Shown: piece by piece, positions 1 through 64,000 of the stretch
How the letters are laid out: every line of letters begins with the position of its first letter
Position numbering within the stretch: position 1 is the first letter of the stretch
Source of the DNA: a virus
Reading direction: 5' to 3' (one strand)
IMG/VR virus record: IMGVR_UViG_3300021956_000013
Coordinates: 1,236-65,235 of that record
Length of the DNA stretch: 64,000 nt
Translations under genes and position numbers: made by a program
Notes under the pieces: generated by a model
The model's input: the letters and a program-made list of their open reading frames with translations, nothing else
Told to the model about the DNA's origin: nothing
Databases searched by the model: none

Positions 1-3000
1 CCACCAGTAATTTTATAAGAACCATTCTCTGTAGTAGACAATGTATCTATATAGTTTGCTCCATATGCCAGTTGTTGTATAGAATTCTCTGTATCTTTAG
101 AGATTGTTGGAATATTTCCAACTATCCTCAACCTAGTTCCAAATCTATTAGCCATAAGAAGATTTGCATCTAGATTTTTATAAGTATAAGATATATAGTT
201 TGTTGAATTTGACAATAATGATGGACCAGTTATATTCAAAGATGAACTTTGAAGCGTTCCTTGTGAATTAGAACCAGTTCTATTATTAAAAAAATCTTTA
301 ATAACTGTTTCATATAATGCTTTTTGTTCAGTTATAAAGTCTGTTCCTGCTGAACCATCACTAATCCTAACACTATTTCTATCTTGTGTTAAGATTTCTA
401 AAGTTCTATCTATTGCGTTTAGTTTTACTGTAGATAATGTGGTTGACAAATTAGTATCAATTACAAAAGTGGTGTCATTAGTAATTTTTGTAATTTTGCC
501 TAATACAGTATTGGATGTTGTTTTTACTGTATATCCAACATTTAATCCAGTTGTGCTGTCTGTTGTTATGTTTTTTTGACCACTAGCACCAGAACAATTT
601 TTTAAAGATACTGTAGTTGTTTTATACGAATCATTAAATAACCACTTAGATTGCATACTAAATACTTTTTGATTACTAGTTTTTAAAAAATCTGTATTAT
701 CTTTTGTTGGAATTGCTACATGGTCTACTGCTTCGGTTCCAAATTGAGCACGACCATTTTCTACAATTCCAGAAATATATCCATTTAGATTATATTGTGG
801 TTTTGTATATATTCTAATTTTTCCTGTTTTTTTCATACTACCACCGAAAGGCAAGGCAGCATAATATTTAGAATAATCCGTGCTACTTGTAATCCAAACA
901 TTATCAGCATATCCAGTTATAGAATACTCTATAGCATCATATTTAATTACTTCTCCATTAGCATATAGATATCCATTATATTTATTTATAAACATAATTT
1001 CAGTTCCAAAATCAATTGTGTTGTTTTTTATAACAGCATTAGCAGTGTTTGGTTGGTCAGCATATGGTTGATATGTGGATAGCAGGTCTTGTGCTAGTGG
1101 CAGGGCAGCAAGAACAAATGACTGATTCTCCATTTTCTCTCCATTTATAGATGTCAAATTGTCAGTACCAGAAGATTCCCATAAAGTCACAGGCTTATAT
1201 TTATACGACCGTGTATCATCATATACTGACATTTCTTGTGTGGTTATTGCTGATTTTTGAATATATTTGTCATCATATACTACCTTACCAGAATTATACA
1301 CCACATCATCTTCGGATTCTAAAGAAATAATATTAGCAAGTTTTGTACTTGTTGGATGATTATTGCTTATATCACTTTTAGTATAGTCAATAGAACCATA
1401 AAGTGTTATGTCTTCAGATGCACCTGTCAAAGCGGTGTATTCATCAGCAGTTGGCATAATTCTATTTTTAGACATACATACAAAATTATTGTATTCATCA
1501 AAATACATTGCTGTTTGAGTAGATTGTGCTAAATCATTTAGTACTTCTCCAATTGTTGTATCTAAAGGTATGTAAAAGTATTTAATTATTGGCTCATTGT
1601 CATTAACAAGTCTATTAAATACAAAATTAGAAAAACCAATAGAATCAAACAATATTGATAGAGCATAACTTAACGATACATCCCTCAACATTATTGGTGG
1701 TGCCAAGAGACTTTCAAAATAAAAATATAAATCTCGTAAATCCATAGATACCAAACGCTCAGTTTTGTTTAGTTTTGGAAAGCCATCGGAATACATTGTT
1801 TTAATTGGAATAATGTAATTATATAAAGAAGAATTATATGGAACATTTTTTATCAATTCGTAAAATTTAATTTGAATGTTTTTTGAGTTAAGATTTGCAA
1901 TAATACTGCCAGATATTGAATTGGTCAATGAATCATACACTGGAATATTATTTGGATTAAATGATTGGTCATAGTCAAAGATTGACAGGGTTCCTTTGGC
2001 TGCTAATAGTTGTCCAACAGGAATGCCAGTGTTTCCAATATCTGAAGCAAGTTTTGTTATTGAGTAATCTTTTACTTTATCTGAAATGTTTGCAACTAGT
2101 CTTGGTGATAATTCAAGTAAATCAAGTGTTGAATTAAAACCATTTATTGTAGATACTACAACTCTTAATCCTTTGATATATTGAAATTCCCTGAAATTTG
2201 CATCGGTAGCACTTGTGGCAGTTCCATAAAACTTAGGAGAATCTAACTCAGTAACAAATGGTGTTGTCGTGGTCAGAGACTCTTCATTAACTTGCCAAGC
2301 ATATGATGGAGTAAACTGTGTCCAAGAAGAGCCATTCCAAACATAATAAATACCTATAGTTGTATTATCTGTAATTAAATAAGCATCTCCAAGATTTGGA
2401 CTTAATGGTAAAGAACTTGTAGAAATAAATTCATCGATATGTTTAAACGAAGTAACTGTATCTGGAATAACTAACCCATATGCAAGTTCTAAATATCCAT
2501 CAGAACCAATGATTCTTTTACCAGTTTTTCTTGTTTCTGTACCATCAAATGATTTTATATCTATCCAGGCATTTGAAGAATTCAAATATTGAATTTTCCA
2601 AACAACTGGTGTCTTTTGGTTGCTTAGAGTTACAGTTGCAGGATTCTCATAAAATGTATCGTAAATTGGAGAACCATTAGTATCTAAAAATGGTCCTTTG
2701 TCTATGCTACCAACGTGTGTTTGCATTTTTAAAACAATTCTATTTGCTGGAACTGGAGTTTCATATACAACAAATGGCGATGCATCATCTACAAAATATG
2801 TAGTTCCAGTGCTTATATTTTTACCAATACCTCTTTCAACATTGGTTTCATCTTTTCTGTATGATGTCCAATATTTAAACTTATCATCTTTTGAAGAGAT
2901 ATAATATCTTGGTCTAGAGTTCATGTCTTTATTTACAAAATTAATACTATTTGTTTGAAGATATCTTAACTTATTGATTCCAGAACGTGGTCTAAATTTT

Positions 3001-3332
3001 CCAAAACAATCGGATAATGAATAATATAATTTTTCTTTTTCGTCTGGTGCAGCAAAAATTGTTGGAGTAGTTGAACTATCTAAAATTCCTCTAGAGAACA
3101 CAACATTAGAATCAGTATATCCATACCAAGTTGGAGTAGTTGTTGACGATGTTTCATTTGCATATCCAGAAGATGCTGTATATGCTGTTCCAGATGTTGG
3201 TCTATTTTTATAATTACCAATTGCTAAAATATTTTCACTGACATTAAGATTCCATTCAGCAATAACCATTGACTCTATTTCAACTGTTGATGATTCCTCA
3301 ATATGATTTTTAAGTGCTGTATTTTGAAACAT
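1..3332 (-). CDS. Large minor tail/virion structural protein (partial, runs off left edge)
   Basis: ATG at 3332 (MFQNTALKNHIEESSTVEIES...) 1 nt after the stop of the upstream gene; frame appears to continue to the window edge; absent from ORF track because no stop in window; position after tape measure and Dit-like gene. Confidence 0.7.
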   Translation of the reverse strand, partial: MFQNTALKNHIEESSTVEIESMVIAEWNLNVSENILAIGNYKNRPTSGTAYTASSGYANETSSTTTPTWYGYTDSNVVFSRGILDSSTTPTIFAAPDEKEKLYYSLSDCFGKFRPRSGINKLRYLQTNSINFVNKDMNSRPRYYISSKDDKFKYWTSYRKDETNVERGIGKNISTGTTYFVDDASPFVVYETPVPANRIVLKMQTHVGSIDKGPFLDTNGSPIYDTFYENPATVTLSNQKTPVVWKIQYLNSSNAWIDIKSFDGTETRKTGKRIIGSDGYLELAYGLVIPDTVTSFKHIDEFISTSSLPLSPNLGDAYLITDNTTIGIYYVWNGSSWTQFTPSYAWQVNEESLTTTTPFVTELDSPKFYGTATSATDANFREFQYIKGLRVVVSTINGFNSTLDLLELSPRLVANISDKVKDYSITKLASDIGNTGIPVGQLLAAKGTLSIFDYDQSFNPNNIPVYDSLTNSISGSIIANLNSKNIQIKFYELIKNVPYNSSLYNYIIPIKTMYSDGFPKLNKTERLVSMDLRDLYFYFESLLAPPIMLRDVSLSYALSILFDSIGFSNFVFNRLVNDNEPIIKYFYIPLDTTIGEVLNDLAQSTQTAMYFDEYNNFVCMSKNRIMPTADEYTALTGASEDITLYGSIDYTKSDISNNHPTSTKLANIISLESEDDVVYNSGKVVYDDKYIQKSAITTQEMSVYDDTRSYKYKPVTLWESSGTDNLTSINGEKMENQSFVLAALPLAQDLLSTYQPYADQPNTANAVIKNNTIDFGTEIMFINKYNGYLYANGEVIKYDAIEYSITGYADNVWITSSTDYSKYYAALPFGGSMKKTGKIRIYTKPQYNLNGYISGIVENGRAQFGTEAVDHVAIPTKDNTDFLKTSNQKVFSMQSKWLFNDSYKTTTVSLKNCSGASGQKNITTDSTTGLNVGYTVKTTSNTVLGKITKITNDTTFVIDTNLSTTLSTVKLNAIDRTLEILTQDRNSVRISDGSAGTDFITEQKALYETVIKDFFNNRTGSNSQGTLQSSSLNITGPSLLSNSTNYISYTYKNLDANLLMANRFGTRLRIVGNIPTISKDTENSIQQLAYGANYIDTLSTTENGSYKITG

Positions 3333-3333
3333 G

Positions 3334-4002
3334 CTATACCTCTTCCAAAGTAACAGAGATATTCCATAAATCTAAATTATTTCCACCACGTTTTTGAATA
3401 GAGTAATCAAAACTAGAGATATACATCTGAATAGCCTGATTGTATTCTGCAAGTTGAGCATATTCATCTGAACCAGTAAAATTGGTATGTTTATCGTATG
3501 CTAGATATACCCAAAAAGTTCCAGTATGTTTGTCATACCATTCTAGCAATTCATTTCCTCCTGCACCACCATCAACTGTGTATTGGTCTCCTGTGGTTGT
3601 ATTAGTTAATGGTACTAATCCAGGAACCCCATTAGTAGTATTAAATAGTGGGTCATTTGCAAAAGACCTAGAAGGAAGCATTTGCCAAGATGTAGAGATA
3701 GTTAGTTTATCAGCAATATGATAGGAACGCATACGACCATTAATCATACGTTCACGTTTTTCAATACGAGTAGTCTTAAACTCGATTGGTGACCTGTTAT
3801 GGTCAGATAGAATTAAAAAATTATTGTCAGTGTTTAATACTCCACCTGTGGCAGAGCCAACTTCAGTACCATATGGCACATAGATGGTCTTTCCAGTAGA
3901 AGTGGTTTGTGTTGCTGGCTCACTATCAGCCCAAAGCATTGCTTGTGGTCTGGCATACTTTTTTCTACCATATATGTAGTTTGCACTTGCTGGAGTAGTC
4001 AT
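3334..4002 (-). CDS. Minor tail protein (distal-tail-like)
   Basis: 222 aa directly downstream of tape measure; ends WNISVTLEEV, a typical distal-tail-type C-terminus. Confidence 0.6.
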   Translation of the reverse strand: MTTPASANYIYGRKKYARPQAMLWADSEPATQTTSTGKTIYVPYGTEVGSATGGVLNTDNNFLILSDHNRSPIEFKTTRIEKRERMINGRMRSYHIADKLTISTSWQMLPSRSFANDPLFNTTNGVPGLVPLTNTTTGDQYTVDGGAGGNELLEWYDKHTGTFWVYLAYDKHTNFTGSDEYAQLAEYNQAIQMYISSFDYSIQKRGGNNLDLWNISVTLEEV

Positions 4003-7000
4003 TAAATCGTATTCCCTCTAATTCTTTGGTTATCAAGTCTTCTAATCTGTCCGATAACTGCATCGGCAATATCGTTTTGGTTAGACATTGAACTTACGTT
4101 CAAGTTGATATTATAATTATACACGCAATCGCCCATTGATGTTTCACCTTGGTTCATGGCATTAAGGCTATTTAGTCCAATCCTATCTACCGCTGATTTC
4201 TGGAATACATACTCTCCTTGGTGTAGATTAGCCAAGCCACCATCGCCAAACTTAGGCATCATTCCTACATAGCCACCAGTCTTAAATCTAGGAATAGCCA
4301 TTCCTCCATTGGCAAAATGGAACATTCCACCTGTCTGTTTAAATTCATTTTCTAGGTTTTCATAAATTATTTTCAAAAAGTTTGGGTCATTTCCAAATGT
4401 TCCAAAATGACTAAATTTAGGTGTTGGACTTGGAATAGTTTGTTCCATCCATTTACCGAATTGTGAAAGCATTAATGGATTATCTCCAATTTTTTCTTTT
4501 ACAAATTGACCAACGTAGTCTGTTTGTGATAGAACCTTCAATCTATTCATAAACTTTGAAGGGTCTACGGACATAAAGCCAGACTGCAATTGGTCAAAAA
4601 GTTTTTTATCTATTTGGTCATCGGAGAAAACTTCCCTTATGTTATAGCGTAATGCATTTAGCAATGTATCGGTTGCTCTTCTTGCAAGTGATAATCCACC
4701 AGTTGCATTTTCTAGGCTTGGCTGCATTTGCTGCAATCTTGTATTTCCAAAATCTAATGCATGAAATTTTCCAGTTGTTGCATCCATCAAAATATTTCCA
4801 GTATGAACATCAAGATTTCCAACAACTGAATTTAATAGTGCTGAACTAGATGCAAATTCTTTGACATTTTCTATTAATTGTTGTATTTTTTCATTTGGAG
4901 ACATTCCAGGTTTTGTTAACCATGCTTGTATGTTATTATTTCTAATTTGATTCGAATTTGGAATCTTTGGACTAGCAACAAGCAAAGAATCTCGATTACC
5001 CTCAATATGTTTTAAAATATTTGAAGCAGTTCCTGTAAATTCATTTTTAAGAAAATTGCCACTAGTGATTAGGTCATATGGAGCAACGCTTGCACCTAAT
5101 CTATTACCAATAAATGATGTCATTGGTTCTAAGAAAGATTTTTCTTGTTGTGCATAATGTTTTAGATATGTTTCAACATTATTAAGTGTATTTTTCATCC
5201 AAATACCCGACTCTATGCCACCTGAACCTAAAGCAGAATCTTTATATGGTGCAAAAATAGATGCAGTCTGAGATTTCTTTTTTGCTGCTGCTGCTTCTGC
5301 ATTAGATGCTTTTGCACCCAAACGTCCTCTATTATCAAATTTACCCTTTGTAAAGCCCCATCCCTTTTTATCTCCCAACATCCAATTTGTAAATGCATCA
5401 TCTGTTCCTTTATAACCAAGGTATCCCAATTTTCTTAATTGTTGAATCAGAGGGCTATTGAAATGAGAATCTTGCAATAGGTCTGTGGCTTTTGTTCCTT
5501 CTGGGAATCTCCAACCATTTTTTGCTGCAACTTTTAAAACAGTTTTTTCATCAGCATATCCTTTTGACAAAAGAGTGTCAAGTATTACTTTTGGTGTATT
5601 TTTAATTCCATAAACAAAATCTCCAAAATTATGGAAAATGTCTGATTGAGTATTTGTTTTTGCAAAATATGTTCCTGGTCCTGCAAGTCTTCCATTTACT
5701 ACTTCTACATCTTCTGGATGTTCGACACCCAATCCAGCCTTCTCGCTTCTTGTTTTACCAAATTTATTTAAAACTAGTGCTTCTAAGTTTTTAGGAAGCA
5801 TCTTTCCCATAACTGCCTGTAATCCCTTAATTCCTAAATACTTATTTGGACTAGTTGTATAATACTTTGTCAGCCAATCTTTCGGATGAGTATAACTCTT
5901 TTTTGTAGCATTTATTGTATTCTTTATTGCATTAAATCCTTGTCCAATGCTGCTTCCTGCAGTCTTGATGCCCTTTCCAATTGCACCAATTGCTTTTGGA
6001 ATCCACATTGCACCGAATCCAAATGCGGTATTTAGAAGACCTCCCCCAATATCACCTTTACCAAATGATGTTCCAGCATCGCCAAATGCTAGTCCAGAAC
6101 CAATACCTGGAGTAAAGTATCCAATATTCTTTCCAGTTTCTACAAGTTCTCTGCTTCCTGGTTGTGACATAGCCCAATATTGTTTTCTAGTCTGATAATC
6201 ATTAAACTTTTTGTAGTCTCCTTGATTCCAAGGTGCAGATGGGTCTGTTAAACTCCAGTTCTTAGGCTTTCCACCATCTTTATATCCTACTAAACCACCA
6301 TTGGCTTTACCAAACATTTTTTTATAATAGTCATAATTCTGATTACCAGATTCTGACCATGCCCAAGCATCTGTTCCACCATGAACATGTGCTTGTCTTA
6401 TTTGTCTATTTCTAAAAACAGACCAGTTAGAAAGTTTTCTCTTTTTTAAAGCCATATCATTCAAAACACCAGGAATCTTTTCATATCCCATCATTGGTGC
6501 AACATCTATTCCACGCAAATTCCATAAATAATCTAAATTGTTAAAATCTCCAAGAATAGAAGAAATAGTGTTTTTTCTATTTCCAAACATGTCATCTTTA
6601 TACCATGTAAAGTAATTACCATTTGGAGACATAATCTTTCTACCATTAGGTCCAGTTGTTAATCTTCCACCTTTAAAGGAATTAACTCTATAGTTTTTAA
6701 AGTCAGAAAGTGTTGGGTATCTATTAAAATACTTTTGACTACTAGGGTCTCCCCTTCTCCATTCTGGATTCCAGAAATTCATCATTGTGTCTTCTGAAGG
6801 CATAGCAGGTGGTCTATAAGTATAAGCCATCATTGCTGCTACAGAACGAGCATACTGACTCCAAAGAGGACCCTCTGCTTTTTGTGTAGGATTAGTTCTA
6901 TTTAATCTTTGTCTTGCAGAATCAATTGCTTTTTGTAGCATTGATTTTTTGTTTTCAACATTACCTGGGTCATCACTAGTATCATTAATTCTTGGTCCAC

Positions 7001-10000
7001 GAGTAACTGGTCCTCCGTCAGAGAACTTCATTCTATCTGCTTGGTTTAGTCTATCAAGTGTACTGACACCAATAGTCTTTACAGCATTTGCTCTAATAAC
7101 ATATTCTCCATTAGAAAGCATTGCTGGAATATCATCACTTGTTCCAGTACCTGGACCTCTAATATGACCACCTGTAGCCATTGCTACATCTCTAGGACCT
7201 CCACCACCATCACTATTATTAGGAGCAGGTGTCTGTTTTGGAGTATTTGCTGCAGCAGGTGTTTTTTGTAAAGCATTTAAAGTTTTTTGTTTTTCAATCT
7301 GTGCGTCTAACTGCTCACCAATCTTAATTTCACGGTCTAGTTGTGTTTTCTTGTGTCGTGTAATTATGGCTGTTGCATCAGCAATTCTTTCTTCTAGTTC
7401 TGCTCTAGTTACTGTCTTACCACCAATTTTTACTGTAAGAGCATTAATTTCAGCCTGTCTAGCATTTTCTAAAGATTTCTTTGTAGCCTCTATCGCTGCC
7501 TGAGCATTATTTTGTTTCATTTGATATGCTGCTCTTGTTGCTGCAGAAATATCTCCCTTAGCCAAAGCATCTGCCAAGGTTAGTTTATCTTGCTCTTGTC
7601 TATTAACTTCATTATTTAATGATTGAATTTCGTCAAGAGCCTTGATTCTTTGTTCATATGTTTTGTTAATCTTATCTTCATCAATTTTAATTACTTCTAA
7701 TCCAGATTGATACAAACTAATATGTTCTTGAATTTTCTCATCTGCTGATAGACCTAGCCATCTAGTTGCAATTTGTGCAAAACCATTCGGGTCCATTGAA
7801 GCCATTACTTTTGGAAGGGTCTTTAAGAAACTTGCCTTAATCTTTCCAGTAGTCTTATCAACAATCTTATCTATTTGGTCTTGTGGGGCATCGATAATTG
7901 CTTTAATTAGTTCTGGTCCTGCACCTGCTGAAGCAAGTTGCATCATAAGACCATTGGCACCAGTTATTTTAAACTTATCAATTGCTGCTTTAGATGCATC
8001 AAATCCTGTTGTAAGTGCTTGCTTAAAATCAAAAATATCTCTCTTTGTTTTTACAATAGCATCTAAGAATGATGATTCTGGAGTTCCTCCATTTCCACCA
8101 TTACCTCCTGCAGGATTTATAGAACTCATCACCTTGGCTGCCTCAGTTGCCTGACGAGCAAGCCATCTAACATATGCAACAATATCGTTTGGTTTTATAT
8201 TTTTTCCTTCTCCATTTTTCCAACTTGTATATTGGTCATAGAACTTAGGGTCACCAATCATGTTATAGTATGTATCAAATGTTTGAGTATAAACAATCTT
8301 ATTATCTTTATTTAATGACTTAATATATTGAGCATCTGCAGTCATCTGAGATAATTCTTGAGCACCATAAATTTTAGCAATAACAGGCAATGTAATTTCT
8401 TTAGAATTTCTTAGTGCATTTATGTGATTTTCAAAAGCAGTAAGTTTACCTAAGTTAATGTTTTTACCAAAGAAATTTTCAATATTTTCTGTGGCACCTG
8501 GACCACCAACTCCACCACCTCTTCTTACATCCATCATTGCATTAAGTCTTGTTTGTGCTTCTAGTGGATTCTTTGCTAAAGCAATATTTTTAGTAAATTG
8601 ATTTGCAGATGTTTTATTCATTTCTGATGCTAACATAGCCATATCAGAACCAGCAGTGCCTCCTAGATTTCGAATTGTTGTTCCAAGTCTAGCAACCATT
8701 GTTGAATCACCCTGATATTTATTGAGATAAGTTTGAGCAGCGTTTAAGTCTAATGACTTATTTGCAACTGATGCTTCTAATACCAGTTTATTTATATTGC
8801 TTGTATTTTTTAATCCATCAATCAAATCTTTTACTTGTGTTGCCTGTTTCTCCTGAGTAGTTCCTTTAAATGCTGCATCAATTGCCGCTTTCTGTGCATC
8901 CATAACAGAACCACTATTTGGACCAGCAGAATTATATAGAGATATTAAAGAATCATATGCGTCTATACTTGATTTAGTTAAAAGATTCAATCCAGCCTTA
9001 TACTTTTTATTCAAAAAGTATATTCTGTTTGTATCATTATTTTTTATGGCTTCATCCATTGCTGTCTGATAATCTATATATAATCCATCCATTTGCATTT
9101 GAACATTTTCTAGTTGACTCTTAATTGTTCCAACATATGTTCCAGCATTTTGTGCAATATCTACAATATTTTTTTGAATATTTAGCCATCTTCTACCAGT
9201 CATTGGAATGTTTGTATTGTATTTTCCATTAGCAGTTTTATCAAAATTATAGTTTGATTCATTTGTTGTAACTGATTCTTGACCAGTCTGAATAATCTGT
9301 AATCTAGCATTAATTAACAGTGGGTCTTTAGAAACATCTTTTCCATCTGGACCAAAAACAGTTAGAAGTCTTGCACTAACATCCATTGACAAATTGTAAT
9401 TTTTAAGTTGTCTTCCAACACTATCTGCAATACTTAGTGCTTGTCCTTCTGTAAAGATTCCATTAACTACCGCTGCTTGAAGTTGTGCTGCAAGTTGTGT
9501 ATTTGCAACCTTTTGACCACTATCAACTATATTGCTTTGAACACCTTCTAGTAATTTCTTTCCCTCATCACTTTCTAAGAAACTTTGTCCATAAGTTGTT
9601 TTTCCAATTTTAGTATTAAATAGAGATAGTTGATTACCTCTACGAACATTCATTATTTCGGTAGATGTTGCTTTTTTAGCATATGATGCAAGGTTCTCCA
9701 TTGCCTTACTGCCAAGACCAGTCTTTTCTGTTAATTCTAGTTGTTTTTTAATTTGTTCATCGTAAGCATTTTTAATTGCCCAAGCAGCAAGTGCTAAAGC
9801 ACCCAATGCAGCAATGACTCCAGTAACTGGACCAGTAATCATAGACATCATCATCATAGGCATCATAAGTTGCTGAGAAATTTCCCCAATTTGTCCGCCA
9901 GCCATAGAACCCATCATTGTTGGCATCATTGCAGCCATTCCTATTTTTTGAAATTTTCCAGAAGATTGATTTTGACTTGCTTTTGCTCTTGCATCTTTTA

Positions 10001-13000
10001 ATGCTGTTTTATTTGCTAATTTTTGTGCTGCCTTTGCTTGTGCGGCTGCTTCACGTTCTGCAAGAATAGTTGCTCTTCTACCAACATATCCACCAGTACC
10101 GCCAGACATAAGCATTGCATTTTGTTGTTCCATTGCTGCAAGTTCTGCTGCTTGACCTTCTCGATATACCGCTAAAACTTCAGCATTTTCCGTTCTCGCT
10201 GCTGCAACTCTTGCTTCTGCGTGAGCAGTACCTTCTACCTGTCCGCTTTCAGCGGCTATGGCTTGCATAGACATGCTTCTGGCTCTGGCTGCTTCTGCTT
10301 CAGTAACATCAAATTCAGCGTTTGTGGTTCTTCTGGCAGTATTATATGCTACAGCATCTTGTTCACCATCTGGACCAGACAAAACATGCGGACTATTTCT
10401 ATTTCTACTTTCTACATATGGGTCATTTTGTGGATTATCTGTGATGGATTTTTTACCTTTTTCATATGACCTTCCATCAACAATTCCTTGTTGCTCTAAT
10501 TGTTGTGCAGTTATTGGAGCAACATCTCTTCCTGCCAAGCCGCCAGGAAGATATCTATACCATCTATTTCCACCAGTTCTATATTGTTTTCCAGATGGAC
10601 CAAAGAAGCGTTTCTTTGTTGACATTCTAGTTGGGTCTGCACCACTTGGAACCTGCTTTGCTTCAATTCCAGCAGCACTTAACATACCTTCATTAATATT
10701 CATTCTTGTTTCATATAGTCCATTTGCTGCGGCTTCTAAACCCATTCTTAATTTAGATTGTGCTGGCAAAGTTTTAACTGCTTCTTGATGAATTAGTTCA
10801 AAATCTGTATCGGTAATCGTTGCAGAACGATTCATATCAATCATTCTTTGAACACCAGATTGTAGTGCTTGGTCGTATCTAGTTAATTCTTCTGTTACCT
10901 CTTGTTGTTTTAGTCCAGCCATTTTTAAACTTTGTTCCCATTTTGCTAATCCTTGTTGTTTAAAGTCTGATAAGAATGCTGTTGCAGGAACTGCCCCACC
11001 ATTTCTCATTCCAACGTTTAATCCCTTTGATTGGGTAAAACCAAGACCAGAATATGTGTGAATTTGAGCATCTCTACCAAACATTTGCATATAATCATTA
11101 AACATGATTTTTCTTGCCTGACTTAGTTTAACCAAACCTTGTTTTTCTAATTCTATAAGACCTTCATAGAATGAGCCAATTCCCATTGTTTTTCTAGATG
11201 TAATGTGTGCAAATTCTGTTCCACCACTAAATCCAGGAACATTTCCAGATACTAATTGCTTGACTAATCCTGGATAACGTGATACTGATGAAGCAGGGAT
11301 AATTGCTTCACCATTAGATACCCTTGCCAAAATAGAATCAGAGGTTCCAGAGCCTGGACCAGAAATCAAACCACCAGATGCATATGCTCTTGGGGCTGCT
11401 CCCTTTGGAATAGCAATTCCTCTATAAACTTCTTGTGCAGTAATAGCCTTTTGATATTCTGCAACAAGTCTAGAAATTGCTGCTGCTTCAGATGTGAATG
11501 TTTGTGTAAGTTTTCCATGAACTTGGTCAAGTGATGCTGCAACAGATGCTGCCTCAATTTGCTCTGAGGTCATATACTTGGTAGATGTTGCTAAATCTTT
11601 ACTACCTTTGCCAAGATTATTAAAGAATGATTTAAAGTTTGCAAATAGTTTAATTATGTTTGCAACACCGTTAGCAACTAGACCAACAACCATTAGAACA
11701 ACTGGACCAATACCTGCAACCAATCCAGTTAGACCAGTTATAAAACCTTTTGTTCCATCATCCAGTCCATCAAATCTCTTAAGGATATCACTAAAGAAAT
11801 TAAGGATTGGTGTTGCAGCCTTTAAGAATTGTTCTCCAATTGGCATCATTGCTGCTTGGAAATCCTTCATTGCTTTTTCAAATTTAAATGTTGGAGATTC
11901 TGATATTCTCGCCATTTCTCGTTGTGATACGATTGCAAGTTCTTCTGCACTTGCCTTTGTTAATTCTAGTGTTCTTGCTGCCTGACTACCCTGGTCTGTA
12001 ACGTTTTTGAACAATGTTGATAGACGAGCAAACTGGAACTTACCAAATAGTTGCTCAATTGCTTTTGCACGATTTAATGGGTCTAATTGATTTAATGCTG
12101 TAGCAAAATCAACTACTGTCTTCTTAAGGTTTCCCTTGTCTCCTTCAACAATTCCCTTGATGTTAATACCAAATCCAGCAAGCATTTTACTTGCAGTATT
12201 AGTTGGATTAATTAAAGATGCAAGACCAGACTTAAGTGCGTTAGCACCTTCAGATGCGTTAATGCCACCTTCCTTCATTGCTGTTAGGAAGAATGCTAGG
12301 TCCTCTACGTTACCACCAAGTTGTTGAACAACTGGTGCTGCTTTAGGAATTGCAGTAGTTAAATCATCGATAGAAAGTACTGTTTGGTTTTCTACTGCGT
12401 TTAGGAAGTCAATTTTTTGTGCTAACTGCTCTGCAGATAATCCAAAAGCATTAGTTAAACTAATGGTTGTTTCTAGACTCTTCTGTTGGTCTACCCCACC
12501 AAGAACAGCAAGTTTTGTAGCACTTGCAACTTGTGCCAACAAATCTTTACCCATTTTACCTGTTGCAGCGGCAGTAGCAGCCATATCCATAGTATCTTTA
12601 ATTGCAATACCATATTGTGTATAACTTTCAGCAAGTCTTCTAACTTCTCCAACCATTTTGTCTGTATCAGACTTCATGGTATTCATATCACCATAAACAC
12701 GTTTGAACTTTACTACAGCCTTTTCCATTTCATTAAATGATTTAACTGCTACAGAACCAAACATCATAAGTGGAACTGTAAAACCAACCATAAGTTGGCG
12801 ACCAGCCCATTGAGTATTCTTACCAAAGTTTAGTAGGTTTGTAGAACCTTGTTTAAGTAATTGATTTAATAACTGTTGTTTTTGAGCAGCAATTGCTGTT
12901 TTTGTACCAAGATTTTCCATATCCAATGCAAGTGGTCTAACCTTGATTGCTTGCATAGCACCATTGGCATCACGACCCATCTTGATATATTGTGTTTGTA

Positions 13001-13370
13001 GGTCTTTGACACGTTCTCTGGCTACCTTGCCAATAGTCTCAAATTCAGATTTAAATAATTTACCAAATGTTTTAGATGCTCCACCAGCATATCTAAAATA
13101 CTCACCCATTGTGAGTTTGTTCTTTTCAAGTGCCTGTGTAAAATATTCAGTACTTGTTTTTACGGATGTCATCTGGGCTTGGAATTTGCCAGTTGCATTT
13201 ATTCCGTTTACTAGGCTTTGCCTTAGTTGTGCTGCTTGAGCAGCGGCTTGGGCACCGCCCTTAGCCATTTGTAGATGAAAGGCTGATATTTGACCCTGAA
13301 GTAATTTGATTTGCTCTAAAGCATTAGAGGTATCAACATTTACTTTTATATTGGATTGAATATCAGCCAT
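4002..13370 (-). CDS. Tape measure protein with C-terminal cargo domains
   Basis: 3122 aa, Ala/Lys-rich helical; TP901-type core (AVENQTVLSIDDLTTAIPKAAPVVQQLGG...GINASEGANALKS); follows tail chaperones. Confidence 0.9.
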   Translation of the reverse strand: MADIQSNIKVNVDTSNALEQIKLLQGQISAFHLQMAKGGAQAAAQAAQLRQSLVNGINATGKFQAQMTSVKTSTEYFTQALEKNKLTMGEYFRYAGGASKTFGKLFKSEFETIGKVARERVKDLQTQYIKMGRDANGAMQAIKVRPLALDMENLGTKTAIAAQKQQLLNQLLKQGSTNLLNFGKNTQWAGRQLMVGFTVPLMMFGSVAVKSFNEMEKAVVKFKRVYGDMNTMKSDTDKMVGEVRRLAESYTQYGIAIKDTMDMAATAAATGKMGKDLLAQVASATKLAVLGGVDQQKSLETTISLTNAFGLSAEQLAQKIDFLNAVENQTVLSIDDLTTAIPKAAPVVQQLGGNVEDLAFFLTAMKEGGINASEGANALKSGLASLINPTNTASKMLAGFGINIKGIVEGDKGNLKKTVVDFATALNQLDPLNRAKAIEQLFGKFQFARLSTLFKNVTDQGSQAARTLELTKASAEELAIVSQREMARISESPTFKFEKAMKDFQAAMMPIGEQFLKAATPILNFFSDILKRFDGLDDGTKGFITGLTGLVAGIGPVVLMVVGLVANGVANIIKLFANFKSFFNNLGKGSKDLATSTKYMTSEQIEAASVAASLDQVHGKLTQTFTSEAAAISRLVAEYQKAITAQEVYRGIAIPKGAAPRAYASGGLISGPGSGTSDSILARVSNGEAIIPASSVSRYPGLVKQLVSGNVPGFSGGTEFAHITSRKTMGIGSFYEGLIELEKQGLVKLSQARKIMFNDYMQMFGRDAQIHTYSGLGFTQSKGLNVGMRNGGAVPATAFLSDFKQQGLAKWEQSLKMAGLKQQEVTEELTRYDQALQSGVQRMIDMNRSATITDTDFELIHQEAVKTLPAQSKLRMGLEAAANGLYETRMNINEGMLSAAGIEAKQVPSGADPTRMSTKKRFFGPSGKQYRTGGNRWYRYLPGGLAGRDVAPITAQQLEQQGIVDGRSYEKGKKSITDNPQNDPYVESRNRNSPHVLSGPDGEQDAVAYNTARRTTNAEFDVTEAEAARARSMSMQAIAAESGQVEGTAHAEARVAAARTENAEVLAVYREGQAAELAAMEQQNAMLMSGGTGGYVGRRATILAEREAAAQAKAAQKLANKTALKDARAKASQNQSSGKFQKIGMAAMMPTMMGSMAGGQIGEISQQLMMPMMMMSMITGPVTGVIAALGALALAAWAIKNAYDEQIKKQLELTEKTGLGSKAMENLASYAKKATSTEIMNVRRGNQLSLFNTKIGKTTYGQSFLESDEGKKLLEGVQSNIVDSGQKVANTQLAAQLQAAVVNGIFTEGQALSIADSVGRQLKNYNLSMDVSARLLTVFGPDGKDVSKDPLLINARLQIIQTGQESVTTNESNYNFDKTANGKYNTNIPMTGRRWLNIQKNIVDIAQNAGTYVGTIKSQLENVQMQMDGLYIDYQTAMDEAIKNNDTNRIYFLNKKYKAGLNLLTKSSIDAYDSLISLYNSAGPNSGSVMDAQKAAIDAAFKGTTQEKQATQVKDLIDGLKNTSNINKLVLEASVANKSLDLNAAQTYLNKYQGDSTMVARLGTTIRNLGGTAGSDMAMLASEMNKTSANQFTKNIALAKNPLEAQTRLNAMMDVRRGGGVGGPGATENIENFFGKNINLGKLTAFENHINALRNSKEITLPVIAKIYGAQELSQMTADAQYIKSLNKDNKIVYTQTFDTYYNMIGDPKFYDQYTSWKNGEGKNIKPNDIVAYVRWLARQATEAAKVMSSINPAGGNGGNGGTPESSFLDAIVKTKRDIFDFKQALTTGFDASKAAIDKFKITGANGLMMQLASAGAGPELIKAIIDAPQDQIDKIVDKTTGKIKASFLKTLPKVMASMDPNGFAQIATRWLGLSADEKIQEHISLYQSGLEVIKIDEDKINKTYEQRIKALDEIQSLNNEVNRQEQDKLTLADALAKGDISAATRAAYQMKQNNAQAAIEATKKSLENARQAEINALTVKIGGKTVTRAELEERIADATAIITRHKKTQLDREIKIGEQLDAQIEKQKTLNALQKTPAAANTPKQTPAPNNSDGGGGPRDVAMATGGHIRGPGTGTSDDIPAMLSNGEYVIRANAVKTIGVSTLDRLNQADRMKFSDGGPVTRGPRINDTSDDPGNVENKKSMLQKAIDSARQRLNRTNPTQKAEGPLWSQYARSVAAMMAYTYRPPAMPSEDTMMNFWNPEWRRGDPSSQKYFNRYPTLSDFKNYRVNSFKGGRLTTGPNGRKIMSPNGNYFTWYKDDMFGNRKNTISSILGDFNNLDYLWNLRGIDVAPMMGYEKIPGVLNDMALKKRKLSNWSVFRNRQIRQAHVHGGTDAWAWSESGNQNYDYYKKMFGKANGGLVGYKDGGKPKNWSLTDPSAPWNQGDYKKFNDYQTRKQYWAMSQPGSRELVETGKNIGYFTPGIGSGLAFGDAGTSFGKGDIGGGLLNTAFGFGAMWIPKAIGAIGKGIKTAGSSIGQGFNAIKNTINATKKSYTHPKDWLTKYYTTSPNKYLGIKGLQAVMGKMLPKNLEALVLNKFGKTRSEKAGLGVEHPEDVEVVNGRLAGPGTYFAKTNTQSDIFHNFGDFVYGIKNTPKVILDTLLSKGYADEKTVLKVAAKNGWRFPEGTKATDLLQDSHFNSPLIQQLRKLGYLGYKGTDDAFTNWMLGDKKGWGFTKGKFDNRGRLGAKASNAEAAAAKKKSQTASIFAPYKDSALGSGGIESGIWMKNTLNNVETYLKHYAQQEKSFLEPMTSFIGNRLGASVAPYDLITSGNFLKNEFTGTASNILKHIEGNRDSLLVASPKIPNSNQIRNNNIQAWLTKPGMSPNEKIQQLIENVKEFASSSALLNSVVGNLDVHTGNILMDATTGKFHALDFGNTRLQQMQPSLENATGGLSLARRATDTLLNALRYNIREVFSDDQIDKKLFDQLQSGFMSVDPSKFMNRLKVLSQTDYVGQFVKEKIGDNPLMLSQFGKWMEQTIPSPTPKFSHFGTFGNDPNFLKIIYENLENEFKQTGGMFHFANGGMAIPRFKTGGYVGMMPKFGDGGLANLHQGEYVFQKSAVDRIGLNSLNAMNQGETSMGDCVYNYNINLNVSSMSNQNDIADAVIGQIRRLDNQRIRGNTI

Positions 13371-13387
13371 TCATTTACACTTCCTTT

Positions 13388-13711
13388 TTAGGCAGTTAGA
13401 CCGCCCATAAGCGATGTATCGCTTAGTTTAACACCAGATGCCTCTTCAACAATTTGGTAAACTGTTGGTAGGTCAATATTGTCTTCTAGTGTCTTTACAT
13501 CTGTAGCAAGTTGTGGTGCATATTGCTGCATAGCAATCTGTACACACTCCATAAGCAAGTTCATAGACTTGTCATTATCTTCTGCTACTTCTGCGATTTT
13601 CTCAAACTTCTTCATAAATGAGCGAAGTAGAGAAATTTTTAGTGGTCGCACATCAATGGTAGTTCCATCAATAAGTACGATTTGTTTTGGCTCGTTAACT
13701 GTAGTTGCCAT
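13388..13711 (-). CDS. Tail assembly chaperone, short paralog
   Basis: 107 aa immediately upstream of tape measure; homologous to N-terminus of 13752..14477. Confidence 0.7.
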   Translation of the reverse strand: MATTVNEPKQIVLIDGTTIDVRPLKISLLRSFMKKFEKIAEVAEDNDKSMNLLMECVQIAMQQYAPQLATDVKTLEDNIDLPTVYQIVEEASGVKLSDTSLMGGLTA

Positions 13712-13751
13712 AATACCCTCCTATAGGTTGTATTTAATAATTATAGCATAA

Positions 13752-14477
13752 TTAACCATTTACAACTTCATAATCTAGACCCATACCAATTCCAAATCCT
13801 GCTTGTTTTGCTGCTACTCCTTGTAATGCTGTAATGTCATTAGGGTCTCCATTGCCAATACCACTCGTTGCTGCTGCAACTCTAGCCTTCATTGCTTCCC
13901 AAGGGTCTGGCTCATTAGCATTGCTTCCATCCTCTAAGTCAACCCCCTGCATAGCGGCAAAAAATTTCTTTTCCTGATATTCTAATTCTCTTTTTTGTTC
14001 TAAAGTAATCATAAGTTCTGGCATAGATAGCGAAGACTCTAATTGTTGATAGTCTTTCCAAATACCAAGTAAAAATACTTCAGCCTCTAATTTTGCTAAA
14101 TCCAAAGTATCCCAACTAGATGCTTCTTGAACTGCTTGATTTGTAATAGTATTATTTGAAATAGTATCTAACTGCTCTTGCTTTTCATCTTGTCCAATTT
14201 TAATACCTGCAGCAACATCAAGGATTTTATATACTGTTTTTAAATCGAACTTGTCCTCGAAATCATCGGTAGTTTTTATAGAAGGATAATATTGTTGCAT
14301 TGTTATAGTGGCACAAGCAACTAGATAAATGATTGTTTCATCATCATTCTTGGCTGTTTTTACCAGTTCAAATTCATCCATAAACTTTCTTAGATATCTA
14401 ATCTTTAATGGACTTATCTCAATCTCTTCATTATCTATTGTTTTAATAATGGCTGAATCATATATTTTAGTAGGCAT
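13752..14477 (-). CDS. Tail assembly chaperone, long paralog
   Basis: 241 aa between major tail and tape measure; N-half PLKIRYLRKFM...MQQYYP matches the short paralog; extra C-domain. Confidence 0.7.
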   Translation of the reverse strand: MPTKIYDSAIIKTIDNEEIEISPLKIRYLRKFMDEFELVKTAKNDDETIIYLVACATITMQQYYPSIKTTDDFEDKFDLKTVYKILDVAAGIKIGQDEKQEQLDTISNNTITNQAVQEASSWDTLDLAKLEAEVFLLGIWKDYQQLESSLSMPELMITLEQKRELEYQEKKFFAAMQGVDLEDGSNANEPDPWEAMKARVAAATSGIGNGDPNDITALQGVAAKQAGFGIGMGLDYEVVNG

Positions 14478-14497
14478 ACTCTATTATAGCAAAAGAA

Positions 14498-14523
14498 ACT
14501 GCCCCAGGAATCCCCAGGGCAGT
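14498..14523 (-). terminator. Hairpin after major tail gene
   Basis: actgccc...gggcagt inverted repeat downstream of the stop, U-rich on the minus strand. Confidence 0.6.
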
Positions 14524-14552
14524 CTCATACGATATTCAGTTATTATTTGATT

Positions 14553-15341
14553 TTAGTAAGTGCGGTCAACAATCTTACCGTAAGCACCGTTTGCATCTGG
14601 TAGCAGACGGAACTCAACGTCAAACATTGTAGCAGCATCACGCTTTGCAGCAACTGTTACGTTTGCAATGTTTACAACACGGTAAGCGATGTAAACACGC
14701 TCAGTTGAATCTGTTGCTGAAGGTGTTAACGAGTTAGTCGCAGCACCTGTGCTTACAGTAGCAGCACCAACTGCGATTAGCGAACGCTCAACTGGGTAGT
14801 CACCCAAATCACCTGCGAACAGGTCAATGTAAGTGTCAGTTGTAGTTGTAGTTGTTCCTAGGAACACTCCAGTCTCAGATACCGTTGCTGGTGTGTAAGT
14901 AACAGTCACTGATGGAGTTGTTACTGTGCTCACTGCAGCATAACGGTTTACTGAACCACGCTGTGCAAGTGCAAATAGAAGGTTTTCTAGAGTTGCTTCT
15001 GCTAGAGAAGTCTTTAGAGTAACCTGCATACCTGACTTGTACAACTTAGCAACGTCTAGCAACTGGTCAACAGTTACGTCACCAAATGTTGGGTTGAATG
15101 TTAGTTCAAGACCGTTGTTTGTGTAACCAATGTTTCTCCATGCAGATGCACCCTGGTTAGCAAGTGTGTCCTTGTAAGAAGTACCTGCAACGAACGCTGG
15201 AACGTTTGCAGTTGGAAATCCTGGAGAAGCATTTGTTGAATTGAACAATGTACTGTCTACCAGGTTTGTAATGCTACCTACGAATAGTGCAGCAGCACCA
15301 ACAACGATATTGTTGGCATTTCCTCTTGTATAATTAGCCAT
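14553..15341 (-). CDS. Major tail protein
   Basis: GYTNNGLELTFNPTFGDVTVDQL...FDVEFRLLPD tail-tube pattern; strongly biased codons; followed by terminator. Confidence 0.85.
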   Translation of the reverse strand: MANYTRGNANNIVVGAAALFVGSITNLVDSTLFNSTNASPGFPTANVPAFVAGTSYKDTLANQGASAWRNIGYTNNGLELTFNPTFGDVTVDQLLDVAKLYKSGMQVTLKTSLAEATLENLLFALAQRGSVNRYAAVSTVTTPSVTVTYTPATVSETGVFLGTTTTTTDTYIDLFAGDLGDYPVERSLIAVGAATVSTGAATNSLTPSATDSTERVYIAYRVVNIANVTVAAKRDAATMFDVEFRLLPDANGAYGKIVDRTY

Positions 15342-15412
15342 ATTTTATTTCACCATCTTTCATTTTAGAAATATATGGGCTTGTGTTTCCTCTATATAAG
15401 TATAACAGGGTT

Positions 15413-15943
15413 TTAAGAATTAAGCATAATATAGTCATAATAGATGATTATCTTATTACCAGCATAAGTTCTAGCAGTAGCAAAGTTAATTACATCTCTT
15501 GTTTCTTGTAATTGAAATACCTTGAAATTTACAAATTTGAAGTTCGGCTCAATAGATTCACCTTCGACAATAATTGAGCCTTTTTCTCTACACCAATCAT
15601 TTAACTCTTCTGCTGTTTCATCTTCTCTATCCATAAGACGCAAAGTTTGTTCGGTAATCTGAACCATATTAATAATAGAATTTTCAGCAGTAGCATAGAA
15701 ATAATATAATAATTGTTCACATTTGATATGTGGAAATGGAACTCTACGCATACGAATCATGCGGTCATATGTAGCCATGATGCCGCTTGTTGGGAACAAC
15801 TCTGTAAGGTTATTTATTGTAGATGGAATAGATGGAAAAAATGGAATTGTTTCAAATCCAAGATTTTGCAATTTATCCTGCAGATATGCATTAATCCATA
15901 ATACTGGAGTATTTAATGTTGATGTTTTAGACAATTGTTCCAC
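15413..15943 (-). CDS. Tail terminator/completion-like protein
   Basis: Position just upstream of major tail gene; 176 aa. Confidence 0.5.
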   Translation of the reverse strand: MEQLSKTSTLNTPVLWINAYLQDKLQNLGFETIPFFPSIPSTINNLTELFPTSGIMATYDRMIRMRRVPFPHIKCEQLLYYFYATAENSIINMVQITEQTLRLMDREDETAEELNDWCREKGSIIVEGESIEPNFKFVNFKVFQLQETRDVINFATARTYAGNKIIIYYDYIMLNS

Positions 15944-16607
15944 CTACCTTTGTAATCCAATTATACCCTACTTCAAAGCCTTTTGCTCTACCTCCAGTTT
16001 TAGCAGCATGAAGATTCTCTTTAAATGTTTTAGAATTTTCTAAATGCTGTTTTATTCCTGTTGATTCTAAAACAGATTGTTTAAAATATTGTTTAAAAAA
16101 TAAATCAAAGATATGCTCAAATGCTCCAACAACTTTGGTTCCACCTGGATGTTCTACCAACACTTCATTAGGAGTAAATACTTCTTCACCATCTACCTCA
16201 AAAGCCAAAACTTTTGCCTTTACTGGCTTGATTACCATTGGTGTCCCATTTTCCATAATTTCAGCCTTATTGTAAAATGGAGTATAAGAACCCTGTTGAA
16301 CTGTTTTAGACTGAGTTAATATACCGCTAAATGTTAACCCTCCACCTAATGCAGTATATTGAATATCAAATAATCTTGCATCTGGAGAACCAGTTTGATA
16401 CCATTCATAAATATGATGATACATCTGTTCATCAACTCTAGCATTCTGGTCTACTAAATCTTTAAATATTTCAATGGCATCTTTTGCTATTTCATTTAGA
16501 AATATTTGTTTTCCTTCGTGAATACCTTCTAAAAATCCTTCGGAATATTCTACGATGTTAAGCATTTCTTTAGTAAAAATCTTATCATCAAATCTTACAG
16601 AAATCAT
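15927..16607 (-). CDS. Head-tail/neck protein
   Basis: Synteny in head-tail block; 226 aa. Confidence 0.5.
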   Translation of the reverse strand: MISVRFDDKIFTKEMLNIVEYSEGFLEGIHEGKQIFLNEIAKDAIEIFKDLVDQNARVDEQMYHHIYEWYQTGSPDARLFDIQYTALGGGLTFSGILTQSKTVQQGSYTPFYNKAEIMENGTPMVIKPVKAKVLAFEVDGEEVFTPNEVLVEHPGGTKVVGAFEHIFDLFFKQYFKQSVLESTGIKQHLENSKTFKENLHAAKTGGRAKGFEVGYNWITKVGGTIV

Positions 16608-17053
16608 AGGTCAGCCGCCTGATTGTCAGAACGACTAATGACTAATTTATAATAATCTATTTTTCCAAAAGGACCAACAACTGGATTTGATGTAGATACT
16701 TCAAAAATTGTTGACTGACCTTTCCTTGGTCCTGCCGATTCATTATAAATAACATTGCCTTGATTATCTCTGATATTTGTGATAATAATATTAGTTATTG
16801 AATATAGTTCATTCCCATTATTTTCGGTAATATCATTTCTAACTCTACCAACAATAGCATTATCGATAGTTATATTAGCATTAATAATTACATCCTCTTT
16901 AAATTTTCTACCTGCTGGATTAAAGAAACAGGCAATTGTTCTGTCCAATACCCATTGACGTTTAAGATTTCCATATGCTCCTTGTTCAACAATTGGATAA
17001 TATACGTCTGCTAAAAGTGGATAAATGAAGTCTGTTTTTTCACAAGTTGCCAT
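16604..17053 (-). CDS. Head closure/stopper-like protein
   Basis: ADVYYPIVEQGAYGNLKRQW start typical of stoppers; synteny. Confidence 0.55.
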   Translation of the reverse strand: MATCEKTDFIYPLLADVYYPIVEQGAYGNLKRQWVLDRTIACFFNPAGRKFKEDVIINANITIDNAIVGRVRNDITENNGNELYSITNIIITNIRDNQGNVIYNESAGPRKGQSTIFEVSTSNPVVGPFGKIDYYKLVISRSDNQAADL

Positions 17054-18219
17054 TATAGTAATCCTGGTTTAATGAGTGTTCCCTTATAGTTGCTAAGGAT
17101 TTTATCAACAATCATATTTCCAGTACCCTCCAAAAATTGTGGGGCAAACTTAATATCGAATTGGTCAGTACTATATTCAGTAACAAAACGATTGTATAGG
17201 TCGTTATTTCCGCATTTGATATCTTCAATAAGCATCTTGATAGCAAGTTCTACATCTGGCGGCACAGCCTTAAATCCAGCATCTACAATAAATATATAAT
17301 CAAACCCTCTAGGGAATGCAATTGGATAATATCCATAAAAACCAATATCTCCAACTCCAGAAGGAAGTAGAGCAGGGGTCTGTTCCATGCGGTTATACTC
17401 ACCAAACTCCATACGCATAATTGCTGAGTTATCTAGAGATGGCTTATATTGATAAGCCCAAATTGATTCTACTCCACCACGAGTAGTAATTGCTTCATTG
17501 TTTGTTGCAGCAATTGATGTATTGTCAACTGTAAATGTTGTTGCTGTTGGTGTTCCAGTTATATAAAATGTACCATTAAATTTGGTTGGTGTTACACCAG
17601 AGATTGTTACTGTTTGTCCAGTCTGAAAACCATGCGTAATAGTTGTGGTCAGGGTTAGGGTTCCGTTAGATACTCCAACATTTTGAATTGAAATACCGAT
17701 AGGGGTATTTTCTGCATCATAGACTAGAACGTTGTTTTCGTATACTTTTAGTACACGGTTTACTGGATGCCATACAGGAAAATAGTCATTACCTTCTCCT
17801 GTACGCTGGATGATAAGTTTGTGGTTATAGAATGCACCACCAGTTCCTGAACCTTCTTGTAGGTAGGTATCAATAATAGAACGAGCAATGATTTCATATT
17901 CTTGATAAGCAAAAATATCTGCTGTTGTTGTAGCCAGTAGGTTTGGGTCTACATATGGACGATAAATTGTTAGATTAGATTCTACAACAATTTCACCATA
18001 AATATCTGTTTCATAAATCTTAACAGCAAAGTCACGGTCATATTGTGCTTTTGCTCTTGGAATAATGTATGTAATTTGCTTGTTTGAATCTGATGTTAAA
18101 GAAATTCTTTCAATTGAGTGGTCCACCATATCCTCAACTTCAAAAATGTATGGTGCGTTAGCACTAGGGACATCCCACTTAGTTGAAATTGGATACGGTG
18201 GAACTCTCAATACTTCCAT
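17053..18219 (-). CDS. Head-tail adaptor with inserted beta-rich domain
   Basis: GFKAVPPDVELAIKMLIEDIKCG adaptor-type motif; insert THGFQTGQTVTISGVTPTKFNGTFYIT. Confidence 0.65.
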   Translation of the reverse strand: MEVLRVPPYPISTKWDVPSANAPYIFEVEDMVDHSIERISLTSDSNKQITYIIPRAKAQYDRDFAVKIYETDIYGEIVVESNLTIYRPYVDPNLLATTTADIFAYQEYEIIARSIIDTYLQEGSGTGGAFYNHKLIIQRTGEGNDYFPVWHPVNRVLKVYENNVLVYDAENTPIGISIQNVGVSNGTLTLTTTITHGFQTGQTVTISGVTPTKFNGTFYITGTPTATTFTVDNTSIAATNNEAITTRGGVESIWAYQYKPSLDNSAIMRMEFGEYNRMEQTPALLPSGVGDIGFYGYYPIAFPRGFDYIFIVDAGFKAVPPDVELAIKMLIEDIKCGNNDLYNRFVTEYSTDQFDIKFAPQFLEGTGNMIVDKILSNYKGTLIKPGLL

Positions 18220-18600
18220 TTAGGCAAATGCCTCCGCTACTTCGTCTGGTGTTGCTAGACGAATGCCACGCTGTGCCAACCAGAAATCAGCATACTTTTT
18301 TGGAACAATATTGTATCCAACATTAATCTTTCCAAATCCATCAGCATATAAATTTCTTTGTGAGAATAATGCAACCTTTGATGGTGCAACTTCTTCTACA
18401 GATGGTGCCTTCTCTACCTTTGGCTTGTCAGCCTTTGTAGTGGTTGAACCCATTACGCCATTTTCATTGAATCCCAATGTAGGAACGTCTTTTGTTGGTT
18501 CTGGTGTTACGATAACCTTATCTTCAACTACTTCTGCTACTGTTTCTACAATTGTTTCTTCAGCGACAGGAGTTGATTCGGTCTTTTTGTTTTCAGCCAT
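18220..18600 (-). CDS. Hypothetical virion-associated protein
   Basis: 126 aa after major capsid, own promoter and RBS. Confidence 0.6.
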   Translation of the reverse strand: MAENKKTESTPVAEETIVETVAEVVEDKVIVTPEPTKDVPTLGFNENGVMGSTTTKADKPKVEKAPSVEEVAPSKVALFSQRNLYADGFGKINVGYNIVPKKYADFWLAQRGIRLATPDEVAEAFA

Positions 18601-18650
18601 GATTAAATCCTCCTTAGATTTATTTTAATTATACCAGATAAATGTAGAAA

Positions 18651-18678
18651 GGGGGTAGAGAAATTAATCCCTACCCCC
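18651..18678 (-). terminator. Hairpin after major capsid gene
   Basis: ggggtag...ctacccc inverted repeat. Confidence 0.6.
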
Positions 18679-18703
18679 ATTCAAAGGGTGACACTAAAAC
18701 AGA

Positions 18704-19864
18704 TTAGTCTGTTGTTGTGTCTGCGAATGCAACTGCATCTAGTTCTTCCCAGGCAATACCGAAACGAACGAAGACAGTGTATTCAATTGTGTCCTTCTTT
18801 GGAACGTAGAAACGGTTCACAGTGATATCTCTCTGGAAGCCCCAAATACGGTTCTGTGGGAACGTTAGGTCAACGAATCCTGCAGGGTAATAAGGAACTT
18901 CAAGAACAGGAACACCTAGAACACGAGTCTGACGTGCACCACCGAAAGTCTGGTTTGCACCACCAATGAACTCTCCACGAGTACCCTCGGTAGAACCGAT
19001 GGTCGAGTAGACAGTAGCATTGTTCTTAACGATGTTAGCAAATGTGTCTGTACCAGCATAGAACTTTAGTCCATTTGTGATGGCACGGTATCTGCGAGGC
19101 ATAGCCAAGATAAGTGCTTGTAGTCTTTCAGTTGTCCAATCAGTGAACGCTGCGTTAGACCCAACTAGAGTTGAGTTGATAACTTCGTGTGCACTTCCAA
19201 GGTTGTTACCAGTTGTGTTTGGATTAGTCTTTTCCAAGTTAATGAATCCATTCATAATGCTTAGGAATGAACCTGTTGAACCATCACCGTTAATAGCAAG
19301 GTCCTCGATGTCGTTACCGAAAGCATTAGTCATTAGACGAACTAGGTGGTCCTCCAAAGCAGCACCCTCGATGTTATCTTCGAGTGACTCTGCAGAAACT
19401 TCCCAGTCTAGACGAATCTTCTTAGTGGTCAATTCAACCTTTGAGAATGTAGCACCAGTGTTGGTATAAGTTGAAACACCCTGGCTTGCAGCACGAATAA
19501 CACGGTCTCCCACGTTAATCTTCTCAAGTTCCATTGTGTTTGCTCTCATTGTTACTCTGCGACCGTCCTGTGCAAGTGTGGTTGCGTCCCAAACATAATC
19601 GATAAATCGTTTTGCCTGTTCAGGGCGTAGGATACCAGTACCTGGATAAGTCGGACTTGCAGTAGCAGATGGGTTTACACCATTTGCACCTGTTGTTACA
19701 CCAAAGTTAGCGGTTGGGCTGTTACCCATGTAAGTACCGTGCTCTGAAAAAGCACCTGTACCACTTGTTACGCTTGCTGATGTACCGAAAGCACCTTCAG
19801 CGTTAGGATATCCAGAAACTGGACTCGTACCTGAAGGCATATTTTTGATAATTTCTTCTGACAT
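18704..19864 (-). CDS. Major capsid protein (HK97 fold)
   Basis: GILRPEQAKRFIDY, FSKVELTTKKIRLDWEVSAESLEDNIEG; start re-called at MSEEII (19864) with GGAGG RBS. Confidence 0.9.
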   Translation of the reverse strand: MSEEIIKNMPSGTSPVSGYPNAEGAFGTSASVTSGTGAFSEHGTYMGNSPTANFGVTTGANGVNPSATASPTYPGTGILRPEQAKRFIDYVWDATTLAQDGRRVTMRANTMELEKINVGDRVIRAASQGVSTYTNTGATFSKVELTTKKIRLDWEVSAESLEDNIEGAALEDHLVRLMTNAFGNDIEDLAINGDGSTGSFLSIMNGFINLEKTNPNTTGNNLGSAHEVINSTLVGSNAAFTDWTTERLQALILAMPRRYRAITNGLKFYAGTDTFANIVKNNATVYSTIGSTEGTRGEFIGGANQTFGGARQTRVLGVPVLEVPYYPAGFVDLTFPQNRIWGFQRDITVNRFYVPKKDTIEYTVFVRFGIAWEELDAVAFADTTTD

Positions 19865-19887
19865 TTTATTTTTCACCTCCTAGTGAA

Positions 19888-21138
19888 TTATTTTAGTAAA
19901 TCGGATGTTGTGAGGAAACTTCCGCCCCATACTGATTTTTCCACCAGTACTGGTTCCTGAATGACCTCACCGAGGTCACCAGACTTACGGAAAGCGGTGT
20001 CTGCTTCTACAGCATCGATACGCTTTCCAAGATTGTTAAAGTCTGACTCTGCATCTGTTACTTTTGCAGTAACAAATCCAAGAGACTTCTTTAATTCAGC
20101 AACCTCATTCAATAGTGATGCATTTGCATCTGCTAATGACTTTACAATTGCTGAGATATCGCTAAAGGCTGTTGTAACTGTTGAGCCTAGTTCTGAAACT
20201 GCCTTAGCAATTACTTCCTCTGAACCTGGAACAACGTCTTCTACAACTTCTTCTACATGTGCTGGCTCGGCTACTGGAGCCTCTTCAACAACTTCTTCTG
20301 TAGCAGGAGCGTCAACTACAACTTCTGCCTCTGGAGCGACATCTACGACTTCATCATTTACGATTTCATCTGACATGTTATCATTCTCCTTTTTAATAGT
20401 CTTAGAAGTATTAATGCCTTTAGCACTATCTACTAAGAACTTTATCATGTCGAGTTTGTCAGCATCTGACTTCTCAACAAAACCTATATTTTGCATCTGT
20501 GTTCCATTGACTGGACTTACTGCAGAATCTTCTTCTGAGATTGTTACTAGTCCTGATTCTTTGTCCCAGAACACATTTTCTAGAACTGTTTCGGTACCCT
20601 CACCAGTAATGGTGTCAATGCCATCTACCTTTTCGACAGAAAGTATATTTGCAAACTGATTTGCAGGACTATCAACAAGGGATAACTCAACCAAGTCGTA
20701 ATCCTTAATAATTCTAATAGCGGAATCGCTCTTCTCATCATAGCCATCATCCCACTTGTTCATTTTACCACCAATAGAAAATCCAGTAAGTGTACCATCT
20801 AGAACTTTTTGCCATGTGTCTTCAGCACCCTTTGAAACATAAGCAGATACATAAACACCTTGATAAAATTTCTTTGTTTCTGGGTCAAAGTATTTGTCTT
20901 CTTTAAATGCAACCATTTTGCCTACTGCCTTTGGTTGATGCATCTCACGAATGTTACCACGGAATTTTGAGAAGGCTGATAGAGATGCTTCTGGAGTAAC
21001 GATATCGTTTTGCTTGTCAATGTTATCAAGCGTTGCAAACCCAGATACAATTCTACGTTCTGTGTCTACCTTTGTGAGTGGCATAGAGATACGGACATTA
21101 TTTCCGTCAATGTCAAAATGTGCTTTTTGAATACTCAT
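19888..21138 (-). CDS. Prohead protease fused to acidic scaffold
   Basis: RIVSGFATLDNID...IREMH...GFSIGG...ELSLVDSPAN (HK97-type protease) plus E/V/A-rich and coiled C-terminus. Confidence 0.85.
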   Translation of the reverse strand: MSIQKAHFDIDGNNVRISMPLTKVDTERRIVSGFATLDNIDKQNDIVTPEASLSAFSKFRGNIREMHQPKAVGKMVAFKEDKYFDPETKKFYQGVYVSAYVSKGAEDTWQKVLDGTLTGFSIGGKMNKWDDGYDEKSDSAIRIIKDYDLVELSLVDSPANQFANILSVEKVDGIDTITGEGTETVLENVFWDKESGLVTISEEDSAVSPVNGTQMQNIGFVEKSDADKLDMIKFLVDSAKGINTSKTIKKENDNMSDEIVNDEVVDVAPEAEVVVDAPATEEVVEEAPVAEPAHVEEVVEDVVPGSEEVIAKAVSELGSTVTTAFSDISAIVKSLADANASLLNEVAELKKSLGFVTAKVTDAESDFNNLGKRIDAVEADTAFRKSGDLGEVIQEPVLVEKSVWGGSFLTTSDLLK

Positions 21139-21197
21139 AGTATTAATTATAGCCCCTTTTTATGAAAGTGTTATGTAATTGTTATTATACCACTTTT

Positions 21198-22796
21198 TTA
21201 GGAAGAGCGTCTCCCTTCGCCTTTAGGATTTCTACCTGCGGTGGTTGCAGTATTATCTGCTTGAGCCTGTTGACGTTCTGCATCACGAGTTCTATTACCA
21301 GCATTATTTGCAGCAGCGTCAGTTGCTTGACGAGCAGTAGGCTGAATCATAGAATCGCTTTCTTCACGTTCTGGCAAGTTAAGTAATTCACGAGCCTCAT
21401 TAGGAACCATAATCTGGTTCTTAACATAGTTAGTAAGAATCTGTGACTGAGCCAATTCATCAGTAAGAGTAAGTTCGTTAAACTTAAATTCTAGAATATC
21501 TGTCTTTTCACGAATAATCTTGTTAAGAATCTTTTCAAGATTACGTTGTGCAGGTCTAGCAACCTGTTCTTTAAATGTACGGTCTTGTGCTAGTGAGTCT
21601 GCAATTGATGAAGAACTACTACCGCCTAATTTTGACAATGGAACTTGATGAGCAACTAGGATATCGTCACGGTTCTGCTCACGATACTTTGTGAAAGAAC
21701 CCTCCTGAACACCAGCCTCAATAGGCTCCATTTTAAATTCGACCTTATTATTTTCGGTATCTCCTGGAAGTGGAATGTAAAGTGTACGGTGTGATTGACC
21801 TTTTAGACCAGTCTGTAGGAAACGGAATAACTTGTCTTCTGCTTCTTGTGTAAGTTGAGCACCCTTTAGAGTAACAATGTAACGAGGAACAGCCTTATTA
21901 TTGAAATAATCTATGTTGTATTGTGTGGCTAGAGCATCTCCAAGCAATGCTGGCATAGCAGCAATAACATCTGGAACACCATAGAAAGTGTTTAGTGGAG
22001 AATATTCCTTGATATGAATAATCTCATTTGGACGTTGGTCATCAGTAATATAGTTAACATTCTTTGCACCAAAGTTACGGAAATAAACAACTTTGTTAGC
22101 AATAATTTGAACATATCCGTCACGGAGTCTGCGTACACGCATCGTTGCTGCAGGAATATGACCAATATAGCCAATCTCTCCTGTAATTGTTCTACCAACT
22201 TCAATGTATCCGTTACCCATTGTGTGAACATCTGTAAATACCTTTTCAAGAACAGATGAGAATGATTCATCTTGATTTAGACTTTCTAGCCAATCCTTGA
22301 GTTGAATCTTAAGTCTTTCAATACGTTTGCGAGCACGAGCCATTTGGTCTGCTGTCGCTGCCTCTAATTTAAGGCTAGTCTTGTCAGAAACGATAAAGTC
22401 GTAGCCAAGACCAACGGTATTTTCAACCTTAGCATCGATAGCGGCGTGGTTAGCAAATGATGTATCATAGTAACTTGCTAGTTCGTATAGGTTGTATGGT
22501 GGCGTAATAACATCAAATAATGCATATGCATTACGGAATACCACACCAGGATTAATGGCATTTGAACGTGCTTCCCCAATACCCATTTGAATTGCACCAG
22601 CAGATTCTAAGTATGCATCGTCTCCAAGAGCCTTCGACATTCTTGCACTTCTACGCTTAAAATTAGTTTGCATACCACCAAATGATTTAATGTCGTCCCA
22701 CGACTTAATAAAAGGGTCTAAGTCTGCAAACTCATTTTTAACTACTTGTGCCTCATCTAGACGAGCAGGGGTATTAGCATATTCATAATAACTCAC
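21198..22796 (-). CDS. Portal protein
   Basis: GNGYIEVGR, HIPAATMRVR, YGVPD, FFNKAVP-like motif, HQVP; upstream of protease. Confidence 0.9.
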   Translation of the reverse strand: MSYYEYANTPARLDEAQVVKNEFADLDPFIKSWDDIKSFGGMQTNFKRRSARMSKALGDDAYLESAGAIQMGIGEARSNAINPGVVFRNAYALFDVITPPYNLYELASYYDTSFANHAAIDAKVENTVGLGYDFIVSDKTSLKLEAATADQMARARKRIERLKIQLKDWLESLNQDESFSSVLEKVFTDVHTMGNGYIEVGRTITGEIGYIGHIPAATMRVRRLRDGYVQIIANKVVYFRNFGAKNVNYITDDQRPNEIIHIKEYSPLNTFYGVPDVIAAMPALLGDALATQYNIDYFNNKAVPRYIVTLKGAQLTQEAEDKLFRFLQTGLKGQSHRTLYIPLPGDTENNKVEFKMEPIEAGVQEGSFTKYREQNRDDILVAHQVPLSKLGGSSSSSIADSLAQDRTFKEQVARPAQRNLEKILNKIIREKTDILEFKFNELTLTDELAQSQILTNYVKNQIMVPNEARELLNLPEREESDSMIQPTARQATDAAANNAGNRTRDAERQQAQADNTATTAGRNPKGEGRRSS

Positions 22797-23197
22797 TAAT
22801 CATCACGTCCATATAGGTCTAACGTCTTTTTGGCATCTACTAAAGCACCAAGGTCTGTTTCAGATGGAATGAATCCTTGAGCCATGCGGTCAATCTGCTC
22901 ACTGTATTCTTCATCTGATACCTTGCGAACATTTGCATAGAACAAAGCCTGACCGTCAGGGAATCCTAGCCATCTTGCCTCGTTACGAAGTAGTGTAATT
23001 CTTGACTCATCTCCACGCATTGAATCAATGCTTAGGGCATTTCCATGGTCATCTGTCAAAACCTTACCAGAACGCAACTGCCAAACGTAAATACCATAGT
23101 CTGAGAATGGTTCCTCTATAACAGAAATTTTTGTTTTGCCAATTTGGTTGGGCATGACTTGACCAATATCTTTGTTAGTGTCTATATTCATAACCAC
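22796..23197 (-). CDS. Hypothetical protein upstream of portal
   Basis: 133 aa, stop overlaps portal start. Confidence 0.7.
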   Translation of the reverse strand: MVMNIDTNKDIGQVMPNQIGKTKISVIEEPFSDYGIYVWQLRSGKVLTDDHGNALSIDSMRGDESRITLLRNEARWLGFPDGQALFYANVRKVSDEEYSEQIDRMAQGFIPSETDLGALVDAKKTLDLYGRDD

Positions 23198-23209
23198 TAG
23201 TATACCATA

Positions 23210-26200
23210 TTATGTGGGATTAACAATAAAAGTTTGAACTTCTGCTTTTTGATAATAGACATGTTTTTCATCATAAATGCTTAATTTTCTTAAATCGTCC
23301 GTATCCGATGTTAGTTTATTTGTATTTGTATAAATATTGTAAATATCTGGCAAATTAACTATTTCTTTTTGTGGATTTGGCTCTGTCAATAAATCATTCC
23401 AGGTTATTTGATTCCAATATGACCAAGAATATGATGATAATGCTGGCGTATATGGATGTAAAACATGGTTCCAAGTTCTATTTATTAGATACTGTGTTAA
23501 TCCAAAATTATTTGTTTGATAATATGATAAGTTATCTATAGATACAGGACCAACTATATTGAAATATCCAGAATATGAGTCAAACTCTAGTGTGTCTGTA
23601 AAGACTATGCCAAGAACAGCCCATTCATTATTATTAATTGTTGGGGTACTTGTTTGTACTCCATTTATATAATATTTAATATTTTCATCAACTATCCCAT
23701 TGCTAGAAACTGCATAGATTTTTCCGCTTACTGTGTCAGTTCCTGTAGTGGATGGTGGAACATAATCTGTAGATGAAAGATAAAACGTATGTGTTTTATA
23801 TTTAGATTTTAACTCAAATATTTTTACTGGGGTAGTTCCAGAAAATGGTGTTGGAGTATTGTAGCCATCTCCAAGACCTTCATAGTATACGAATGTCTGA
23901 ATTCCAGTAATATTATATGATGGCGATAAATTTTCATTTAGTGGAATTTTTAATGCTCTATAAAATCCATTAGATGCTGCATCAAAATTTCCAACCAATC
24001 TAATTCCAGATTGCCTAGACATATTCAGCAAAGGTTGACTAACTTTATTGATAATAAAAGGATTTTTATTTTTATAGTTAATGTTTGTTTGATTCCCAGA
24101 ACCATCAAGTGTGTATGTATAAGGAATTATGTCTTGACCATATTTAGTTTTAATTCTTGTTGGAGAAATTGCATCTAGTGACACTGGAGAAAGTTGTATA
24201 TAGTTTAATTCTATTTGTCTATATGTTGCATCTTGAACACTAAAATCTAAATGAATTACCATGTCTAAAAGATTGTAATCAATTCCTGGTGGAAAATATA
24301 TTGCAAAATCGTCATATACTTGATACTTGCTTGTTTCCCAAGATGAGTCTGGAATAATTGTTCTTTTGGTGCTTGGTGCAACTCCCCATCCTGGTAATGC
24401 AATTGAGTTTACTGTATATGAACTATCACTTACATATTCTTTATTTGAAGAATATTGAAAAGTTATATATGCTTTTACTGGAAGAAAATATTGCGTACTA
24501 AAATATTGACCATTATAAAAAATTGGGGTAGGATAGTCGATATTAAATTGAATAAAATCTAATGTTGGAACCAATGTTGACAATGAATTATTTTTATTTT
24601 GAGAAAGCGTAGATAAGGAAACTCTATGTTTCCAAGATGCATAAGTATTTAATGCAGGTTTTTTCTCGCTTCCTAAAGAAATGCCATTTTGATTATAAAC
24701 AACTACCTCATACGAACCATATAATTGGTCTTGCCAATGTTCTGACGTAGAACTTCCACCAGAGGTAATTACAGAAGGATATACAAACATTCCATTTGAA
24801 TCTATCAATAGTGACCTTTTTGCTAAATTTTCTTTTGTTAAAAATTTTATTCTTGGTGTTTGGTTAGTGATTAATGTTTTGTCTACAGATAAATCATTAT
24901 CTCCACAACAATAAAACTTAATGTTAGATGGATTTGAAAAAAATCTTTTTAAGTTTTTATTATATGTATCTGAAAATTTATCTATGTCAATACCAATTAA
25001 AAAGTTGTACACAGTTAGTCCACCGCTTGTTTGAGCACTCAATGTTTGTGTTGTAAGATTAGTTTCTGTTGTTGCATTATATTTAAATCTATATGAAACA
25101 GTTGTACCATTTAATGAAATTATAAAATAATTATCCCCATTTATAAATTTAAAAATTATTTGCTCTGAATTTGTTGGATTTTCAAAATAACCAGACATGT
25201 AAAATGCTTTTACTGGTCTTCCGATACTATTATCTGTTTTTAAAATATCAAAACTATCAAATTCAATATTTGTTGCTATAGATGACCAGGTAGAATCTGG
25301 TTTAAAGAATGAATTTGGTGAATAAACTAATGCACTAGTGCTATTTAAAAAGGTAGTAACTGTTTGTTCTGTATTGCTAAAATTAAAAGTTGGAAGATTA
25401 TATTTATTAGTAACCAATGCATCATTTCTTATTTTAAGATTATCGGATATTCCAAATCCCCAAGAGGTTGTTTGTGGATAATTATGACTTTTTCTATATC
25501 CTGCAGAATTAAAATCAATTGAGACTGCTGTTCCACCATATTTTTTATTTATATATTGTGGAAAACTAATTGCTTGACCAAGGGCATATCTAATCTTAAA
25601 AATATCTGAGTCAAGAATATGTCCAAAAATTGATGGACAGTCATAATAAGCATTTTCTAGGTAAATATAACTTCCAATTGCTTGATTATTAAATAGTGAA
25701 ATATTGGATTCATCTAGAGAAAAGTTTATAATTCTTTCGCCATTTAGATATGTAGATATTTCCTTTTCTGAATATGTAATATTTATAAGCATTGGTTTGT
25801 TTGCATCTTTAATATAATATGTTCCAAATTTATTTCCAATTTGTAAAACTAAAGTATCTTTTGTAGTTCCGCTATTTGAATAGAAAAATAATCCATTATC
25901 TCCACATGTAATTAATGGAGTTAGTCCATATGGCTGTTCTGATATCTTAATCCATGTTTCAAAAGTATATGTATTATATTTTCCAGAAGAATTCAAAAAT
26001 CCATAGGATGGGAGCATTAATGTTGTATTAATTTTAGTTGCACCTGTAGAGCCAGATATTAATGGAATGCTATTAGATGTATTAGTTGTTCCAAAGTAAT
26101 ATCCTGTATTTAAAGATGTTCCATATGCTTTTGCTTCATATCCATTACCAAGTGTTGACGAACCATTGCCAATTGCATTATCAATATTTATTAATGGTGC

Positions 26201-26287
26201 AGTTGACAAATCTTCATCTAATGCCCAAAGAGCAATTGGATGATGTTTATAAATTTCATTTGCATAAAGATTGGATGCGGTAGCCAT
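23210..26287 (-). CDS. Large beta-rich virion protein (LamG/concanavalin-like N-terminus)
   Basis: HPIALWALDE start, YTFETWIK and ISTYLNG motifs; 1025 aa. Confidence 0.6.
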   Translation of the reverse strand: MATASNLYANEIYKHHPIALWALDEDLSTAPLINIDNAIGNGSSTLGNGYEAKAYGTSLNTGYYFGTTNTSNSIPLISGSTGATKINTTLMLPSYGFLNSSGKYNTYTFETWIKISEQPYGLTPLITCGDNGLFFYSNSGTTKDTLVLQIGNKFGTYYIKDANKPMLINITYSEKEISTYLNGERIINFSLDESNISLFNNQAIGSYIYLENAYYDCPSIFGHILDSDIFKIRYALGQAISFPQYINKKYGGTAVSIDFNSAGYRKSHNYPQTTSWGFGISDNLKIRNDALVTNKYNLPTFNFSNTEQTVTTFLNSTSALVYSPNSFFKPDSTWSSIATNIEFDSFDILKTDNSIGRPVKAFYMSGYFENPTNSEQIIFKFINGDNYFIISLNGTTVSYRFKYNATTETNLTTQTLSAQTSGGLTVYNFLIGIDIDKFSDTYNKNLKRFFSNPSNIKFYCCGDNDLSVDKTLITNQTPRIKFLTKENLAKRSLLIDSNGMFVYPSVITSGGSSTSEHWQDQLYGSYEVVVYNQNGISLGSEKKPALNTYASWKHRVSLSTLSQNKNNSLSTLVPTLDFIQFNIDYPTPIFYNGQYFSTQYFLPVKAYITFQYSSNKEYVSDSSYTVNSIALPGWGVAPSTKRTIIPDSSWETSKYQVYDDFAIYFPPGIDYNLLDMVIHLDFSVQDATYRQIELNYIQLSPVSLDAISPTRIKTKYGQDIIPYTYTLDGSGNQTNINYKNKNPFIINKVSQPLLNMSRQSGIRLVGNFDAASNGFYRALKIPLNENLSPSYNITGIQTFVYYEGLGDGYNTPTPFSGTTPVKIFELKSKYKTHTFYLSSTDYVPPSTTGTDTVSGKIYAVSSNGIVDENIKYYINGVQTSTPTINNNEWAVLGIVFTDTLEFDSYSGYFNIVGPVSIDNLSYYQTNNFGLTQYLINRTWNHVLHPYTPALSSYSWSYWNQITWNDLLTEPNPQKEIVNLPDIYNIYTNTNKLTSDTDDLRKLSIYDEKHVYYQKAEVQTFIVNPT

Positions 26288-26312
26288 ATCTTCTATTCTA
26301 CCACATAAGAAA

Positions 26313-26340
26313 ATACCCTGCCAAGTTAATGACAGGGTAT
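26313..26340 (-). terminator. Hairpin after nrdJ
   Basis: ataccctg...cagggtat inverted repeat. Confidence 0.55.
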
Positions 26341-26349
26341 CTTACTTAT

Positions 26350-28389
26350 TTAGTTTTTATCTGGAATTTTGATTTCACAGTAATCGGTGGTGCAGTAGGC
26401 TTCGCCTTGTGCTTCCAGATTATCTACTCCATCATAGATGGCAGAGAAATTAATCTTAGCCAATCTACCAATGTAGTAATCATATTCATCTTCTGTAATT
26501 TCTGTATATGGTTGCTGTGGATAAACATCATTGCCCATTGATAGGAATGATACCGCCTTTAACTGACCTTCGTACATATTTAGAACAGATGTGATGTGTT
26601 GTGTTTCTTTTTCCTTGTCAAATGACAGGGTTACAGAAACTCCGTTGTCAGACCAATACTTCTGGGCGGTAGCAGCAAGTGCTGTTTTCTCAAATAGAGT
26701 AACATCCTTTTCTGCTCTCTTATGTCCAGATGCGATTGGAAAATAGACTACGGAAGTATTTGCTGATACAAGGTCTGCTTCAATCTTGTACCCTGCTGCT
26801 TTAAACAAATGAAGCATTGGGTCTTGATTGCTAAAACGGATTGCTCTTAGATAGAACTTTCCACCTGGACCCCAGTGAACACCAGGGGTAGCACCAGAAA
26901 GAATTGACACAGAACCAGATGGCTTAACAGTAGTTACACGAATTGATTCACGAACACATAGCCACTCTGAATACTTGTTGTCATAGTAGCGAATCTTGTT
27001 ATAGCCTTCATCCATCCAATTACGAACAGTTGGAAGACCATGCTCATCGGCAAATGATGCGATACCAGTTAGAGATGTTCCGATTCTACGGTTTCTCTGC
27101 ATGATACCATTAGTCTGTTGCCAGTGTGTAGGAAGAAGTGTAACTGTCTTACCATACAGATAGGCAAACTTCAGTGTACGCAAAAAGTCTTCCTTTGAAT
27201 CGTGACGATTTAGATGAACCTCTACAAGCGTACAAAGTTCATATGATTCTAATGGCTGTTCTGCACATGGATTGAATCCCATAACACGGAAATCCTTTCC
27301 ATCTGGAGCATCAGCCAAGCGACCATAGTTTCTAGCAACATCTAGCCAGATAAATCCTGGTTCACCATTGTCAGCAATTCGGTCAACGTATTTTGAGTAA
27401 TCCATGCCAACAGTTGCAGAAACTGAATTGTTTGACATCCAAGCCCATCCTGGATTTTCTGGGTCATAAGAATTACGCTCAGGGAATACTTCTGGATTCT
27501 TTAGGTTTAGGAAGTCATCATCTCCTTCTGCACCCAAAGCAAGGGTAGCAGAACGTCTGACGTTACCAGATACCACACAAGTACCAATAAGGTTAACTAA
27601 GTCCACAATAGCACGAGCATCTAGTGTCTCGCCAATACGTTGACTAAGAACATGATTGATTTTTTCGTGCAATTTGATTAGTGGTGCTGGTCCTGATGCT
27701 ATTCCACCAAACCCCTTGATTGGGGCACCCTCTGGTCTGATAGCCCTATAACTAAAAATTGGAATTGTCTGTCCCTGACGTAAATATCCATTAATAAGAA
27801 TTCTTACTGATTCAACCCATCCTTCACGAGTATCTGGTATTTCCCAGAAAGCCTCTGCTTCAAATGGTGAATAGATTTGGAAGTTCTTGTCTTTACCAAG
27901 GGTGTCAAAACCAACTCCAATACCAAGCATAAGAGCATCCATTACCCATGCAAATAGGGCACCTGGGTCATTTTTGTCTAGGTCTTTTGTAGATACCATG
28001 GCACAATTCTGCAATGCCGCTGAATTACGCTTTTCCATTGTAAGTGGTGTACCAAATGTCCACATACCACGACCTGGTGGTGTCCATTTTAGGCTGAACA
28101 TCCTATCAAATGCTTCTTGTGCTGATTTCTGTGCTTTATAATCATTCCATGGGAGACGATTCTCCTTTGCATGGTTTTTCTGGACAGAATACATACCTTC
28201 AATAACTCTGCGTACAACTTCGTACCAGCGTTCTTTGGTTCCGTCATCTTTGACTCGTGAGTAAGTGCGAACAAAGGTAATTTCACCTAGTGCGTTGCCA
28301 CCTGCATCCACGAATCCAAAGGGTGATTCCAACGTTTTATACTTTTCGACAAAATCTGTTGGTAGGGTAAAAGAAAAAAATTCCGACAT
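26350..28389 (-). CDS. nrdJ: Class II (B12-dependent) ribonucleotide reductase
   Basis: PPGRG, NCAMVST, GFNPCAEQPLESYELCTLVE (NPCxE), TVKPSGSVS, C-terminal YCTTDYC. Confidence 0.9.
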   Translation of the reverse strand: MSEFFSFTLPTDFVEKYKTLESPFGFVDAGGNALGEITFVRTYSRVKDDGTKERWYEVVRRVIEGMYSVQKNHAKENRLPWNDYKAQKSAQEAFDRMFSLKWTPPGRGMWTFGTPLTMEKRNSAALQNCAMVSTKDLDKNDPGALFAWVMDALMLGIGVGFDTLGKDKNFQIYSPFEAEAFWEIPDTREGWVESVRILINGYLRQGQTIPIFSYRAIRPEGAPIKGFGGIASGPAPLIKLHEKINHVLSQRIGETLDARAIVDLVNLIGTCVVSGNVRRSATLALGAEGDDDFLNLKNPEVFPERNSYDPENPGWAWMSNNSVSATVGMDYSKYVDRIADNGEPGFIWLDVARNYGRLADAPDGKDFRVMGFNPCAEQPLESYELCTLVEVHLNRHDSKEDFLRTLKFAYLYGKTVTLLPTHWQQTNGIMQRNRRIGTSLTGIASFADEHGLPTVRNWMDEGYNKIRYYDNKYSEWLCVRESIRVTTVKPSGSVSILSGATPGVHWGPGGKFYLRAIRFSNQDPMLHLFKAAGYKIEADLVSANTSVVYFPIASGHKRAEKDVTLFEKTALAATAQKYWSDNGVSVTLSFDKEKETQHITSVLNMYEGQLKAVSFLSMGNDVYPQQPYTEITEDEYDYYIGRLAKINFSAIYDGVDNLEAQGEAYCTTDYCEIKIPDKN

Positions 28390-28474
28390 AGTGTTTCCAC
28401 CTTTCAATAACTGTGATGTATAAAGTATAGCACAGTTTTAAAAAATAGCAAACACTATATCGAAATTTAATAAA

Positions 28475-28738
28475 TTATTCTGGAACTACTTCAGATTTTG
28501 GAAGTGATTCAAGTTCTGCAAGATAAACCTCGATTGCAACTGAAAGAAGATTAGCATTCTTCTCTGCCTCTGCAAGACTCTTTGCGGTCTCTTCTGCATT
28601 TTCTGCTGTTGCATTCTTCTCAATAATTACTTTATTAAGTTCATGCTGATATCCTTGGACAGCAAACTGTTGTACTTGCTGATTAAGAACACCTCGTAGT
28701 TGGTCTGTTGTTAGAACAGATTTAAAATCAAATGACAT
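28475..28738 (-). CDS. Hypothetical protein
   Basis: 87 aa with own extended -10 promoter and GAAAGG RBS. Confidence 0.65.
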   Translation of the reverse strand: MSFDFKSVLTTDQLRGVLNQQVQQFAVQGYQHELNKVIIEKNATAENAEETAKSLAEAEKNANLLSVAIEVYLAELESLPKSEVVPE

Positions 28739-28856
28739 GATTTCCTTTCGGTTAGTGTGTATTAATTATAGCACATACCTTGCATTTTAGTCAAATAGTG
28801 GTATAATTGATATACGACACCCTTCAAAAAGGTGTTTTTCCATTAAGGAGGAAAAT

Positions 28857-29405
28857 ATGAATAATTTAAAAATCAAAAGATTACTCGCTACAGGAATTTT
28901 AAGTTTAACGCTGACTGGTTGTGTTACCCCTCAAGCCAGTGCTGCTGAAATACCTACAATAAAAACAGTTGTAAATAAAAAAACAAATATTACAACTAGT
29001 TTAATTCACACTGCTAAACTAAATAAAAATACTGCAAAGATGAAAGAAACGATAATGAAGATATTTCATCGTGTAAATAAAACTCCATATGTTTTTGCTG
29101 GTTCTAGCCCTTATGGTTGGGATTGTTCTGGAATGGTTAGATGGATGTATGAGCAATTTGGAAAAACATTGCCTCATTCTGCTACCGCCCAAGCAAGAGT
29201 TGGAACAAGAGTTATGACCCCAAAACTTGGAGATATTGTTGTCTTTGGCTACAAAGGTTATAAAAGTTATTATCACTCAGCAATTTATATTGGAAAAGGC
29301 AAGGTGGTTAATGCAAACTCAGGAGCAGGAACTACAATAATTGAGCCATTGTCTAATTATAAAAATAACAGAATTGTTTTTATAAGGATTGTTCCTACTG
29401 CTTAA
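28857..29405 (+). CDS. NlpC/P60 peptidoglycan endopeptidase, putative lipoprotein
   Basis: TPYVFAGSSPYGWDCSGMV, LPHSATAQ, HSAIYIG; LTGC lipobox-like signal. Confidence 0.85.
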   Translation: MNNLKIKRLLATGILSLTLTGCVTPQASAAEIPTIKTVVNKKTNITTSLIHTAKLNKNTAKMKETIMKIFHRVNKTPYVFAGSSPYGWDCSGMVRWMYEQFGKTLPHSATAQARVGTRVMTPKLGDIVVFGYKGYKSYYHSAIYIGKGKVVNANSGAGTTIIEPLSNYKNNRIVFIRIVPTA

Positions 29406-29407
29406 AA

Positions 29408-31951
29408 TTAAACAACATAGCCACCGATAGTGCCATTAGCATTAAATACAACCACTACAGCAGTTCCGCTAGTTGCGGCTAGTGTAAAAGATGTTGCAGA
29501 TGCGGAACCTGCTGGCACTGCAGCAGCCGATGCCCCTGCCAAGTTAACTGCGGCAAAGGTAGATGCAACATCCGCTGCAATGCTTACTGTTGACGATGTT
29601 GCTGCGGTATTCCTTAAATACATTTCAACCCTTCTACCAGCAGTAAGATTGCTTACGTTTAGGGTAACAGTTGCACCAAATGAACCAGTCATTGCATACT
29701 CTGTTATTGTTGACGCATCGATTGTTGATGTTGTTGGAGATGTCGAAGAAGAATTTCCCCTTGTTATAGATGCAATGGTTGGGGTAACAATTGTTGGAGA
29801 AGTGGAGAACACAATATTTGTGCTTGTTGTACCAGTTGTTCCTGTTGCAGAAGTTAAATAATTAAGTTTTGTTGCTGTAGTTGTAACGCTAGTTCCAGCA
29901 AGTTGAAATGTGTTGGCTATATTGGTGGTTCCATTTAGTGTATTTGTTCCAGTACTTGTTCCAATATTAATTGTTTTTGTACCTGCTGCTGTTGCAGCAA
30001 TATTTATAGTACCAGATGTTACGCTACCAAACATATTAACTGTTGCAGTTGTTAGATTTGTATTAAATAAAGCCAATGTTCCAGTAGTGACGTTTGTGCT
30101 AAGTGTTGGAGCATTTAAGTTTAATGTTGTTCCAGCCTGTACTGTTGTGGTTCCTAGAGATGTAGAACCAAGAGTAAATGCTGTTGCTGCACCACCAATG
30201 TTTAAGGTGGTTGATACGGTATTAAAAGCATCCATAGATGAAGGACCGACTAAGCCTGTAGTTCCAAGAGTAACTGCTCCGTTTAAAGTAATGGTTGGAG
30301 TTGTTCCAGCAGTTGTACCGATAGTGATTGTAGTTGTTGAACCTGTTGTTCCAGCAGTGCCAATATTGATTGCTTTTGTTCCAACAGTAGTGGCTGCTGT
30401 TCCCATATTTATGGTAATTCCAGAAGAACCTAATGTTCCAAGGTTTAATGCACCTCTACTACCACCGTTACCTGCGGTTCCAGGATTAATTGTTACGCTA
30501 CCAGAGTTATTTCCACCATTTGCTGTTGAAGAGTTTTGACTACCACTTTGAATATTTATTGAACCTGTTGCAGAACCAGTAGTAGATGTAGTCAAAGTTG
30601 ATAGGTCAAAAGCAACTCCAGTAAGGGCTGTTGACGATGAAATTGTTGGAATTACTAATGTTCCAGTAAGTGTTGGAGAAGCAGAATATACTGGGCTACC
30701 AGTTCCTGTTGCTGCTACCCAAGTTGGTGCTACTGATGCTGATGCTGAAACTACTGATGTCAAAGCATATGTTCCATTTGTAGTGGGGGCTGTTACCTGA
30801 CCAATAGTGTCTGTAGCAGAAGCATAAATTAGATTGTTTATAGTAGCATTTGCTGGATATGTGACTGTTGATTCTACCCAGTTTGTTCCATCTGCTCTTA
30901 ATAGTTTATTTACTGTTGCAGTATTTGGAAATGTTGGGGTAGACCATACTGGTGTTCCTGTTCCAGCAGAACGTAAAATTTGACCTGCTGAACCAACAGC
31001 AGTAAGAGCAATAGATGTAGAATTAGAAAATGCTATGGCACCTGCAGATGCTGTCAAAGATGCATTTGTTCCTCCACCAGCAAGTGCAGTAGTGGCTAGT
31101 GTTTCTCCATTTCTGGCTGGTATGGTAAGAGCAACAGCAGAAGCAGATGTAGCAGGAGTAAGAGTAAAAACACCATTTGATGGTGCAATCATTCCAAGAC
31201 TAAGAATACCAGTAAGTGCTTGACCAGAAGTTTGAGAAGTAATCTGCACTTGTGTTGTTCCAATATAATAAGAACCAACACCAATAAACTGTGTATATGT
31301 TACAGCATCAGTTCCAATTTTAATGGAACCTGCTGGACCAGTTCCTGTAGCAGAAGAAGTTGTAAGCATATAGGCTTCATTAGCATTTGTATCTCCGTCA
31401 GTTACATATAAAAAGTCTCCTTCTGCCATTTCTCCAGCAATAGAGTTGTTTGAATCTTCTGTACGAGTAAGAATACCTGCTACTCCAACAGCAGGTACTG
31501 TTGAAACATAGTAAATACCATTTGCTTTTGATGCTGTTCCAGAATCAGCAGTTACACCATTTTTAACAAGAACACGGTCATTAAGAGCAAGGTTTACTGT
31601 TGTTGAGTCAATTTTTTGTACACCAGTTGCAGAAAAAGTAATTGTTGCACCAACACCTCTACCACCAGAAGCATCTACTGGTAATGGTCCATCTGCATAT
31701 ACAGCAGCAAGTGTTGTAGTGGTAGCAAATTTAGCATTTTCGTGTACGTTAATTCCAGCCTGAACAGCGGTGATTTGACTTTGAAGATTTGTAAGCATAC
31801 CATAAATACCATCGCTATTTGCTGCAAGTTTTGTAGACCCATAGTAAAGATAATTGATAGTATCCTGGATATTGGCAGTATCTGTAAGTGCCGAAATATA
31901 CGGAGCACCTGTTACACCAGGAATTGAGGGATATGATAATGCAGTAGCCAT
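29408..31951 (-). CDS. Thr/Gly-rich tail fibre-like protein
   Basis: 847 aa, T/S/G/A-rich beta-repeat pattern (INIGT); NDRVLVKNG..NGIY motif common in fibres. Confidence 0.65.
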   Translation of the reverse strand: MATALSYPSIPGVTGAPYISALTDTANIQDTINYLYYGSTKLAANSDGIYGMLTNLQSQITAVQAGINVHENAKFATTTTLAAVYADGPLPVDASGGRGVGATITFSATGVQKIDSTTVNLALNDRVLVKNGVTADSGTASKANGIYYVSTVPAVGVAGILTRTEDSNNSIAGEMAEGDFLYVTDGDTNANEAYMLTTSSATGTGPAGSIKIGTDAVTYTQFIGVGSYYIGTTQVQITSQTSGQALTGILSLGMIAPSNGVFTLTPATSASAVALTIPARNGETLATTALAGGGTNASLTASAGAIAFSNSTSIALTAVGSAGQILRSAGTGTPVWSTPTFPNTATVNKLLRADGTNWVESTVTYPANATINNLIYASATDTIGQVTAPTTNGTYALTSVVSASASVAPTWVAATGTGSPVYSASPTLTGTLVIPTISSSTALTGVAFDLSTLTTSTTGSATGSINIQSGSQNSSTANGGNNSGSVTINPGTAGNGGSRGALNLGTLGSSGITINMGTAATTVGTKAINIGTAGTTGSTTTITIGTTAGTTPTITLNGAVTLGTTGLVGPSSMDAFNTVSTTLNIGGAATAFTLGSTSLGTTTVQAGTTLNLNAPTLSTNVTTGTLALFNTNLTTATVNMFGSVTSGTINIAATAAGTKTINIGTSTGTNTLNGTTNIANTFQLAGTSVTTTATKLNYLTSATGTTGTTSTNIVFSTSPTIVTPTIASITRGNSSSTSPTTSTIDASTITEYAMTGSFGATVTLNVSNLTAGRRVEMYLRNTAATSSTVSIAADVASTFAAVNLAGASAAAVPAGSASATSFTLAATSGTAVVVVFNANGTIGGYVV

Positions 31952-31971
31952 AAACTAATTATAGCACAGCC

Positions 31972-33009
31972 TTAGTCTTCAAATATCTTAAAATTATGGG
32001 TAATAATAGAGTTAATCTGAATAGTTCTCTTGTTATCATTATATGATTTTGAAAACTTGTTTAATTTCATATTGAACTTAGCAACTGATTCGAGATTATG
32101 AGGTAAATATCCCCAAAACATTTCGCTTGTGAATATTCCTGCATTTTTTATTGTAATGCCCTTAGCCTTCTTAGCGTAAAAATAAGACCTTAGCCAATTT
32201 TCTTTATGGTAGTGGTTCAACGCTAGTTGGCAATAAGTCTCTCTAGTTTTTGCGGTAAGTAGTGATAGATGCAAGTAAAAGTTTTTTCCTCTTTTTACAC
32301 AATAAGAAATGTACCTTTTAGCACTTGCCTTTTCTGCTTTATTAGTTTGTTTATGTTTAATAATTTCTTTAAAAACCTTTTTTGCTTCATCAAATCTTTC
32401 AAAACTATATAGTTGCAATCCGTGATAAGATGCATATCTTGGAATTTTATATTCTTCATACGCATCTTCAATCATTTGATTGTATTGGTCACGAGGTTTG
32501 TCTTGGTCAGGGTGATGAGAAACTTCAAGCCCTTTGCAAAATTCTTCAGTAATTCTTTTTGTTCTACTTGGGATAATTGCTTCATGCATTAGATACTTCC
32601 ATCTAAAACCATGACGTTTGTGAATTCTATTATTAATCATCTGGCTTTCTGGTACAGTTTCATCTATATCTCTAAATGTTATGTTAAAAATATATGTAAT
32701 TCTATCGGCAGTCATTTTTTCAAGATGTTCACGCCATCCTTCGGATAGAGTTTCGTCCATATCCATAGAAACACAATAATCAATATCATCTGGTAGCGAT
32801 GCTAATGCAACGTTTCTAGCGTCATCAAATCTAAATGGATTTACTGAAATTTTTACAACATTAATTCCAAGTTTTTTAGCAATCTTAATAGTTTTATCGG
32901 TTGAGCCAGTATCGGCAATCAGCAAGTAGTCTGCATCTTTAGCAGATTCATACCATCTTTCAACATGCTTCTCTTCATTCAGAGCGATTGTATATACTGC
33001 AATCTTCAT
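31972..33009 (-). CDS. GT2 glycosyltransferase with TPR-like C-terminus
   Basis: KIAVYTIALNEE, ADTGSTD, FDDARN, DMDE. Confidence 0.85.
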   Translation of the reverse strand: MKIAVYTIALNEEKHVERWYESAKDADYLLIADTGSTDKTIKIAKKLGINVVKISVNPFRFDDARNVALASLPDDIDYCVSMDMDETLSEGWREHLEKMTADRITYIFNITFRDIDETVPESQMINNRIHKRHGFRWKYLMHEAIIPSRTKRITEEFCKGLEVSHHPDQDKPRDQYNQMIEDAYEEYKIPRYASYHGLQLYSFERFDEAKKVFKEIIKHKQTNKAEKASAKRYISYCVKRGKNFYLHLSLLTAKTRETYCQLALNHYHKENWLRSYFYAKKAKGITIKNAGIFTSEMFWGYLPHNLESVAKFNMKLNKFSKSYNDNKRTIQINSIITHNFKIFED

Positions 33010-33932
33010 TATTTCTTAGCCTTTTCCTTTGCTTTATTATATAATTCTACCATAGGGTCTCCCCAAGCGTCATTATCTTTGAACACATCGACAGTTATCT
33101 TTTCCACTTTTAATGCCTGATTACACCAGTCTAAACATTCTTCCCATCGTTCATGGTCTCCATACCATTTCGCAATATAATAATATGGCTCACGTCTATG
33201 TGGTGCTGTTTGAAGACAGAGTAATAGGTATTCCCCAGTTTTTTCGGGTATGATTTCTGAAAGAGTTTTGTATACATTAGCAGCATCTTCATTTGGGAAA
33301 TTAGGAATATTCAAAACTTGAAGATAATATTTCTCTGCCTCTTCAAATTGACCTTCTGCCTGTAATGCTTTTGTAAGATATCTATAGTATCTACCAACAT
33401 CTGGATTCTCTGCTAATGCATCTTTAAGTAACTGTAAATATTGGGTTCTTGGTTTTTCTCTATCTGGGACATGTGTTACCTCAATACCTGGACAAAACTC
33501 ATCTATCATTTCGGTTCGGTCTGGAACAACGCCTTCATGCATCAGATATTTCCACATAAATCCATGCCTAGCATGAATGCGATTGTTTACAAAATTTTCA
33601 TCATTATAAAAGACATAAGTAATCTGATTACCAGTTGTTTGTTCTAGGGCTTCTCTCCATCCTTCAGAGATTACCTCATCCATATCGAGTGATACGCACA
33701 TATCGATATCGTCTGGCAGAAGGGCTAGGGCAACATTTCTGGCTGTATCAAATCTCCAAGGTTTGACTGAGATATTGAATACATTGATGCCAAATGATTT
33801 TGCAATTTTCACGGTACGGTCAGTTGAACCAGTATCAGCAATAAGGATATAGTCAGCGTCCTTTACGGAGTTATACCAACGTTCAACGTGTTTTTCTTCA
33901 TTAAGTGCAATTGTATAAACTGCGATTTTCAT
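33009..33932 (-). CDS. GT2 glycosyltransferase with TPR-like C-terminus (tandem paralog)
   Basis: Near-identical N-terminus to 31972..33009; TAPHRREPYY TPR-like segment. Confidence 0.85.
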   Translation of the reverse strand: MKIAVYTIALNEEKHVERWYNSVKDADYILIADTGSTDRTVKIAKSFGINVFNISVKPWRFDTARNVALALLPDDIDMCVSLDMDEVISEGWREALEQTTGNQITYVFYNDENFVNNRIHARHGFMWKYLMHEGVVPDRTEMIDEFCPGIEVTHVPDREKPRTQYLQLLKDALAENPDVGRYYRYLTKALQAEGQFEEAEKYYLQVLNIPNFPNEDAANVYKTLSEIIPEKTGEYLLLCLQTAPHRREPYYYIAKWYGDHERWEECLDWCNQALKVEKITVDVFKDNDAWGDPMVELYNKAKEKAKK

Positions 33933-33967
33933 ACCCTAAAATCCTTTGTTAGATATCTATTATAGCA

Positions 33968-34543
33968 CTAAGTGGCTGAGATGTATGTACCATTAACATA
34001 CATTTTACTTGCAGTAGTTAGTGTCACTGGGGCACCTTGACTTAAAATAGATTCAATGATTGGTTTAGGAGAAGATGTAGTTGCCATAAGCCAATGAAAA
34101 TCTAAAGTTTGAGAACCTGGAAGATGGTCAGCAACAATCTGAATATGTCCATTTAAGTCGTCAGGTGGTAACGATGGATTTACCCATACCCAACCAGCAA
34201 AGTGATTTGAAGTACTATCTATTGGCTGAAATGGCAATGAAACTTTAAATTGACCAGTTCCAAAATTTGTGACAGTAGTCATATCGATGGCAATCCAAAA
34301 AGTAACTAATTGACCTGCTTTTACATAGTAAGAATTATATGTGGGATATGTGCCATTGGCACCAGTAAATGTAAGACCAGTAGCACTGAAAGTTGGAGAC
34401 CATCTAGTTGCTGTTGGATTTAAGGCTGGTCCTGTTGCTCCAGTAGCACCTGTCGCTCCTGTTGGTCCTGGTTGTCCAGCAGTCAGAACTATTTTAATTA
34501 CTGCACTTTGAGTGGTATCAGGAATAATCTTAATTGTTGTCAT
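33968..34543 (-). CDS. Short collagen-repeat virion protein
   Basis: GQPGPTGATGATGATGP repeats. Confidence 0.65.
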   Translation of the reverse strand: MTTIKIIPDTTQSAVIKIVLTAGQPGPTGATGATGATGPALNPTATRWSPTFSATGLTFTGANGTYPTYNSYYVKAGQLVTFWIAIDMTTVTNFGTGQFKVSLPFQPIDSTSNHFAGWVWVNPSLPPDDLNGHIQIVADHLPGSQTLDFHWLMATTSSPKPIIESILSQGAPVTLTTASKMYVNGTYISAT

Positions 34544-34938
34544 TATAGTGAACTCCCAGTAATATCAGAACGAACAACGATAGTTCCAATAATTGGAGTC
34601 CACTTTTCTCCAGATATTGTAACTTGAAGGTCAAAGCCTAATTCTGCTACGATATTAGAACTTCCTATTCCCCACGCAGAGGTCATAGTAGAGTTCGCTG
34701 AAATTACTACATATCCTGAACCAGATGATGTTGTTAAAGTATATTTAGTTGCTGTCTTAGGGTCATAGGCACTTGCACCATATGTCCATCCTGTGGTATC
34801 CTTTAGCGTAACACCATCATCTTCATAGAATTCAATAGTTGTGGAAATATCATCACCACGGACTACAGTCCATTTAATATTTTGAGGTTCCGCACCAATT
34901 AAAATCGGGGAATCAGATGAGCATGAAGAACAAGACAT
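34543..34938 (-). CDS. BppU-like beta-sandwich virion protein
   Basis: WTVVRGDD...YDLQV-type pattern; leaderless start at MSCSSC. Confidence 0.55.
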   Translation of the reverse strand: MSCSSCSSDSPILIGAEPQNIKWTVVRGDDISTTIEFYEDDGVTLKDTTGWTYGASAYDPKTATKYTLTTSSGSGYVVISANSTMTSAWGIGSSNIVAELGFDLQVTISGEKWTPIIGTIVVRSDITGSSL

Positions 34939-35167
34939 ATACTCATTATACACCATAAATAGAGAAACCAGTACCTGAATGTGGGTATGAGAGAGAGTAT
35001 TCAGATACTGGCTTCTAAGGTAATTATACCATTTTAGGGATTTCTGTGTTTTCTATTTGACAAATGTTAAAAAGTATGATACCCTCTTATCTATAGAGAT
35101 AAGGGCTATATATATTATATATTTATATATTAATATATAGTATAGTTTATATATATTATATTAATAA

Positions 35168-35461
35168 TCAAAGTTCGGTTTTTTCTGATTTGATTTTCTT
35201 TTGTGTCTTGACACCTTCAGTGATTAAAATATTTACTAGTGTATCTATTTTTTCTTCTAGTTGATGTGATTTTTGTTCTAAACGATTAACCTGGTCTTTC
35301 ATTGATGACCCATGATTAGGTTTTAGTTCTGAAAGGTCATTTTTAAGTTCGGTTGATAGGACTTTGATTTCCGCTGAAATATACCATCTGATTCCGCCAA
35401 CGGTAATAGCGATAATAGATAATGCGGTTAGTATTAAACCAGCCCAATCGGATATAGACAT
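35168..35461 (-). CDS. Membrane protein with coiled coil (holin-like)
   Basis: N-terminal TM helix, NHGSSMKDQVNRLE motif. Confidence 0.55.
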   Translation of the reverse strand: MSISDWAGLILTALSIIAITVGGIRWYISAEIKVLSTELKNDLSELKPNHGSSMKDQVNRLEQKSHQLEEKIDTLVNILITEGVKTQKKIKSEKTEL

Positions 35462-35667
35462 AATAAAATAATTATACATGGTGTTTTCGATTTTTTAAAA
35501 CGGTCGAAATAGAAACACCAAACCCAAATTGCCTTTTATGCAACACAGTTGCCAGATAGGGCAAATAAGGGTTTAAATGCCCCATAGAAGCCATAAGCCC
35601 CCTACACCCACATAAACATATACCCAGATTTGTGCTATAATAGAAATCTACCGAAAGAGAGAGCGAT

Positions 35668-35850
35668 ATGGAAGAAAAAGTCCCATACATCAAGCATTAC
35701 GAATCAAAAGAATATCTTGAAGCATGCATAGCAGCCAAGATGACATCAAAAGAAATAGCCAATCAGAGCAAAGTGTCTTATAAACTTGTTAATTATTGGC
35801 TGATAGAGCATGGATTGCTTCGCAATACCCCAGACGTTAGGCTACCATAA
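35668..35850 (+). CDS. Small HTH-like protein
   Basis: MTSKEIANQSKVSYKLVNYWL helix-turn-helix pattern; promoter TGCTATAAT upstream. Confidence 0.55.
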   Translation: MEEKVPYIKHYESKEYLEACIAAKMTSKEIANQSKVSYKLVNYWLIEHGLLRNTPDVRLP

Positions 35851-36074
35851 TGGAAATCGTTATCATAATGTTATCTATATTGTTATTTCTAGGTATATTT
35901 GCCTATTTACATCACCAATTCAAATTTAGAGATACCCCAGACAAACTACATCACTGCAAAGTACCATACGACCAATACTTCCATCACAAAGAAGATTGGA
36001 AATGTCGCAAATGTGGTTCATACTGGTATGTCAAATACGATAGTTATGGTTCATACTTTGTCAAAAGAGACTAG
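35850..36074 (+). CDS. TM plus zinc-ribbon small protein
   Basis: Hydrophobic N-terminus, WKCRKCGSYW. Confidence 0.6.
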   Translation: MEIVIIMLSILLFLGIFAYLHHQFKFRDTPDKLHHCKVPYDQYFHHKEDWKCRKCGSYWYVKYDSYGSYFVKRD

Positions 36075-36321
36075 GCTTTCTAGATACCGTGCAAATCTGA
36101 AAAAATTTTTATATTTCATATTGACAAAAATCTGAATATTTTGCTAGTGTGTATGATACAGCATCCACTACACACCTATAAAATTTTTAGTGAGCACACC
36201 ACCACACACTAGTAAATTCTTTTATAACAAATAGATAACATCATGCGACACACCTACTAAACACCTAGTAAATGTCAGTGCTATCCTGTAATGTATAACT
36301 ATACAAAGAAAGGTAAATGAA

Positions 36322-36507
36322 ATGTTCAGAACACAAGACCAGACACTAGCAGTTGCTCACCTATGGGCTATTGAGATTCCCTATGAAGGTGTTGATTCTT
36401 ACTTAGGTCTATTTGCTACACAAGAACTAGCACAGGCGTTCATTGACGCTGATGAATACTTACAGGGCTACGCTGTTGCTATGCCTATGGCTTTGCCTAC
36501 TGCCTAA
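36322..36507 (+). CDS. Cassette ORF, hypothetical
   Basis: Motif promoter, GAAAGG RBS; stop abuts next motif. Confidence 0.7.
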   Translation: MFRTQDQTLAVAHLWAIEIPYEGVDSYLGLFATQELAQAFIDADEYLQGYAVAMPMALPTA

Positions 36508-36561
36508 TGTCAGTGGTATCACTTATACTTATAACATCAAACAAAGAATAGGAAATAATAA

Positions 36562-36708
36562 ATGTCAGTAGAACTAACAGAACTAGAACTAGAAATCGCA
36601 ACTGAACTTGCTTGCTATGACTTTGATGGAAATGGTAAGCAGTTCTGGGCAGAGGTAGAGAGACTTGCTCAGTTTGGAGAAAACTGGGGAGACCACCTGC
36701 CAGAGTAA
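36562..36708 (+). CDS. Cassette ORF, acidic 48 aa
   Basis: MSVELTELELEIATELACYDFDG...; motif promoter and RBS. Confidence 0.65.
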   Translation: MSVELTELELEIATELACYDFDGNGKQFWAEVERLAQFGENWGDHLPE

Positions 36709-36774
36709 ATGTCAGTGGTATCCACTACAATAAACCTATAAACAAATAAACCAACTAAAAGAAAGAAATACTAA

Positions 36775-36942
36775 ATGAAAATCTATTCAATAATCATCAC
36801 AGGCTCTAATGGCGTTGCCCCTATCTATGAAGTTCATTCTTGGGAAAAGGCAGAAGAAGTTATCCGTTCTACTATGAAACTAACTAATGAAGCCTTTACT
36901 TTTGAAGTAGTAGGCAGAGTAGAAGAAAGACAGGGGGAGTAA
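36775..36942 (+). CDS. Cassette ORF, 55 aa
   Basis: MKIYSIIITGSNGVAPIYEVHSWEKAEEV... Confidence 0.65.
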   Translation: MKIYSIIITGSNGVAPIYEVHSWEKAEEVIRSTMKLTNEAFTFEVVGRVEERQGE

Positions 36943-36999
36943 GTGTGGTTAGCCTTATTCTTAACCTTGCTCGTGTTGCTCGTATTGGTAAGTCAGTAG
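36943..36999 (+). CDS. TM micropeptide, 18 aa
   Basis: GTG start, WLALFLTLLVLLVLVSQ; GGGGAG upstream. Confidence 0.4.
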   Translation: MWLALFLTLLVLLVLVSQ

Positions 37000-37001
37000 T
37001 A

Positions 37002-37100
37002 ATGCCACAGATACAGGCTTTTGCTTGTAAGCGTTGCTCTACTATCGCAAGCGTATCGCTACTAGATAATAAACTAAAGATAAATAAATGTAATTGCTAA
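37002..37100 (+). CDS. Cys-rich micro-ORF, 32 aa
   Basis: MPQIQAFACKRC...KCNC. Confidence 0.5.
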   Translation: MPQIQAFACKRCSTIASVSLLDNKLKINKCNC

Positions 37101-37149
37101 GGTTGTGGGCGTGTCGCTATTGACATGCCCCAACTTTTGTGCCGACCCC

Positions 37150-37170
37150 TGTGGATAACTCTGTGGATAG
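37150..37170 (-). promoter_or_regulatory. Tandem DnaA boxes
   Basis: TGTGGATAA (reverse complement of TTATCCACA) at 37150 and TGTGGATAG at 37162. Confidence 0.6.
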
Positions 37171-37296
37171 TTGTTCATTTAGTTAATCTTTTAAGTTATT
37201 TGCAAAATGTTCGCAAACACGCTTATTTTGGCGTGTCAAATAGGGTCAAATGTCAGTGGTTAGGTATAGTCTAATAAAGTCAAAGAAAGGACAAAA

Positions 37297-37431
37297 ATGA
37301 AAGACAAAAAGACAGAACTAACCCAGATGTTAGCCAAGTATGCGAGAGCAGGAATACCCCTAACTAACGCTGAGAAAAACCTAATCAAGTATCTACTAGC
37401 CAAAGATAACAAAATGATAACGAATAAGTAA
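37297..37431 (+). CDS. Cassette ORF, 44 aa basic
   Basis: Motif promoter, GAAAGG RBS. Confidence 0.6.
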   Translation: MKDKKTELTQMLAKYARAGIPLTNAEKNLIKYLLAKDNKMITNK

Positions 37432-37525
37432 ATATTCGCAAAACTGAACATAATGGGCGTGTCAAAGGGTCTAAATGTCAGTGGTAGGGTATAGAGTAAT
37501 AATAGATAAAAGAAAGGCAAGTCAA

Positions 37526-37645
37526 ATGACTAACTACGAAATCAAAGCAAGATACAAAGAACTAATGCGTATCGCAGAAAGTGATGTAATGACAGCAAGC
37601 GAGTTTGATGAACTTATGGCAATGTTCGCAAAACTAAATAAATAA
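37526..37645 (+). CDS. Cassette ORF, 39 aa
   Basis: Motif promoter, GAAAGG RBS. Confidence 0.6.
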   Translation: MTNYEIKARYKELMRIAESDVMTASEFDELMAMFAKLNK

Positions 37646-37663
37646 AACTTAGTTTAGTTAGTG

Positions 37664-37706
37664 AGCCTGATTAGGTGAGCCTAGAAATAGCAAATAAACT
37701 AATCAG
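37664..37706 (+). ncRNA. Pseudoknot motif, variant copy
   Basis: gccTGATTAggt...aaacTAATCA; compensatory variant of the TGAGCA/TGCTCA pairing. Confidence 0.45.
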
Positions 37707-37773
37707 CAAATAAATAACTAAACAAAAACAAAACTAAATAAATAATAATCTACAAAAAAGAAATGAGAAATAA

Positions 37774-38184
37774 ATGAAAATAAAAACTTGGAAAGAAACC
37801 CAAATCCTTCTATCACTTAGCGACTATCGCAAGTTTTATGCGACTATCGCAGAACTGCCTAATGGTGAAAAGTCTATCGCTATCCATAACAAACTAATCA
37901 ACCTTAGCAATGTTTATCTAAACTATGACTATGAAAATGATACAATGCTATCTCAAAAAAATAGTGAGTGGAAATACTCTGCTGAACTAGATAGTTTTGC
38001 TACGAGTGAGTTTGTAAAAGTAAAAAACTTACTTGCTGAACTAAATGAGTTAGGCGTGAAAAGTTATTCTAACGAAATGCGTGTCAGTGATGGCGAAACT
38101 TATTTCTTAGCGTTTCTAAAAATGGAGTGCGTGTTGCGTTCTCGTGTGTTGCTTGCTCACTCTTATAGAGTAAAGCAACGCTAA
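37774..38184 (+). CDS. Hypothetical protein, 136 aa
   Basis: ORF with A-rich leader, followed by hairpin. Confidence 0.7.
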   Translation: MKIKTWKETQILLSLSDYRKFYATIAELPNGEKSIAIHNKLINLSNVYLNYDYENDTMLSQKNSEWKYSAELDSFATSEFVKVKNLLAELNELGVKSYSNEMRVSDGETYFLAFLKMECVLRSRVLLAHSYRVKQR

Positions 38185-38258
38185 AAATAAATTAGCAAAA
38201 AAAATAATTGTGTTAGTAAAAATAAAATTGCTAACGCAAAAATTTTTTGCCGACCGCC

Positions 38259-38272
38259 CGAACAAATGTTCG
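38259..38272. promoter_or_regulatory. SOS (LexA) box
   Basis: CGAAC-AAAT-GTTCG, matches the Gram-positive/actinobacterial CGAAC-N4-GTTCG consensus. Confidence 0.7.
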
Positions 38273-38329
38273 AATTAAGTGGAGCGTGTCGTTTCCCTAA
38301 ATGTCAGTGGTATGGTATAGGTTATAACT

Positions 38330-38476
38330 ATGAATAAATCAACTTGTTTCCTTTGCTCAGTCGCTACCCCTGCTCACCTTGTTGTTATTTCTAATGGCAA
38401 TGTGTTCCGTTCATGTGAGGCTTGCCTTGCTGGATACCCTGACCACCTAATCGAAACAACTATCGCTCTACCCTAA
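38330..38476 (+). CDS. Leaderless zinc-finger micro-ORF, 48 aa
   Basis: CFLC...CEAC; ATG about 6 nt after -10. Confidence 0.65.
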   Translation: MNKSTCFLCSVATPAHLVVISNGNVFRSCEACLAGYPDHLIETTIALP

Positions 38477-38490
38477 CGAAAGGTTCCACT

Positions 38491-38592
38491 ATGGAAAACT
38501 GCTGCTACTGCAACACTCCCTCTGTTCAAATCTGGGGGCAGGTCTGCTCAGATTGTGAGGACACCCTAGACTGGGGTGATGACGAAGACTAG
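38491..38592 (+). CDS. Zinc-finger acidic micro-ORF, 33 aa
   Basis: CCYC...CSDC, D-rich end; GAAAGG RBS. Confidence 0.6.
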   Translation: MENCCYCNTPSVQIWGQVCSDCEDTLDWGDDED

Positions 38593-38624
38593 ACTTGACA
38601 AAACACCCGAAAGGGTGCCGACCC

Positions 38625-38638
38625 CGAACAAATGTTCG
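38625..38638. promoter_or_regulatory. SOS (LexA) box
   Basis: Second identical CGAACAAATGTTCG. Confidence 0.7.
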
Positions 38639-38712
38639 ATTTACGTTGGGGGATTCTTTTCCCTAAATGTCAGTGGTAGGTGGTAGTGTATAACTATAAC
38701 GAAAGGAAGCCA

Positions 38713-38838
38713 ATGGAAATCATTCTCATTGAAGCAAGTTGCTCCAAATGCTGTGATTCACTGTTTTCAAGCAGCGAGCAAGAGTTCAAAACTCTACTAG
38801 ATAACCACGATTGCAAAACTGCGACCAGACCTTACTAG
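38713..38838 (+). CDS. CxxC...HxC mini-protein (family A)
   Basis: ASCSKCCDSLFSSSEQEFKTLLDNHDC. Confidence 0.65.
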   Translation: MEIILIEASCSKCCDSLFSSSEQEFKTLLDNHDCKTATRPY

Positions 38839-38891
38839 TCTGTGTCAGTGGTATCTGCTAAAATAAAACTAATCAAGAAAGGTAAAAACTA

Positions 38892-39041
38892 ATGGCAAAA
38901 ATGGCTGAACTATTCGAGGCAACTAACTATCCAGAGTTGGAGATTGCTGAGTGTGCTAAGTGTGGAACTGAAATCCTATTCGCAACTGAAACTGAGTTTG
39001 AGAAGTTGGTTGCTGAACACATACACACTTATCGCTGGTAG
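38892..39041 (+). CDS. CxxC...HxH mini-protein (family A)
   Basis: MAKMAELFEATN...AECAKCGTEILFATETEFEKLVAEHIH. Confidence 0.7.
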   Translation: MAKMAELFEATNYPELEIAECAKCGTEILFATETEFEKLVAEHIHTYRW

Positions 39042-39201
39042 GTGTGTCGCACTTGACAAAAGCCCTTCGGGGTGCCGACCGCAAAAATTTCCAAATGTCA
39101 ATACGACACGCCAAAAAATTTTCCAGAAATAAAGCGTGTCTAAATAATCAAATGTCAGTGGTCAGGTGTATAATAAAGGTATAAAGAAAAGGAAATAATA
39201 A

Positions 39202-39288
39202 ATGAGTGAAAAAGAAATGACACCAGAGCAGTTAGTAGCAGAGCAGGAATACCTTGCTTGGTTAGCAGAAGTTAGAAGACAAGGCTAA
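39202..39288 (+). CDS. Cassette micro-ORF, 28 aa
   Basis: Motif promoter and AAGGA RBS. Confidence 0.55.
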   Translation: MSEKEMTPEQLVAEQEYLAWLAEVRRQG

Positions 39289-39362
39289 CGCTCTGGCGTG
39301 TTTAACGCCTAATGTCAGTGGTATCCTGTAAAATAGAACTAATCAAAAGAAATGGAAAATAA

Positions 39363-39533
39363 ATGTTAGACAAGAACTCAAACATCTACCAAGTAGTAGA
39401 AGCCCTAAAAACTAAGAACTCAGTTTCTGCTGATGCTCCATACCCTTACCTGTCTGGTATGTGTTGGAGTTTGCTAAATGAAACTCAGCGTAAAAAGTTG
39501 ATAGAAATGGTAAATAAGATGGAGAATAAATAA
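39363..39533 (+). CDS. Cassette ORF, 56 aa
   Basis: Motif promoter; translationally coupled to next ORF. Confidence 0.65.
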   Translation: MLDKNSNIYQVVEALKTKNSVSADAPYPYLSGMCWSLLNETQRKKLIEMVNKMENK

Positions 39534-39629
39534 ATGGAAGACTGGAAACTCGCATTAGCAGAAATCCAAAAGTCAATGAGAGAAGACTTTATTTCTCAAA
39601 TCAAAACTAATGAACAGGAAAATAAATAA
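39534..39629 (+). CDS. Micro-ORF, 31 aa
   Basis: TAAATG coupling; GGAG RBS. Confidence 0.55.
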   Translation: MEDWKLALAEIQKSMREDFISQIKTNEQENK

Positions 39630-39835
39630 TGGTAAAAGTTGCTCTAGTAATCTCAACACTAATCTTAGGTGTATTCAGTTTTGTAATCGCTGACGCTTAT
39701 AGATACACTTCACTAATCAATGACCAAGAGAGTTATAAAGTATTCTCTGGTCAATGGGCGTTAGTTGGTGTTCAGTTTGTAGTTGGTTCTCTAATCTTGG
39801 CGTTGATGTTCATAATCAAATCACGCAAGAAATAA
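39629..39835 (+). CDS. Two-TM membrane protein
   Basis: Two hydrophobic helices, basic tail. Confidence 0.7.
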   Translation: MVKVALVISTLILGVFSFVIADAYRYTSLINDQESYKVFSGQWALVGVQFVVGSLILALMFIIKSRKK

Positions 39836-39890
39836 AAAAATAATCTTGTGGGTGTGTCGCTTGACATACCCCAAGATTTTTGCCGACCCC

Positions 39891-39899
39891 TGTGGATAA
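39891..39899 (-). promoter_or_regulatory. DnaA box
   Basis: TGTGGATAA within GCCGACCCCTGTGGATAAC, identical to 37141-37159. Confidence 0.6.
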
Positions 39900-39999
39900 C
39901 TTATAACGATTTGGTTACGAGAGTTAAGAAACACCCCCTAAATCCCCTAAATGTCAGTGGTATCCCCTATAATAGAAACATAACAAGAAAGGCTAACTA

Positions 40000-40152
40000 A
40001 TGAACTTACCAACCAAACTACACAAGAACCCTAGCAAGAGATACACCCTATTTGAATACACCATAAATGGCTCAACAGTTGTATCTGCTATTCATTTCTA
40101 CGACTTGCTCCCATTTCTAGCAGAACACCCAGAAGCCAAGCGTGTCCGCTAG
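40000..40152 (+). CDS. Cassette ORF, 50 aa
   Basis: Motif promoter, GAAAGG RBS. Confidence 0.65.
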   Translation: MNLPTKLHKNPSKRYTLFEYTINGSTVVSAIHFYDLLPFLAEHPEAKRVR

Positions 40153-40206
40153 GCTAAATGTCAGTGGTGCCCTGTATAATTGAACTAACTAAGAAAGGTA
40201 AAACTA

Positions 40207-40353
40207 ATGGCTAAAATGGCAGAACTATTTGAAGAGACTAACAGCATTATTTTTGATGTTGCTGAATGTGCAGAGTGTGGAGTTGAAATTGAATTCTCTA
40301 CTGATAAAGAATTTGCTGAATTGGTAAATGGACACGTTTGTGTCCGCTACTGA
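40207..40353 (+). CDS. CxxC...HxC mini-protein (family A)
   Basis: MAKMAELFEETN...AECAECGVEIEFSTDKEFAELVNGHVC; paralog of 38892. Confidence 0.7.
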   Translation: MAKMAELFEETNSIIFDVAECAECGVEIEFSTDKEFAELVNGHVCVRY

Positions 40354-40405
40354 TGTCAGTGGTCAGTTGTATAATTGAAATACCTAAAAGAAATGGAAAA
40401 ATAAA

Positions 40406-40594
40406 ATGGATAATATGGACAAGTTCTATGAACAGCGTGAGCAAGATTTCTGGACTTACTGGAACAAGGTAAAGGCTTATGCTGATGAAGCCAACACTGA
40501 TATTTATCAGGTTGTCAATTTTAGACAAATCTTTGACCAAGCCTATACGCTAGGTGCATTGCAAACACACAAGAAAGAAGATAATAATGAGTGA
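40406..40594 (+). CDS. Cassette ORF, 62 aa
   Basis: Motif promoter. Confidence 0.7.
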   Translation: MDNMDKFYEQREQDFWTYWNKVKAYADEANTDIYQVVNFRQIFDQAYTLGALQTHKKEDNNE

Positions 40595-40685
40595 AGAAGA
40601 AATAATAATTCTTGATAAACTAATTGACCACTTCAATTTTTTTGAAAAACTAATCGCTGAAAATAAAGAACAGGAAAAAAACTAA
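40587..40685 (+). CDS. Micro-ORF, 32 aa
   Basis: Overlap-coupled to neighbours. Confidence 0.5.
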   Translation: MSEEEIIILDKLIDHFNFFEKLIAENKEQEKN

Positions 40686-40885
40686 TGGACATCTATGAAA
40701 AATTTACTCAAGAAGAATTAGAGCAGATGCATGATGAAATGCTGGATGAAACTTATCCACCATACAGAATTGGATACACAGATTTTTATCCATCACAAAT
40801 TTTAGCAAACTGCGACCCAATCATGTATCAAATTTCTGTTCAAGAGTATGCAGACTTTTTGCAAGAGCAGGAAAATGAAGAATGA
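40685..40885 (+). CDS. Acidic phage hypothetical protein
   Basis: DEMLDETYP...PSQILANCDPI. Confidence 0.7.
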   Translation: MDIYEKFTQEELEQMHDEMLDETYPPYRIGYTDFYPSQILANCDPIMYQISVQEYADFLQEQENEE

Positions 40886-40941
40886 TTGCTCTGGGAATAA
40901 TTTTAACAGTTTTAGTGTTTATATATTTAGTAAATCAATAA
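40882..40941 (+). CDS. TM micropeptide, 19 aa
   Basis: MIALGIILTVLVFIYLVNQ; ATGA overlap. Confidence 0.5.
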   Translation: MIALGIILTVLVFIYLVNQ

Positions 40942-41067
40942 ATAAAATTGGTGGTGTGTCTTCTTGACATGCCACCTTTTTTGTGCCGACCGCCCCTGGC
41001 GTGTCGTGTATTAAGTGCTGATGTCAGTAGTCCCCTGTATAATTATTTTATCTAAGAAAGGCTAACT

Positions 41068-41181
41068 ATGGAAGAAAAGACCACCTGCGATTTCTGTTCT
41101 AATGAATGGATTGGCTATGTCCAAATTGGAAATGACTTACCTTGGGTATGCGAAACACACTGGGAAATGTACGCTAAGTAA
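41068..41181 (+). CDS. Zinc-finger micro-ORF, 37 aa
   Basis: CDFC...CETH. Confidence 0.65.
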   Translation: MEEKTTCDFCSNEWIGYVQIGNDLPWVCETHWEMYAK

Positions 41182-41233
41182 ATGTCAGTGGCTACCTGTA
41201 TAATTATTCTATCAACCAAGAAAGGCACTAACT

Positions 41234-41512
41234 ATGGCAGTATTCAATTTCATTTCTGATGATTCACACGGATGGATGGAAGTTTCTCTAATCGAATTCC
41301 CTGAAGCAATAAACTACGCATCAGGTTTTGGCTACATCAACGGAAATACTATTTATCTTGAAGAAGATGATGAGGCTGAAAACTTTATCTACCACCTGAG
41401 AAGTCAGGGTGAGCCTATCACTTTCGCTGAGAAAATCTATGACGGACAGTGGTATGGCAGAGCGTATGCTCGCAATGTCAGGGGTATGCACTATAATCAA
41501 ACTACTAACTAA
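41234..41512 (+). CDS. Hypothetical protein, 92 aa
   Basis: FISDDSHGW...IYLEED; 3' end contains next promoter motif. Confidence 0.7.
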   Translation: MAVFNFISDDSHGWMEVSLIEFPEAINYASGFGYINGNTIYLEEDDEAENFIYHLRSQGEPITFAEKIYDGQWYGRAYARNVRGMHYNQTTN

Positions 41513-41523
41513 GAAAGGCAACT

Positions 41524-41637
41524 ATGCTACTATACAGTGATGACTATGAGCCAGACAACTATGAGGGAGACCAAGACCTCAATGAGTATGAGGATGACTG
41601 GTCAACTGTTGAGAGCGAACTCTTCGGAGATTGCTAA
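41524..41637 (+). CDS. Very acidic micro-ORF, 37 aa
   Basis: SDDYEPDNYEGDQDLNEYEDDW; GAAAGG RBS. Confidence 0.6.
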   Translation: MLLYSDDYEPDNYEGDQDLNEYEDDWSTVESELFGDC

Positions 41638-41769
41638 CTCAGCACCCTTCGGGGTGCCGACCACGACACGCCCGAAAAACATTTAAGATAAAAAAAGATT
41701 TTCCCCATTTCCTATTGCCAAATGTCAGTGGTATCGCTTATAATAGAAGTATCAAGAAAGGAAAAACTA

Positions 41770-41925
41770 ATGAAAACTATTTGCGTATTTTGTCTAGAAG
41801 TCTATGGGGAAGACGCTATTGGTTGCTGGTCTTGTAATGAATACAAGGGCATAATGCCACTAAACGAAGAAACACTAAACTACTTAGGCGAAGACCTAGA
41901 AGACTGGGCAGAATACCTAGTCTAA
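41770..41925 (+). CDS. Zinc-finger acidic protein, 51 aa
   Basis: CVFC...CWSC. Confidence 0.7.
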   Translation: MKTICVFCLEVYGEDAIGCWSCNEYKGIMPLNEETLNYLGEDLEDWAEYLV

Positions 41926-41964
41926 TGTCAGTGGTCGCTGGTAAAATAATAACATCAACAAGAA

Positions 41965-42177
41965 ATGGAAAATAAAATGGAAAATGAAAAAAAGAGATAC
42001 ACCTTTGGTGGCTTCACATTTGGCACTAACAACCTGTTCAACCTAACTATCCTAGTTCGCAACCACGCTGGACACGGAACTAGCAACTCTGTTGAACTTG
42101 GACTAGAACTAAATACTGCTGAAATCCAAGAACTAATCACTGTTCTACTAACTAGAAATGTAAAGGAAGATAACTAA
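41965..42177 (+). CDS. Cassette ORF, 70 aa
   Basis: Motif promoter. Confidence 0.65.
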   Translation: MENKMENEKKRYTFGGFTFGTNNLFNLTILVRNHAGHGTSNSVELGLELNTAEIQELITVLLTRNVKEDN

Positions 42178-42368
42178 TGATGACACGCAAGGACTATGTT
42201 AGCACTGCTGAGATTTTGGCAGACTATCGCAGAGATTTTTACTCTACCCCCGAAACTGCTGACAGTTTTGAAGCAATGGTAAATGACTTTGCTCAAATGT
42301 TCGCAGATGACAACGAGAGATTTATGCGTTCTAAGTTTATTGACGCTTGCTTAGGAGAGGATTTCTAA
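42177..42368 (+). CDS. Hypothetical protein, 63 aa
   Basis: MTRKDY...AQMFADDNERFMRSKFIDAC, a common phage small-protein pattern. Confidence 0.75.
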   Translation: MMTRKDYVSTAEILADYRRDFYSTPETADSFEAMVNDFAQMFADDNERFMRSKFIDACLGEDF

Positions 42369-42521
42369 ATGGAAATTGTATTCGCAATACTTGGAGTTAT
42401 TCTAGTTGGTTATTTATTCTGGCAGAGTTATTTGCTTGCTAATTATTCTAAAATTATAGATAACCAAAAAGATGTTATCGCTAAGTTGGCTAGAGAGATA
42501 GACACACTAAAACCTTTTTAG
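42369..42521 (+). CDS. TM plus coiled-coil protein, 50 aa
   Basis: Hydrophobic N-terminus; GGAGAGG RBS. Confidence 0.6.
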   Translation: MEIVFAILGVILVGYLFWQSYLLANYSKIIDNQKDVIAKLAREIDTLKPF

Positions 42522-42648
42522 TTTTCTCAATCGCTACCCTTCGGGGTGGCGATTTGGGTCGGCAGCCCAAGGTTACATCTAGGTTACGATAATTAAGAAA
42601 CACACCCAAAATCTCCACGATGTCAGTGGTATTGTGTATAATAGGACT

Positions 42649-42819
42649 ATGAAGAAAAGAAAGCCACCACTAAATAAAGTTGCTCAGGCAACTCGCAACG
42701 CACACTCAGCAGAACTTTTTAGAAGTCTGTTACTAAACAAGCACCTAGTCGCTACCCCTGCCAAGCGTAAGGGTTCTCGCAAGGCTAACATCATCAAGGC
42801 TATCAAGGAGTATAACTAA
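42649..42819 (+). CDS. Leaderless basic protein, 56 aa
   Basis: K/R-rich; ATG about 6 nt after TATAAT. Confidence 0.65.
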   Translation: MKKRKPPLNKVAQATRNAHSAELFRSLLLNKHLVATPAKRKGSRKANIIKAIKEYN

Positions 42820-43115
42820 TGGCTAAATCAAATAAAGTAAATCTAATGGACATAACAGACCTGCCACTAGAAGAACAAATCTATCAAATCCTAAGAGGTA
42901 GAGGTTTCCACACTAGGTTTGTAGGTATAGACCTAAGAGAGTTAGCAGAGGAAATAGTTTTTACTCTTGACTTTGTAAATGGAGATAATCCTGACCAGCC
43001 TATTATCCTGAATACCCTGCCAGAAATAACAGGTGAAGACGGAGTTCCAGCACTAGACCTAATCAAGCGTTTTGGTTTAGATGACTATGTTATGGAGAGT
43101 GTCCTAAATGGATAA
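42819..43115 (+). CDS. Hypothetical protein
   Basis: AAGGAG RBS, coupled start. Confidence 0.7.
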   Translation: MAKSNKVNLMDITDLPLEEQIYQILRGRGFHTRFVGIDLRELAEEIVFTLDFVNGDNPDQPIILNTLPEITGEDGVPALDLIKRFGLDDYVMESVLNG

Positions 43116-43470
43116 GAAAACTATTATTGAAAAATACAACATTGACCCTAATCAAACCCTAGATGTCTTCTATGACAATGGCGAGGTATGGTGTAGTGAA
43201 GATGGTGAGTGGTCAGTATTTCATTGTGGAGAAATGAGAGTTGACTACAATGGCGAAAGACTATACACAAACACGGACTTTATCAAAGTTGGTTTAGATA
43301 CAGATGACAAAGTTGGTGAAGCAGAGGCTAACGAAGAACTCTATTGGCACATGAACCCATGGTTTATTGTTGCTAAAAAAGATGACCTAGATAATGAGTA
43401 TGGAATTACAGGCAACATCATTGATGCAATACAGCAAGCCCTAGTTTTAGCCAATGTCAGTGGTCAGTAG
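43108..43470 (+). CDS. Acidic hypothetical protein
   Basis: 120 aa; ends NVSGQ, encoded by the promoter motif. Confidence 0.7.
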   Translation: MDKKTIIEKYNIDPNQTLDVFYDNGEVWCSEDGEWSVFHCGEMRVDYNGERLYTNTDFIKVGLDTDDKVGEAEANEELYWHMNPWFIVAKKDDLDNEYGITGNIIDAIQQALVLANVSGQ

Positions 43471-43501
43471 TATAATTATCTTATCAAACAAAGGAGAGTA
43501 A

Positions 43502-43633
43502 ATGGAAAACGAAGACAAAGAATACTTCAAGGAAATGTTTGAGCAGTATCACAATGGTGAAATAGATGTTTTTGAACTAATGGATAATCTTGAAACTGAT
43601 AGATTTGATGGAGATGTTTTTGATTACCTGTAA
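43502..43633 (+). CDS. Acidic micro-ORF, 43 aa
   Basis: AAGGAG RBS. Confidence 0.65.
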   Translation: MENEDKEYFKEMFEQYHNGEIDVFELMDNLETDRFDGDVFDYL

Positions 43634-43708
43634 CTAGGTACCCTTCGGGGTCGGCACAATGTCAGTGGTCGTATGTATAATAGACTTACGAAAGAAAGAG
43701 GAAACCCC

Positions 43709-43843
43709 ATGAATGTATCAGTAGAAAAACTAATTGAGATGAAGGTATTGCGAGAGTCTATGTTTGGCTCTGGAGATTGGTATGTAATCTATACCGAAGA
43801 TGGACCTAAAGATGTATCCCTTGCTACCCTGACAAGTGAGTAA
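43709..43843 (+). CDS. Cassette ORF, 44 aa
   Basis: Motif promoter; stop abuts next motif. Confidence 0.65.
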   Translation: MNVSVEKLIEMKVLRESMFGSGDWYVIYTEDGPKDVSLATLTSE

Positions 43844-43892
43844 TGTCAGTGGTTGCCTGTAAAATAGAACTATCAAAAGAAAAGGGAAACTA

Positions 43893-44090
43893 ATGGAATG
43901 TTTAGATTGTATAAATAAAACTCATAAAATTTATTGGGGAGCCTTGTCCGAAAAAGACATGGAGTTATTGGGATACACCTACCATAAGTGTTTATTTTGT
44001 TCTCACCAACCTCTAATTTGGAATACCCTTATTGGAGATGCAGTCTGCGAGGGTTGCGGTGAATGGCAAGATGTCAGTGGTATCAGGTAA
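43893..44090 (+). CDS. Zinc-finger protein
   Basis: CLDC, CLFC, CEGC; ends DVSGIR. Confidence 0.7.
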   Translation: MECLDCINKTHKIYWGALSEKDMELLGYTYHKCLFCSHQPLIWNTLIGDAVCEGCGEWQDVSGIR

Positions 44091-44119
44091 AATAGAACTA
44101 TCAAAAGAAAAGGAAAAAA

Positions 44120-44404
44120 ATGAGACCAGTTGTAATGGATAGACACGTTGCCAACCTTGGACTACAAGCAGGTATGGGTGACGATTGGACAGAACTATTC
44201 TGCGATAAAGAGTTTATGGCTATGCTCCAGACTCACTATAACCAGATGGTGAAATACATAAAGGCTAAGTATCTTACTTATCCGTGTAATGATTTTGCTC
44301 CAGATACCCTTGCTCCAGACGAGCGAGATGGAATTGATTGGACGCTGGTATGCACTACTTGTCTGCACCATAAGCAAGACCATAATGTCAGTGGTATCAA
44401 GTAA
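44120..44404 (+). CDS. Cys/His-containing protein
   Basis: CTTCLHHKQDH; ends NVSGIK. Confidence 0.7.
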   Translation: MRPVVMDRHVANLGLQAGMGDDWTELFCDKEFMAMLQTHYNQMVKYIKAKYLTYPCNDFAPDTLAPDERDGIDWTLVCTTCLHHKQDHNVSGIK

Positions 44405-44434
44405 AATAGTATTATCAAAAGAAAAGGAAAACTA

Positions 44435-44956
44435 ATGGAACAAAACTTAGATGTAATGATTGCGACAGTATCAACAGATTGTCAGTGTAGTTATTTTGAC
44501 GAAGAACTAGATGACTTTGTTGCTATGGAGTATTGCGAAGGCGATTGCTACTACTGGCAGAAGGAAGATGTGATGATGGTGATTGGCGAATGGCAGTTGC
44601 TGAATGACATTGACGAAGATGACCTTATCCGTATCTCTGGAACTAAGATTGGTTGGCAGGGTAGAAGTGGATACAAGGATACAGACATTCTAGAACTACA
44701 CGGAGCGTTAGCCCTTGACGGAGATTTCCGTATCACTTGGACACTAGACATTCCAAACAAGAAACTAACTGCTAGGCGTTCATCTCACGATGAACCTATG
44801 GGAGCAAACTTTGAGATTGACTTTATCAAGATGACTACTTGCGACAATTGCGATAACGCCATCTCTGTTGATACTCACGCAGAAGAACTTGGTATGTGTG
44901 TTGATTGCTCTAACGAATACTTTACTCACAATGACGAAGAGCCTATTGACTTGTAG
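44435..44956 (+). CDS. Acidic Cys-rich protein, 173 aa
   Basis: SSHDEPMG motif, CDNC...CVDC. Confidence 0.75.
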   Translation: MEQNLDVMIATVSTDCQCSYFDEELDDFVAMEYCEGDCYYWQKEDVMMVIGEWQLLNDIDEDDLIRISGTKIGWQGRSGYKDTDILELHGALALDGDFRITWTLDIPNKKLTARRSSHDEPMGANFEIDFIKMTTCDNCDNAISVDTHAEELGMCVDCSNEYFTHNDEEPIDL

Positions 44957-44979
44957 AGAGTAATGTGAGACAATAGAGT

Positions 44980-45048
44980 ATGAATACAACAATAACGATA
45001 ATCACAATAGGAAGTTTAGCAATACTGCTATTCTTACTAAATCAGTAG
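44980..45048 (+). CDS. TM micropeptide, 22 aa
   Basis: MNTTITIITIGSLAILLFLLNQ. Confidence 0.45.
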   Translation: MNTTITIITIGSLAILLFLLNQ

Positions 45049-45188
45049 TCCTGCTACCCTCGAAAGAGGGTGCCAGGCTGCCGACCGCAAATGTAACAAA
45101 ACGATAAATCATTTACGAAACACCCTAAATGTCCCCTAAATGTCAGGGGTAGCCCTTATAATAGAACTACAACAAAGAAAGGAAACCA

Positions 45189-45566
45189 ATGGAAGATTAT
45201 TGGGATGATGTAGAAATGGCAGTTCAGTTTGCTCAGGGTATCGCTTTTGATACCTGCCACAAAATCTATGTTCTTATGGATGATAAGCAAGTAGAACTTA
45301 TGCGTGAGTATCAGTATGACGAGATTAGAACTAGAAGTGAAATGAAACCAGCAGAAATGTTTGACACTCTAAAAAAGTGGTATGCCGAAAGTTGTGCCTT
45401 GAAGTTTATTCAGGGTGTTCATAGCGTAGGTGAGAACGAAGACGAGAATGATGGTTTTGACACACTTATTCCACAAGGGGCAGAGCAAGAAGAAGACGAA
45501 TGCGACTTATGCTTTTCTCATTGTGGAGATACCTGCCAAGACGATGATGAAGAAGACGAAGACTAA
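45189..45566 (+). CDS. Acidic hypothetical protein
   Basis: GIAFDTCHKIY...SCALKFI; D/E tail. Confidence 0.75.
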   Translation: MEDYWDDVEMAVQFAQGIAFDTCHKIYVLMDDKQVELMREYQYDEIRTRSEMKPAEMFDTLKKWYAESCALKFIQGVHSVGENEDENDGFDTLIPQGAEQEEDECDLCFSHCGDTCQDDDEEDED

Positions 45567-45670
45567 TGGAACAAATAGTCTTAGAGTGTGAGAGTAATCA
45601 CGAATGGATTGGCTCACCGCTTTACTGCTCCGCCTGTGGAGTAGATAAAGGAAACGAAACCAACCCCTAA
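45566..45670 (+). CDS. Zinc-ribbon micro-ORF, 34 aa
   Basis: CESNHEW...CSACG. Confidence 0.6.
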   Translation: MEQIVLECESNHEWIGSPLYCSACGVDKGNETNP

Positions 45671-45723
45671 TGTCAGTGGTTAGGTTTATAATAGAAATAC
45701 AACAAAAGATAAGGAATAAATAA

Positions 45724-46125
45724 ATGGAAAACAACGAAAGCAAGCACCCTGTTCTTACTGCCCTAAATGGCAAGATAGAAGAACTACTAGCACAACTAGC
45801 AAAACTACAAGCAGACTACGAATTGCTTGATAGCAGATACGCAAGGGAAGTTAGAGCAAGGCAAGACCACGAAACTTACCTAAACGAAACTCTAATGAAC
45901 GCTATTGAGAATGGCTACGACAGAGAAACCATTTTCTATGTTGCTAACGAACTTGATGTTTCACTAACACAACTAAAAACATTTGTGGTTCAGGCAGAGT
46001 TTCAGGTAGAAGTCATTATGCCTATTGACGAAGAGTTTGATGCTGATGACTTGGACTTTACCCTAAGCCACGAAAATCTAAATGATTATACTTTCACAGG
46101 TATAATTTCTAGTGAAGAGAATTAG
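45724..46125 (+). CDS. Coiled-coil acidic protein
   Basis: 133 aa, motif promoter. Confidence 0.75.
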   Translation: MENNESKHPVLTALNGKIEELLAQLAKLQADYELLDSRYAREVRARQDHETYLNETLMNAIENGYDRETIFYVANELDVSLTQLKTFVVQAEFQVEVIMPIDEEFDADDLDFTLSHENLNDYTFTGIISSEEN

Positions 46126-46152
46126 GCGGTTCTAACCTTTCTTTTCCGCCTA

Positions 46153-46180
46153 ACACCTGAGTAAGTGTATAAACTGCTCA
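46153..46180 (+). ncRNA. H-type pseudoknot motif
   Basis: ACAC-c-TGAGTA-a-GTGT-ataaac-TGCTCA. Confidence 0.55.
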
Positions 46181-46289
46181 TTTTTTGTGCCGACCAAAAA
46201 TAACAAATCCATAACTTATTTACGATAGCCCTTGTAAATGTCAGGGGTAGGCTGTATAATAGAACTATCAAAGAAAGAGAGAAAACCCT

Positions 46290-46517
46290 ATGTTGTATGT
46301 AGCCCCTGATGGAAACTATGGTGAAGCAGAATACCTTGTTGTTGTAGATAACGAGAGTTTTGACGAACACTTTTACGGATACCTTGACACTTGTGCTGAC
46401 TGGCTAAGACCTAGTTTTGCTAAGTGGTTTGAAGAAAATGACCACGACTTTACCCAAGCAGATAACTTAGAGTGGGCTTGTTCCGTTTGTGAAGAGTGGT
46501 TAGAGAGTGAGAGATAA
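46290..46517 (+). CDS. Acidic hypothetical protein
   Basis: YVAPDGNYGEA. Confidence 0.7.
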   Translation: MLYVAPDGNYGEAEYLVVVDNESFDEHFYGYLDTCADWLRPSFAKWFEENDHDFTQADNLEWACSVCEEWLESER

Positions 46518-46645
46518 TGGCAGAAGTAAACTATTGGCGAAACATGTTCTATGACCTGCTTGAAGAAGTAGAGCAAATGTATGGACATGAAGATGTTTGG
46601 GAAAAGTTCAGGGAATACGCAAAAGAGTTAGAAGAGGATAACTAA
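46517..46645 (+). CDS. Acidic micro-ORF, 42 aa
   Basis: TAATG coupling on both sides. Confidence 0.6.
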   Translation: MAEVNYWRNMFYDLLEEVEQMYGHEDVWEKFREYAKELEEDN

Positions 46646-46833
46646 TGATAGTTCAGGTTCAATGCAACTGGTGTGAAAAACTATTTGATGATGTTGACAT
46701 CGTAGAGTGTGATGTTTGTAAGACAGACTCTTACCTAATGGACATAAGAGATGAGCCTTGGGGTCTTGACTCTTCCAAGGGGTATTCAATCTATGGTCAG
46801 GAAACAGGTCTAAGGGATAGTGACTTTATCTAA
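46645..46833 (+). CDS. Zinc-ribbon protein
   Basis: CNWC...CDVC. Confidence 0.7.
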   Translation: MIVQVQCNWCEKLFDDVDIVECDVCKTDSYLMDIRDEPWGLDSSKGYSIYGQETGLRDSDFI

Positions 46834-46876
46834 TGTCAGTGGTAGGGTTTATAATAGAACTAACGAAAGGAAACAA

Positions 46877-46978
46877 ATGATAAACTTTGACAATGTTATC
46901 AACGAAGAAGCAATCGAAAAACTAACAGATGAGCAAGCAGAAGCCTTATTGGCTATTTTAGAGAAAGCAGGATACTAA
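46877..46978 (+). CDS. Micro-ORF, 33 aa
   Basis: FDNVINEEAIEKLTDEQAEALLAIL; GAAAGG RBS. Confidence 0.65.
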   Translation: MINFDNVINEEAIEKLTDEQAEALLAILEKAGY

Positions 46979-47178
46979 TGCCTAAATACGCATTCAACTT
47001 TTGGGAAGAAAGCAAATGGGCTATCACCTTTGAAGCAGACAACCTAGACCACGCTAAGAAACTATTGGCAGAAGCAGAAGAAGAAATGGACTTAGATTGG
47101 TTGCCTGAAATGGAACGCTTTTTCAAAAAGGGTGATGAAACTTGGGACAGCGAAACACTAGCAGAAGTGGAGAACTAA
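46978..47178 (+). CDS. DpnD/PcfM-like acidic protein
   Basis: YAFNF...ITFEADNLDHAKKL pattern. Confidence 0.55.
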   Translation: MPKYAFNFWEESKWAITFEADNLDHAKKLLAEAEEEMDLDWLPEMERFFKKGDETWDSETLAEVEN

Positions 47179-47339
47179 TGGAACTAGCACAAGCATACGA
47201 AATAGTATTAGCAGACTTAGAAGAAAGAAATAGTCATACCATAGGTAGATTGCTTCACTGGGACTGGACAGGTCAAAATGAAGAACTTATGTATAGGGCT
47301 TGGTTGGTTGCTAAAACTTTTATTGAGCAGAACGAATAG
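47178..47339 (+). CDS. Hypothetical protein
   Basis: Coupled start MELAQAYE. Confidence 0.6.
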   Translation: MELAQAYEIVLADLEERNSHTIGRLLHWDWTGQNEELMYRAWLVAKTFIEQNE

Positions 47340-47409
47340 CACTACCCTTCGGGGTCGGCAGCCAAAAATAACAGAATGATAACGCTTTACGAAATCTTTT
47401 ACGAAACCC

Positions 47410-47438
47410 TTGACTTTTCCCCCATTTTCCCTTATACT
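47410..47438 (+). promoter_or_regulatory. Canonical sigma-A-type promoter
   Basis: TTGACT-17-TATACT. Confidence 0.7.
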
Positions 47439-47487
47439 TGTAGTATCAACAAAAGTTGAGAAAAACTACAAGTAGAAAGAAGCAAAA

Positions 47488-47646
47488 ATGGCAAACACAT
47501 TTACCATTCCATCTGTTGGCTCACAGTTCGCAACCCAGAAGTCTGGCGTTGTTGGCACAGTTCAGGAAGTAATCAAGAACGCAAATGGTTCATTCCGTAT
47601 CAAACTTGATGTTGCTGGACAGCCACGCTGGACAACTGCTAAGTAA
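47488..47646 (+). CDS. Small beta-barrel (SH3/KOW-like) protein, 52 aa
   Basis: PSVGSQFATQKSGVVGTVQEVIKNANGSFRIKLDV; biased codons. Confidence 0.75.
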   Translation: MANTFTIPSVGSQFATQKSGVVGTVQEVIKNANGSFRIKLDVAGQPRWTTAK

Positions 47647-47661
47647 GTCCTAGAAATAGGG

Positions 47662-47695
47662 CAGACCTGAGCAAGTCTGGCAAAAAAACTGCTCA
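47662..47695 (+). ncRNA. H-type pseudoknot motif
   Basis: CAGAC-c-TGAGCA-a-GTCTG-gcaaaaaaac-TGCTCA. Confidence 0.55.
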
Positions 47696-47701
47696 ACCCT
47701 A

Positions 47702-47730
47702 TTGACAAATCCCTTATCAACCTGTATAAT
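47702..47730 (+). promoter_or_regulatory. Consensus sigma-A-type promoter
   Basis: TTGACA-17-TATAAT. Confidence 0.8.
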
Positions 47731-47768
47731 TGTATTATACAAATAACCCTAATAGAAAGTAGAAAATA

Positions 47769-48209
47769 ATGGCAAGAGCCTTATCAGTAAAAGTTCCAAC
47801 ATCAAGTCTAATCGCTTTGTTGGAAGACAAAATCGCAACAATCCAAACTGCTATCGCAGATTATCCAAGAGCAAAGGCTCAATACAAGGAAGATGTAAAG
47901 GCATACAAGAAGTCTGTCCTAAACCTTGCCCTATCCAAGATTGCTTCTAACCCAGAAGTCTTGTTTGATAACGATAGCCTAGATGTTAGCACATCTTATC
48001 GCAATGATGTCCAAATCACTTTGGATAAGGACTTGTTTGAGTTGCCAGAAATGCCAGAGCAACCAGAAGACCCAAATCGTAAAGAGTGGATTGGCAGAGA
48101 CCACACAACTAAGTTGTCTGTTTTAGAGAAAACTCTGGCTGTTCTAAAACTAACAAATCAGGAAGAAGTAAGTGCTTCCACATACAACTCTGTAATGGAG
48201 TTGCTATAA
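47769..48209 (+). CDS. Hypothetical protein, 146 aa
   Basis: Consensus promoter; ALSVKVPT...LKLTNQEEVSASTYNSV. Confidence 0.8.
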   Translation: MARALSVKVPTSSLIALLEDKIATIQTAIADYPRAKAQYKEDVKAYKKSVLNLALSKIASNPEVLFDNDSLDVSTSYRNDVQITLDKDLFELPEMPEQPEDPNRKEWIGRDHTTKLSVLEKTLAVLKLTNQEEVSASTYNSVMELL

Positions 48210-48228
48210 ACCATAGGCTTACGCCTAA

Positions 48229-48256
48229 ACACCTAAGCAAGTGTCTAAACTGCTTA
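48229..48256 (+). ncRNA. H-type pseudoknot motif
   Basis: ACAC-c-TAAGCA-a-GTGT-ctaaac-TGCTTA. Confidence 0.55.
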
Positions 48257-48264
48257 TCTCTAAC

Positions 48265-48555
48265 AAGGTTGTTTAGTTTGGGTTCAATTCCCAAATAGAG
48301 AACAAACAAGCGAATGACGATTTGCTTGGAGTATGGCTGAACGAAGTTCTTTGTCTAGGAGGAACGAGAAAGGCACAGCGTGGGTTTAGCGACCCCAACT
48401 TAGCGGTTGAAAGCGTTGGTAGGATGATGGCGGTACTATAAGAGACTCCCAGACTACTCCTTGGTGGTAATAGACAATCCACCTACTCACACACTTCCCC
48501 CTGTGAAGATTGACTATCCTAATTAGATAGGTAAAATTAGCAGGGGGATTTTTTG
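48265..48555 (+). ncRNA. Candidate structured ncRNA with T-loop
   Basis: About 290 nt with no credible ORF; TTGGG-TTCAATT-CCCAA T-arm-like hairpin; ends at tccccctg/caggggga hairpin plus T-run. Confidence 0.35.
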
Positions 48556-48609
48556 TGCCGACCCCCATAACGTTTTGGTAACACTAGTAAAATTGTTTTA
48601 CGAAACACT

Positions 48610-48638
48610 TGACAAATCCCCGAAATAATGGGATAATT
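48610..48638 (+). promoter_or_regulatory. Sigma-A-type promoter
   Basis: TTGACA-17-GATAAT. Confidence 0.65.
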
Positions 48639-48679
48639 GAGTATCAAATAAATCCATTTATCACGAAAGGTGTCCATTT

Positions 48680-49693
48680 ATGGCTCACGAATTAGAAATC
48701 AACGAAGCAACAGGCGAAGCGTCTTTTGCTTCCCTACGCCAACCTGCTTGGCACAATCTTGGAACTGTGTTTCAGGAAGAAGTATCAACTGCTAAGATGT
48801 TGGAATTAGCAAAACTAGACAATTGGAATGTTCGTCTTGAAGATGTGGTTGTCCCTGCTGGTTTTACTAGCGACAGAAACTACTCATTCGTATCTCGCAC
48901 AAATCCATTCAACGCAGAACAAACAGACATTCTTGGTGTCGTTGGTGAGCGTTATGTTCCACTACAAAATGAAGACTTGTTTTCATTTGGCGATAACTTG
49001 CTAGATGGTGGTGGGCGTTGGGAAACTGCTGGTTCAATCAAGGGTGGCAGACAAGTTTTCGGTTCTATCGCATTAGAGCGTGAAACTGTCCTTGACCCTA
49101 ATGGCGTGTCTGATGTTGTCAAGTCATACCTGCTACTAAACACAAGCCACGATGGAAGTATCGCTATCCAAGCGTCTATTACTCCTGTTCGTGTAGTTTG
49201 TGCTAACACTCTAAACCTTGCTCTATCTTCTCTAAAAGGTAAAAAGGGTATCAAACAAACTTTCAAGATTAGACACACACAAACAGCAGAAGGTAAAATC
49301 GCTGTTGCTCGTGAAGCGTTGGGTCTTGCTAATCACTACTTAGACGAGTTTGATTTACTTGCTAAGGAAATGATTGCTAAGGAAATCACACAGGCTAAGT
49401 TTGATGAGATTGTTCTAAAAGCGTATCCAATGCCAACTAAGGACAGCAAGGGTTCTATGAAGAAGTGGTCAGATAAGATTGACCTTATTCAATCTATCTA
49501 TGTTGGCGATTACAACAACACAATTTCAGGAACTGCTTGGGGTGCTTTGAACGCATTGACAGAACGCCTAGATTGGTATCGCAACTCTCGTGGTTCAAAC
49601 AACGAAAGCATTTACGCAAGTGCTTCTGGTTTTGACCCTGTAATCAACGCAGAGAAAAATCGTTTGATGAACTTGGTTTTGGCAAGCGTATAA
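48680..49693 (+). CDS. DUF932 / TIGR03299 phage-plasmid protein
   Basis: MAHELE...PAWHNLG, GVVGERYVPLQN, ETAGSIKGGRQVF, SHDGS, TPVRVVCANTL, GTAWGALNA. Confidence 0.9.
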   Translation: MAHELEINEATGEASFASLRQPAWHNLGTVFQEEVSTAKMLELAKLDNWNVRLEDVVVPAGFTSDRNYSFVSRTNPFNAEQTDILGVVGERYVPLQNEDLFSFGDNLLDGGGRWETAGSIKGGRQVFGSIALERETVLDPNGVSDVVKSYLLLNTSHDGSIAIQASITPVRVVCANTLNLALSSLKGKKGIKQTFKIRHTQTAEGKIAVAREALGLANHYLDEFDLLAKEMIAKEITQAKFDEIVLKAYPMPTKDSKGSMKKWSDKIDLIQSIYVGDYNNTISGTAWGALNALTERLDWYRNSRGSNNESIYASASGFDPVINAEKNRLMNLVLASV

Positions 49694-49699
49694 TCTCGC

Positions 49700-49727
49700 A
49701 GACCTGAGCAAGTCTAAAAACTGCTTA
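49700..49727 (+). ncRNA. H-type pseudoknot motif
   Basis: AGAC-c-TGAGCA-a-GTCT-aaaaac-TGCTTA, 6 nt after stop. Confidence 0.55.
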
Positions 49728-49862
49728 CCAATTTCTCACTTGACAAAGTGCGAAATTTGGGTCGGCAATTTCTAACTAGTTAATCATTTATGTTGATTAC
49801 GAAATGGTTAAGATTTCCCTAAAACTATTGCATTTGTCAGTGGTCATCTGTATAATTGACTT

Positions 49863-50171
49863 ATGAATGAAAACGAAACTATTATCCTTACCCCTGTTTA
49901 TGACGAAGACAACGCACCTTACATCTACCCTGACGCAGATGACTTACAATCCTATCAAAGATTACAGTTTATCGTGTGGGGGCTAGAAAGCCTAGAAAAG
50001 CAACTATGGAACTCTGCTGAACGAGGCTGGCACGACACCAGTGGTCCCGAATTCCAATCATTCCTAAAGATGATTAGGGGTATCTACAACGAGAAGACTG
50101 ATAGCCTTACTAAGTATAACTTTGTAATCCTAGAAGACGAGATGTTAGAGCAAGCATCACAGATGTTCTAA
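49863..50171 (+). CDS. Leaderless hypothetical protein
   Basis: ATG about 6 nt after TATAAT; stop abuts next motif. Confidence 0.7.
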   Translation: MNENETIILTPVYDEDNAPYIYPDADDLQSYQRLQFIVWGLESLEKQLWNSAERGWHDTSGPEFQSFLKMIRGIYNEKTDSLTKYNFVILEDEMLEQASQMF

Positions 50172-50220
50172 TGTCAGTGGTATCCCCTATAATAAGAACC
50201 TAACAGAAAGAGAAAACCCT

Positions 50221-50457
50221 ATGAGAAAATACTATGTAGAAATCCAAGTAAATTACTGTGGAGAGATTGAAGCAAATAGCGAAGCAGAAGCAGAGCAGTT
50301 GGCTTGGTCTTCCTACTATGGTGATAACGCTACTCTTGAATACGACAGCGTTGAAGACATTAGAGTAGAAGAATTGCCACATTGCGAAGATTGCGACAAT
50401 CCAGAAGACGAATGTGAATGCGAAGATGAAGAAGAAGTAGAAGAAGATAATGAGTGA
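50221..50457 (+). CDS. DpnD/PcfM-like very acidic protein
   Basis: YYVEIQVNYCGEIEANSEAEAEQLA; CEDCDNPEDECECEDEEE tail. Confidence 0.7.
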   Translation: MRKYYVEIQVNYCGEIEANSEAEAEQLAWSSYYGDNATLEYDSVEDIRVEELPHCEDCDNPEDECECEDEEEVEEDNE

Positions 50458-50782
50458 TTGTGAATGCGACAAAGTAGAGTGTCCAAAACACGAAGGTAGT
50501 TTTGACTGCCACTCGTTTTGTGAAATCTGCGAAGGTAATCAAGATTACTGCCCTACCCACGATGAATGGGAAGCAACAAAAGCCAAAGCCTATTTAGAAG
50601 AGAAAGAAGTAGATGTGAATAAAACTATGCTTGAAGAACACAAAGAAGAACTAGCAATACTAGAAAACGAACTACACACAAAGTCATTGAGCAAGTATGC
50701 GATTGCGTGTATTGAAGGTCGCATTAGCGATTTGGATAGTATGATTGCTCAGGACGAATACTGGGAGAAAAAGAATGCTTGA
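50450..50782 (+). CDS. Cys-rich acidic protein
   Basis: CPKHEGSFDCHSFCEICEG. Confidence 0.7.
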   Translation: MSDCECDKVECPKHEGSFDCHSFCEICEGNQDYCPTHDEWEATKAKAYLEEKEVDVNKTMLEEHKEELAILENELHTKSLSKYAIACIEGRISDLDSMIAQDEYWEKKNA

Positions 50783-51047
50783 ACTAACTGACGAACACTA
50801 CGAAACTAAGAGAATGGTTTCAGCAACAATTACATACCTGATTGATGTCAATAAAGATAACATCTTCATCAGCGAAGTAGAAGACTTTGATACCGAAGAC
50901 GGAACCGAAGAAGACTACGAAGAGTTGAAGCGAACTGACGAAGAGTTGGAGCGTTCAGCAATCAACGAATTAGCAGAAATCATTTATAATTCTGTCAAGT
51001 ATAATGACCTAACTGAGATGATTAGTGTGGAGTTCCATAATGTCTGA
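50775..51047 (+). CDS. Acidic hypothetical protein
   Basis: Start re-called at MLELTD. Confidence 0.65.
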   Translation: MLELTDEHYETKRMVSATITYLIDVNKDNIFISEVEDFDTEDGTEEDYEELKRTDEELERSAINELAEIIYNSVKYNDLTEMISVEFHNV

Positions 51048-51219
51048 GATGACTGATAAAGAAATCGTCCTGTCTATGATTGATGGCTTCAAGAAAGTCA
51101 AGGGTATAAATCAAATGCCTACTCTAGAAGTATTGAAACTAATAGAGATGAGACTAACAAGGTCAGATGAACTGGATGAGTTTGTTAGAATTGGTAAAGA
51201 AGTTTTGGCTGACATATAG
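51040..51219 (+). CDS. Hypothetical protein
   Basis: GGAG RBS, overlap coupling. Confidence 0.6.
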   Translation: MSEMTDKEIVLSMIDGFKKVKGINQMPTLEVLKLIEMRLTRSDELDEFVRIGKEVLADI

Positions 51220-51462
51220 GGATAATGGGGACCAGGGTGGTTGGAGCAATCTGACTGCCCTGGTTTTGTGCCGACCAACTTTACATAATAATATAACTAA
51301 ACATCAAACATCATTACGATATCATAACAATTTTCCCAAAACATTATGTAAACTAATAGTCAGCCTGGTTGATTACGAAATGGTAACATTTTCCCCGAAA
51401 TGCTTGTATGTTCGCTGCATTTGCTGTATCATAGATATATAACGAGAGAAAGAGCAAACCCT

Positions 51463-52011
51463 ATGCATACAATGCAATATGTAGCGACACTAGTAGAACT
51501 AGATGAGCCTACTGATTTAGATGAAGTAAGAGCAATTGCTAAAGCCCAAGTAGGTGACTGGCTAAATGAATGGTCTGATGAGAATGGCTTTGTTGGTGGC
51601 TGGTCTGATTGGTCTATGGTTGGTGGTAGGTGGGATGAAGTTCCTGTTCTAGTATATACTGATGAGAATGCTTGTGAGTTTTTAGAAGCATTAGATATGG
51701 TAGATTTATCACAAAGGTCAATCTTCAATGAATACCTTGCTGAGTTTGATTATCCTACTATTCATACACTAATGACCAAGTATGGTGCAGGTGAAGAAGT
51801 AAATAACAAAGACATCTATGAAGCCAATGTATATAGTTTGTATCAGGCATTGAGAATACTAAAAGGCTATTGGTCTTATGATAGTAAGTTCTTTGATTCA
51901 ATCAACGATACCCCCCAAACATCGTATCTAAGAAAAAACTTGCTAGAGACTATTGACAATCCAGACCCTTTGGTGCTATACTGTTTAGTACCAGTAGATT
52001 TCCATTTCTAA
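51463..52011 (+). CDS. Acidic hypothetical protein
   Basis: WSDWSMVGGRW...VPVDFHF. Confidence 0.75.
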   Translation: MHTMQYVATLVELDEPTDLDEVRAIAKAQVGDWLNEWSDENGFVGGWSDWSMVGGRWDEVPVLVYTDENACEFLEALDMVDLSQRSIFNEYLAEFDYPTIHTLMTKYGAGEEVNNKDIYEANVYSLYQALRILKGYWSYDSKFFDSINDTPQTSYLRKNLLETIDNPDPLVLYCLVPVDFHF

Positions 52012-52028
52012 GAGAGAGAGTAAACCCT

Positions 52029-52211
52029 ATGGAAAAAGTAACAGCAAAAATCCGTTTCTGGTATTCTACCGAAGTTGATATTGAAGTAGAAGACCCTAAC
52101 GATGAAGATGAAATCCAAAGTAAAGCAGAAGACTACGCAGGTGAATTTGCTGTGTGGGATGGTAACAAGTCTTGGCGTACTGACTTTGATGACTGTGAGA
52201 TTGAGTTCTAA
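52029..52211 (+). CDS. DpnD/PcfM-like acidic protein
   Basis: TEVDIEVEDPNDEDEIQSKAEDYA. Confidence 0.6.
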   Translation: MEKVTAKIRFWYSTEVDIEVEDPNDEDEIQSKAEDYAGEFAVWDGNKSWRTDFDDCEIEF

Positions 52212-52573
52212 TGAGTGAAATGACCTATGAAGAGTGGGAAGTCAAATATAAACCTATCCCTAATCATATAACTGGTGAGTGTTGCTCTTTTGAGACATAT
52301 GGTGATGAACTTGCCTTTGTATGCTCACAAGACCCTAATACTATCTGGACTGAAATGGATGGCGATAACGGTGTCTATCTTGTTAGTGGCTATCACTATG
52401 TAAATCGTATTCAATACTACATTACTGAAATACCATGGCAGGAAGACGATGACATCTGTATTACCATTTGTGAGTTTGTCACATGCTCCTGCTATAATGA
52501 AGAAACAGATGAAGCAAATGAGAATTGCGACCAATGTGGTGGCGATGGAACCTATACAGATTGGAACTACTAA
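52211..52573 (+). CDS. Acidic protein with C-terminal zinc ribbon
   Basis: FETYGDELAFV...GYHYVNRIQYYITEIPW; CDQCGGDG. Confidence 0.75.
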   Translation: MSEMTYEEWEVKYKPIPNHITGECCSFETYGDELAFVCSQDPNTIWTEMDGDNGVYLVSGYHYVNRIQYYITEIPWQEDDDICITICEFVTCSCYNEETDEANENCDQCGGDGTYTDWNY

Positions 52574-52740
52574 TGGAAGATAAGATTAATAAGTATAACA
52601 ACAACCCTGATTATGATGCAGGATACCAAGAAGGCTGGGAGAATGCAATCAACTATGTGCTTGACATTTCACAGCAAATGCGGTATACTGATGCTTTCAA
52701 AGGACCTACACTAGAAGAATTGGAGCAAAGAATAGTATGA
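52573..52740 (+). CDS. Hypothetical protein
   Basis: YDAGYQEGWENA; TAATG coupling. Confidence 0.65.
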   Translation: MEDKINKYNNNPDYDAGYQEGWENAINYVLDISQQMRYTDAFKGPTLEELEQRIV

Positions 52741-53144
52741 TTTTATGGGACCTGAACGTTTGGTATAAAGAAGACGTTGTAAATGATGAAGTAGTAGTAG
52801 AAGATACAATCACTATTAATCCTGCTATATATATTGCAGATGATATTGATGACGTGTATGGTGGTGTTCGAAAAGTCTATACAGGAATCCTTTATAAGAC
52901 TAATAGTGAAGAGACTGCAAAGATTCGTGAGCATCGCAGTGAGATTGAATATGGCACTGACTGGTTTGACTTTGCGGACGAACTGTATACATTAGATATC
53001 AGTCAGGGTATCCAGGGATTCATTGACTCACTAGGAGACCCTACTACCATCCCTATCCATGACGTAGATGATTTGTATCACATTGATAGTATTAATAAAC
53101 TTGATGGGTTGAGAACACTCCCTGTCAACAGTCAGAGCAGTTAG
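52737..53144 (+). CDS. Acidic hypothetical protein
   Basis: ATGA overlap, 135 aa. Confidence 0.7.
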   Translation: MILWDLNVWYKEDVVNDEVVVEDTITINPAIYIADDIDDVYGGVRKVYTGILYKTNSEETAKIREHRSEIEYGTDWFDFADELYTLDISQGIQGFIDSLGDPTTIPIHDVDDLYHIDSINKLDGLRTLPVNSQSS

Positions 53145-53235
53145 GGGTTTCTGTGTCTGACTACCGTGGGGAAGCATAGGTAATTGCTACTTGTGCTTCC
53201 CCTATATTTTTGGTATAATAGAATATTGGAGTAAT

Positions 53236-53430
53236 ATGAGAAGAAAAGTAATAACCAACGAAGAAAAAGCAGTAATCAAACTAACAAACATATTAGCAGA
53301 CCTACGACTAAATCTAGAAGATGTGGGTTATCATCTTGCTTTTACAAGTGATTTGATGTATAATAGATTACAAGTTATTTATGAAACAGCAACAGCAGAA
53401 AAGGAAAATCGCAATGGCAACAACATTTGA
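53236..53430 (+). CDS. Leaderless hypothetical protein
   Basis: TGGTATAAT promoter upstream; ADLRLNLEDVGYHL. Confidence 0.65.
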   Translation: MRRKVITNEEKAVIKLTNILADLRLNLEDVGYHLAFTSDLMYNRLQVIYETATAEKENRNGNNI

Positions 53431-53674
53431 GAACAAAGCATTTATTCTATCTACACTTTGGATGGAGTATCGCAATGACCAAAACTTCCAAGACTTTATT
53501 GAATACAATGACTTAGGCTTGCCATTAGCGTATGCCTTAGATAGTGGTATGATTGATAAGAACGATAAGATTGTTCCACTAATTGACGAAGCATTTGACC
53601 TATTGCTAAATGGTTTAGATTTAGAAGACACTGGCTTTGATGACCTAGACGAATTGCTTTCAAAAGAAAACTAA
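53414..53674 (+). CDS. Acidic hypothetical protein
   Basis: ILSTLWMEYRND...NDLGLPLAY. Confidence 0.75.
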   Translation: MATTFENKAFILSTLWMEYRNDQNFQDFIEYNDLGLPLAYALDSGMIDKNDKIVPLIDEAFDLLLNGLDLEDTGFDDLDELLSKEN

Positions 53675-53744
53675 TGCAGGATTGCCCTTGACAAAGGGGC
53701 TATCTTGTGCCGACCAAAGTTACCAAATTGTAATAAAACTCCTA

Positions 53745-53773
53745 TTGACAAATCGGGATTACGATGGTATAAT
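53745..53773 (+). promoter_or_regulatory. Consensus promoter facing a non-coding region
   Basis: TTGACA-17-TATAAT with no downstream plus-strand ORF. Confidence 0.7.
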
Positions 53774-54015
53774 ATTTTTCCCCAAAATCCATATATATCA
53801 AACAAATCTATTTGACATTACGAACATATAAAAAAATCCCCTATATCACATATCAGGCTATTTGTCAAGAGGTATTTGTACTATAGGTAATATTGCTTAT
53901 TCTTTACGATACCCCCGAAGGGGCTGGCAGAGCCAGGGTATTACGAAGTGTCTTGATTCCCCCTAGTATAAGTATAAACACATAGGCATATACAGGTATT
54001 ACGAACCTATATAAT

Positions 54016-54359
54016 TTATCCACATTTTTATACATATAATGTTTATTTATTTAATATTTGATATATTTTTATAACAATTTGATAAAAAACCTTGACAAAT
54101 TGGCATATTTATGATAGGGGCTATTTGATGTTTAGATATGGGTATTTGGCAAAATGATTACGAGGATTATTAATGATTTGCTCTATTACCCATATAAATA
54201 TTCTCCACTTTGCTCCACTATCATATCAAATATATTCAGTAAGATTTATCTGTGGATAACCCTGTGGATAACTTGTGTATAACTATGTTATTTCTGTGGA
54301 TAAATTGTTACTTTTGATGGTGAAATCAAGGGTATTTTGACAGGTAATCCTGTGGATAA
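54016..54359. promoter_or_regulatory. DnaA-box cluster / candidate replication origin
   Basis: TTATCCACA at 54016; TGTGGATAA at 54251, 54263, 54295, 54351; TGTGTATAA at 54274; AT-rich tract about 54025-54090. Confidence 0.65.
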
Positions 54360-54587
54360 CTGTTCTGTCCTATACTCTATATCTCTATTTATTTCAATAG
54401 TGTTTGTCTTATCTTCGTCATCAGGAATATCGGGGGTATCCAATCTACTCCTTTTGTGGATATGTCTGTGTGCTTCCATAAAGGATTCTGTATGGTCTAA
54501 AACAAAGTCTTCAAAGAACTCTGTATCACACATATCACAATATAGTGTTCTTCCATACTGTGTTCTTACTAGGGTTAATATTTGCAT
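54288..54587 (-). CDS. C2H2-like zinc-finger protein
   Basis: YCDMCD...AHRHIH; start re-called at MQILTL. Confidence 0.55.
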   Translation of the reverse strand: MQILTLVRTQYGRTLYCDMCDTEFFEDFVLDHTESFMEAHRHIHKRSRLDTPDIPDDEDKTNTIEINRDIEYRTEQLSTGLPVKIPLISPSKVTIYPQK

Positions 54588-54594
54588 TCTTTTC

Positions 54595-54807
54595 TTATGC
54601 CCTCGGATATTTACGTCTAAATGCATCTGACTTTATATCAACAGTAGGTATCCCTGCATTCTTTGATAAAGCAAATCCACCTATTGATTTCTTTGTTTGA
54701 TAGGAGAACGCTATCCCCCATAGCCAGACTTTCAGGACAAAAGGCTTATGCTTTCTTGTTCCTGGCGTTAGTTTCTTATACTTGAATGTGTGTATGTGTT
54801 TCTTCAT
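54595..54807 (-). CDS. Basic hypothetical protein
   Basis: 70 aa, K/R-rich. Confidence 0.55.
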   Translation of the reverse strand: MKKHIHTFKYKKLTPGTRKHKPFVLKVWLWGIAFSYQTKKSIGGFALSKNAGIPTVDIKSDAFRRKYPRA

Positions 54808-54854
54808 AGGTTATTCTTTCTATTAGGTTTAATTTATACTAGGTATTATGAAGG

Positions 54855-55082
54855 TTATTCTTTATTCCCCGAATTTTCTACTTCCAAGTTGATAATCTTG
54901 ATGATGTTATCTCTTAGGAAGTTTTCCCAGAGTTCTTTAAGTTCCCCTGCCTGTAATGGAATCTCAAATCTGGTAGTTGTTCTTTTTAGTTCATTAATTA
55001 TGCGTTCACGCTCAAATTGAATACCTTTCTCATAGTCAGGTAACTCATGCAAGTCTGCATCTATTTCTGCTAATCTGCCCAT
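54855..55082 (-). CDS. Small protein (GxxxERxRI family)
   Basis: YEKGIQFERERIINEL. Confidence 0.65.
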   Translation of the reverse strand: MGRLAEIDADLHELPDYEKGIQFERERIINELKRTTTRFEIPLQAGELKELWENFLRDNIIKIINLEVENSGNKE

Positions 55083-55312
55083 CCAACTAACTCCTTCTCT
55101 GGTTCATGCTTCTTAATTGCTTCAACAATATCTTTACGAGTATAAGGGTCTTCTTTAAGCCAATCAACATCTTTGATAAACTTATCAACCTTATCTACAA
55201 TCTGGTTTTTTTGTTCAATCATACCTGCTTCATATCCATGCTCCCAACCCATATCATACCCCTTTTGGATTAGACGAACACGCCACTTAAATAATCTAAT
55301 AAACTTATTCAT
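55070..55312 (-). CDS. Small protein (GxxxERxRI-like)
   Basis: GYDMGWEHGYEAGMIEQKNQIV. Confidence 0.7.
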   Translation of the reverse strand: MNKFIRLFKWRVRLIQKGYDMGWEHGYEAGMIEQKNQIVDKVDKFIKDVDWLKEDPYTRKDIVEAIKKHEPEKELVGWAD

Positions 55313-55481
55313 GTAATTCTCCATCTAGAAGAGCAATAAATTCAGAAATTGCATTGTATCTACCCAATGAATAATTATCACCATCAGAAACTTCTGTCTC
55401 CAACTTCATACCAAACTCACCCAAAAGATTTCTAATGCGTTTACGTTCTGCAACTTGTCCCTTTATGTAGTCTAGTTCCAT
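55305..55481 (-). CDS. Small protein (GxxxERxRI family), 58 aa
   Basis: YIKGQVAERKRIRNLL; coupled to both neighbours; below ORF-track cutoff. Confidence 0.6.
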   Translation of the reverse strand: MELDYIKGQVAERKRIRNLLGEFGMKLETEVSDGDNYSLGRYNAISEFIALLDGELHE

Positions 55482-55993
55482 TATGCAGCCACCTTTACAT
55501 TAGAAGCAAACTTAGGGTCATGTGCAACCCAGTAATACTTACAAGGTTCTTTACGCTCAGGGCAACAAGGATTAGATGTAGCCAATGAATCATAGAACTC
55601 AAAATAATAGATAGGGTCTTTAGTATATAGATTAGCCTTATGTGTAGTAGTCAATCTCTGCAATGCAAAAGGATTCTTATACCAGTTAGGAATTGAATAC
55701 CCCCAGTCATCGCCAGCAACAGCCTTAAGGTTAGTAAGATTCTCCATGTTCTTATCAGTTTTAATACCACGGACATCTGCTTCCTTAACCATAGCCATAG
55801 TGTAAAGCCACAGTTGCCCTTCAAACCCACGCCACATCTTTACAGCAGGGTGGTTACGCCAAGCGGCTTTAGGGTCATCGTTAGATAATACCTTAAGAAT
55901 CTGGTAAGATTCAAGGATTTGTTTGTTAAGACGTTTATTGTCTAATGCTTGTGCAGACTTATCGAACTGCTTAAAAGGTAAAAAGGTTTGCAT
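55481..55993 (-). CDS. Pyrimidine-dimer DNA glycosylase (DenV/MSMEG_6728-like)
   Basis: MQTFLP, LDNKRLNKQILE, HPAVKMWRG, HKANLYTKDP. Confidence 0.8.
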   Translation of the reverse strand: MQTFLPFKQFDKSAQALDNKRLNKQILESYQILKVLSNDDPKAAWRNHPAVKMWRGFEGQLWLYTMAMVKEADVRGIKTDKNMENLTNLKAVAGDDWGYSIPNWYKNPFALQRLTTTHKANLYTKDPIYYFEFYDSLATSNPCCPERKEPCKYYWVAHDPKFASNVKVAA

Positions 55994-56161
55994 ACGTTCC
56001 TATCGTTTAATGGACCTTGTATATCCAAGTATACAGGATACTCGCTTGCTTGTCAAGCGTTAAGACCTCATATTTCCGACCGATTTTTACCGAAAAATAA
56101 GTTCATTTTGCGTTTACCAGTCATTAACTAAGTTAACAAACATATCCCCTACAATAGAGTT

Positions 56162-57184
56162 ATGAAGATTTCTCGTATTATATCTATCGCTCTTTCTATT
56201 GGTCTATTGACCTCTACTACCCCTGCACTCGCTGCAGATTCCCTATCAGGCAAGGGTTCATCATTTGCTGCCTCAGCCCTATCAAGTTGCTCTGCTTCAT
56301 ATACAATAGATAACGCAACCTATGTATCAACTGGTTCTGGAACAGGACGTGCTGAGTTTGCTAACAAGTTTGTTGACTGGGCTGCTACTGACACTCCTTA
56401 TACATCTGGTTATCCTAACTTTGATTATGTTACCGTTCCACTATTCGGTGGTCCAGTTGTGTTTGCCTATTCTGCAGTTGGTGTGGGCGATGGCTTACAG
56501 TTGACTCCTGAAATTGTTTCTGGTATCCTAAAGGGAACTATTACTCGTTGGGATGACGCTTCAATCAAGGCTCTTAACACACGCATCAAGTTGCCAAAGA
56601 AGGCAATCAAAGTTGCTTACCGTGCATCAGGTTCAGGAACTAATGCTAATCTAACTAACTATCTATCACAGACTGTTGGTGGATGGGTTGCTAAGAGCAA
56701 CGACATGCAAATATCTTCTGGTGGATTTGCATCTAATTCAGTAGCCTTTGCTAACTCACAGTTGCTTGCAACCTACATCGAAGACAACTCAAACGCATTT
56801 GGTTACTTTGACTTGTCAGACGCAATCACTGCTGATGTTGGTATCGCCAAACTTAAGAACGCTGCTGGAACATTCGTTGCTCCTACTGCTTCTGCTGCAG
56901 GTAAGTTCCTAAACGCACAGACTGTTGAAACAAATGGAACAATCTCTATTAATTTTAAGAAGGTTGTTCCTGGTGCTTATCAGTTGTCAATCGTTACCTA
57001 CGGTCTTGCTCCTAAGCGACCAGCATCTCAAAAGGTTTCTAATGGTAAAGGTTTGGCTGTGCAAAACTGGTTTAAGTATGTAGTTTCTACATGTCTTCCT
57101 GCAAAGGGTGCGACACTTGGATATGTTCCATTGGGTTCTTCTCTTAAAACAACAGCATTGAATATCATTAAAACTATTGGCTAA
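56162..57184 (+). CDS. pstS: Phosphate ABC transporter substrate-binding protein
   Basis: Signal peptide, GSSFA, STGSGTG, WDDASIKALN, YRASGSGT, YQLSIVTY, GYVPL. Confidence 0.85.
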   Translation: MKISRIISIALSIGLLTSTTPALAADSLSGKGSSFAASALSSCSASYTIDNATYVSTGSGTGRAEFANKFVDWAATDTPYTSGYPNFDYVTVPLFGGPVVFAYSAVGVGDGLQLTPEIVSGILKGTITRWDDASIKALNTRIKLPKKAIKVAYRASGSGTNANLTNYLSQTVGGWVAKSNDMQISSGGFASNSVAFANSQLLATYIEDNSNAFGYFDLSDAITADVGIAKLKNAAGTFVAPTASAAGKFLNAQTVETNGTISINFKKVVPGAYQLSIVTYGLAPKRPASQKVSNGKGLAVQNWFKYVVSTCLPAKGATLGYVPLGSSLKTTALNIIKTIG

Positions 57185-57211
57185 TTGCTTGGTTAGTGGT
57201 ATAATTGGGAT

Positions 57212-57394
57212 ATGCCTAATAAAACACGCTTTATCATCTACCCTGACCGTATATACACGGTTACACTAGACGATGGCGATGAAGTAGAGGTAACTGGTCT
57301 TGACATTATCCAAATGGGATATCAAATGAAGAAGACTCAACAACTACTTAAAACACTACAAGATTTAGACGAACTAGGAAAGGGTTGGTTTTAA
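57212..57394 (+). CDS. Leaderless hypothetical protein
   Basis: TGGTATAAT-N6-ATG. Confidence 0.7.
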   Translation: MPNKTRFIIYPDRIYTVTLDDGDEVEVTGLDIIQMGYQMKKTQQLLKTLQDLDELGKGWF

Positions 57395-57585
57395 TGAGAA
57401 CAAATTTAGCATTCATTTTTACTTGGGGATTACTTATGGCTTTTGCTCAAGTGCCTTTGTTGATACTTTATAGTGCAATTGGTTTTGAACCCTATACCAT
57501 CGGAATTTCAGAAATTCTTGCAGCAATCCTAACCGTAATGGCTACCACCGTTATGCTTGTAAGGGAGGATTACGATGGCAAGTAA
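57394..57585 (+). CDS. Two-TM membrane protein
   Basis: Hydrophobic, coupled start. Confidence 0.65.
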   Translation: MRTNLAFIFTWGLLMAFAQVPLLILYSAIGFEPYTIGISEILAAILTVMATTVMLVREDYDGK

Positions 57586-57688
57586 AAAGGCTTCAATTAG
57601 AAATAGCAATCGAAATAATGGCAAGGCTTCTAAAAAGCACCCACTAAAGTTTGACCCAATCAAACGTAAATTAGTTAGAGTTAGTTAA
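57575..57688 (+). CDS. Small basic protein, 37 aa
   Basis: GGAGG RBS; MASKKASIRNSNRNNGKASKKHP. Confidence 0.65.
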   Translation: MASKKASIRNSNRNNGKASKKHPLKFDPIKRKLVRVS

Positions 57689-57840
57689 TGCGTATTTGTG
57701 GTTTCTGTATGACAGGTCATCACTGGAACTGTAAAAAAATTATTAGTTATTATGAGAAAACTTGGGTGTGCGAGTGTCCTCATCCTGGACAAACTCTTCC
57801 TGACACTCAAGACAATAATGAGTTGGACCAAACGGTTTAA
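57688..57840 (+). CDS. Cys/His zinc-binding protein, 50 aa
   Basis: CGFCMTGHHWNC...WVCECPH; TAATG coupling. Confidence 0.6.
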   Translation: MRICGFCMTGHHWNCKKIISYYEKTWVCECPHPGQTLPDTQDNNELDQTV

Positions 57841-57949
57841 ACAATCCACCTAAAACAATTTCATCATTATTAGATTTTTCAATCATTTCTGGGGTAGGCA
57901 TTCCATAAACTATTTCAAGTAGCACGGAATTACATAAATTACACTTCAT
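57743..57949 (-). CDS. Zinc-ribbon protein
   Basis: CNLC...IVYGMP...GG...HYCLEC pattern. Confidence 0.65.
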   Translation of the reverse strand: MKCNLCNSVLLEIVYGMPTPEMIEKSNNDEIVLGGLFKPFGPTHYCLECQEEFVQDEDTRTPKFSHNN

Positions 57950-57986
57950 ATTATAAGTATAACACCAAATAAGGTATAATGTAAAT

Positions 57987-58670
57987 ATGGAAAATAAAAT
58001 AGCAATTATCCTACCAGTTAGAGATGGTGGACTAGGAAGACATTCTAGACTTACTAGATGTCTTGAATCATACTATCAAATAACCGAAGGCATGTCAGAT
58101 ATTCATTTATTGCATGATGAAGATGAGTGTGATATCTATCATCCAATCGCTGAACAATACCCCGAAATAATTAACTACTGTATCCCAACAGGAATAACCC
58201 TAATGCAAAAAATAAATGCTCACGCATTAGACATAGCAAGTCAATATAAGTATGTTGGTTTTATTGGTGATGACATTGTATTTAAAACAATATTTGAAAG
58301 TCCATTTATCGAACAACTATCTTCCGCTGTCTATGGTATGGTTTATGGCAACGATATGGTTTGGGAAGGTAAATTAGCCACACACCCTTTTATTACTAGT
58401 AATGCTATTACTGCTGTTGGTTTCTTTGGATGCCCTGCGGTAGAGCATAACTACTTTGATAACTACTGGCATACAGTCTTTAGCCACTTGGGTGGAGCAG
58501 TCTATTTCCCAGGAATTTTAATGGAACATATACATCCAATCAATGGCAAAGAGGTCAAAGATGAGATATATAATAAAATACATAGACAACTTAACGTAGA
58601 TGAAGTAAAGTTTAAAAGATATATGGATGCCAACTTAGCCGAAGACCTAAATAAAATACGCTTAATTTGA
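57987..58670 (+). CDS. GT-A fold glycosyltransferase
   Basis: AIILPVR, GFIGDDIVF, YGND, HPFI, HNYFDN. Confidence 0.75.
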   Translation: MENKIAIILPVRDGGLGRHSRLTRCLESYYQITEGMSDIHLLHDEDECDIYHPIAEQYPEIINYCIPTGITLMQKINAHALDIASQYKYVGFIGDDIVFKTIFESPFIEQLSSAVYGMVYGNDMVWEGKLATHPFITSNAITAVGFFGCPAVEHNYFDNYWHTVFSHLGGAVYFPGILMEHIHPINGKEVKDEIYNKIHRQLNVDEVKFKRYMDANLAEDLNKIRLI

Positions 58671-58716
58671 ACAAAATAATTATGTTATAATTGTCTTATA
58701 CAGAAAAGGATTGTAT

Positions 58717-59730
58717 ATGACTAAAGTATTGATTACTGGTGCTGGCGGATTTTGTGGGCATCACTTCATTGACCATTTTTTGGTTAATACCGATTGGGAA
58801 ATCATTGGTATAGACAGTTGGAAACACAAAGGTGTTCCAGAACGTATCTTGGATAGCGTTCATTATCAAAACAATAAAGACCGTGTTACTATTGTAACTC
58901 ACGACCTTACAGCACCATTCTCAGAAGTTCTACTTGAAAGACTAGAAGGTGTTGACTATATCGTAAACCTAGCCAGCCTTTCTCACGTTGATACATCAAT
59001 CGATAGTCCAGTCCCATTCATTCAAAACAATATTAGTTTAGTTTTGAATATGCTAGAACTTGCTAGAAGATTACAACCTAAAAAGTTTATTCAGTTCTCT
59101 ACTGACGAAGTATACGGACCAATGCTTGATGGCATCCCACATCCAGAATGGAATCCAATGATTCCTTCTAATCCATATTCTGCTTCTAAGGCTGCACAAG
59201 AAGATATCGCAATTTCTTATTGGAGAACTTATGGTGTTCCACTAATCATTACCAATACAATGAATATCATTGGTGAAAGACAAGATGGAGAAAAGTATTT
59301 ACCTAAAATTGTAAAGAATATTCTAGACAATGAAAGTCTAACTATTCATGCTCAGAACAATACTCCTGGTAGCAGATTCTATCTTCACGCTAGGAATGCT
59401 GCAGATGCTATTATGTTTATTTTGAATAATGTTGAGCCTGTTCAATACCCTCAGTCTAATCTACCAGAAAGACTGAATGTTGTTGGTAGAACAGAATTAA
59501 ATAATTTAGATTTAGCAAAGATGGTTGCTCAAATTCTTGACAAAGAACTTAAATATGAATTTATTGACGTTCACTCTGTAAGACCTGGACATGACCTACG
59601 CTACGGTTTGGATGGTGCAAAACTTGAATCACTTGGCTATAGTTACCCTGTTGATTTTGACGACAGTTTAAGGGCAACTGTTGAATGGATGGTTAAGCCA
59701 GAGAACCGAAAGTTTATTGAAAAGTTATGA
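58717..59730 (+). CDS. rmlB: dTDP-glucose 4,6-dehydratase (RmlB-like)
   Basis: ITGAGGFCG, NLASLSHVDTS, FSTDEVYG, PSNPYSASKA, RPGHDLRY. Confidence 0.9.
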   Translation: MTKVLITGAGGFCGHHFIDHFLVNTDWEIIGIDSWKHKGVPERILDSVHYQNNKDRVTIVTHDLTAPFSEVLLERLEGVDYIVNLASLSHVDTSIDSPVPFIQNNISLVLNMLELARRLQPKKFIQFSTDEVYGPMLDGIPHPEWNPMIPSNPYSASKAAQEDIAISYWRTYGVPLIITNTMNIIGERQDGEKYLPKIVKNILDNESLTIHAQNNTPGSRFYLHARNAADAIMFILNNVEPVQYPQSNLPERLNVVGRTELNNLDLAKMVAQILDKELKYEFIDVHSVRPGHDLRYGLDGAKLESLGYSYPVDFDDSLRATVEWMVKPENRKFIEKL

Positions 59731-60608
59731 CAGTTCATATTGTAGGTGCTGGAATTGTTGGTCTAACAATTGCAAATCTTATCACTGATGAAGATGTAAT
59801 CATTTACGAACGTGATGAAATTGGTGGGGCTTGTGTAGATAATGAAAACTATCAAAAATTTGTTCACGTCATGCATACGGACTATGAAGATGTATGGGAA
59901 TTTGTAAATAAATATACAGATGTAAAGCCACACGAAACTTTGTTAAAGTCTTATGTTCGTGGAGAGTTGCTTCCTTGGTATCCACCAGTAATGAATGAGC
60001 AGGTGTTTGAAGACCAGGTTCGTGGTTATTCCAAGAAACAATGGCTATCTGACCCACCACCAGAGGCATTGGCTAGAATTAAAACAGACCCAGATGGTAA
60101 AGTATTCCACGACAAATATGAAGGTGTTCCAAACTATACTAAACTATTTAATAACTTATCTAAAGATAAGAACATTGTAAAGAAAAGCATTAAACACGGT
60201 GACTTACCAGAAGGCGATAGAGTTATTTTAACAGGTGCTGTTGACGAATACTTTGGTTACTGCTATGGAGAATTGCCATATCGTGGTATGCGTTCTGTTC
60301 ACTTTCAGTCTGAAGTTAGACTAGATGCAGACTTTTATACATTTAGTGATGAGAAAATTCCATTCCAGAGAATGATTGACTATGACAGACTTGGATACAA
60401 GGGGGGTTGGATTGGTATTGAAATTGCTTGTGATGATAAGCATTACCCAGTAAGAACAGATGAGTCAGAGGAACTTTACAATAAGTATGTTGAACTTGCT
60501 AACCATCACGATGTTGGTTTAGTTGGAAGACTCGCAACCTATAGATACATTGATTCTGATGATGCAATCAAACAAGCATTTGATTTTGTAAAGGATAACT
60601 ATGCGTAA
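59727..60608 (+). CDS. glf: UDP-galactopyranose mutase-like flavoprotein (short)
   Basis: IVGAGIVG, IGGAC, HVMHT, TGAVDEYFGYCYGELPYR, HYP, GRLATYRYID. Confidence 0.8.
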   Translation: MTVHIVGAGIVGLTIANLITDEDVIIYERDEIGGACVDNENYQKFVHVMHTDYEDVWEFVNKYTDVKPHETLLKSYVRGELLPWYPPVMNEQVFEDQVRGYSKKQWLSDPPPEALARIKTDPDGKVFHDKYEGVPNYTKLFNNLSKDKNIVKKSIKHGDLPEGDRVILTGAVDEYFGYCYGELPYRGMRSVHFQSEVRLDADFYTFSDEKIPFQRMIDYDRLGYKGGWIGIEIACDDKHYPVRTDESEELYNKYVELANHHDVGLVGRLATYRYIDSDDAIKQAFDFVKDNYA

Positions 60609-61320
60609 ATCTGCTGTGTTCACTGTGCAACACGATGAAGACTTTTTTCTTCCTATTTGGTTGAAGTATTACGAGGAACATTTTGATTCCCAAGATATCT
60701 ATGTAGTATCTCATAACTGTACTGAATTAACTAGACAAATTTTAGAAGATGCTGAGAGTAGAGGAATAAATGTTGAAAGGGTTAACACTGATGAGATATT
60801 TAATCATGCTTGGCTAAATGATTTGGTACACGGATATCAAAAGAAATTGCTAGAAAGTTATGAGTATGTTTTGTTTGTAGACTGTGATGAGATTGTTGCT
60901 CCTGAGAATCAATCTTTAAAATCATTTATTGAAGAGGCTACGGACACTGCCTATCGTTGTTTTGGATATGAAATTATTTTGGATGGTATTATTACTAATG
61001 GTGACTATAACAAAACTTTGTTGACAAGCATTCCTTTGACTTATGTTTATGGCTACCATACCTCTACCCCACAATTTCCTGTAACCAATACCCTACATCT
61101 ATATCACTTGCACAGACTAGACTATGAAAAATCCTGGCAAAGAAATCTAAGACTTTCGCAGGAAAAATGGGATAGAAAGGCTCTTGTTGGTGGATTAAGT
61201 ATTCAAAATCAATTAACTAGAAAACAAGATTTCGACAGTTATTTTTATTCTAACCATGGAAACAGAACAGAGTATACAGAAACTTTAGTAAAAATTTTAA
61301 ATAAGATTTACAAAGATTAA
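60601..61320 (+). CDS. GT2-like glycosyltransferase
   Basis: FLPIWLKYY, VLFVDCDEI, HLYHL. Confidence 0.75.
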   Translation: MRKSAVFTVQHDEDFFLPIWLKYYEEHFDSQDIYVVSHNCTELTRQILEDAESRGINVERVNTDEIFNHAWLNDLVHGYQKKLLESYEYVLFVDCDEIVAPENQSLKSFIEEATDTAYRCFGYEIILDGIITNGDYNKTLLTSIPLTYVYGYHTSTPQFPVTNTLHLYHLHRLDYEKSWQRNLRLSQEKWDRKALVGGLSIQNQLTRKQDFDSYFYSNHGNRTEYTETLVKILNKIYKD

Positions 61321-62003
61321 TATCCACGAACAAGTTTAAGCATTTTTTCTGGAGTATCTGCCTGATAATATCTCATAAAATGGTCTCTATTTTCTTCAGA
61401 ACTTTTATTAAAATTGTTGTCGTGAATCTGTGGCTGATGATTGAAAGAATATATTGTTCCAGAATGTCTGACAAAATTATCTTTCTTGATAATAACATGG
61501 GCGAAATGTAATGCTCTGTCTTCATATCCCCATTGCTTGAAATGTTCGTCCATTCCACCAATATCCCACCAACTCTGTGGCTTGAAAACCCAAAGCCCAC
61601 CATCTGATTGTGGATATGGAAACGATGTATGCTTGCAGTCCTGAAGTGCCTTATCATTATTGTAGTACTGTTCGCTAGATTCTTCATCTAAATACCTTGC
61701 ATCCATATATGGTAAATGAATTAATTCATCATTATTTGCTGCATTTATGGCTTCTAATAAAGATAAAATTTCTGGTATAGTATCAGCGTCATTCATTATT
61801 ACAACGTCTGCATGAGCCTCCTGTGCCCTTTTTACCCCTATATTACGACTAGCACTTGGTAGCCACATATCTTCAGAAGCATTGGCAAATATTACTTCAA
61901 TGTCTGGTAAATTAGTTTTATACCAATCAAGGACAGCCTTTAAAGGCTTCTCTCTACTAGGAGTTGCTTTCCAAGGAATTACTAGAACTATCTTCATTTT
62001 CAT
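61317..62003 (-). CDS. GT2/GT7-like glycosyltransferase
   Basis: SASRNIG, NDADT, GGMDEHFKQWGYED. Confidence 0.8.
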   Translation of the reverse strand: MKMKIVLVIPWKATPSREKPLKAVLDWYKTNLPDIEVIFANASEDMWLPSASRNIGVKRAQEAHADVVIMNDADTIPEILSLLEAINAANNDELIHLPYMDARYLDEESSEQYYNNDKALQDCKHTSFPYPQSDGGLWVFKPQSWWDIGGMDEHFKQWGYEDRALHFAHVIIKKDNFVRHSGTIYSFNHQPQIHDNNFNKSSEENRDHFMRYYQADTPEKMLKLVRGY

Positions 62004-62301
62004 CTTCTTCAAGTATAGCAAGAATGCTTACACTAAATAAAGATAAATAGTCTTCACCTTCATGCTTAAATTTCATTGTACCACCAGGATTAAACATAAT
62101 CTTATCGCCAACCCTGACTTCCATTGGGATACGGACACCACTCTTTAATTGCCTACCCTCGCCTACTGCATACACAGTACCAATGTTCTTAGGCTCATCG
62201 GTTTCACTTCTAATAATAAGAAGACCACTGGCAGATTTCTCTGGTCCAGTATCTTTCTTATCTAATTTAATAATGACAACATCTTCTGGTGCCTTAATCA
62301 T
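61957..62301 (-). CDS. groES: Co-chaperonin GroES
   Basis: SASGLLI...GTVYAVGEG...PMEVRVGDKIMF...EGEDY. Confidence 0.85.
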   Translation of the reverse strand: MIKAPEDVVIIKLDKKDTGPEKSASGLLIIRSETDEPKNIGTVYAVGEGRQLKSGVRIPMEVRVGDKIMFNPGGTMKFKHEGEDYLSLFSVSILAILEEDENEDSSSNSLESNS

Positions 62302-62584
62302 TATCCCACTTCCCATCTAATACCAGCATTGCGATAATTGCGTAGTTTGCCATATCAATAAAAGAATCCCTAAGACTTTCATTTTCGGGGGTAGCACCAG
62401 AATCATAAAGATTGTTAATGCGAGCCAACTTGTCGTGCATTCTAACTCTAAGTCCATTTATTGCTCCTCCTGGACTACCAGAAATATTCTTTGGTCCATA
62501 GTCTTTGTGCTTTTTAAGAAGCAGTTTTTCTGCTTCATCGAATGTAATTCCAACTGCCTTGATAAATTCTGAATCTAAATTCAT
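62294..62584 (-). CDS. DUF1599 / nucleotide-modification-associated domain protein
   Basis: KKHKDYG, RMHDKLARINNL, ESLRDSFIDMANYAII. Confidence 0.8.
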   Translation of the reverse strand: MNLDSEFIKAVGITFDEAEKLLLKKHKDYGPKNISGSPGGAINGLRVRMHDKLARINNLYDSGATPENESLRDSFIDMANYAIIAMLVLDGKWDND

Positions 62585-62585
62585 T

Positions 62586-62756
62586 TTAATACTCCTCGTG
62601 CTCTATATTATGTTTACTATCCACATACTTGTGAATTTTGCGTAGTGTTCTAGCCTTTGTGAATCCATATACTATGATAGCAAATACAGCATTCCAAAAG
62701 AATTCGGCAACAATGTGATTAATGCCAAAGACTACTTCTAATAGGTCGTGTTCCAT
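62586..62756 (-). CDS. Small membrane protein
   Basis: HIVAEFFWNAVF...HKYVDSKH. Confidence 0.65.
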   Translation of the reverse strand: MEHDLLEVVFGINHIVAEFFWNAVFAIIVYGFTKARTLRKIHKYVDSKHNIEHEEY

Positions 62757-62938
62757 TATTCTTTTCCTTCGCAATTTAGAATCGCTTGGACTTCGTTATT
62801 AGGATATTTATCCCAACAATTTTCTTTAGGCATATTTGCCATAACAATCATTGTAAGAACTGTTGTAACAATGAATATTCCAGATATGATTATTAGCCAT
62901 AGTATTCCATCATCACTTATTTTATTTTGTTTGGTCAT
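62756..62938 (-). CDS. TM protein with CWDKY motif
   Basis: TM helix, NCWDKY...AILNCE. Confidence 0.65.
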   Translation of the reverse strand: MTKQNKISDDGILWLIIISGIFIVTTVLTMIVMANMPKENCWDKYPNNEVQAILNCEGKE

Positions 62939-63266
62939 TAGTTAGCCATTCTACTAGTTTTGGATTGTCTTTTAATACTGCCAATAATCCAACTTCATAC
63001 ATGGCAATAAAGTAATGCTCCCATGATTCAAAGTCATCATCCTTACTTGGTCTAGGCATACCATCGTAGTTCATACGGATAGCATGTAGGACTTCGTGTA
63101 GCAGTGTTACCTGTTGCTTACCATTGCCAAGACCAGTTGCAAGAACAATTAGGTTCTTACCGTCAAGGGTATAGCCATAAGCACCATCATTTAACATACC
63201 ATCTTCGCCACTATCACGTTCAACTACACTGAACTTCTGTGGTCCAACTTTAACTGATTTAATCAT
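62922..63266 (-). CDS. HExxH metallopeptidase-like protein
   Basis: VTLLHEVLHA. Confidence 0.7.
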   Translation of the reverse strand: MIKSVKVGPQKFSVVERDSGEDGMLNDGAYGYTLDGKNLIVLATGLGNGKQQVTLLHEVLHAIRMNYDGMPRPSKDDDFESWEHYFIAMYEVGLLAVLKDNPKLVEWLTNDQTK

Positions 63267-63517
63267 TATCTAATCTTTCTAATCATACTAATGGCGGAAT
63301 GAACTCCAGCAATAATTCCTGGATTATAGTGTTGACCATTGTTCTTGAGGTCTTTCTCAATAGCAGCAATGATTACTTTACGCTGTTCTGCGATTGCTTT
63401 CTTTCTGCCAGTTTCAAAGCCTTCACTCCAACCCTTATTATAGCCATCTTCATAGCCTTTATCATACTTACGTTTAAATGTATTTTGTAGGCGTGTAGCC
63501 CAATCTGGTTTACTCAT
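63266..63517 (-). CDS. Hypothetical protein (GY-repeat)
   Basis: GYEDGYNKGWSEGFETG..EQRKVII. Confidence 0.65.
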   Translation of the reverse strand: MSKPDWATRLQNTFKRKYDKGYEDGYNKGWSEGFETGRKKAIAEQRKVIIAAIEKDLKNNGQHYNPGIIAGVHSAISMIRKIR

Positions 63518-63548
63518 ATATATATTTTACCGTATGCGACAGGGTTTG

Positions 63549-63797
63549 TCAAGCAAATAGCGAAATAAGTCTGGCTTCTGTTGCTGTGCCTTTGTGGAAG
63601 GTTTCCTTGTCGTCTACCTTGCCAATAAAGGCAGGGACTCCTCTAATCTGGTGTTCCTGGAAAACGCTTACATCCTCGTCAGCATCATACTTAGTATAAA
63701 CAATGTCAGGATTATCTTTAAGAAACTTATCTAACACTGGCTGCATTTGTTTGCATGGCTGACACCATGTGGCACTAAAGTGAATTAGTTCTCTCAT
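63549..63797 (-). CDS. Thioredoxin
   Basis: FSATWCQPCK, IRGVPAF. Confidence 0.85.
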   Translation of the reverse strand: MRELIHFSATWCQPCKQMQPVLDKFLKDNPDIVYTKYDADEDVSVFQEHQIRGVPAFIGKVDDKETFHKGTATEARLISLFA

Positions 63798-64000
63798 TTA
63801 TTTCTTCCTTAAACTAGATAATTTATGTCCAACAACTATATCTGTTGGCTTACCTTCTTGATATACTCTGACAACTGCGGCAGGTTCGTCAGGAGTTCCT
63901 GTTACTGTAAAATCTGAATTAGGTACATTGTATTTGCCATTAGTAATAATCCTGGTAATCTTTCCTGTGGCATTACCGCCAGAAGAACCCCAAGTAACCA
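63798..64000 (-). CDS. DUF2945/Tudor-like domain protein (partial)
   Basis: Hand translation VTWGSSGGNATGKITRI...PDEPAAVVRVY...VGHKLSSLRKK-stop; 5' end outside window. Confidence 0.6.
   Translation of the reverse strand, partial: VTWGSSGGNATGKITRIITNGKYNVPNSDFTVTGTPDEPAAVVRVYQEGKPTDIVVGHKLSSLRKK

Follow-up and report, generated by a model that had tools for sequence, protein, structure and literature searches.

What is a kinase-like domain doing inside the tape measure protein (TMP) of a phage, and could it act on the infected cell? The question is raised by a stretch of 64,000 nucleotides (here, "the window"), positions 1,236 to 65,235 of the IMG/VR record IMGVR_UViG_3300021956_000013. The phage is uncultured and from freshwater, and its host is likewise uncultured. 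A sequence-only reading of the window had noticed a glycine-rich segment, a D-x-H-x-x-N motif and a DFG motif near the C-terminus of the TMP, and had proposed that the virion delivers a kinase at the moment of infection.

The protein in question, P0001, is a tape measure protein, by profile match as well as by its position among tail genes, and the sequence-only reading had named it correctly. It scored 90.7 bits against Pfam PhageMin_Tail (PF10145) at aa 252-443, with a cut-off of 33.2, and TMP families of PHROGs also matched it (phrog_10030, E 2.5e-96). Moreover, five other giant TMPs are 60-66% identical to P0001 across the N-terminal 720 aa, and its last 105 residues, aa 3018-3122, share 36-44% identity with the C-termini of P0004, P0005 and P0006. 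The minor tail protein encoded downstream matches phrog_10359 (E 5.7e-36). The upstream pair of ORFs may encode the tail assembly chaperones, judging only from the position usual for such genes. Hydrophobic segments were found by the Kyte-Doolittle scale at aa 541-579 and aa 1172-1203. The glycine-rich stretch ahead of the cargo modules is conserved in part in P0002; it stays under the Kyte-Doolittle threshold used and hence gives no clear transmembrane helix. The phage genome also encodes WhiB, so the host is taken to be actinobacterial. The features of the locus are collected in Table 1.

Table 1. Features of the TMP locus, with positions in the window
Feature	Position	Strand	Protein positions and remarks
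Tail-tip genes downstream of the TMP	3..4002	-	222-aa ORF and minor tail protein of >1110 aa
TMP ORF, P0001	4002..13370	-	3122 aa
Last end-motif copy and conserved C-terminal tail	4005..4319	-	aa 3018-3122; PHROG TMP C-terminal matches
Protein-kinase-like domain	4401..5255	-	aa 2706-2990 (~285 aa); HipA_2 / PI3-PI4-kinase / actin-fragmin-kinase-like
DFG, metal-binding Asp motif	4746..4754	-	aa 2873-2875; DYG, DLG or DFG in homologues
Catalytic loop, GNLDVHTGNILMD	4782..4820	-	aa 2851-2863; N2852, D2854, H2856, N2859 and D2863 invariant
Glu2748, candidate alphaC glutamate	5127..5129	-	invariant in four TMP lineages
Lys2737 (YLK), candidate ATP-binding lysine	5160..5162	-	strand beta3; invariant in four TMP lineages
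Gly-rich loop, LGSGGIESG	5205..5231	-	aa 2714-2722; G2718 invariant
Cargo module X	5310..5801	-	aa 2524-2687; conserved H...GPGxYFA
Gly-rich hydrophobic stretch ahead of the cargo modules	5931..6083	-	aa ~2430-2480, read from the translation
Penultimate TMP end-motif copy, GTSDDIPAMLSNGEYVI	7035..7187	-	aa 2062-2112; PHROG TMP C-terminal matches
Two ORFs upstream of the TMP	13388..14477	-	both match phrog_10504 (unknown function)

Translation of window 4002-13370 on the minus strand returned LGSGGIESG, DVHTGN and DFG exactly where the sequence-only reading had placed them. DVHTGN occupies aa 2854-2859 (window 4794-4811), and the 32-residue string quoted in that reading corresponds to aa 2847-2878 (window 4737-4832). 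The reading had put the domain at about aa 2720-3020, which is the right place, with the start slightly further upstream at aa 2706 (window 5255), where the block of homology with P0002 begins. The residues G2718, K2737, E2748, N2852, D2854, H2856, N2859, D2863, D2873 and G2875 do not vary among four TMP lineages with 23-56% identity, and the catalytic residues are kept in all homologues that bear the domain. When the protein was shuffled 20000 times, the pattern D.H..N followed by D[FYL]G after 8-22 residues arose in 10 cases, and the pair of motifs is thus unlikely to be a product of chance. Moreover, the kinase domain is under purifying selection, with a dN/dS of 0.14 as against 0.20 for the whole portion of the ORF compared (L001 versus L002).

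The family matches of the domain are weak at the sequence level, and the curated Pfam cut-off was not reached by any of them. PI3_PI4_kinase (PF00454) gave 20.7-24.0 bits, below its gathering threshold of 27.1, over profile positions 108-170, a span that includes the catalytic loop and DFG; it matched six of the seven aligned members (best E 3.2e-5). ABC1 matched three of the seven, also below the Pfam cut-off, and HipA_C (PF07804) two (best E 0.041), while HipA_2 (PF20613) was absent from the Pfam matches of these seven members. In a profile search of PDB sequences, Tel1, PI3Kgamma, mTOR and PI4KB ranked first, aligned on the catalytic loop, which corresponds to the GDRHxxNIL loop of Tel1/PI3K; a phmmer search of the kinase domain against PDB sequences gave no match. 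The language-model neighbours of the domain were clusters of LepB_N, PI3_PI4, HipA_2 (28 matches) and actin-fragmin kinase.

The AF2 model of the domain reached a pLDDT of 71 and a pTM of 0.72, being the only one of five models that converged (the other four had a pLDDT of 45-54). Its input was alignment A4, with seven rows, one of which (L004) is only a superfamily-level relative and contaminates the input to a small degree; the diversity of alignment A3 was too high for pattern scans. This single converged model shows a bilobal fold, with an N-lobe beta-sheet and alphaC, a helical C-lobe, and the catalytic and metal-binding loops between them, in the order beta1-3, alphaC, beta4-5, a long helix, the catalytic loop and DFG. 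LGSGGIESG falls between model strands 7-11 and 21-28, the usual site of the kinase P-loop, Lys2737 within strand 33-40 and Glu2748 within helix 43-59. The Gly-rich loop, the beta3 Lys, the alphaC Glu, the catalytic Asp and Asn and the DFG Asp thus all lie in the expected elements, the active-site geometry being judged from the placement of secondary structure only.

Searches with this model returned kinases. All Foldseek matches listed against the PDB were kinases, as were all of the best 50 VIA-align matches (Z 9.1-12.2, residues 2-311) and all structure matches in the Swiss-Prot AFDB, where actin-fragmin kinase came top, and in the ESM Atlas. By VIA-align the closest folds were actin-fragmin kinase (1cja, Z 12.2), PI4KIIalpha (4pla, 12.1), CotH (5jda, 11.7), CtkA (3akj, 11.3), HipA (4pu3, 11.0) and MavQ (7m7a, 10.9), and further lipid-kinase matches included PI4KIIIbeta (11.1) and Vps34 (9.9). 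HipA-like kinases gave the best structural match of all the families compared: two HipA_2 clusters of the Atlas, the first of them a HipA_2/PI3_PI4 cluster, had TM values of 0.62/0.71 and 0.61/0.68 over 238-242 residues. The structural neighbours are a mix of protein kinases and lipid kinases, compatible with either class of substrate. From the predicted fold, it is well supported that aa 2706-2990 form a kinase-like domain of the protein-kinase-like superfamily, and the group nearest in predicted shape is that of HipA_2, PI3/PI4-kinase and actin-fragmin kinase. The sequence-only reading had ascribed the motif pattern to PI3/PI4-kinase, HipA and APH-like kinases; the first two are among the nearest folds, and the likeness to APH is one of superfamily level only.

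The domain combines traits of these families and departs from each of them. With HipA_2 and HipA_C it shares the core of the fold and a catalytic loop of the G-N-x-D-x-H-x-x-N type; it differs in its DFG-type metal-binding motif and in lacking a significant Pfam match. Also in contrast to HipA, it has no HipB/HTH toxin-antitoxin partner, lies inside a 3122-aa ORF and is surrounded by tail genes. PI3_PI4_kinase proteins carry G-x-x-D-R-H-x-x-N and DFG, and the TMP domain has GNLDVHTGN and then DFG; however, the Arg of DRH is V, T or I in the TMP domains, which also lack the helical or C2 accessory domains and the basic activation loop of PI3/PI4-kinases. Actin-fragmin kinase, the top VIA-align match with 242 residues aligned, is a slime-mould (eukaryotic) protein kinase and only 11% identical.

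The domain is rare in the data searched. Searched exhaustively by phmmer, 1.84 billion representatives contained no more than two further proteins with the domain, each of them a giant TMP. In a word-indexed profile search no stand-alone forms of the domain (96-377 aa) were found, and among longer forms only one fragment, of the P0006 lineage. When metagenome and genome contigs were scanned, the gain was limited to the contig of P0002 itself and two cellular APH-family genes, which were rejected as members since their match is limited to the catalytic loop. L004 is not a TMP but a 1195-aa protein with exonuclease, SNase and ePK-like kinase parts. A tblastn search of aa 2600-3122 against 50,697 GenBank phages gave no match at 1e-5; at E 10 it gave only the catalytic loop of haloarchaeal gp16 and non-significant TMP matches. 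The domain represents a kinase subfamily, very divergent in sequence, whose members in the exhaustive searches of metagenome proteins all fell within one small clade of giant TMPs.

Within this clade the position of the domain varies, and the swapping among TMP homologues that the sequence-only reading had suggested looking for is indeed seen. In the four TMPs that carry it, the domain sits at aa 2706 of 3122, 2929 of 3350, 2223 of 3511 and 2009 of 2872, and it is missing from P0003 and P0004. Where present, it is without exception placed in the interval that separates the last two end-motif copies, beside an ADP-ribosyltransferase (ART)-like module, and the cargo modules vary and change order among the six TMPs. 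The kinase domain appears to be one of several exchangeable cargo modules in the TMP. The neighbouring module X is common to P0003, P0004 and P0005 at 31-35% identity. Its language-model neighbours were ART-PolyVal clusters (score 0.91), its AF2 model was unusable (pLDDT 47), and Pfam gave no match even at E 10. Module X is possibly an ADP-ribosyltransferase, which we treat only as a lead.

Enzymes in TMPs have a precedent. Peptidoglycan hydrolase or Rpf motifs are embedded in the TMPs of mycobacteriophages and T5, so that a TMP domain acting on the target cell is not without parallel. To our knowledge, the enzymes known in TMPs all act on the cell wall and none needs ATP. An ATP-dependent kinase, unlike these, would therefore imply access to the cytoplasm, and as actinobacterial hosts have no periplasm, ATP is available to it in the cytoplasm only.

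The idea of injected effectors is also established on other carriers. Iyer et al. (2017, PMC5512222) predicted injected kinases in polyvalent proteins and described them as lacking the C-terminal lobe, whereas the TMP domain retains a helical C-lobe in the AF2 model. Polyvalent proteins and MuF polymorphic toxins are alike in concept, with swapped enzymatic effectors on a virion protein and predicted entry with the DNA, but MuF is a head protein and the chassis here is the tail TMP. Structure matches place this fold also in phage MuF proteins of head morphogenesis and in large actinophage proteins annotated as ADP-ribosyltransferases. In Actinobacteria, TMP-like effectors of the Sle1 type are built on a TMP-like scaffold, and their functional domains at the C-terminus can be exchanged (Nagakubo et al. 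2026, PMC13277306); Sle1, in contrast to P0001, belongs to a contractile injection system (CIS) and not to a phage. Another likeness is to gp16 of haloarchaeal tailed viruses of the Hafunaviridae (such as HCTV-6 and HSTV-2), called a "phosphatidylinositol kinase", whose catalytic loop is nearly identical (VGNDDRHYGNILMD versus VGNLDVHTGNILMD). Its gene lies within the structural module, between head-completion and tail-completion genes, and gp16 was also a structural match in BFVD. By hhalign the two match with E 8.9e-5 and 60% probability, over 48 columns only; gp16 differs as a stand-alone 490-aa protein with DSG for DFG and an archaeal host. The literature search found no report on the haloarchaeal PI-kinase, and none of a kinase inside a TMP, the latter being weak evidence of novelty since coverage was incomplete. 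Injected kinases had already been predicted for polyvalent and MuF proteins, and the TMP as carrier would be the new part.

We lean slightly towards the explanation that best fits these data, namely that aa 2706-2990 are a competent atypical kinase, an exchangeable cargo of the TMP that is delivered early and phosphorylates a host target. TMPs enter the cell envelope during DNA ejection, and the phage may push the kinase into the cell along with its DNA. The kinase would be cargo inserted between the final two end-motif copies. The TMP, filling the tail tube, would be expelled ahead of the DNA with its distal (C-terminal) end first, and the cargo region would pass in a mostly unfolded state through the wall of the actinobacterial host and through its membrane. 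The kinase would then regain its fold at the cytoplasmic membrane or inside it and, using host ATP, phosphorylate a host target while no phage gene is yet expressed. Most likely that target would be a protein, phosphorylated to serve take-over or counter-defence. Non-native storage followed by refolding must be assumed, because a folded domain of ~33 kDa, in triplicate, cannot fit the lumen of the tail tube. Certain TMPs, such as lambda gpH, lose part of their C-terminus in the course of assembly, so that retention of the kinase in the virion is not certain. We infer that it is built into the virion, delivered and refolded, and we likewise infer its activity and substrate; the delivery of an active kinase before phage gene expression would follow solely from what is generally known of TMP ejection. 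A stronger form, which we regard as possible but rather doubtful, is that the TMP, besides being a ruler and a channel, is also a device for protein translocation: the ART-like module and the kinase would enter the cytoplasm of a monoderm host unfolded, and there the kinase would refold and phosphorylate a host component within seconds of adsorption; possible targets could then be membrane phosphatidylinositol or a protein of defence or translation.

Several other readings have to be weighed against this early delivery of a protein-directed kinase. It is unlikely, in our judgement, that the domain is a lipid kinase that phosphorylates phosphatidylinositol at the inner leaflet, altering the membrane around the TMP channel or disturbing the envelope. 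PI3_PI4_kinase is the only Pfam family matched consistently, PI4KIIalpha, PI4KIIIbeta, MavQ (Legionella) and Vps34 are among the best structural scores, and LepB_N is among the language-model neighbours. Actinobacteria make phosphatidylinositol, one of their major membrane lipids, and in a host of this kind, as WhiB indicates, membrane insertion of the TMP would put the domain beside lipid. However, the protein kinases (actin-fragmin kinase, CotH, CtkA and HipA) score equally well or better, the residues that follow DFG lack the basic character of the PI-kinase activation loop, and the PI3_PI4_kinase cut-off was missed. The kinase could instead act in the producing cell, as late cytoplasmic TMP or cleaved off from it, and modify host or tail-assembly proteins. 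ATP is certainly present there, no globular domain would have to pass the tail tube, and C-terminal processing of TMPs is a known phenomenon (lambda gpH, T5 pb2). In all six TMPs, however, the conserved end motif and C-terminal tail lie downstream of the cargo, and removal of the cargo would therefore take two cuts or the loss of the conserved end. The same fold on MuF head proteins, a second chassis for virion delivery, and the swapping of cargo as in polymorphic effector systems (PMC5512222; PMC13277306) also make action in the producing cell improbable.

Two further readings concern the nature of the domain itself. It is quite improbable that the fold works without phosphotransfer, as a pseudokinase scaffold or by AMPylation or glutamylation as in SelO or SidJ. 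The residues needed for canonical phosphotransfer (Lys, Glu, D-x-H-x-x-N and the DFG Asp) are all invariant and the domain is under purifying selection, which speak against such a role; in its favour, many atypical kinase folds perform other nucleotide chemistry or serve as scaffolds (SelO, SidJ), and the sequence is very divergent, with family cut-offs unmet. That the motifs arose by chance in a long structural protein of low complexity can practically be discounted: every individual sequence match does fall under the curated thresholds, but the motif pair is rare in shuffles, the motifs are kept in four lineages, and the fold searches yielded kinases only.

The fate of the TMP after ejection is a long-standing question in siphophage infection. 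A conserved and, by prediction, apparently active ATP-dependent kinase in a TMP predicts that part of the TMP enters the cytoplasm and refolds there; if true, the translocation reading would directly show a portion of a siphophage TMP reaching the cytoplasm. The concept of polyvalent or polymorphic effectors, applied to head (MuF) proteins, is widened by this finding to include the tail. If delivery holds and the target is phosphatidylinositol, this would be the first phosphoinositide kinase encoded by a phage to act on a bacterial membrane. Moreover, the cargo slot between two copies of the end motif could serve as a natural template for packing proteins into phage tails.

The 3122-aa ORF P0001 is identified by its sequence matches as a tape measure protein (TMP), with Pfam PhageMin_Tail at 90.7 bits (cut-off 33.2) and TMP PHROGs down to E 2.5e-96. 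In the virus record of 70,937 bp it lies in a siphovirus-type structural module, in which the genes run from portal through protease, major capsid, Ig-bearing major tail, two ORFs, TMP and a 222-aa ORF to minor tail protein. The two ORFs occupy the usual chaperone place next to the TMP, and their sole match is phrog_10504 (unknown function). Upstream of the portal gene, separated from it by a 133-aa ORF, a 1025-aa ORF without match in Pfam or PHROG stands at the place expected for the large terminase. Genes for a ribonucleotide reductase and for two family-2 glycosyltransferases, one of them with TPR repeats, adjoin this module. The coordinates are compiled in the table below.

Coordinates of the TMP, its motifs and the other features discussed
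Feature	Position	Strand	Remark
TMP ORF, 3122 aa	window 4002-13370	minus	translation
Second module, P0001 aa 2524-2687	window 5310-5801	minus	common to P0003, P0004, P0005
LGSGGIESG	window 5205-5231	minus	translation of TMP ORF
DVHTGN	window 4794-4811	minus	translation of TMP ORF
DFG	window 4746-4754	minus	translation of TMP ORF
End motif, aa 687	window ~11310
End motif, aa 2088	window ~7107
End motif, aa 3052	window ~4215
133-aa ORF	window 22796-23197
1025-aa ORF	window 23210-26287	minus
Ribonucleotide reductase and family-2 glycosyltransferase genes	window 26350-28407 and 31972-33932	minus
WhiB-family gene	G000:C1:68795-68968	minus	whole virus record, outside window
HCTV-6 gp16, 490-aa "phosphatidylinositol kinase"	L009:6311-7783	plus	Haloarcula virus; between head-completion and tail-completion genes
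1195-aa phage protein	L008:12520-16107	plus	IMGVR_UViG_3300036647_000024
Large-terminase-like gene	L008:17407-19899		one ORF downstream of the 1195-aa protein

A sequence-only reading had placed a kinase-like domain inside this TMP, and its three motifs, DVHTGN, DFG and LGSGGIESG, all appear in the translated ORF where it had put them; the string it quoted, NSVVGNLDVHTGNILMDATTGKFHALDFGNTR, is P0001 aa 2847-2878. When the TMP sequence was shuffled 20000 times, a correctly spaced pair of D.H..N and D[FYL]G turned up just 10 times. None of the Pfam families reached its curated threshold on this segment; PI3_PI4_kinase matched aa 2814-2876 at 21.5-24 bits (cut-off 27.1; profile positions 109-170) and ABC1 matched weakly. 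When members were scanned one by one, PI3_PI4_kinase appeared in six of the seven aligned sequences and ABC1 in three. Against PDB sequences the family profile placed Tel1 on top (E 0.0076), together with PI3Kgamma, Mec1, mTOR and PI4KB, each aligned at the catalytic loop and DFG, and the named protein-language-model neighbours were LepB_N, PI3_PI4_kinase, HipA_2 and actin-fragmin kinase clusters. These weak signals, all below curated threshold, point the same way and suggest a kinase.

We then consider the predicted fold. From a 7-row alignment of aa 2700-3010, one of five AF2 models converged (pLDDT 71, pTM 0.72), and the topology of this model is that of a kinase. The modelled N-lobe has three strands with a Gly-rich loop between strands 1 and 2, Lys2737 in strand 3 and Glu2748 in the helix that follows; two further strands and a long helix run into GNLDVHTGN. 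Beyond it, two short strands precede DFG, and the chain continues through a disordered loop into a helical C-lobe. Among the matches listed, Foldseek against the PDB gave kinases throughout, and VIA-align against 48,161 representative chains gave kinases in 50 of 50, headed by actin-fragmin kinase (1cja, Z 12.2), PI4KIIalpha (4pla, 12.1), CotH (5jda, 11.7), CtkA (3akj, 11.3), PI4KIIIbeta (8q6f, 11.1), HipA (4pu3, 11.0) and MavQ (7m7a, 10.9), with canonical Ser/Thr kinases at Z ~9.5. Actin-fragmin kinases also headed the search of Swiss-Prot AFDB structures, and the best shape match in the ESM Atlas was a HipA_2/PI3_PI4 cluster (TM 0.62/0.71), followed by more HipA_2 and HipA_C clusters.

Relatives of the domain are few. 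HMMER over 1.84 billion representative proteins found it only in two others, P0005 (3511 aa) and P0006 (2872 aa), both giant TMPs; a word-indexed search added P0002 (3350 aa; 55% identity from aa 2706 to the end), and IMG/VR three additional TMPs of the P0006 lineage. A word-indexed profile search for stand-alone forms among proteins of 96-377 aa came back empty. Residues that do not vary among the four lineages (23-56% identity) include G2718, K2737, E2748, N2852, D2854, H2856, N2859, D2863, D2873 and G2875, and DFG is replaced by DYG or DLG only. Between two members compared at the DNA level, dN/dS is 0.14 in the domain versus 0.20 for the portion of the ORF compared. Both the predicted fold and the conserved catalytic residues bear out the kinase part of the sequence-only reading, and at this level the kinase assignment is strongly supported by sequence and model.

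Among six giant TMPs the 720-aa N-terminus is common to all (38-66% identity) and the C-terminal tail is also conserved, while the distal thirds are mosaics. The kinase begins at aa 2706 of 3122 in P0001, 2929 of 3350 in P0002, 2223 of 3511 in P0005 and 2009 of 2872 in P0006, and P0003 and P0004 lack it in this comparison. P0001 has three copies of the TMP end motif PAxLSxGE[YAF]V, and in all six proteins variable cargo sits between the final copy and the one before it. Where modules meet, Gly-rich ANGG/TGGY motifs are repeated, possibly as junctions for recombination. A second module, directly upstream of the kinase in P0001 and after it in P0005, has conserved H...GPGxYFA...GY.G..A[FY][TS].W motifs, and a protein language model places it next to ART-PolyVal and AcrIF11-type ADP-ribosyltransferases (0.91). 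Because its AF2 model is unusable (pLDDT 47) and Pfam gave zero matches, its identity as an ADP-ribosyltransferase (ART) is a lead.

The WhiB-family gene in the phage genome (43.6 bits, above cut-off), matched among control genomes in Corynebacterium only, is a marker of actinobacterial hosts, and the nearest relatives of capsid and TMP are Streptomyces phages (capsid identity 41%). Such a monoderm host lacks a periplasm, so ATP for the kinase would be present in the cytoplasm only. In lambda, T5 and SPP1 the TMP fills the tail lumen with its C-terminus at the tip and is expelled first at infection. We infer that the cargo region would be kept in a non-native state, exit the tail before the DNA does, pass through the membrane and refold, whereupon the kinase would phosphorylate a host target with host ATP. 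Delivery at infection, as the sequence-only reading had proposed, is plausible.

A protein is the most likely target, since HipA, CtkA, CotH and actin-fragmin kinase are among the nearest folds and the adjoining module resembles a protein- or nucleic-acid-modifying ART. T4 Alt and T7 gp0.7 offer functional analogies. Actinobacteria have PI, which makes a lipid (PI) kinase a serious rival reading. The domain might also act as a kinase in the producer cell, a rival to delivery by the virion, or perform a non-kinase chemistry, a rival to be weighed beside the invariant catalytic residues.

Injected kinase domains have been predicted in phage polyvalent proteins (PMC5512222, which also mentions the T7 kinase); those lack a C-lobe and sit on other carrier proteins, whereas a helical C-lobe is modelled for the TMP domain. 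The same kinase-like fold occurs in MuF head-morphogenesis proteins (an ESM Atlas cluster) and in large actinophage proteins among the BFVD matches that carry an ADP-ribosyltransferase annotation (Mycobacterium phage Onyinye, Gordonia phages Sixama and GodonK), and the pairing of ART and kinase may recur across different virion chassis. In haloarchaeal tailed viruses a stand-alone "phosphatidylinositol kinase" lies inside the structural module, with a catalytic loop, VGNDDRHYGNILMD, almost identical to that of the TMP domain; this gene, gp16 in HCTV-6, is also found in HSTV-2, HRTV-2, HRTV-11 and HCTV-15, and its product may be a virion protein. Separately, an 1195-aa protein of another phage joins an RNase H-like 3'-5' exonuclease, a staphylococcal-nuclease domain and a C-terminal ePK/ABC1-like kinase, and is of polyvalent type, a kinase on a further chassis; the large-terminase-like gene nearby has intein and LAGLIDADG signatures. 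Actinobacterial contractile injection systems have TMP-like effectors with swappable functional domains (PMC13277306), and our literature search turned up no description of a kinase carried by a TMP. Virion-borne swappable effector domains are a known kind, and what sets this case apart is the TMP as chassis and the very divergent, putative HipA/PI3-PI4-like kinase that it carries.

Follow-up and report, generated by a model that had tools for sequence, protein, structure and literature searches.

Analysis of a window of 64,000 nucleotides (positions 1,236 to 65,235 of the IMG/VR record IMGVR_UViG_3300021956_000013) revealed an array of 30 repeats that are probably (about 70%) working PafBC-dependent (RecA-NDp) promoters, read via the PafBC of the host. 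Judged from sequence, a clade of lytic freshwater actinophages most likely drives its hypervariable early genes in this way. The motif, which the preliminary description had not recognised, is the described hybrid promoter of Actinobacteria (PMC8635444); that no described phage carries it agreed with our literature search, as far as the literature is searchable, and this search likewise found no paper describing phage early genes run through host PafBC.

Geometry and identity of the repeated promoter

The pattern TGTCAGTGGT-N6-TANNNT was found exactly 24 times, always on the + strand between 36508 and 50193, against 0.02 occurrences expected. When one mismatch was allowed in the 10-mer, the 30 same-strand copies reported earlier, with their 6-nt gap, were recovered from 36273 to 50193, with none on the - strand, giving a density of 30 sites in 14 kb of a single strand (Table 1). 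A scan of the whole 70.9 kb record with the looser published form, TGTC[AG]G-N10-TANNNT, returned the same 30 sites on the + strand and none on the - strand (reversed control, 2), and no further copies of the box were detected outside 36273-50193 on either strand of the record. The first six letters, TGTCAG, are invariant (30/30), and AA stands immediately 5' of the box in 24/30 and 28/30 sites at the two positions; the TA and final T of the hexamer are also 30/30, as a consequence of site selection. The 10-mer taken earlier as the conserved unit holds for 24/30 sites here but not across the relatives, in which the conserved core is the narrower 8-mer TGTCAGTG.

The published PafBC consensus, tGTCgg(N10)tA(N3)T, spans 22 nt; its 5' part lies at -28 to -23, and it combines a canonical -10 with the lack of a -35 (Mueller et al., 2021; PMC8635444; for RecA-NDp promoters also Gamulin et al., 2004, cited in PMC6789036). 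All 30 phage sites fit TGTCAG-N10-TANNNT, which is the spacing of the published motif, and the box corresponds to the PafBC '-26 element' TGTCAG at -28 to -23, lengthened to AATGTCAGTGGT. According to the published mechanism, termed 'sigma adaptation', PafBC is a heterodimer of the WYL-domain proteins PafB and PafC that is active once bound to ssDNA, and it inserts between the promoter and domain 4 of sigma-A, which is held by the PafC HTH. The GTC triplet is read by the PafB HTH, through residues R46 and R50 (PMC8635444), and activation requires ssDNA (Schilling et al., 2025; PMC11804915). The housekeeping RNA polymerase can thereby initiate at promoters of this class.

No conservation was observed in the -35 region, where the best match to a -35 was 5/6 at one site, 4/6 at two and at most 3/6 at 27. 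These results support the earlier proposal that the copies are promoters in which the box stands in for the -35 and a dedicated activator is needed. In their -10 hexamers the sites come close to the consensus TATAAT, and they often have a TG nearby, at -14/-13 in this phage and at -15/-14 in most sites of its relatives (T 57%, G 66%), so that the 30 sites might fire without an activator. Host RNA polymerase with sigma-A, RbpA and CarD would then use them as -10-only or extended -10 promoters, the box being a secondary contact or a relic of little effect, and a recognisable -35 is indeed missing from many mycobacterial promoters (PMC8635444). This reading is nevertheless quite unlikely, given that the box is better conserved than the -10 and outlived the divergence that removed nearly all cassette genes: relatives whose portal shares just 50% identity retain the 8-mer unaltered, with just 3 cassette ORFs in common. 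Moreover, the box-less promoters of the same arm have a proper -35 or TGn, and RNAP-SigA alone does not recognise PafBC promoters in a published model figure (PMC8635444).

The motif is also enriched in actinobacterial chromosomes. The pattern TGTCAGTG-N8-TANNNT occurred 11 times in an Arthrobacter and 24 times in a Streptomyces, with 0 control matches in each, and large genomes among 201 sampled Actinomycetota had motif/control counts of 43/0, 39/0, 28/0 and 22/1. It precedes recA in 7 of 30 sampled genomes, with no motif at recA in the low-GC genomes sampled. In Arthrobacter, AATGTCAGTGGTCnCCGGTAAAAT lies upstream of a DUF222+HNH gene, and this promoter was also found in Streptomyces. In the host sites listed, the 8-mer is followed by G or C, as it is in 96% of the phage-clade sites. 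WYL matches were missing from four of the five small actinobacterial genomes examined, and the fifth has a tandem pafBC-like pair, yet no strict TGTCRGTG-N8-TANNNT site. The assignment is made from the consensus of Actinobacteria at large, and a pafBC in this phage's own host is putative.

Table 1. Predicted promoters and other elements of the early arm (positions in the window).
Feature	Position	Strand	Description
Promoter 1	36273..36294	+	box TGTCAGTGCT, -10 TAATGT; 21 nt leader, ORF at 36322
Promoter 2	36508..36529	+	box adjoins stop codon of preceding ORF
Promoter 3	36710..36731	+	PafBC-type
Promoter 4	37251..37272	+	operon head; terminator, GCCGACC, DnaA box upstream
Promoter 5	37476..37497	+	PafBC-type
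Promoter 6	38302..38323	+	leaderless, ATG 38330 at predicted +1; LexA box 29 nt upstream
Promoter 7	38668..38689	+	LexA box 29 nt upstream
Promoter 8	38843..38864	+	PafBC-type
Promoter 9	39153..39174	+	PafBC-type
Promoter 10	39313..39334	+	PafBC-type
Promoter 11	39952..39973	+	operon head; terminator, GCCGACC, DnaA box upstream
Promoter 12	40159..40180	+	PafBC-type
Promoter 13	40354..40375	+	box adjoins preceding stop codon
Promoter 14	41022..41043	+	box TGTCAGTAGT; 3' of terminator 40950-40976
Promoter 15	41183..41204	+	box TGTCAGTGGC
Promoter 16	41476..41497	+	box TGTCAGGGGT; within 3' end of ORF 41234-41512
Promoter 17	41723..41744	+	sole site with 5/6 -35-like hexamer
Promoter 18	41926..41947	+	PafBC-type
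Promoter 19	42621..42642	+	leaderless, ATG 42649
Promoter 20	43455..43476	+	within 3' end of ORF 43108-43470
Promoter 21	43660..43681	+	PafBC-type
Promoter 22	43844..43865	+	PafBC-type
Promoter 23	44072..44093	+	overlaps end of ORF 43893-44090
Promoter 24	44386..44407	+	overlaps end of ORF 44120-44404
Promoter 25	45141..45162	+	box TGTCAGGGGT
Promoter 26	45671..45692	+	PafBC-type
Promoter 27	46239..46260	+	box TGTCAGGGGT
Promoter 28	46834..46855	+	PafBC-type
Promoter 29	49835..49856	+	leaderless, ATG 49863
Promoter 30	50172..50193	+	PafBC-type
Extended -10 promoter without box (TGc-TATAAT)	35613..35641	+	before 60 aa HTH protein gene, arm head
60 aa HTH protein gene	35668-35850	+	head of + strand arm
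Canonical promoter TTGACT-17-TATACT	47410..47438	+	before conserved 52 aa gene
Perfect promoter TTGACA-17-TATAAT	47702..47730	+	before conserved 146 aa gene
Promoter TTGACA-17-GATAAT, TG extension	48609..48637	+	before DUF932 gene
DUF932 protein, 337 aa	48680..49693	+	conserved core gene of arm
Perfect LexA (SOS) box CGAACAAATGTTCG	38259..38272	+	29 nt upstream of promoter 6
Second LexA box, identical	38625..38638	+	29 nt upstream of promoter 7
Terminator hairpin, conserved operon-head module	37107..37130	+	T run and GCCGACC follow
Small early ORFs, about 47	36322..50457	+	28-173 aa, plus one 337 aa

Start sites and genes of the array

The cassette layout given earlier, an A-rich leader followed by a ribosome-binding site and a short ORF, was confirmed for 27 of the 30 sites, whose leaders of 15-37 nt are 61% A and carry a purine-rich Shine-Dalgarno (AAAGG in 18/27); the other three (promoters 6, 19 and 29) are leaderless, with ATG exactly at the predicted +1. 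Position 28, the start site, is A in 28/30 sites. Among 817 sites of 120 related loci, ATG was found at position 28 in 55 cases and at position 29 in 40, compared to 0-8 at neighbouring positions, and because start codons pile up 7-8 nt past the hexamer, the box was placed at -28 to -19, in agreement with the preliminary description.

The ORFs downstream of the 30 sites encode products of 28-173 aa. From 35668 on, acidic products prevail (pI below 5.2 in 34 of 49 ORFs) and CxxC motifs occur in 21 of the 49. Hardly any of the array ORFs could be assigned to a Pfam or PHROG family, and for most of them just 0-8 of the 120 related loci have a homologue. About half of the cassettes adjoin the previous stop codon, without a hairpin; hairpins resembling the tabulated terminator are located at 39850-39871 and 40950-40976. 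The mini-proteins, hypervariable and mostly acidic or zinc-ribbon, may be host-takeover or anti-defence genes. The DUF932 gene has a homologue in 66/120 related loci, and its product shares 54% identity with that of a BE-cluster Streptomyces phage gene about 1.3-2.3 kb from the left end, the homologue being present at two places per record in these phages. The conserved core genes (DUF932 and two neighbours) and the HTH gene at the head have ordinary -35/-10 or extended -10 promoters.

Thirty near-optimal sites per genome copy could also serve mainly to titrate PafBC or its complexes with RNAP, or as binding sites of a repressor silencing the early genes, and so blunt the DNA-damage and defence response of the host; PafBC is reportedly linked to mycobacteriophage resistance (Rafique, 2025, cited in PMC12848934). 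However, every site has an exactly spaced -10 and a start site, with a Shine-Dalgarno and ORF at 27 and a leaderless ATG at 3, none of which a pure decoy needs, and PafBC without RNAP does not bind promoter DNA (PMC11804915). A decoy as the main function is therefore very unlikely, although the decoy and promoter roles are compatible with each other.

Phage clade, host and reader of the box

The phage, a lytic siphovirus from freshwater with a genome of roughly 100 kb, is related to the Streptomyces BE-cluster phages (Stanwilliamsviridae), to whose portals its own is 45% identical; completeness of the record is about 70%. Arrays are carried by at least 120 IMG/VR contigs of about 39% GC, with 820 sites on one strand and 11 on the other, and were absent from five sampled cultured actinophages. 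One RNA library has related contigs; this library is blind to transcript starts and may include DNA. Five complete relatives yielded no tyrosine integrase or resolvase, and the lack of an integrase in them indicates that the phage appears strictly lytic. The host was taken as actinobacterial because of the WhiB protein, the BE-cluster-like portal, the leaderless starts and the LexA boxes of Gram-positive/actinobacterial type beside two promoters.

As for the reader of the box, for which a phage-encoded, possibly WhiB-like protein or a host factor had been considered, the evidence favours the host factor. No WYL domain or sigma-70 region 2 was found in the partial record or in the five complete relatives, and the box matches in sequence and spacing the host PafBC element, which is enriched in actinobacterial chromosomes. 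A non-WYL phage protein that mimics or replaces PafBC, as MotA/AsiA do in T4, is unlikely on these grounds, although it would escape detection and might be encoded in the missing 30% of the genome. The other candidate is the 60 aa HTH protein, whose gene heads the arm behind a box-less promoter; homologues of 39% identity occur in two of the five complete relatives, and weak, below-cut-off Sigma70_r4 matches to its frame in four of them. Against it, the protein search found it in only these two relatives and in 4/120 loci, and its sole family match is to an early stretch of an HNH-endonuclease PHROG profile (E = 2e-4).

Wbl proteins bind sigma-A domain 4, and this phage encodes WhiB, as do all five complete relatives with the box. 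WhiB occurs just as well in Jay2Jay, Coruscant and TM4, in which the motif is not enriched (0-3 matches in Jay2Jay or Coruscant, not above the control), and the whiB gene is located far from the array on the opposite strand. No Wbl protein is known to recognise a sequence of 10-12 bp, and a WhiB-like reader is extremely improbable.

Comparison with known systems and proposed mechanism

Like the actinobacterial PafBC promoters, the phage sites are 22 nt long (TGTC[A/G]G-N10-TAnnnT), with the box at -28 to -23, no -35, a sigma-A -10, an invariant GTC and an occasional LexA-box pairing of the kind found at recA and uvr genes of hosts (PMC8223512). They differ in being carried by a lytic phage, in being all near the optimum with consensus TATAAT hexamers, and in preceding orphan mini-genes instead of repair genes, with a putative PafBC dependence.

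The likeness of the layout to T4 MotA and PeSL cassettes, drawn earlier, was supported. As at the T4 middle promoters ('sigma appropriation' by MotA/AsiA), a box replaces the -35, the -10 is left to the primary sigma of the host, and an adaptor links the DNA to sigma domain 4, a comparison already made for PafBC and MotA (PMC8635444). The T4 adaptors, however, are phage-encoded and remodel sigma domain 4, whereas no adaptor was found to be encoded by this phage, and its box is that of the host, centred at about -25, closer to the -10. The T4 MotA box is centred at about -30. The T4-type PeSL cassettes and the terminal host-takeover modules of SPO1 and T5 use ordinary sigma-70 or sigma-A early promoters; they share with the array many short early genes, each with its own strong promoter, some cassettes after a terminator hairpin, and a promoter that persists while gene content is hypervariable among relatives, whereas the unit repeated here is a predicted activator-dependent hybrid promoter. 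Jay2Jay and Coruscant, BE-cluster phages and the nearest cultured relatives, have a syntenic small-gene arm beside the glycosyltransferase, RNR and portal block, with the DUF932 gene in common and small genes each behind its own promoter after a hairpin, but the promoters of Jay2Jay are TTGnnn-N17-TAGACT, with a -35.

Two tiers of expression can be proposed, since the core genes use ordinary promoters and the cassettes the box. The ordinary promoters of DUF932, its neighbours and the HTH gene would fire on entry; ssDNA from end resection, replication or host-DNA breakdown would then activate host PafBC, and active PafBC would let the housekeeping RNA polymerase start the 30 cassettes. The need for ssDNA before early genes fire would pose a bootstrapping problem, which the two-tier model might resolve. 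Prophage induction controlled by LexA/SOS and the plasmid leading-region genes turned on by incoming ssDNA also tie the expression of a mobile element to a host sensor of DNA damage or ssDNA, but the LexA/SOS prophages depend on the release of a repressor and not on an activator such as PafBC, and the element described here appears strictly lytic. The phage has seemingly wired about 30 small early genes to the single-stranded-DNA alarm of its host.

Architecture of the promoter array

A pattern scan of the window with TGTCAGTGGT-N6-TANNNT, a 10-mer box followed at fixed distance by a hexamer, revealed 24 exact copies at 36508-50193, all on the + strand, against a chance expectation of 0.02. 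When one mismatch in TGTCAGTGGT was allowed, the 30 sites of the preliminary description (36273-50193) were recovered, each preceding a small ORF, and the scan found no further copy in the remainder of the 70,937-base record, of which the window covers bases 1236-65235. The shorter pattern TGTCAG-N10-TANNNT fitted all 30 sites with uniform strict spacing, and occurred nowhere on the other strand and twice in a control in which the pattern was reversed. Position counts over the 30 sites showed TGTCAG in 30, each of the next letters TGGT in 27-29, and the two A residues immediately 5' of the box in 24 and 28, respectively; the TA and final T of the hexamer are also 30 of 30, through the site selection itself.

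Counted from the box start, T and A at positions 27 and 28 were found in 25 and 28 of the sites, and position 28, seven bases past the hexamer, is the expected +1. At sites 38302, 42621 and 49835 the A of the ATG falls exactly on this position, and the mRNAs are predicted to be leaderless; leaders of 15-37 nt (61% A) occur at 27 sites, all with a purine-rich Shine-Dalgarno sequence, and AAAGG is contained in 18 of them. Among 817 sites of relatives, 55 have an ATG at position 28 and 40 have one at position 29 (95 of 817 together), with counts of 0-8 at neighbouring positions. This pile-up amounts to an in silico start-site map, which would put TGTCAG at -28 to -23. The A at position 28 and the predicted leaderless ATGs would likewise place the hexamer at -12 to -7 and the box inside the spacer rather than at -35, as had been proposed. 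The region from -35 to -30 carries no information content across the 30 sites, and the best match to TTGACA was 5/6 at one site, 4/6 at two and at most 3/6 at 27.

Behind the promoters lie about 47 ORFs of 28-173 aa. Of 49 ORFs at 35668-50457, 34 have a predicted pI below 5.2 and 21 contain CxxC motifs; a family search placed almost none of the cassette ORFs in a Pfam or PHROG family. Logan contigs of one metatranscriptome contain pieces 90-99% identical to several cassettes, a match that shows neither where transcription starts nor whether the sequenced molecules were RNA at all.

The PafBC consensus and the reader of the box

The motif had not been recognised from any described phage; it matches the published consensus of the promoters served by PafBC, the actinobacterial WYL-domain activator, including the same strict spacing at 30 of 30 sites. 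The in vivo consensus, tGTCgg(N10)tA(N3)T, spans 22 nt, of which the 3' part is a SigA -10 and the 5' part, at -23 to -28, a "-26 element", with no -35 (Mueller et al., 2021, PMC8635444). Cryo-EM showed PafBC between the DNA and SigA domain 4, the GTC triplet being read by the PafB helix-turn-helix (HTH) and domain 4 bound by that of PafC, a mechanism named "sigma adaptation" and likened by its authors to T4 MotA/AsiA (PMC8635444). PafBC joins RNA polymerase solely at such promoters and solely once single-stranded DNA is bound (PMC11804915). Its first definition, under the name RecA-NDp, is credited to Gamulin et al. (2004) in PMC6789036 and PMC8223512. In silico, the phage sites have the bipartite 22 nt motif with invariant GTC, the position of the 5' element and the lack of a -35 that mark this class. 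The same motif is found at DNA-damage genes of actinobacterial chromosomes.

The exact box with TATAAT was found in at least 120 IMG/VR contigs. In 1.14 Mb of listed loci, TGTC[AG]G-N10-TANNNT had 820 matches on the major strand of the locus, compared with 11 on the minor strand and 7 for the reversed control; of these loci, 69 have five or more sites and 35 have ten or more. The clade consensus is aaaTGTCAGtgg-N4-TGn-TAtAaT, in which TG at -15/-14 makes a proper extended -10. Consensus -10 hexamers could support activity without PafBC; the 8-mer core TGTCAGTG is unchanged in complete relatives whose portal protein is only about 50% identical. In four loci of slightly higher GC content (L087, L099, L039 and L065; 0.40-0.435) most sites carry TGTCGG, not TGTCAG, a preference that is lineage-specific and might track the host PafB.

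Regarding the reader, a phage-encoded, possibly WhiB-like activator and a host factor had both been put forward. A phage sigma factor was rejected, since a domain search of five complete relatives yielded a weak r4-like HTH but did not find Sigma70_r2, and a phage PafBC homologue was rejected because no WYL domain was found in the record (about 70% complete) or in four complete relatives. WhiB is present in all box-bearing phages examined and also in Jay2Jay, Coruscant and TM4; in these three, Bxz1 and phiC31 the motif is not enriched (0-3 matches, at or below the control). The WhiB-like reader is thus disfavoured, as box-less phages carry WhiB too. A 60 aa HTH protein encoded at 35668, at the head of the + strand block of small early genes that holds the array (the arm), was set aside since it has no Pfam family, shows only a weak PHROG match near the start of an HNH-endonuclease profile, and was found by protein search in two of five complete relatives. 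Sigma-54, MerR-type and inverted -35 interpretations, suggested by the sequence of the box alone, were dropped once the match to PafBC was known, and promoters of N4-like or crAss-like virion RNA polymerases were discarded because the 3122 aa ORF that prompted them encodes a tape measure protein. Taken together, the finding of no phage sigma or WYL gene in the genomes searched, the occurrence of WhiB in box-less phages and the weakly matched, sparse HTH protein make host PafBC the best-supported candidate reader, so that the host-factor option is favoured over the phage-encoded one.

In T4, MotA boxes are of TGCTT type and centred near -30; the phage core TGTCAGTG is centred near -25. T4 encodes an activator and a co-activator that remodel sigma domain 4. 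For the present phage, whose record is about 70% complete, the searches detected neither a sigma nor a WYL gene, and almost no cassette ORF belongs to a Pfam or PHROG family. In PeSL cassettes an early promoter and a stem-loop surround small variable ORFs, which are shuffled between relatives. The array combines hypervariable genes with a conserved promoter and has hairpin modules before only some cassettes. Joints at promoter sites in the contigs of relatives were short and unreliable.

The phage and the organization of its early arm

CheckV estimates the IMG/VR record at about 70% completeness, and a near-identity search of the phage collection gave no match. The - strand carries the genes for portal, protease and capsid and also that for the tape measure protein (4002-13370), of which only the first ~650 residues match tape measure families well; judging by its length, the tail may be unusually long. 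The portal shares 45% identity with that of Streptomyces BE-cluster siphoviruses (Stanwilliamsviridae: Jay2Jay, Coruscant; about 131-134 kb), and the DUF932 gene at 48680-49693 is ~54% identical to a BE-cluster gene that occurs at two places per record and is annotated at ~1.3-2.3 kb from the left end. Jay2Jay is syntenic with the window, with a block of small same-strand genes followed by glycosyltransferases, RNR and portal, which makes the array the counterpart of the early, host-takeover arm in that family. This kinship and synteny, a WhiB gene at record bases 68693-68983 (outside the window), the absence of tyrosine integrase and resolvase from five complete relatives of 113-119 kb, and the presence of the DNA in freshwater metagenomes point to a lytic freshwater actinophage of ~100 kb. 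Early genes of Jay2Jay differ in having TTGnnn-N17-TAGACT promoters after hairpins instead of the box type.

An auxiliary cluster at 56162-62021 encodes a PstS-like phosphate-binding protein, an NAD-dependent sugar epimerase/dehydratase, a UDP-galactopyranose mutase and two glycosyltransferases, with two further glycosyltransferases at 31972-33932. The - strand of record bases 65033-70831 encodes ferritin/Dps-like, Hsp20, WhiB, M23 peptidase and Hva1-TUDOR domain proteins. In G002, a complete relative of 116,220 bases in IMG/VR, the 'direct terminal repeat' is a 45-base tandem unit at both ends, unlike the ~11 kb long terminal repeat of BE-cluster phages.

The cassettes are far from uniform across the clade: just three ORFs are common to this phage and the complete relative compared in detail, and most have homologues in 0-8 of the 120 listed loci. 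Genes behind ordinary promoters are found in 66 (DUF932, 337 aa), 23 (a 52 aa gene) and 21 (a 146 aa gene) of these loci. These conserved core genes have canonical TTGACA-type promoters (47410-48637) and the variable cassettes the PafBC type. The box-less canonical promoters in the arm imply that the host polymerase reads canonical promoters. We infer an order in which the ordinary promoters would act at once and the PafBC-type promoters upon the appearance of single-stranded DNA.

Box-less promoters and other control elements of the arm (window positions)
Feature	Position	Strand	Context
Extended -10 promoter, box-less	35613	+	before HTH gene
TTGACT-17-TATACT promoter, box-less	47410	+	
Perfect TTGACA-17-TATAAT promoter, box-less	47702	+	
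Box-less promoter	48609	+	before DUF932
LexA box CGAACAAATGTTCG, perfect	38259-38272		29 nt upstream of promoter 38302
LexA box CGAACAAATGTTCG, perfect, identical	38625-38638		29 nt upstream of promoter 38668
DnaA box	37150-37158		operon head before promoter 37251, at the place corresponding to the LexA boxes
DnaA box	39891-39899		operon head before promoter 39952, at the place corresponding to the LexA boxes
Five DnaA boxes	54016-54359 (54.0-54.4 kb)		junction of + and - strand gene blocks
Terminator hairpin, GGGYGTGTC...GACATRCCC	37107-37130		
Terminator hairpin, same common sequence	39850-39871		
Terminator hairpin, same common sequence	40950-40976		

The two LexA boxes, for which a scan allowing one mismatch has a chance expectation of 0.41, are both preceded by GCCGACC, and the PafBC-type promoter that follows each drives a small zinc-ribbon ORF. 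Perfect DnaA boxes (TTATCCACA) number nine in the window against one expected, and their cluster at the strand junction is a candidate origin. The heptamer GCCGACC occurs 16 times at 37141-53715, in both orientations (0.84 expected), and stands directly after a terminator hairpin and T run in five aligned operon heads. Hairpin, GCCGACC and either a LexA or a DnaA box, the variable component, make up a repeated operon-head module. Roughly half of the promoters touch or overlap the stop codon of the previous ORF, and the rest follow a terminator-GCCGACC module.

Chromosomal counterparts and significance

The RecA-NDp consensus of Gamulin and co-workers from 2004 reportedly reads tTGTCRgtg-N8-TAnnnT. 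In actinobacterial chromosomes, TGTCAGTG-N8-TANNNT occurred 11 times in one Arthrobacter genome and 24 times in one Streptomyces genome, against none in either reversed control. Among 201 sampled Actinomycetota, motif and control counts in large genomes were 43/0, 39/0, 28/0 and 22/1, and most small genomes had 0-2 motif copies. Genomes flagged as unpublished (G008, G055 and G095) support none of the conclusions. The letter 3' of TGTCAGTG is G or C in the listed host sites and in 96% of the phage-clade sites. Of 30 sampled genomes, 7 have the motif upstream of recA, and each of these has a high GC content; in the low-GC genomes of this sample it was absent within 400 nt of recA. In Arthrobacter, the full 12-mer of the phage with a TAAAAT hexamer precedes a DUF222+HNH gene, and a Streptomyces has a near-identical promoter; this gene type corresponds to the 13E12 family, part of the RecA-NDp set in mycobacteria.

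The exact 12-mer matched 44 times in 185,579 species genomes, near our chance estimate, the exceptions being these two DUF222 promoters and a small number of phage contigs that were apparently mis-binned in MAGs. More than one contig per MAG carried the exact 12-mer promoter (L137 and L157; L150, L152 and L155; L136 and L142), under the labels 'bacterium CTOTU1359' (one contig of 122 kb), 'WOR-3' and 'Bacteroidia', and these contigs may be mis-binned phage. One actinobacterial genome (L191, G153:C48) has TGTCAGTGGT-N6-TATTAT before the gene of a 731 aa protein, which may be a chance match. A tandem WYL pair resembling pafBC was found in one 1.4 Mb actinobacterial genome, in which a pattern scan did not find the strict motif, and four other small genomes gave no WYL match. 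The PstS-like gene did not pinpoint a host among 201 genomes of the class (best identity 37%), and no tRNAs were found in the window.

Literature using the term RecA-NDp or pairing PafBC with phage described no PafBC promoters in a phage genome, and TGTCAGTGGT as a text string gave unrelated matches only. PMC12848934 cites Rafique (2025) as linking PafBC to mycobacteriophage resistance. The promoter class is thus known, and what appears new is its large-scale adoption by a clade of lytic phages. With a probability of roughly 0.55, we propose that a widespread, strictly lytic clade of freshwater actinophages without its own early-gene activator relies on sigma adaptation by host PafBC, the sensor of single-stranded DNA, as the master switch for a hypervariable set of mini-proteins, dozens in number. 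The infection and DNA-damage alarm of the host would then fire the phage counter-measures, the 30 optimal sites in each genome copy might in addition deplete the host regulon of PafBC, and the LexA and DnaA boxes at some operon heads would add host inputs.

Knowledge of PafBC and sigma adaptation is confined to a chromosomal DNA-damage response and comes mostly from mycobacteria. If the proposal is true, phages exploit this pathway, with dozens of near-optimal promoters at the early genes of a lytic clade represented by at least 120 metagenomic contigs. It would constitute a host-supplied counterpart of T4 MotA/AsiA and explain early-gene timing without a phage sigma factor or RNA polymerase. 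Since the motif is conserved across Actinobacteria, the claim is testable even though phage and host are uncultured. The mini-proteins behind the promoters are candidate host-takeover or anti-defence factors, and the motif would provide a sequence marker for early genes and for an actinobacterial host in freshwater viromes.

Follow-up and report, generated by a model that had tools for sequence, protein, structure and literature searches.

The array of repeated promoter-leaders that occupies roughly 14 kb of the analysed DNA (the window, 64,000 nucleotides) is probably reshuffled by recombination within the homology of the leaders themselves, and the stop codons that abut many of the leaders have arisen separately; we regard this as the best explanation of the observations as a whole. 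Judged from its predicted proteins, the virus is a siphovirus and not a T4-type myovirus: a 3122-aa protein matches PhageMin_Tail (tape measure), and the virus also encodes a portal protein (phrog_12) and a prohead protease of the S78 type. The region is best explained as the early, ORFan-rich arm of a freshwater siphovirus genome of roughly 90–105 kb.

The putative promoter-leader array

The window contains 60 copies of TGTCAG, where 35.1 ± 5.5 are expected, and 33 of them lie on the + strand between 36273 and 50172. Thirty of these 33 have the full context TGTCAG-[TG]GGT-N6-TAnnnT; those at 36563, 38082 and 44480 are plain hexamers within ORFs and lack it. In the 30 full copies, all on the + strand, the hexamer forms the 5′ edge of a 58-nt putative promoter-leader. 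The repeats are observed directly, with 22 copies of 58 nt making up repeat family D1, and the 10-mer TGTCAGTGGT occurs 24 times in forward and once in reverse orientation in the 70.9-kb record, where a control pattern gave no match.

36273–50230, + strand: array of 30 leader copies, each ahead of 1–6 small ORFs without known family
36273, 36508, 36710, 37251, 37476, 38302, 38668, 38843, 39153, 39313, 39952, 40159, 40354, 41022, 41183, + strand: TGTCAG starts 1–15
41476, 41723, 41926, 42621, 43455, 43660, 43844, 44072, 44386, 45141, 45671, 46239, 46834, 49835, 50172, + strand: TGTCAG starts 16–30
43841–43898, + strand: reference 58-nt leader copy, with TAA, TGTCAGTGGT (−28 to −19), N6 and −10 TAAAAT, then the predicted +1 at index 28, SD AAAAGG and the ATG of the gene at 43893–44090
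38330–38476, + strand: leaderless cassette, with its ATG at motif index 28, the predicted +1

The leaders follow one another at a spacing of ~460 bp in a single orientation. In the consensus, built from 123 copies in six genomes, the 12-mer AATGTCAGTGGT (−30 to −19 relative to the predicted start) is followed by a variable N6 and TATAAT; the predicted start lies 7 nt beyond, ahead of an A-rich SD and the ATG, and the −10 of individual copies is either TATAAT or TAAAAT. The leader contains no canonical −35 box; the sequence at this position is unconserved, and a −35/−10 consensus scan returned 45 sites where 41 were expected, which is no enrichment. Pfam and PHROG scans of the array ORFs gave nothing significant.

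We infer that the leaders act as promoters and that transcription starts at the predicted site. In three cassettes (38330–38476, 42649–42819 and 49863–50171) the ATG lies at exactly index 28, an arrangement that is kept in the relatives and fits this start. The resulting model of promoter and start site, the three leaderless genes included, can be used in annotating about 450 related metagenomic contigs. The motif is asymmetric and has no attC-like dyad, variants of the 12-mer (TGTCAGTGGT, TGTCGGTGGT, TGTCAGACC, TGTCTGACCC and TGTCCGTGGGT) occur in different phage lineages, and neighbouring promoters are only weakly more alike than distant ones.

Rearrangement in related phages

Related arrays were retrieved through a conserved anchor gene and compared across six metagenomic relatives of the phage and contigs of other runs, all of them metagenome assemblies. 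The relatives are ~70–90% identical in DNA; the events are old, and crossover points are resolved to conserved blocks only. All leaders are alike, so alignments stop at the motif edge whatever the mechanism.

48680–49693, + strand: DUF932 / phrog_1221 gene, the conserved anchor
43871–44412, + strand: segment with cassettes 33 and 34, missing in a related strain (run X3)

Cassette shuffling, as originally predicted, is directly visible: the arrays are not colinear, and cassettes have been gained, lost and relocated on a shared backbone. Gene adjacency is retained at 26 of 44 motif junctions versus 25 of 30 motif-free junctions. Of 78 left ends of homology blocks, 27 lie no more than 10 nt from TGTCAG, compared with 4% for random positions, and the left ends concentrate at −1 to −8 instead of being scattered over the longer spacers. 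Contigs of the independent run X3 join 43870 to 44413, in register within two promoter copies, with 15 nt that fit either side. At the same site L089 carries a single hybrid promoter, ahead of the gene at 44435–44956.

The promoter cores are mosaic with respect to the genes on either side of them. The core ATCAAG-TAAAAT-AGTATTATC lies between families 34 and 35 in the window, 69 and 35 in L013, and 34 and 33 in L014, while TGCCTG-TAAAAT-AGAACTATC lies between 32 and 33 in the window and between 31 and 35 in L089. The core of the reference leader at 43841–43898 is 98% identical in L089, where it precedes a different gene. The end of gene 33 is identical in the window and L014, and the cores that follow TGTCAGTGGT differ. 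Nine of the 23 cross-genome promoter pairs with at most 2 mismatches in 26 positions stand in non-orthologous context, and one core is common to the cassette at 39952 in the window and, 10 kb away, the equivalent of 50172 in L010 and L013. Identical cores between different neighbours indicate that crossovers occur inside the leader. These clean three-part mosaics of upstream gene, promoter core and downstream gene appear to place the crossovers on both sides of the variable core, in two short conserved blocks. The motif had been proposed as the exact crossover point of a promoter-RBS-ORF unit; crossovers do fall within the leader, but ‘exactly at the motif’ is too narrow.

The breakpoint positions, read directly from the alignments, also include sites outside the leader.

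37107–37147, + strand: terminator-like hairpin and T-run, followed by GCCGACC
38249, 38617, 39074, 39882, 40985, 41656, 45080, 46189, 48557, 51270: GCCGACC of like elements
45094–46190, + strand: block of cassettes 36 and 37, which has changed position between genomes
45566–45670, + strand: 34-aa Cys/His-rich ORF, inserted at a ACTAATGG stop-start junction

The GCCGACC element is a second repeated boundary element, found at operon ends (repeats D6, D7 and D18). Hairpin and GCCGACC stand 20–110 nt ahead of some promoters, at ~11 junctions, and most leaders have no stem-loop of their own. The block of cassettes 36 and 37 precedes 46239–47339 in the window, L010 and L011 and follows it in L013, L014, L015, L089 and X3; it is joined at the GCCGACC boxes (45080 and 46189) and not at TGTCAG (45073 is joined to 46190, and 46184 to 47386). 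The ORF at 45566–45670, one of the nine whose stop abuts the motif, is missing in L013, L014, L089 and X3 (45564 is joined to 45669). Breakpoints also occur at promoterless TAATG gene junctions and in mid-gene (the halves of family 34), and L089 has one inverted cassette (gene 11) with its own promoter and hairpins, which recombination between direct copies of a repeat does not explain. The expectation that breakpoints lie at the motif holds for many block edges, but not for those at GCCGACC boxes, at promoterless junctions and at the inverted cassette. The term ‘gene accordion’ is not warranted, as no recent copy-number change is seen in the window; its sole duplicated gene is an old paralogue pair with 59% amino acid identity.

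Stop codons and read-through frames at the motif

The original prediction cited nine stop codons 0–1 nt before TGTCAG. All nine are present, with a gap of 0 nt in seven and 1 nt in two.

36505–36513, + strand: example of a stop abutting the motif, TAA/TGTCAG
36708, 40353 (TGA), 41181, 41925, 43843, 45670, 46833, 50171, + strand: the other abutting ORF ends

The abutment is seen again in the relatives, where the gap of one gene family can be 0 nt in one genome and 1 nt in another. It exceeds chance for a simple reason, namely that (T)AA(A) belongs to the motif. The A residues at −2 and −1 of TGTCAG are 77% and 92% conserved (123 copies, six genomes), and a stop triplet lies 0 or 1 nt upstream of TGTCAG in 66 of the 123 copies; by our gene calls, 28 of these 66 actually close a gene. 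(T)AAATGTC is kept in relatives whose motif differs further 3′, and (T)AA(A) is retained at the motif even where no ORF ends. Of the frames that enter a leader, 87% meet a stop there before the next ATG; in 63% of leader copies this holds for all three frames, versus 21% at random positions.

Four further ORFs had been reported to run through the motif and end in motif-encoded tails, and their translations bear this out.

41234–41512, + strand: ORF family 22, tail NVRGMHYNQTTN, holding promoter copy 41476 in frame
43108–43470, + strand: ORF family 30, tail NVSGQ, no promoter of its own
43893–44090, + strand: ORF family 33, tail DVSGIR, weak Zn-ribbon match
44120–44404, + strand: ORF family 34, tail NVSGIK

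The homologues divide these tails. For families 30 and 34, relatives with their own stop before the motif were found, and the origin of both tails can be seen directly. The family 30 homologue in L015 ends at a stop of its own, 19 nt ahead of the motif, and the window lacks 23 nt there; this gene is missing from L010, L011, L013 and L014 and stands at another place in L015. Family 34 reads GACCAC TAA/TGTCAG in L011, and the window has lost one C, so that the frame, shifted by 1 nt, passes through the motif-borne TAA. L014 has only the N-terminal half of family 34, fused to the same motif and tail, and L011 only the C-terminal half. Families 33 and 22 do not conform to the expectation that homologues would lack the tail. 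The family 33 homologue in L014 has the same DVSG fusion with another promoter core and another downstream gene, which identifies the 12-mer as the crossover interval; this tail appears to be an older fusion common to the window and a relative. In family 22, N-V-R-G-M/I-H-Y-N-Q is protein sequence that the homologues conserve, all that lies 3′ of it is different in each genome, and we read the tail as a promoter-like stretch within conserved coding sequence.

When two motif copies cross over, what lies upstream of the motif stays as it was, so that such an event cannot create a stop-motif fusion. The fusions, which had been taken as evidence of joining at the motif, result from a motif that brings its own stop, together with compaction by deletion, and are not in themselves scars of recombination: (T)AA(A) belongs to the motif, and two of the tails derive from small deletions. 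The tempting inference that stops fused to a promoter repeat mark recombination is thereby corrected. In this compact genome, the motif supplies (T)AA(A) from its 5′ edge as well as stops in the other frames; small deletions would bring ORF ends up to the only indispensable sequence, and an ORF deprived of its own stop would terminate a few codons into the leader.

Proposed recombination mechanism and known systems

As a mechanism, we propose that the leader, repeated in the same direction, would offer general homologous recombination a short, portable stretch of homology. Crossovers in the 12-mer and in the −10/SD/ATG stretch would delete, insert or move cassettes, and the same crossovers would reassort promoter cores. 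For enzyme and pathway, we infer as candidate the RecA-family recombinase of the relatives. A RecA-family gene is present in all four relatives searched, and none was found in the 71 kb of this phage (a record about 70% complete). Neither a tyrosine recombinase (PF00589) nor a serine recombinase was found in this record or in the four relatives, three of which are 99–100% complete; control genomes all matched PF00589.

It is also conceivable, though we consider it unlikely, that joints form anywhere by illegitimate recombination and that selection retains survivors with whole promoter-gene units. The motif would then be a passive boundary, and a genome with almost no spacer would place visible block edges at the junction of stop and motif. 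Many junctions have no motif, and 5 of 30 motif-free adjacencies are broken, which fits this reading, as do the promoterless insertion of the genes at 43108–43470 and 45566–45670, the mid-gene split of 44120–44404 in relatives, the inverted cassette of L089 and the 23-nt and 1-nt deletions, which resemble ordinary small-indel turnover at gene ends. It accounts poorly for hybrid leaders that without exception keep register and one intact spacing, for identical 26-nt cores between neighbours unrelated on both sides (one pair 10 kb apart) and for the clustering of block left ends at −1 to −8. A strain switch by assemblers at the repeated leader might mimic shuffling, since all relatives are metagenome contigs from runs that hold several strains, mixed identity classes and many partial pieces. 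We judge such an artefact very improbable, however: exact leader identity comprises the 12-mer and at most about 26 nt, less than the usual assembly word sizes, and identical arrangements turn up in several contigs of different samples and two pipelines, including the downstream position of block 36/37 in L013, L014, L015, L089 and X3 and the loss of 43871–44412 in both L089 and X3.

A dedicated recombinase that cuts at TGTCAG and moves promoter-RBS-ORF units, in the manner of an integron, would explain why every cassette has a fixed, oriented site at one end and why many block edges lie 1–5 nt before TGTCAG. The lack of tyrosine and serine recombinases in the genomes searched, crossovers that lie to either side of the promoter core or at other elements, an asymmetric motif without attC-like dyad and a separate promoter on every cassette make this hardly credible. 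The RecA-family gene of the relatives likewise speaks against the label ‘integron-like’ in the original prediction. Like an integron, the array lines up small, unrelated and exchangeable genes in one direction, each with a repeated site on one side. Integrons, in contrast, have IntI, palindromic attC sites and a common Pc, and the crossover points here are spread over ~58 nt and other elements.

Morons are single insertions with unrelated promoters, whereas the promoters here form one repeat family, which supplies the homology. The two share self-contained units of promoter, gene and terminator, and the inverted gene-11 cassette of L089 is moron-like. In lambdoid phages, these promoter-gene-terminator units lie between conserved genes (Juhala et al. 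2000).

A further comparison, with the stoperators of Cluster A mycobacteriophages, concerns the role of the 12-mer and not the shuffling. In phages such as L5 and TipsytheTRex, more than 20 copies of an asymmetric 12–13-mer occur, the 13-mer being bound by a monomeric phage repressor and its orientation tied to transcription (PMC9283540). The present motif also has a single orientation relative to transcription (24:1) and occupies short intergenic spaces by gene ends. It differs in that each copy stands at a fixed distance from the −10, which makes it part of a promoter, and no lysogeny genes were found. The fixed spacing argues for a promoter element or operator. Somewhat speculatively, and with the odds against it, the 12-mer may be the docking site of a phage-encoded transcription factor rather than of a host sigma factor, a factor that co-evolves with it across the freshwater group, so that regulatory selection maintains dozens of near-identical copies, and these drive recombination of the early region. 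An activator, appropriator or shut-off repressor would then bind the 12-mer, regulatory word and recombination substrate would be one selected element, and its built-in stops in three frames would let captured ORFs join the module safely.

The closest known system is shuffling mediated by the promoter-early stem-loop (PeSL) cassettes of T4-type phages (Arbiol et al. 2010, PMC2839356; Comeau et al. 2014, PMC4122927). The PeSL module starts with an upstream stop codon and ends with SD and ATG (Fig. 2, PMC2839356). Both systems have a repeated early-promoter module (predicted here) ahead of small ORFans in a hyperplastic region, module-bounded indels, replacements and moves between related phages, and stem-loops in association (here terminator-like hairpins at some junctions). 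Both also belong to phage groups with their own RecA-type recombinase, which in T4 is UvsX. The differences are that the PeSL host is a T4-type myovirus and the present phage a siphovirus; that PeSLs have a sigma-70 consensus promoter (−35 and −10) with AT-rich sequence upstream, whereas the −35 box is absent here and a 12-mer that varies between lineages stands at −30 to −19; that the stem-loop is part of each PeSL promoter but a separate element with GCCGACC at ~11 junctions here; and that the density is higher here, at 30 copies in 14 kb. The array thus functions in the manner of PeSL without being a T4-type element. With it, shuffling of this type, described for T4-like myoviruses, is extended to a group of uncultured freshwater siphoviruses with a different promoter that lacks a −35.

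Anatomy of the array and its leader

Between positions 36273 and 50172 the window carries a row of small ORFs, all on the + strand, in which one repeat recurs 30 times. No Pfam or PHROG family, and no function, was assigned to the array ORFs in scans covering 20 ORFs of the array and its flanks, and a megablast search with the array found no match among 50,697 phage records. The minus-strand half of the window encodes a portal, an S78-type prohead protease, a 3122-aa tape measure protein and a ribonucleotide reductase; the virus is a large siphovirus, and the sequencing runs that contain its DNA are freshwater metagenomes. The IMG/VR record (70.9 kb, of which the window is bases 1236-65235) is rated about 70% complete. 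The last two features below look like auxiliary metabolic and surface-modification genes.

4002-13370 (-), tape measure gene, with a PI3/PI4-kinase-like match at about residues 2814-2876 (E = 2.5e-4, below the Pfam cut-off)
56162-57184 (+), gene for a PstS-like phosphate-binding protein (phrog_5385)
57987-62021, glycosyltransferase and epimerase gene cluster

Fetching relatives with the conserved DUF932 gene (48680-49693) gave 456 related viral contigs. Five of these metagenomic phage contigs (L010, L011, L013, L014 and L015) each carry 18-19 copies of the same motif, and a further contig, L089, was added by a search with gene 44435-44956. The leader consensus, built from the window and five relatives (123 copies), reads AATGTCAGTGGT, then six variable bases, then TATAAT or sometimes TAAAAT. 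A conserved TA lies 3' of this -10 box at index 27-28, counted from the T of TGTCAG, and is followed by an A-rich stretch with AAAGGA-type Shine–Dalgarno sequences and an ATG near index 46-52. TGTCAG begins 16 nt upstream of the -10 box and therefore occupies -28 to -23, not the -35 position, which is unconserved among the copies. The layout of the leader suggests that it acts as a promoter. Sites matching the sigma-70 -35/-10 consensus were no more frequent than in shuffled sequence; sigma-70 region 2 (PF04542) had no match in the 71-kb record, nor did the phage RNA polymerase profile PF00940, whose negative is uninformative because it also matched nothing in the control. Adjacent promoters are weakly more alike than distant ones (permutation p 0.01-0.34 per genome).

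Three cassettes, each a leader with its small ORF, lack a Shine–Dalgarno sequence and place the ATG exactly at index 28, seven bases past the -10 box and at the predicted transcription start, an arrangement kept in relatives:

38330-38476 (+), cassette with ATG at 38330
42649-42819 (+), cassette with ATG at 42649
49863-50171 (+), cassette with ATG at 49863

These ATGs fit transcription starting at that base, followed by leaderless translation, and the three cassettes probably yield leaderless mRNAs. Such cassettes could point to a host with efficient translation of leaderless messages, Actinobacteria being one example.

Stop codons at the leader

Nine ORFs end 0 nt (seven) or 1 nt (two) before TGTCAG, at 36507, 36708, 40353, 41181, 41925, 43843, 45670, 46833 and 50171, and four more enter the motif and end in motif-encoded tails, all exactly where the original prediction placed them. 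That prediction read the fusions as signs of cassettes joined at the motif. This reading is not supported, because a crossover between two motifs leaves the sequence 5' of the motif untouched and cannot alone create a fusion. The data point instead to a motif that itself bears a stop, together with compaction. The bases AA at -2 and -1 are conserved in 77% and 92% of the 123 copies, and in 66 copies the motif has a stop triplet 0 or 1 nt ahead of it, 36 of these stops closing no called gene. Distant relatives in which the motif differs downstream (TGTCGGTGG, TGTCAGACC, TGTCTGACCC, TGTCCGTGGGT) retain (T)AAATGTC. The other two frames are closed within the leader, one by the TAA inside TATAAT and the remaining one by the six variable bases, by TAAAAT or by the ACTAATG start region. 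In total, the next ATG is preceded by a stop in 87% of incoming frames, and 63% of leader copies close all three frames, versus 21% at random positions. The TAAAAT variant of the -10 box was considered as the supplier of stops for read-through ORFs and rejected, being so used in only two of its six copies in the window.

Sequence comparison of the tailed ORFs points to small deletions as a second cause, which would have pushed ORF ends up to the motif:

44120-44404 (+), the L011 homologue ends ...GACCAC TAA directly followed by TGTCAG; one C is missing in the window, putting the stop out of frame and giving NVSGIK
43108-43470 (+), in L015 the homologue terminates at a stop of its own, 19 nt ahead of the motif; 23 nt are missing in the window, giving NVSGQ
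43893-44090 (+), the DVSG fusion is common to L014 and therefore older
41234-41512 (+), homologues conserve the motif-encoded N-V-R-G-I/M-H-Y-N-Q as protein sequence, in L010 and L014 alongside a motif that has decayed; the sequence past it differs in each genome

Cassette turnover and its breakpoints

Gene-family maps of the relatives share a backbone with the window (for example 41770-43115 and 47488-50457) and also show many gains, losses and moves. The arrays are not colinear, so that the refutation by colinearity set in the original prediction does not occur. The block 45094-46190 precedes 46239-47339 in the window, L010 and L011, and comes after it in L013, L014, L015, L089 and contigs of sequencing run X3. 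Family 22 of the cassette maps (41234-41512) has three different neighbourhoods, and only three of seven genomes have gene 43108-43470, at two different positions. No recent copy-number expansion, as the term gene accordion would suggest, is apparent in the window, where the only duplicated gene is an old pair (38892-39041 and 40207-40353, 59% amino-acid identity). The comparison genomes diverge by 10-30%, so that the events are old. Most of them could be either a gain or a loss.

Variant motifs (AAATGTCGGTGGT, AAATGTCAGACC, AAATGTCTGACCC and TGTCCGTGGGT) occur in the same array architecture, with only (T)AAATGTC constant:

10 kb upstream of the DUF932 gene, variant-motif arrays of relatives L022, L027, L032, L034, L035, L044, L052, L057, L061, L069, L070, L085 and L088

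The idea that motif variants define compatibility groups is weakened by the coexistence of TGTCAGTGG and TGTCGGTGG copies in L022 and in L032.

Among 78 left ends of non-contiguous homology blocks, 27 fall no more than 10 nt from TGTCAG, most of them at -1 to -5; the figure for random positions is 4%. Gene adjacency is kept at 26/44 informative motif junctions versus 25/30 motif-free ones (p ~0.04, the comparisons being non-independent). Since all leaders look alike, several models would place block ends at the motif edge, and three-part mosaicism is the sharper evidence. It was examined through near-identical cores, in place of a comparison of ungapped promoter identity grouped by shared neighbours, which was too noisy at ~25% divergence. 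A 26-nt core, ATCAAG-TAAAAT-AGTATTATC..., stands between families 34 (44120-44404) and 35 in the window, between 69 and 35 in L013, and between 34 and 33 (43893-44090) in L014. In the window, the gene behind the core TGCCTG-TAAAAT-AGAACTATC... is 43893-44090; in L089 it is the 44435 homologue. The end of 43893-44090 is identical through TGTCAGTGGT in the window and L014, after which the cores differ; the core at 39952 equals that preceding the 50221 homologue, 10 kb away, in L010 and L013; and four different cores are found in front of gene 44435-44956. Among promoters compared between genomes, 23 pairs differ at no more than 2 of 26 positions, and 9 of these stand in non-orthologous contexts. 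These mosaics and pairs therefore place crossovers both in the 12-mer and in the -10/SD/ATG block.

Independently assembled contigs likewise support crossover inside leaders. In contigs of run X3, whose strain is about 90% identical, 43870 is joined to 44413 at an equal offset in two promoter copies, with 15 nt that fit either side, and several further X3 joints are in register within leaders. All comparison sequences are metagenome assemblies, and chimeric joining at a repeat could mimic such joints in single contigs; it is unlikely as a general explanation, since copies are exactly identical over short stretches only and the arrangements are found repeatedly in different samples and in two assembly pipelines.

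The leader is thus a preferred crossover region of the promoter-RBS-ORF unit, as predicted, but other breakpoints lie elsewhere: at GCCGACC boxes, at promoterless junctions, mid-gene and around one inverted cassette. The relocated block 45094-46190 has its joints at GCCGACC boxes 45080 and 46189, downstream of terminator-like hairpins with T-runs. Genes without promoters enter or leave operons at ACTAATGG-type stop-start overlaps (45566-45670, 43108-43470 and the 39363-39835 trio). The 94-aa ORF 44120-44404 is modular, its halves being separate in relatives: L014:2906-3082 holds the N-terminal half only, fused to the motif with the same tail, and L011:5685-5798 the Cys/His-rich C-terminal half only, behind another gene. 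The gene-11 cassette (window 38843-39072: promoter, 49-aa gene, hairpin) is inverted in L089:6585-6820, between two hairpins, the only inversion seen.

The GCCGACC boxes belong to a second repeat family, consisting of a terminator-like hairpin (arms GGGCGTGTC and GACATGCCC, or a CCCTTCGGGG tetraloop hairpin), a T-run and the invariant GCCGACC. This element marks operon ends and forms the joint of at least one block relocation. We rejected it as a second promoter class (TTGACA...GCCGACC), since its TTGACA is an arm of the hairpin. Two other short repeats accompany cassettes. The palindrome CGAACAAATGTTCG, which we take to resemble the LexA box of Gram-positive bacteria, lies just 3' of GCCGACC and ~30 nt before a cassette promoter, both copies within an 82-nt duplicated segment. 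The repeat TTACGAAACACCC(C)TAAAT..CCCC lies directly 5' of some promoters and moves along with cassette 45141-45566, where homology begins at 45094.

37107-37147, 38208-38255, 39850-39888, 40950-40991: hairpin and GCCGACC elements
38617, 39074, 41656, 45080, 46189, 48557, 51270, 53709: further GCCGACC sites
~38258-38275, 38623-38640: CGAACAAATGTTCG palindromes
39924-39951, 42593-42620, 45113-45140, 47392-47422, 48591-48621: TTACGAAACACCC repeats

Mechanism and relation to known systems

Tyrosine and serine recombinases (PF00589, PF00239) were not found in the record or in four relatives, three of them 99-100% complete; nor were RecT, Erf or AAA_24. A RecA-family protein of ~345 aa is encoded in all four relatives searched, and its gene is missing from this phage's 71 kb, probably through incompleteness of the record (~70% complete).

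G003:64760-65482 and G001:43876-44613, RecA-family genes in relatives' records (L092, L093)

Judging from the assembled contigs, general homologous recombination at leaders is most likely. It would act on short, imperfect repeats that their regulatory role may keep alike, presumably with ordinary illegitimate events alongside.

The 12-mer is oriented and asymmetric, as are the operator/stoperator sites of Cluster A mycobacteriophages (PMC9283540); this likeness is a lead on what the 12-mer binds, not on shuffling. For shuffling, the nearer comparison is with the promoter-early stem-loop modules (PeSLs) of T4-type phages, repeated early promoter and stem-loop units in hyperplastic regions (Arbiol et al. 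PMC2839356; Comeau et al. PMC4122927). PeSLs are drawn from the stop codon of the upstream gene to the Shine–Dalgarno sequence and start codon (PMC2839356), and through them close relatives come to differ by indels and replacements; they also form mini-circles (PMC2839356, PMC4122927). The present array differs in belonging to a siphovirus, in a promoter without a -35 element but with a lineage-variable 12-mer at -30 to -19, in a separate terminator/GCCGACC element and in a higher repeat density. It works in the same way, however, and is PeSL-like rather than integron-like.
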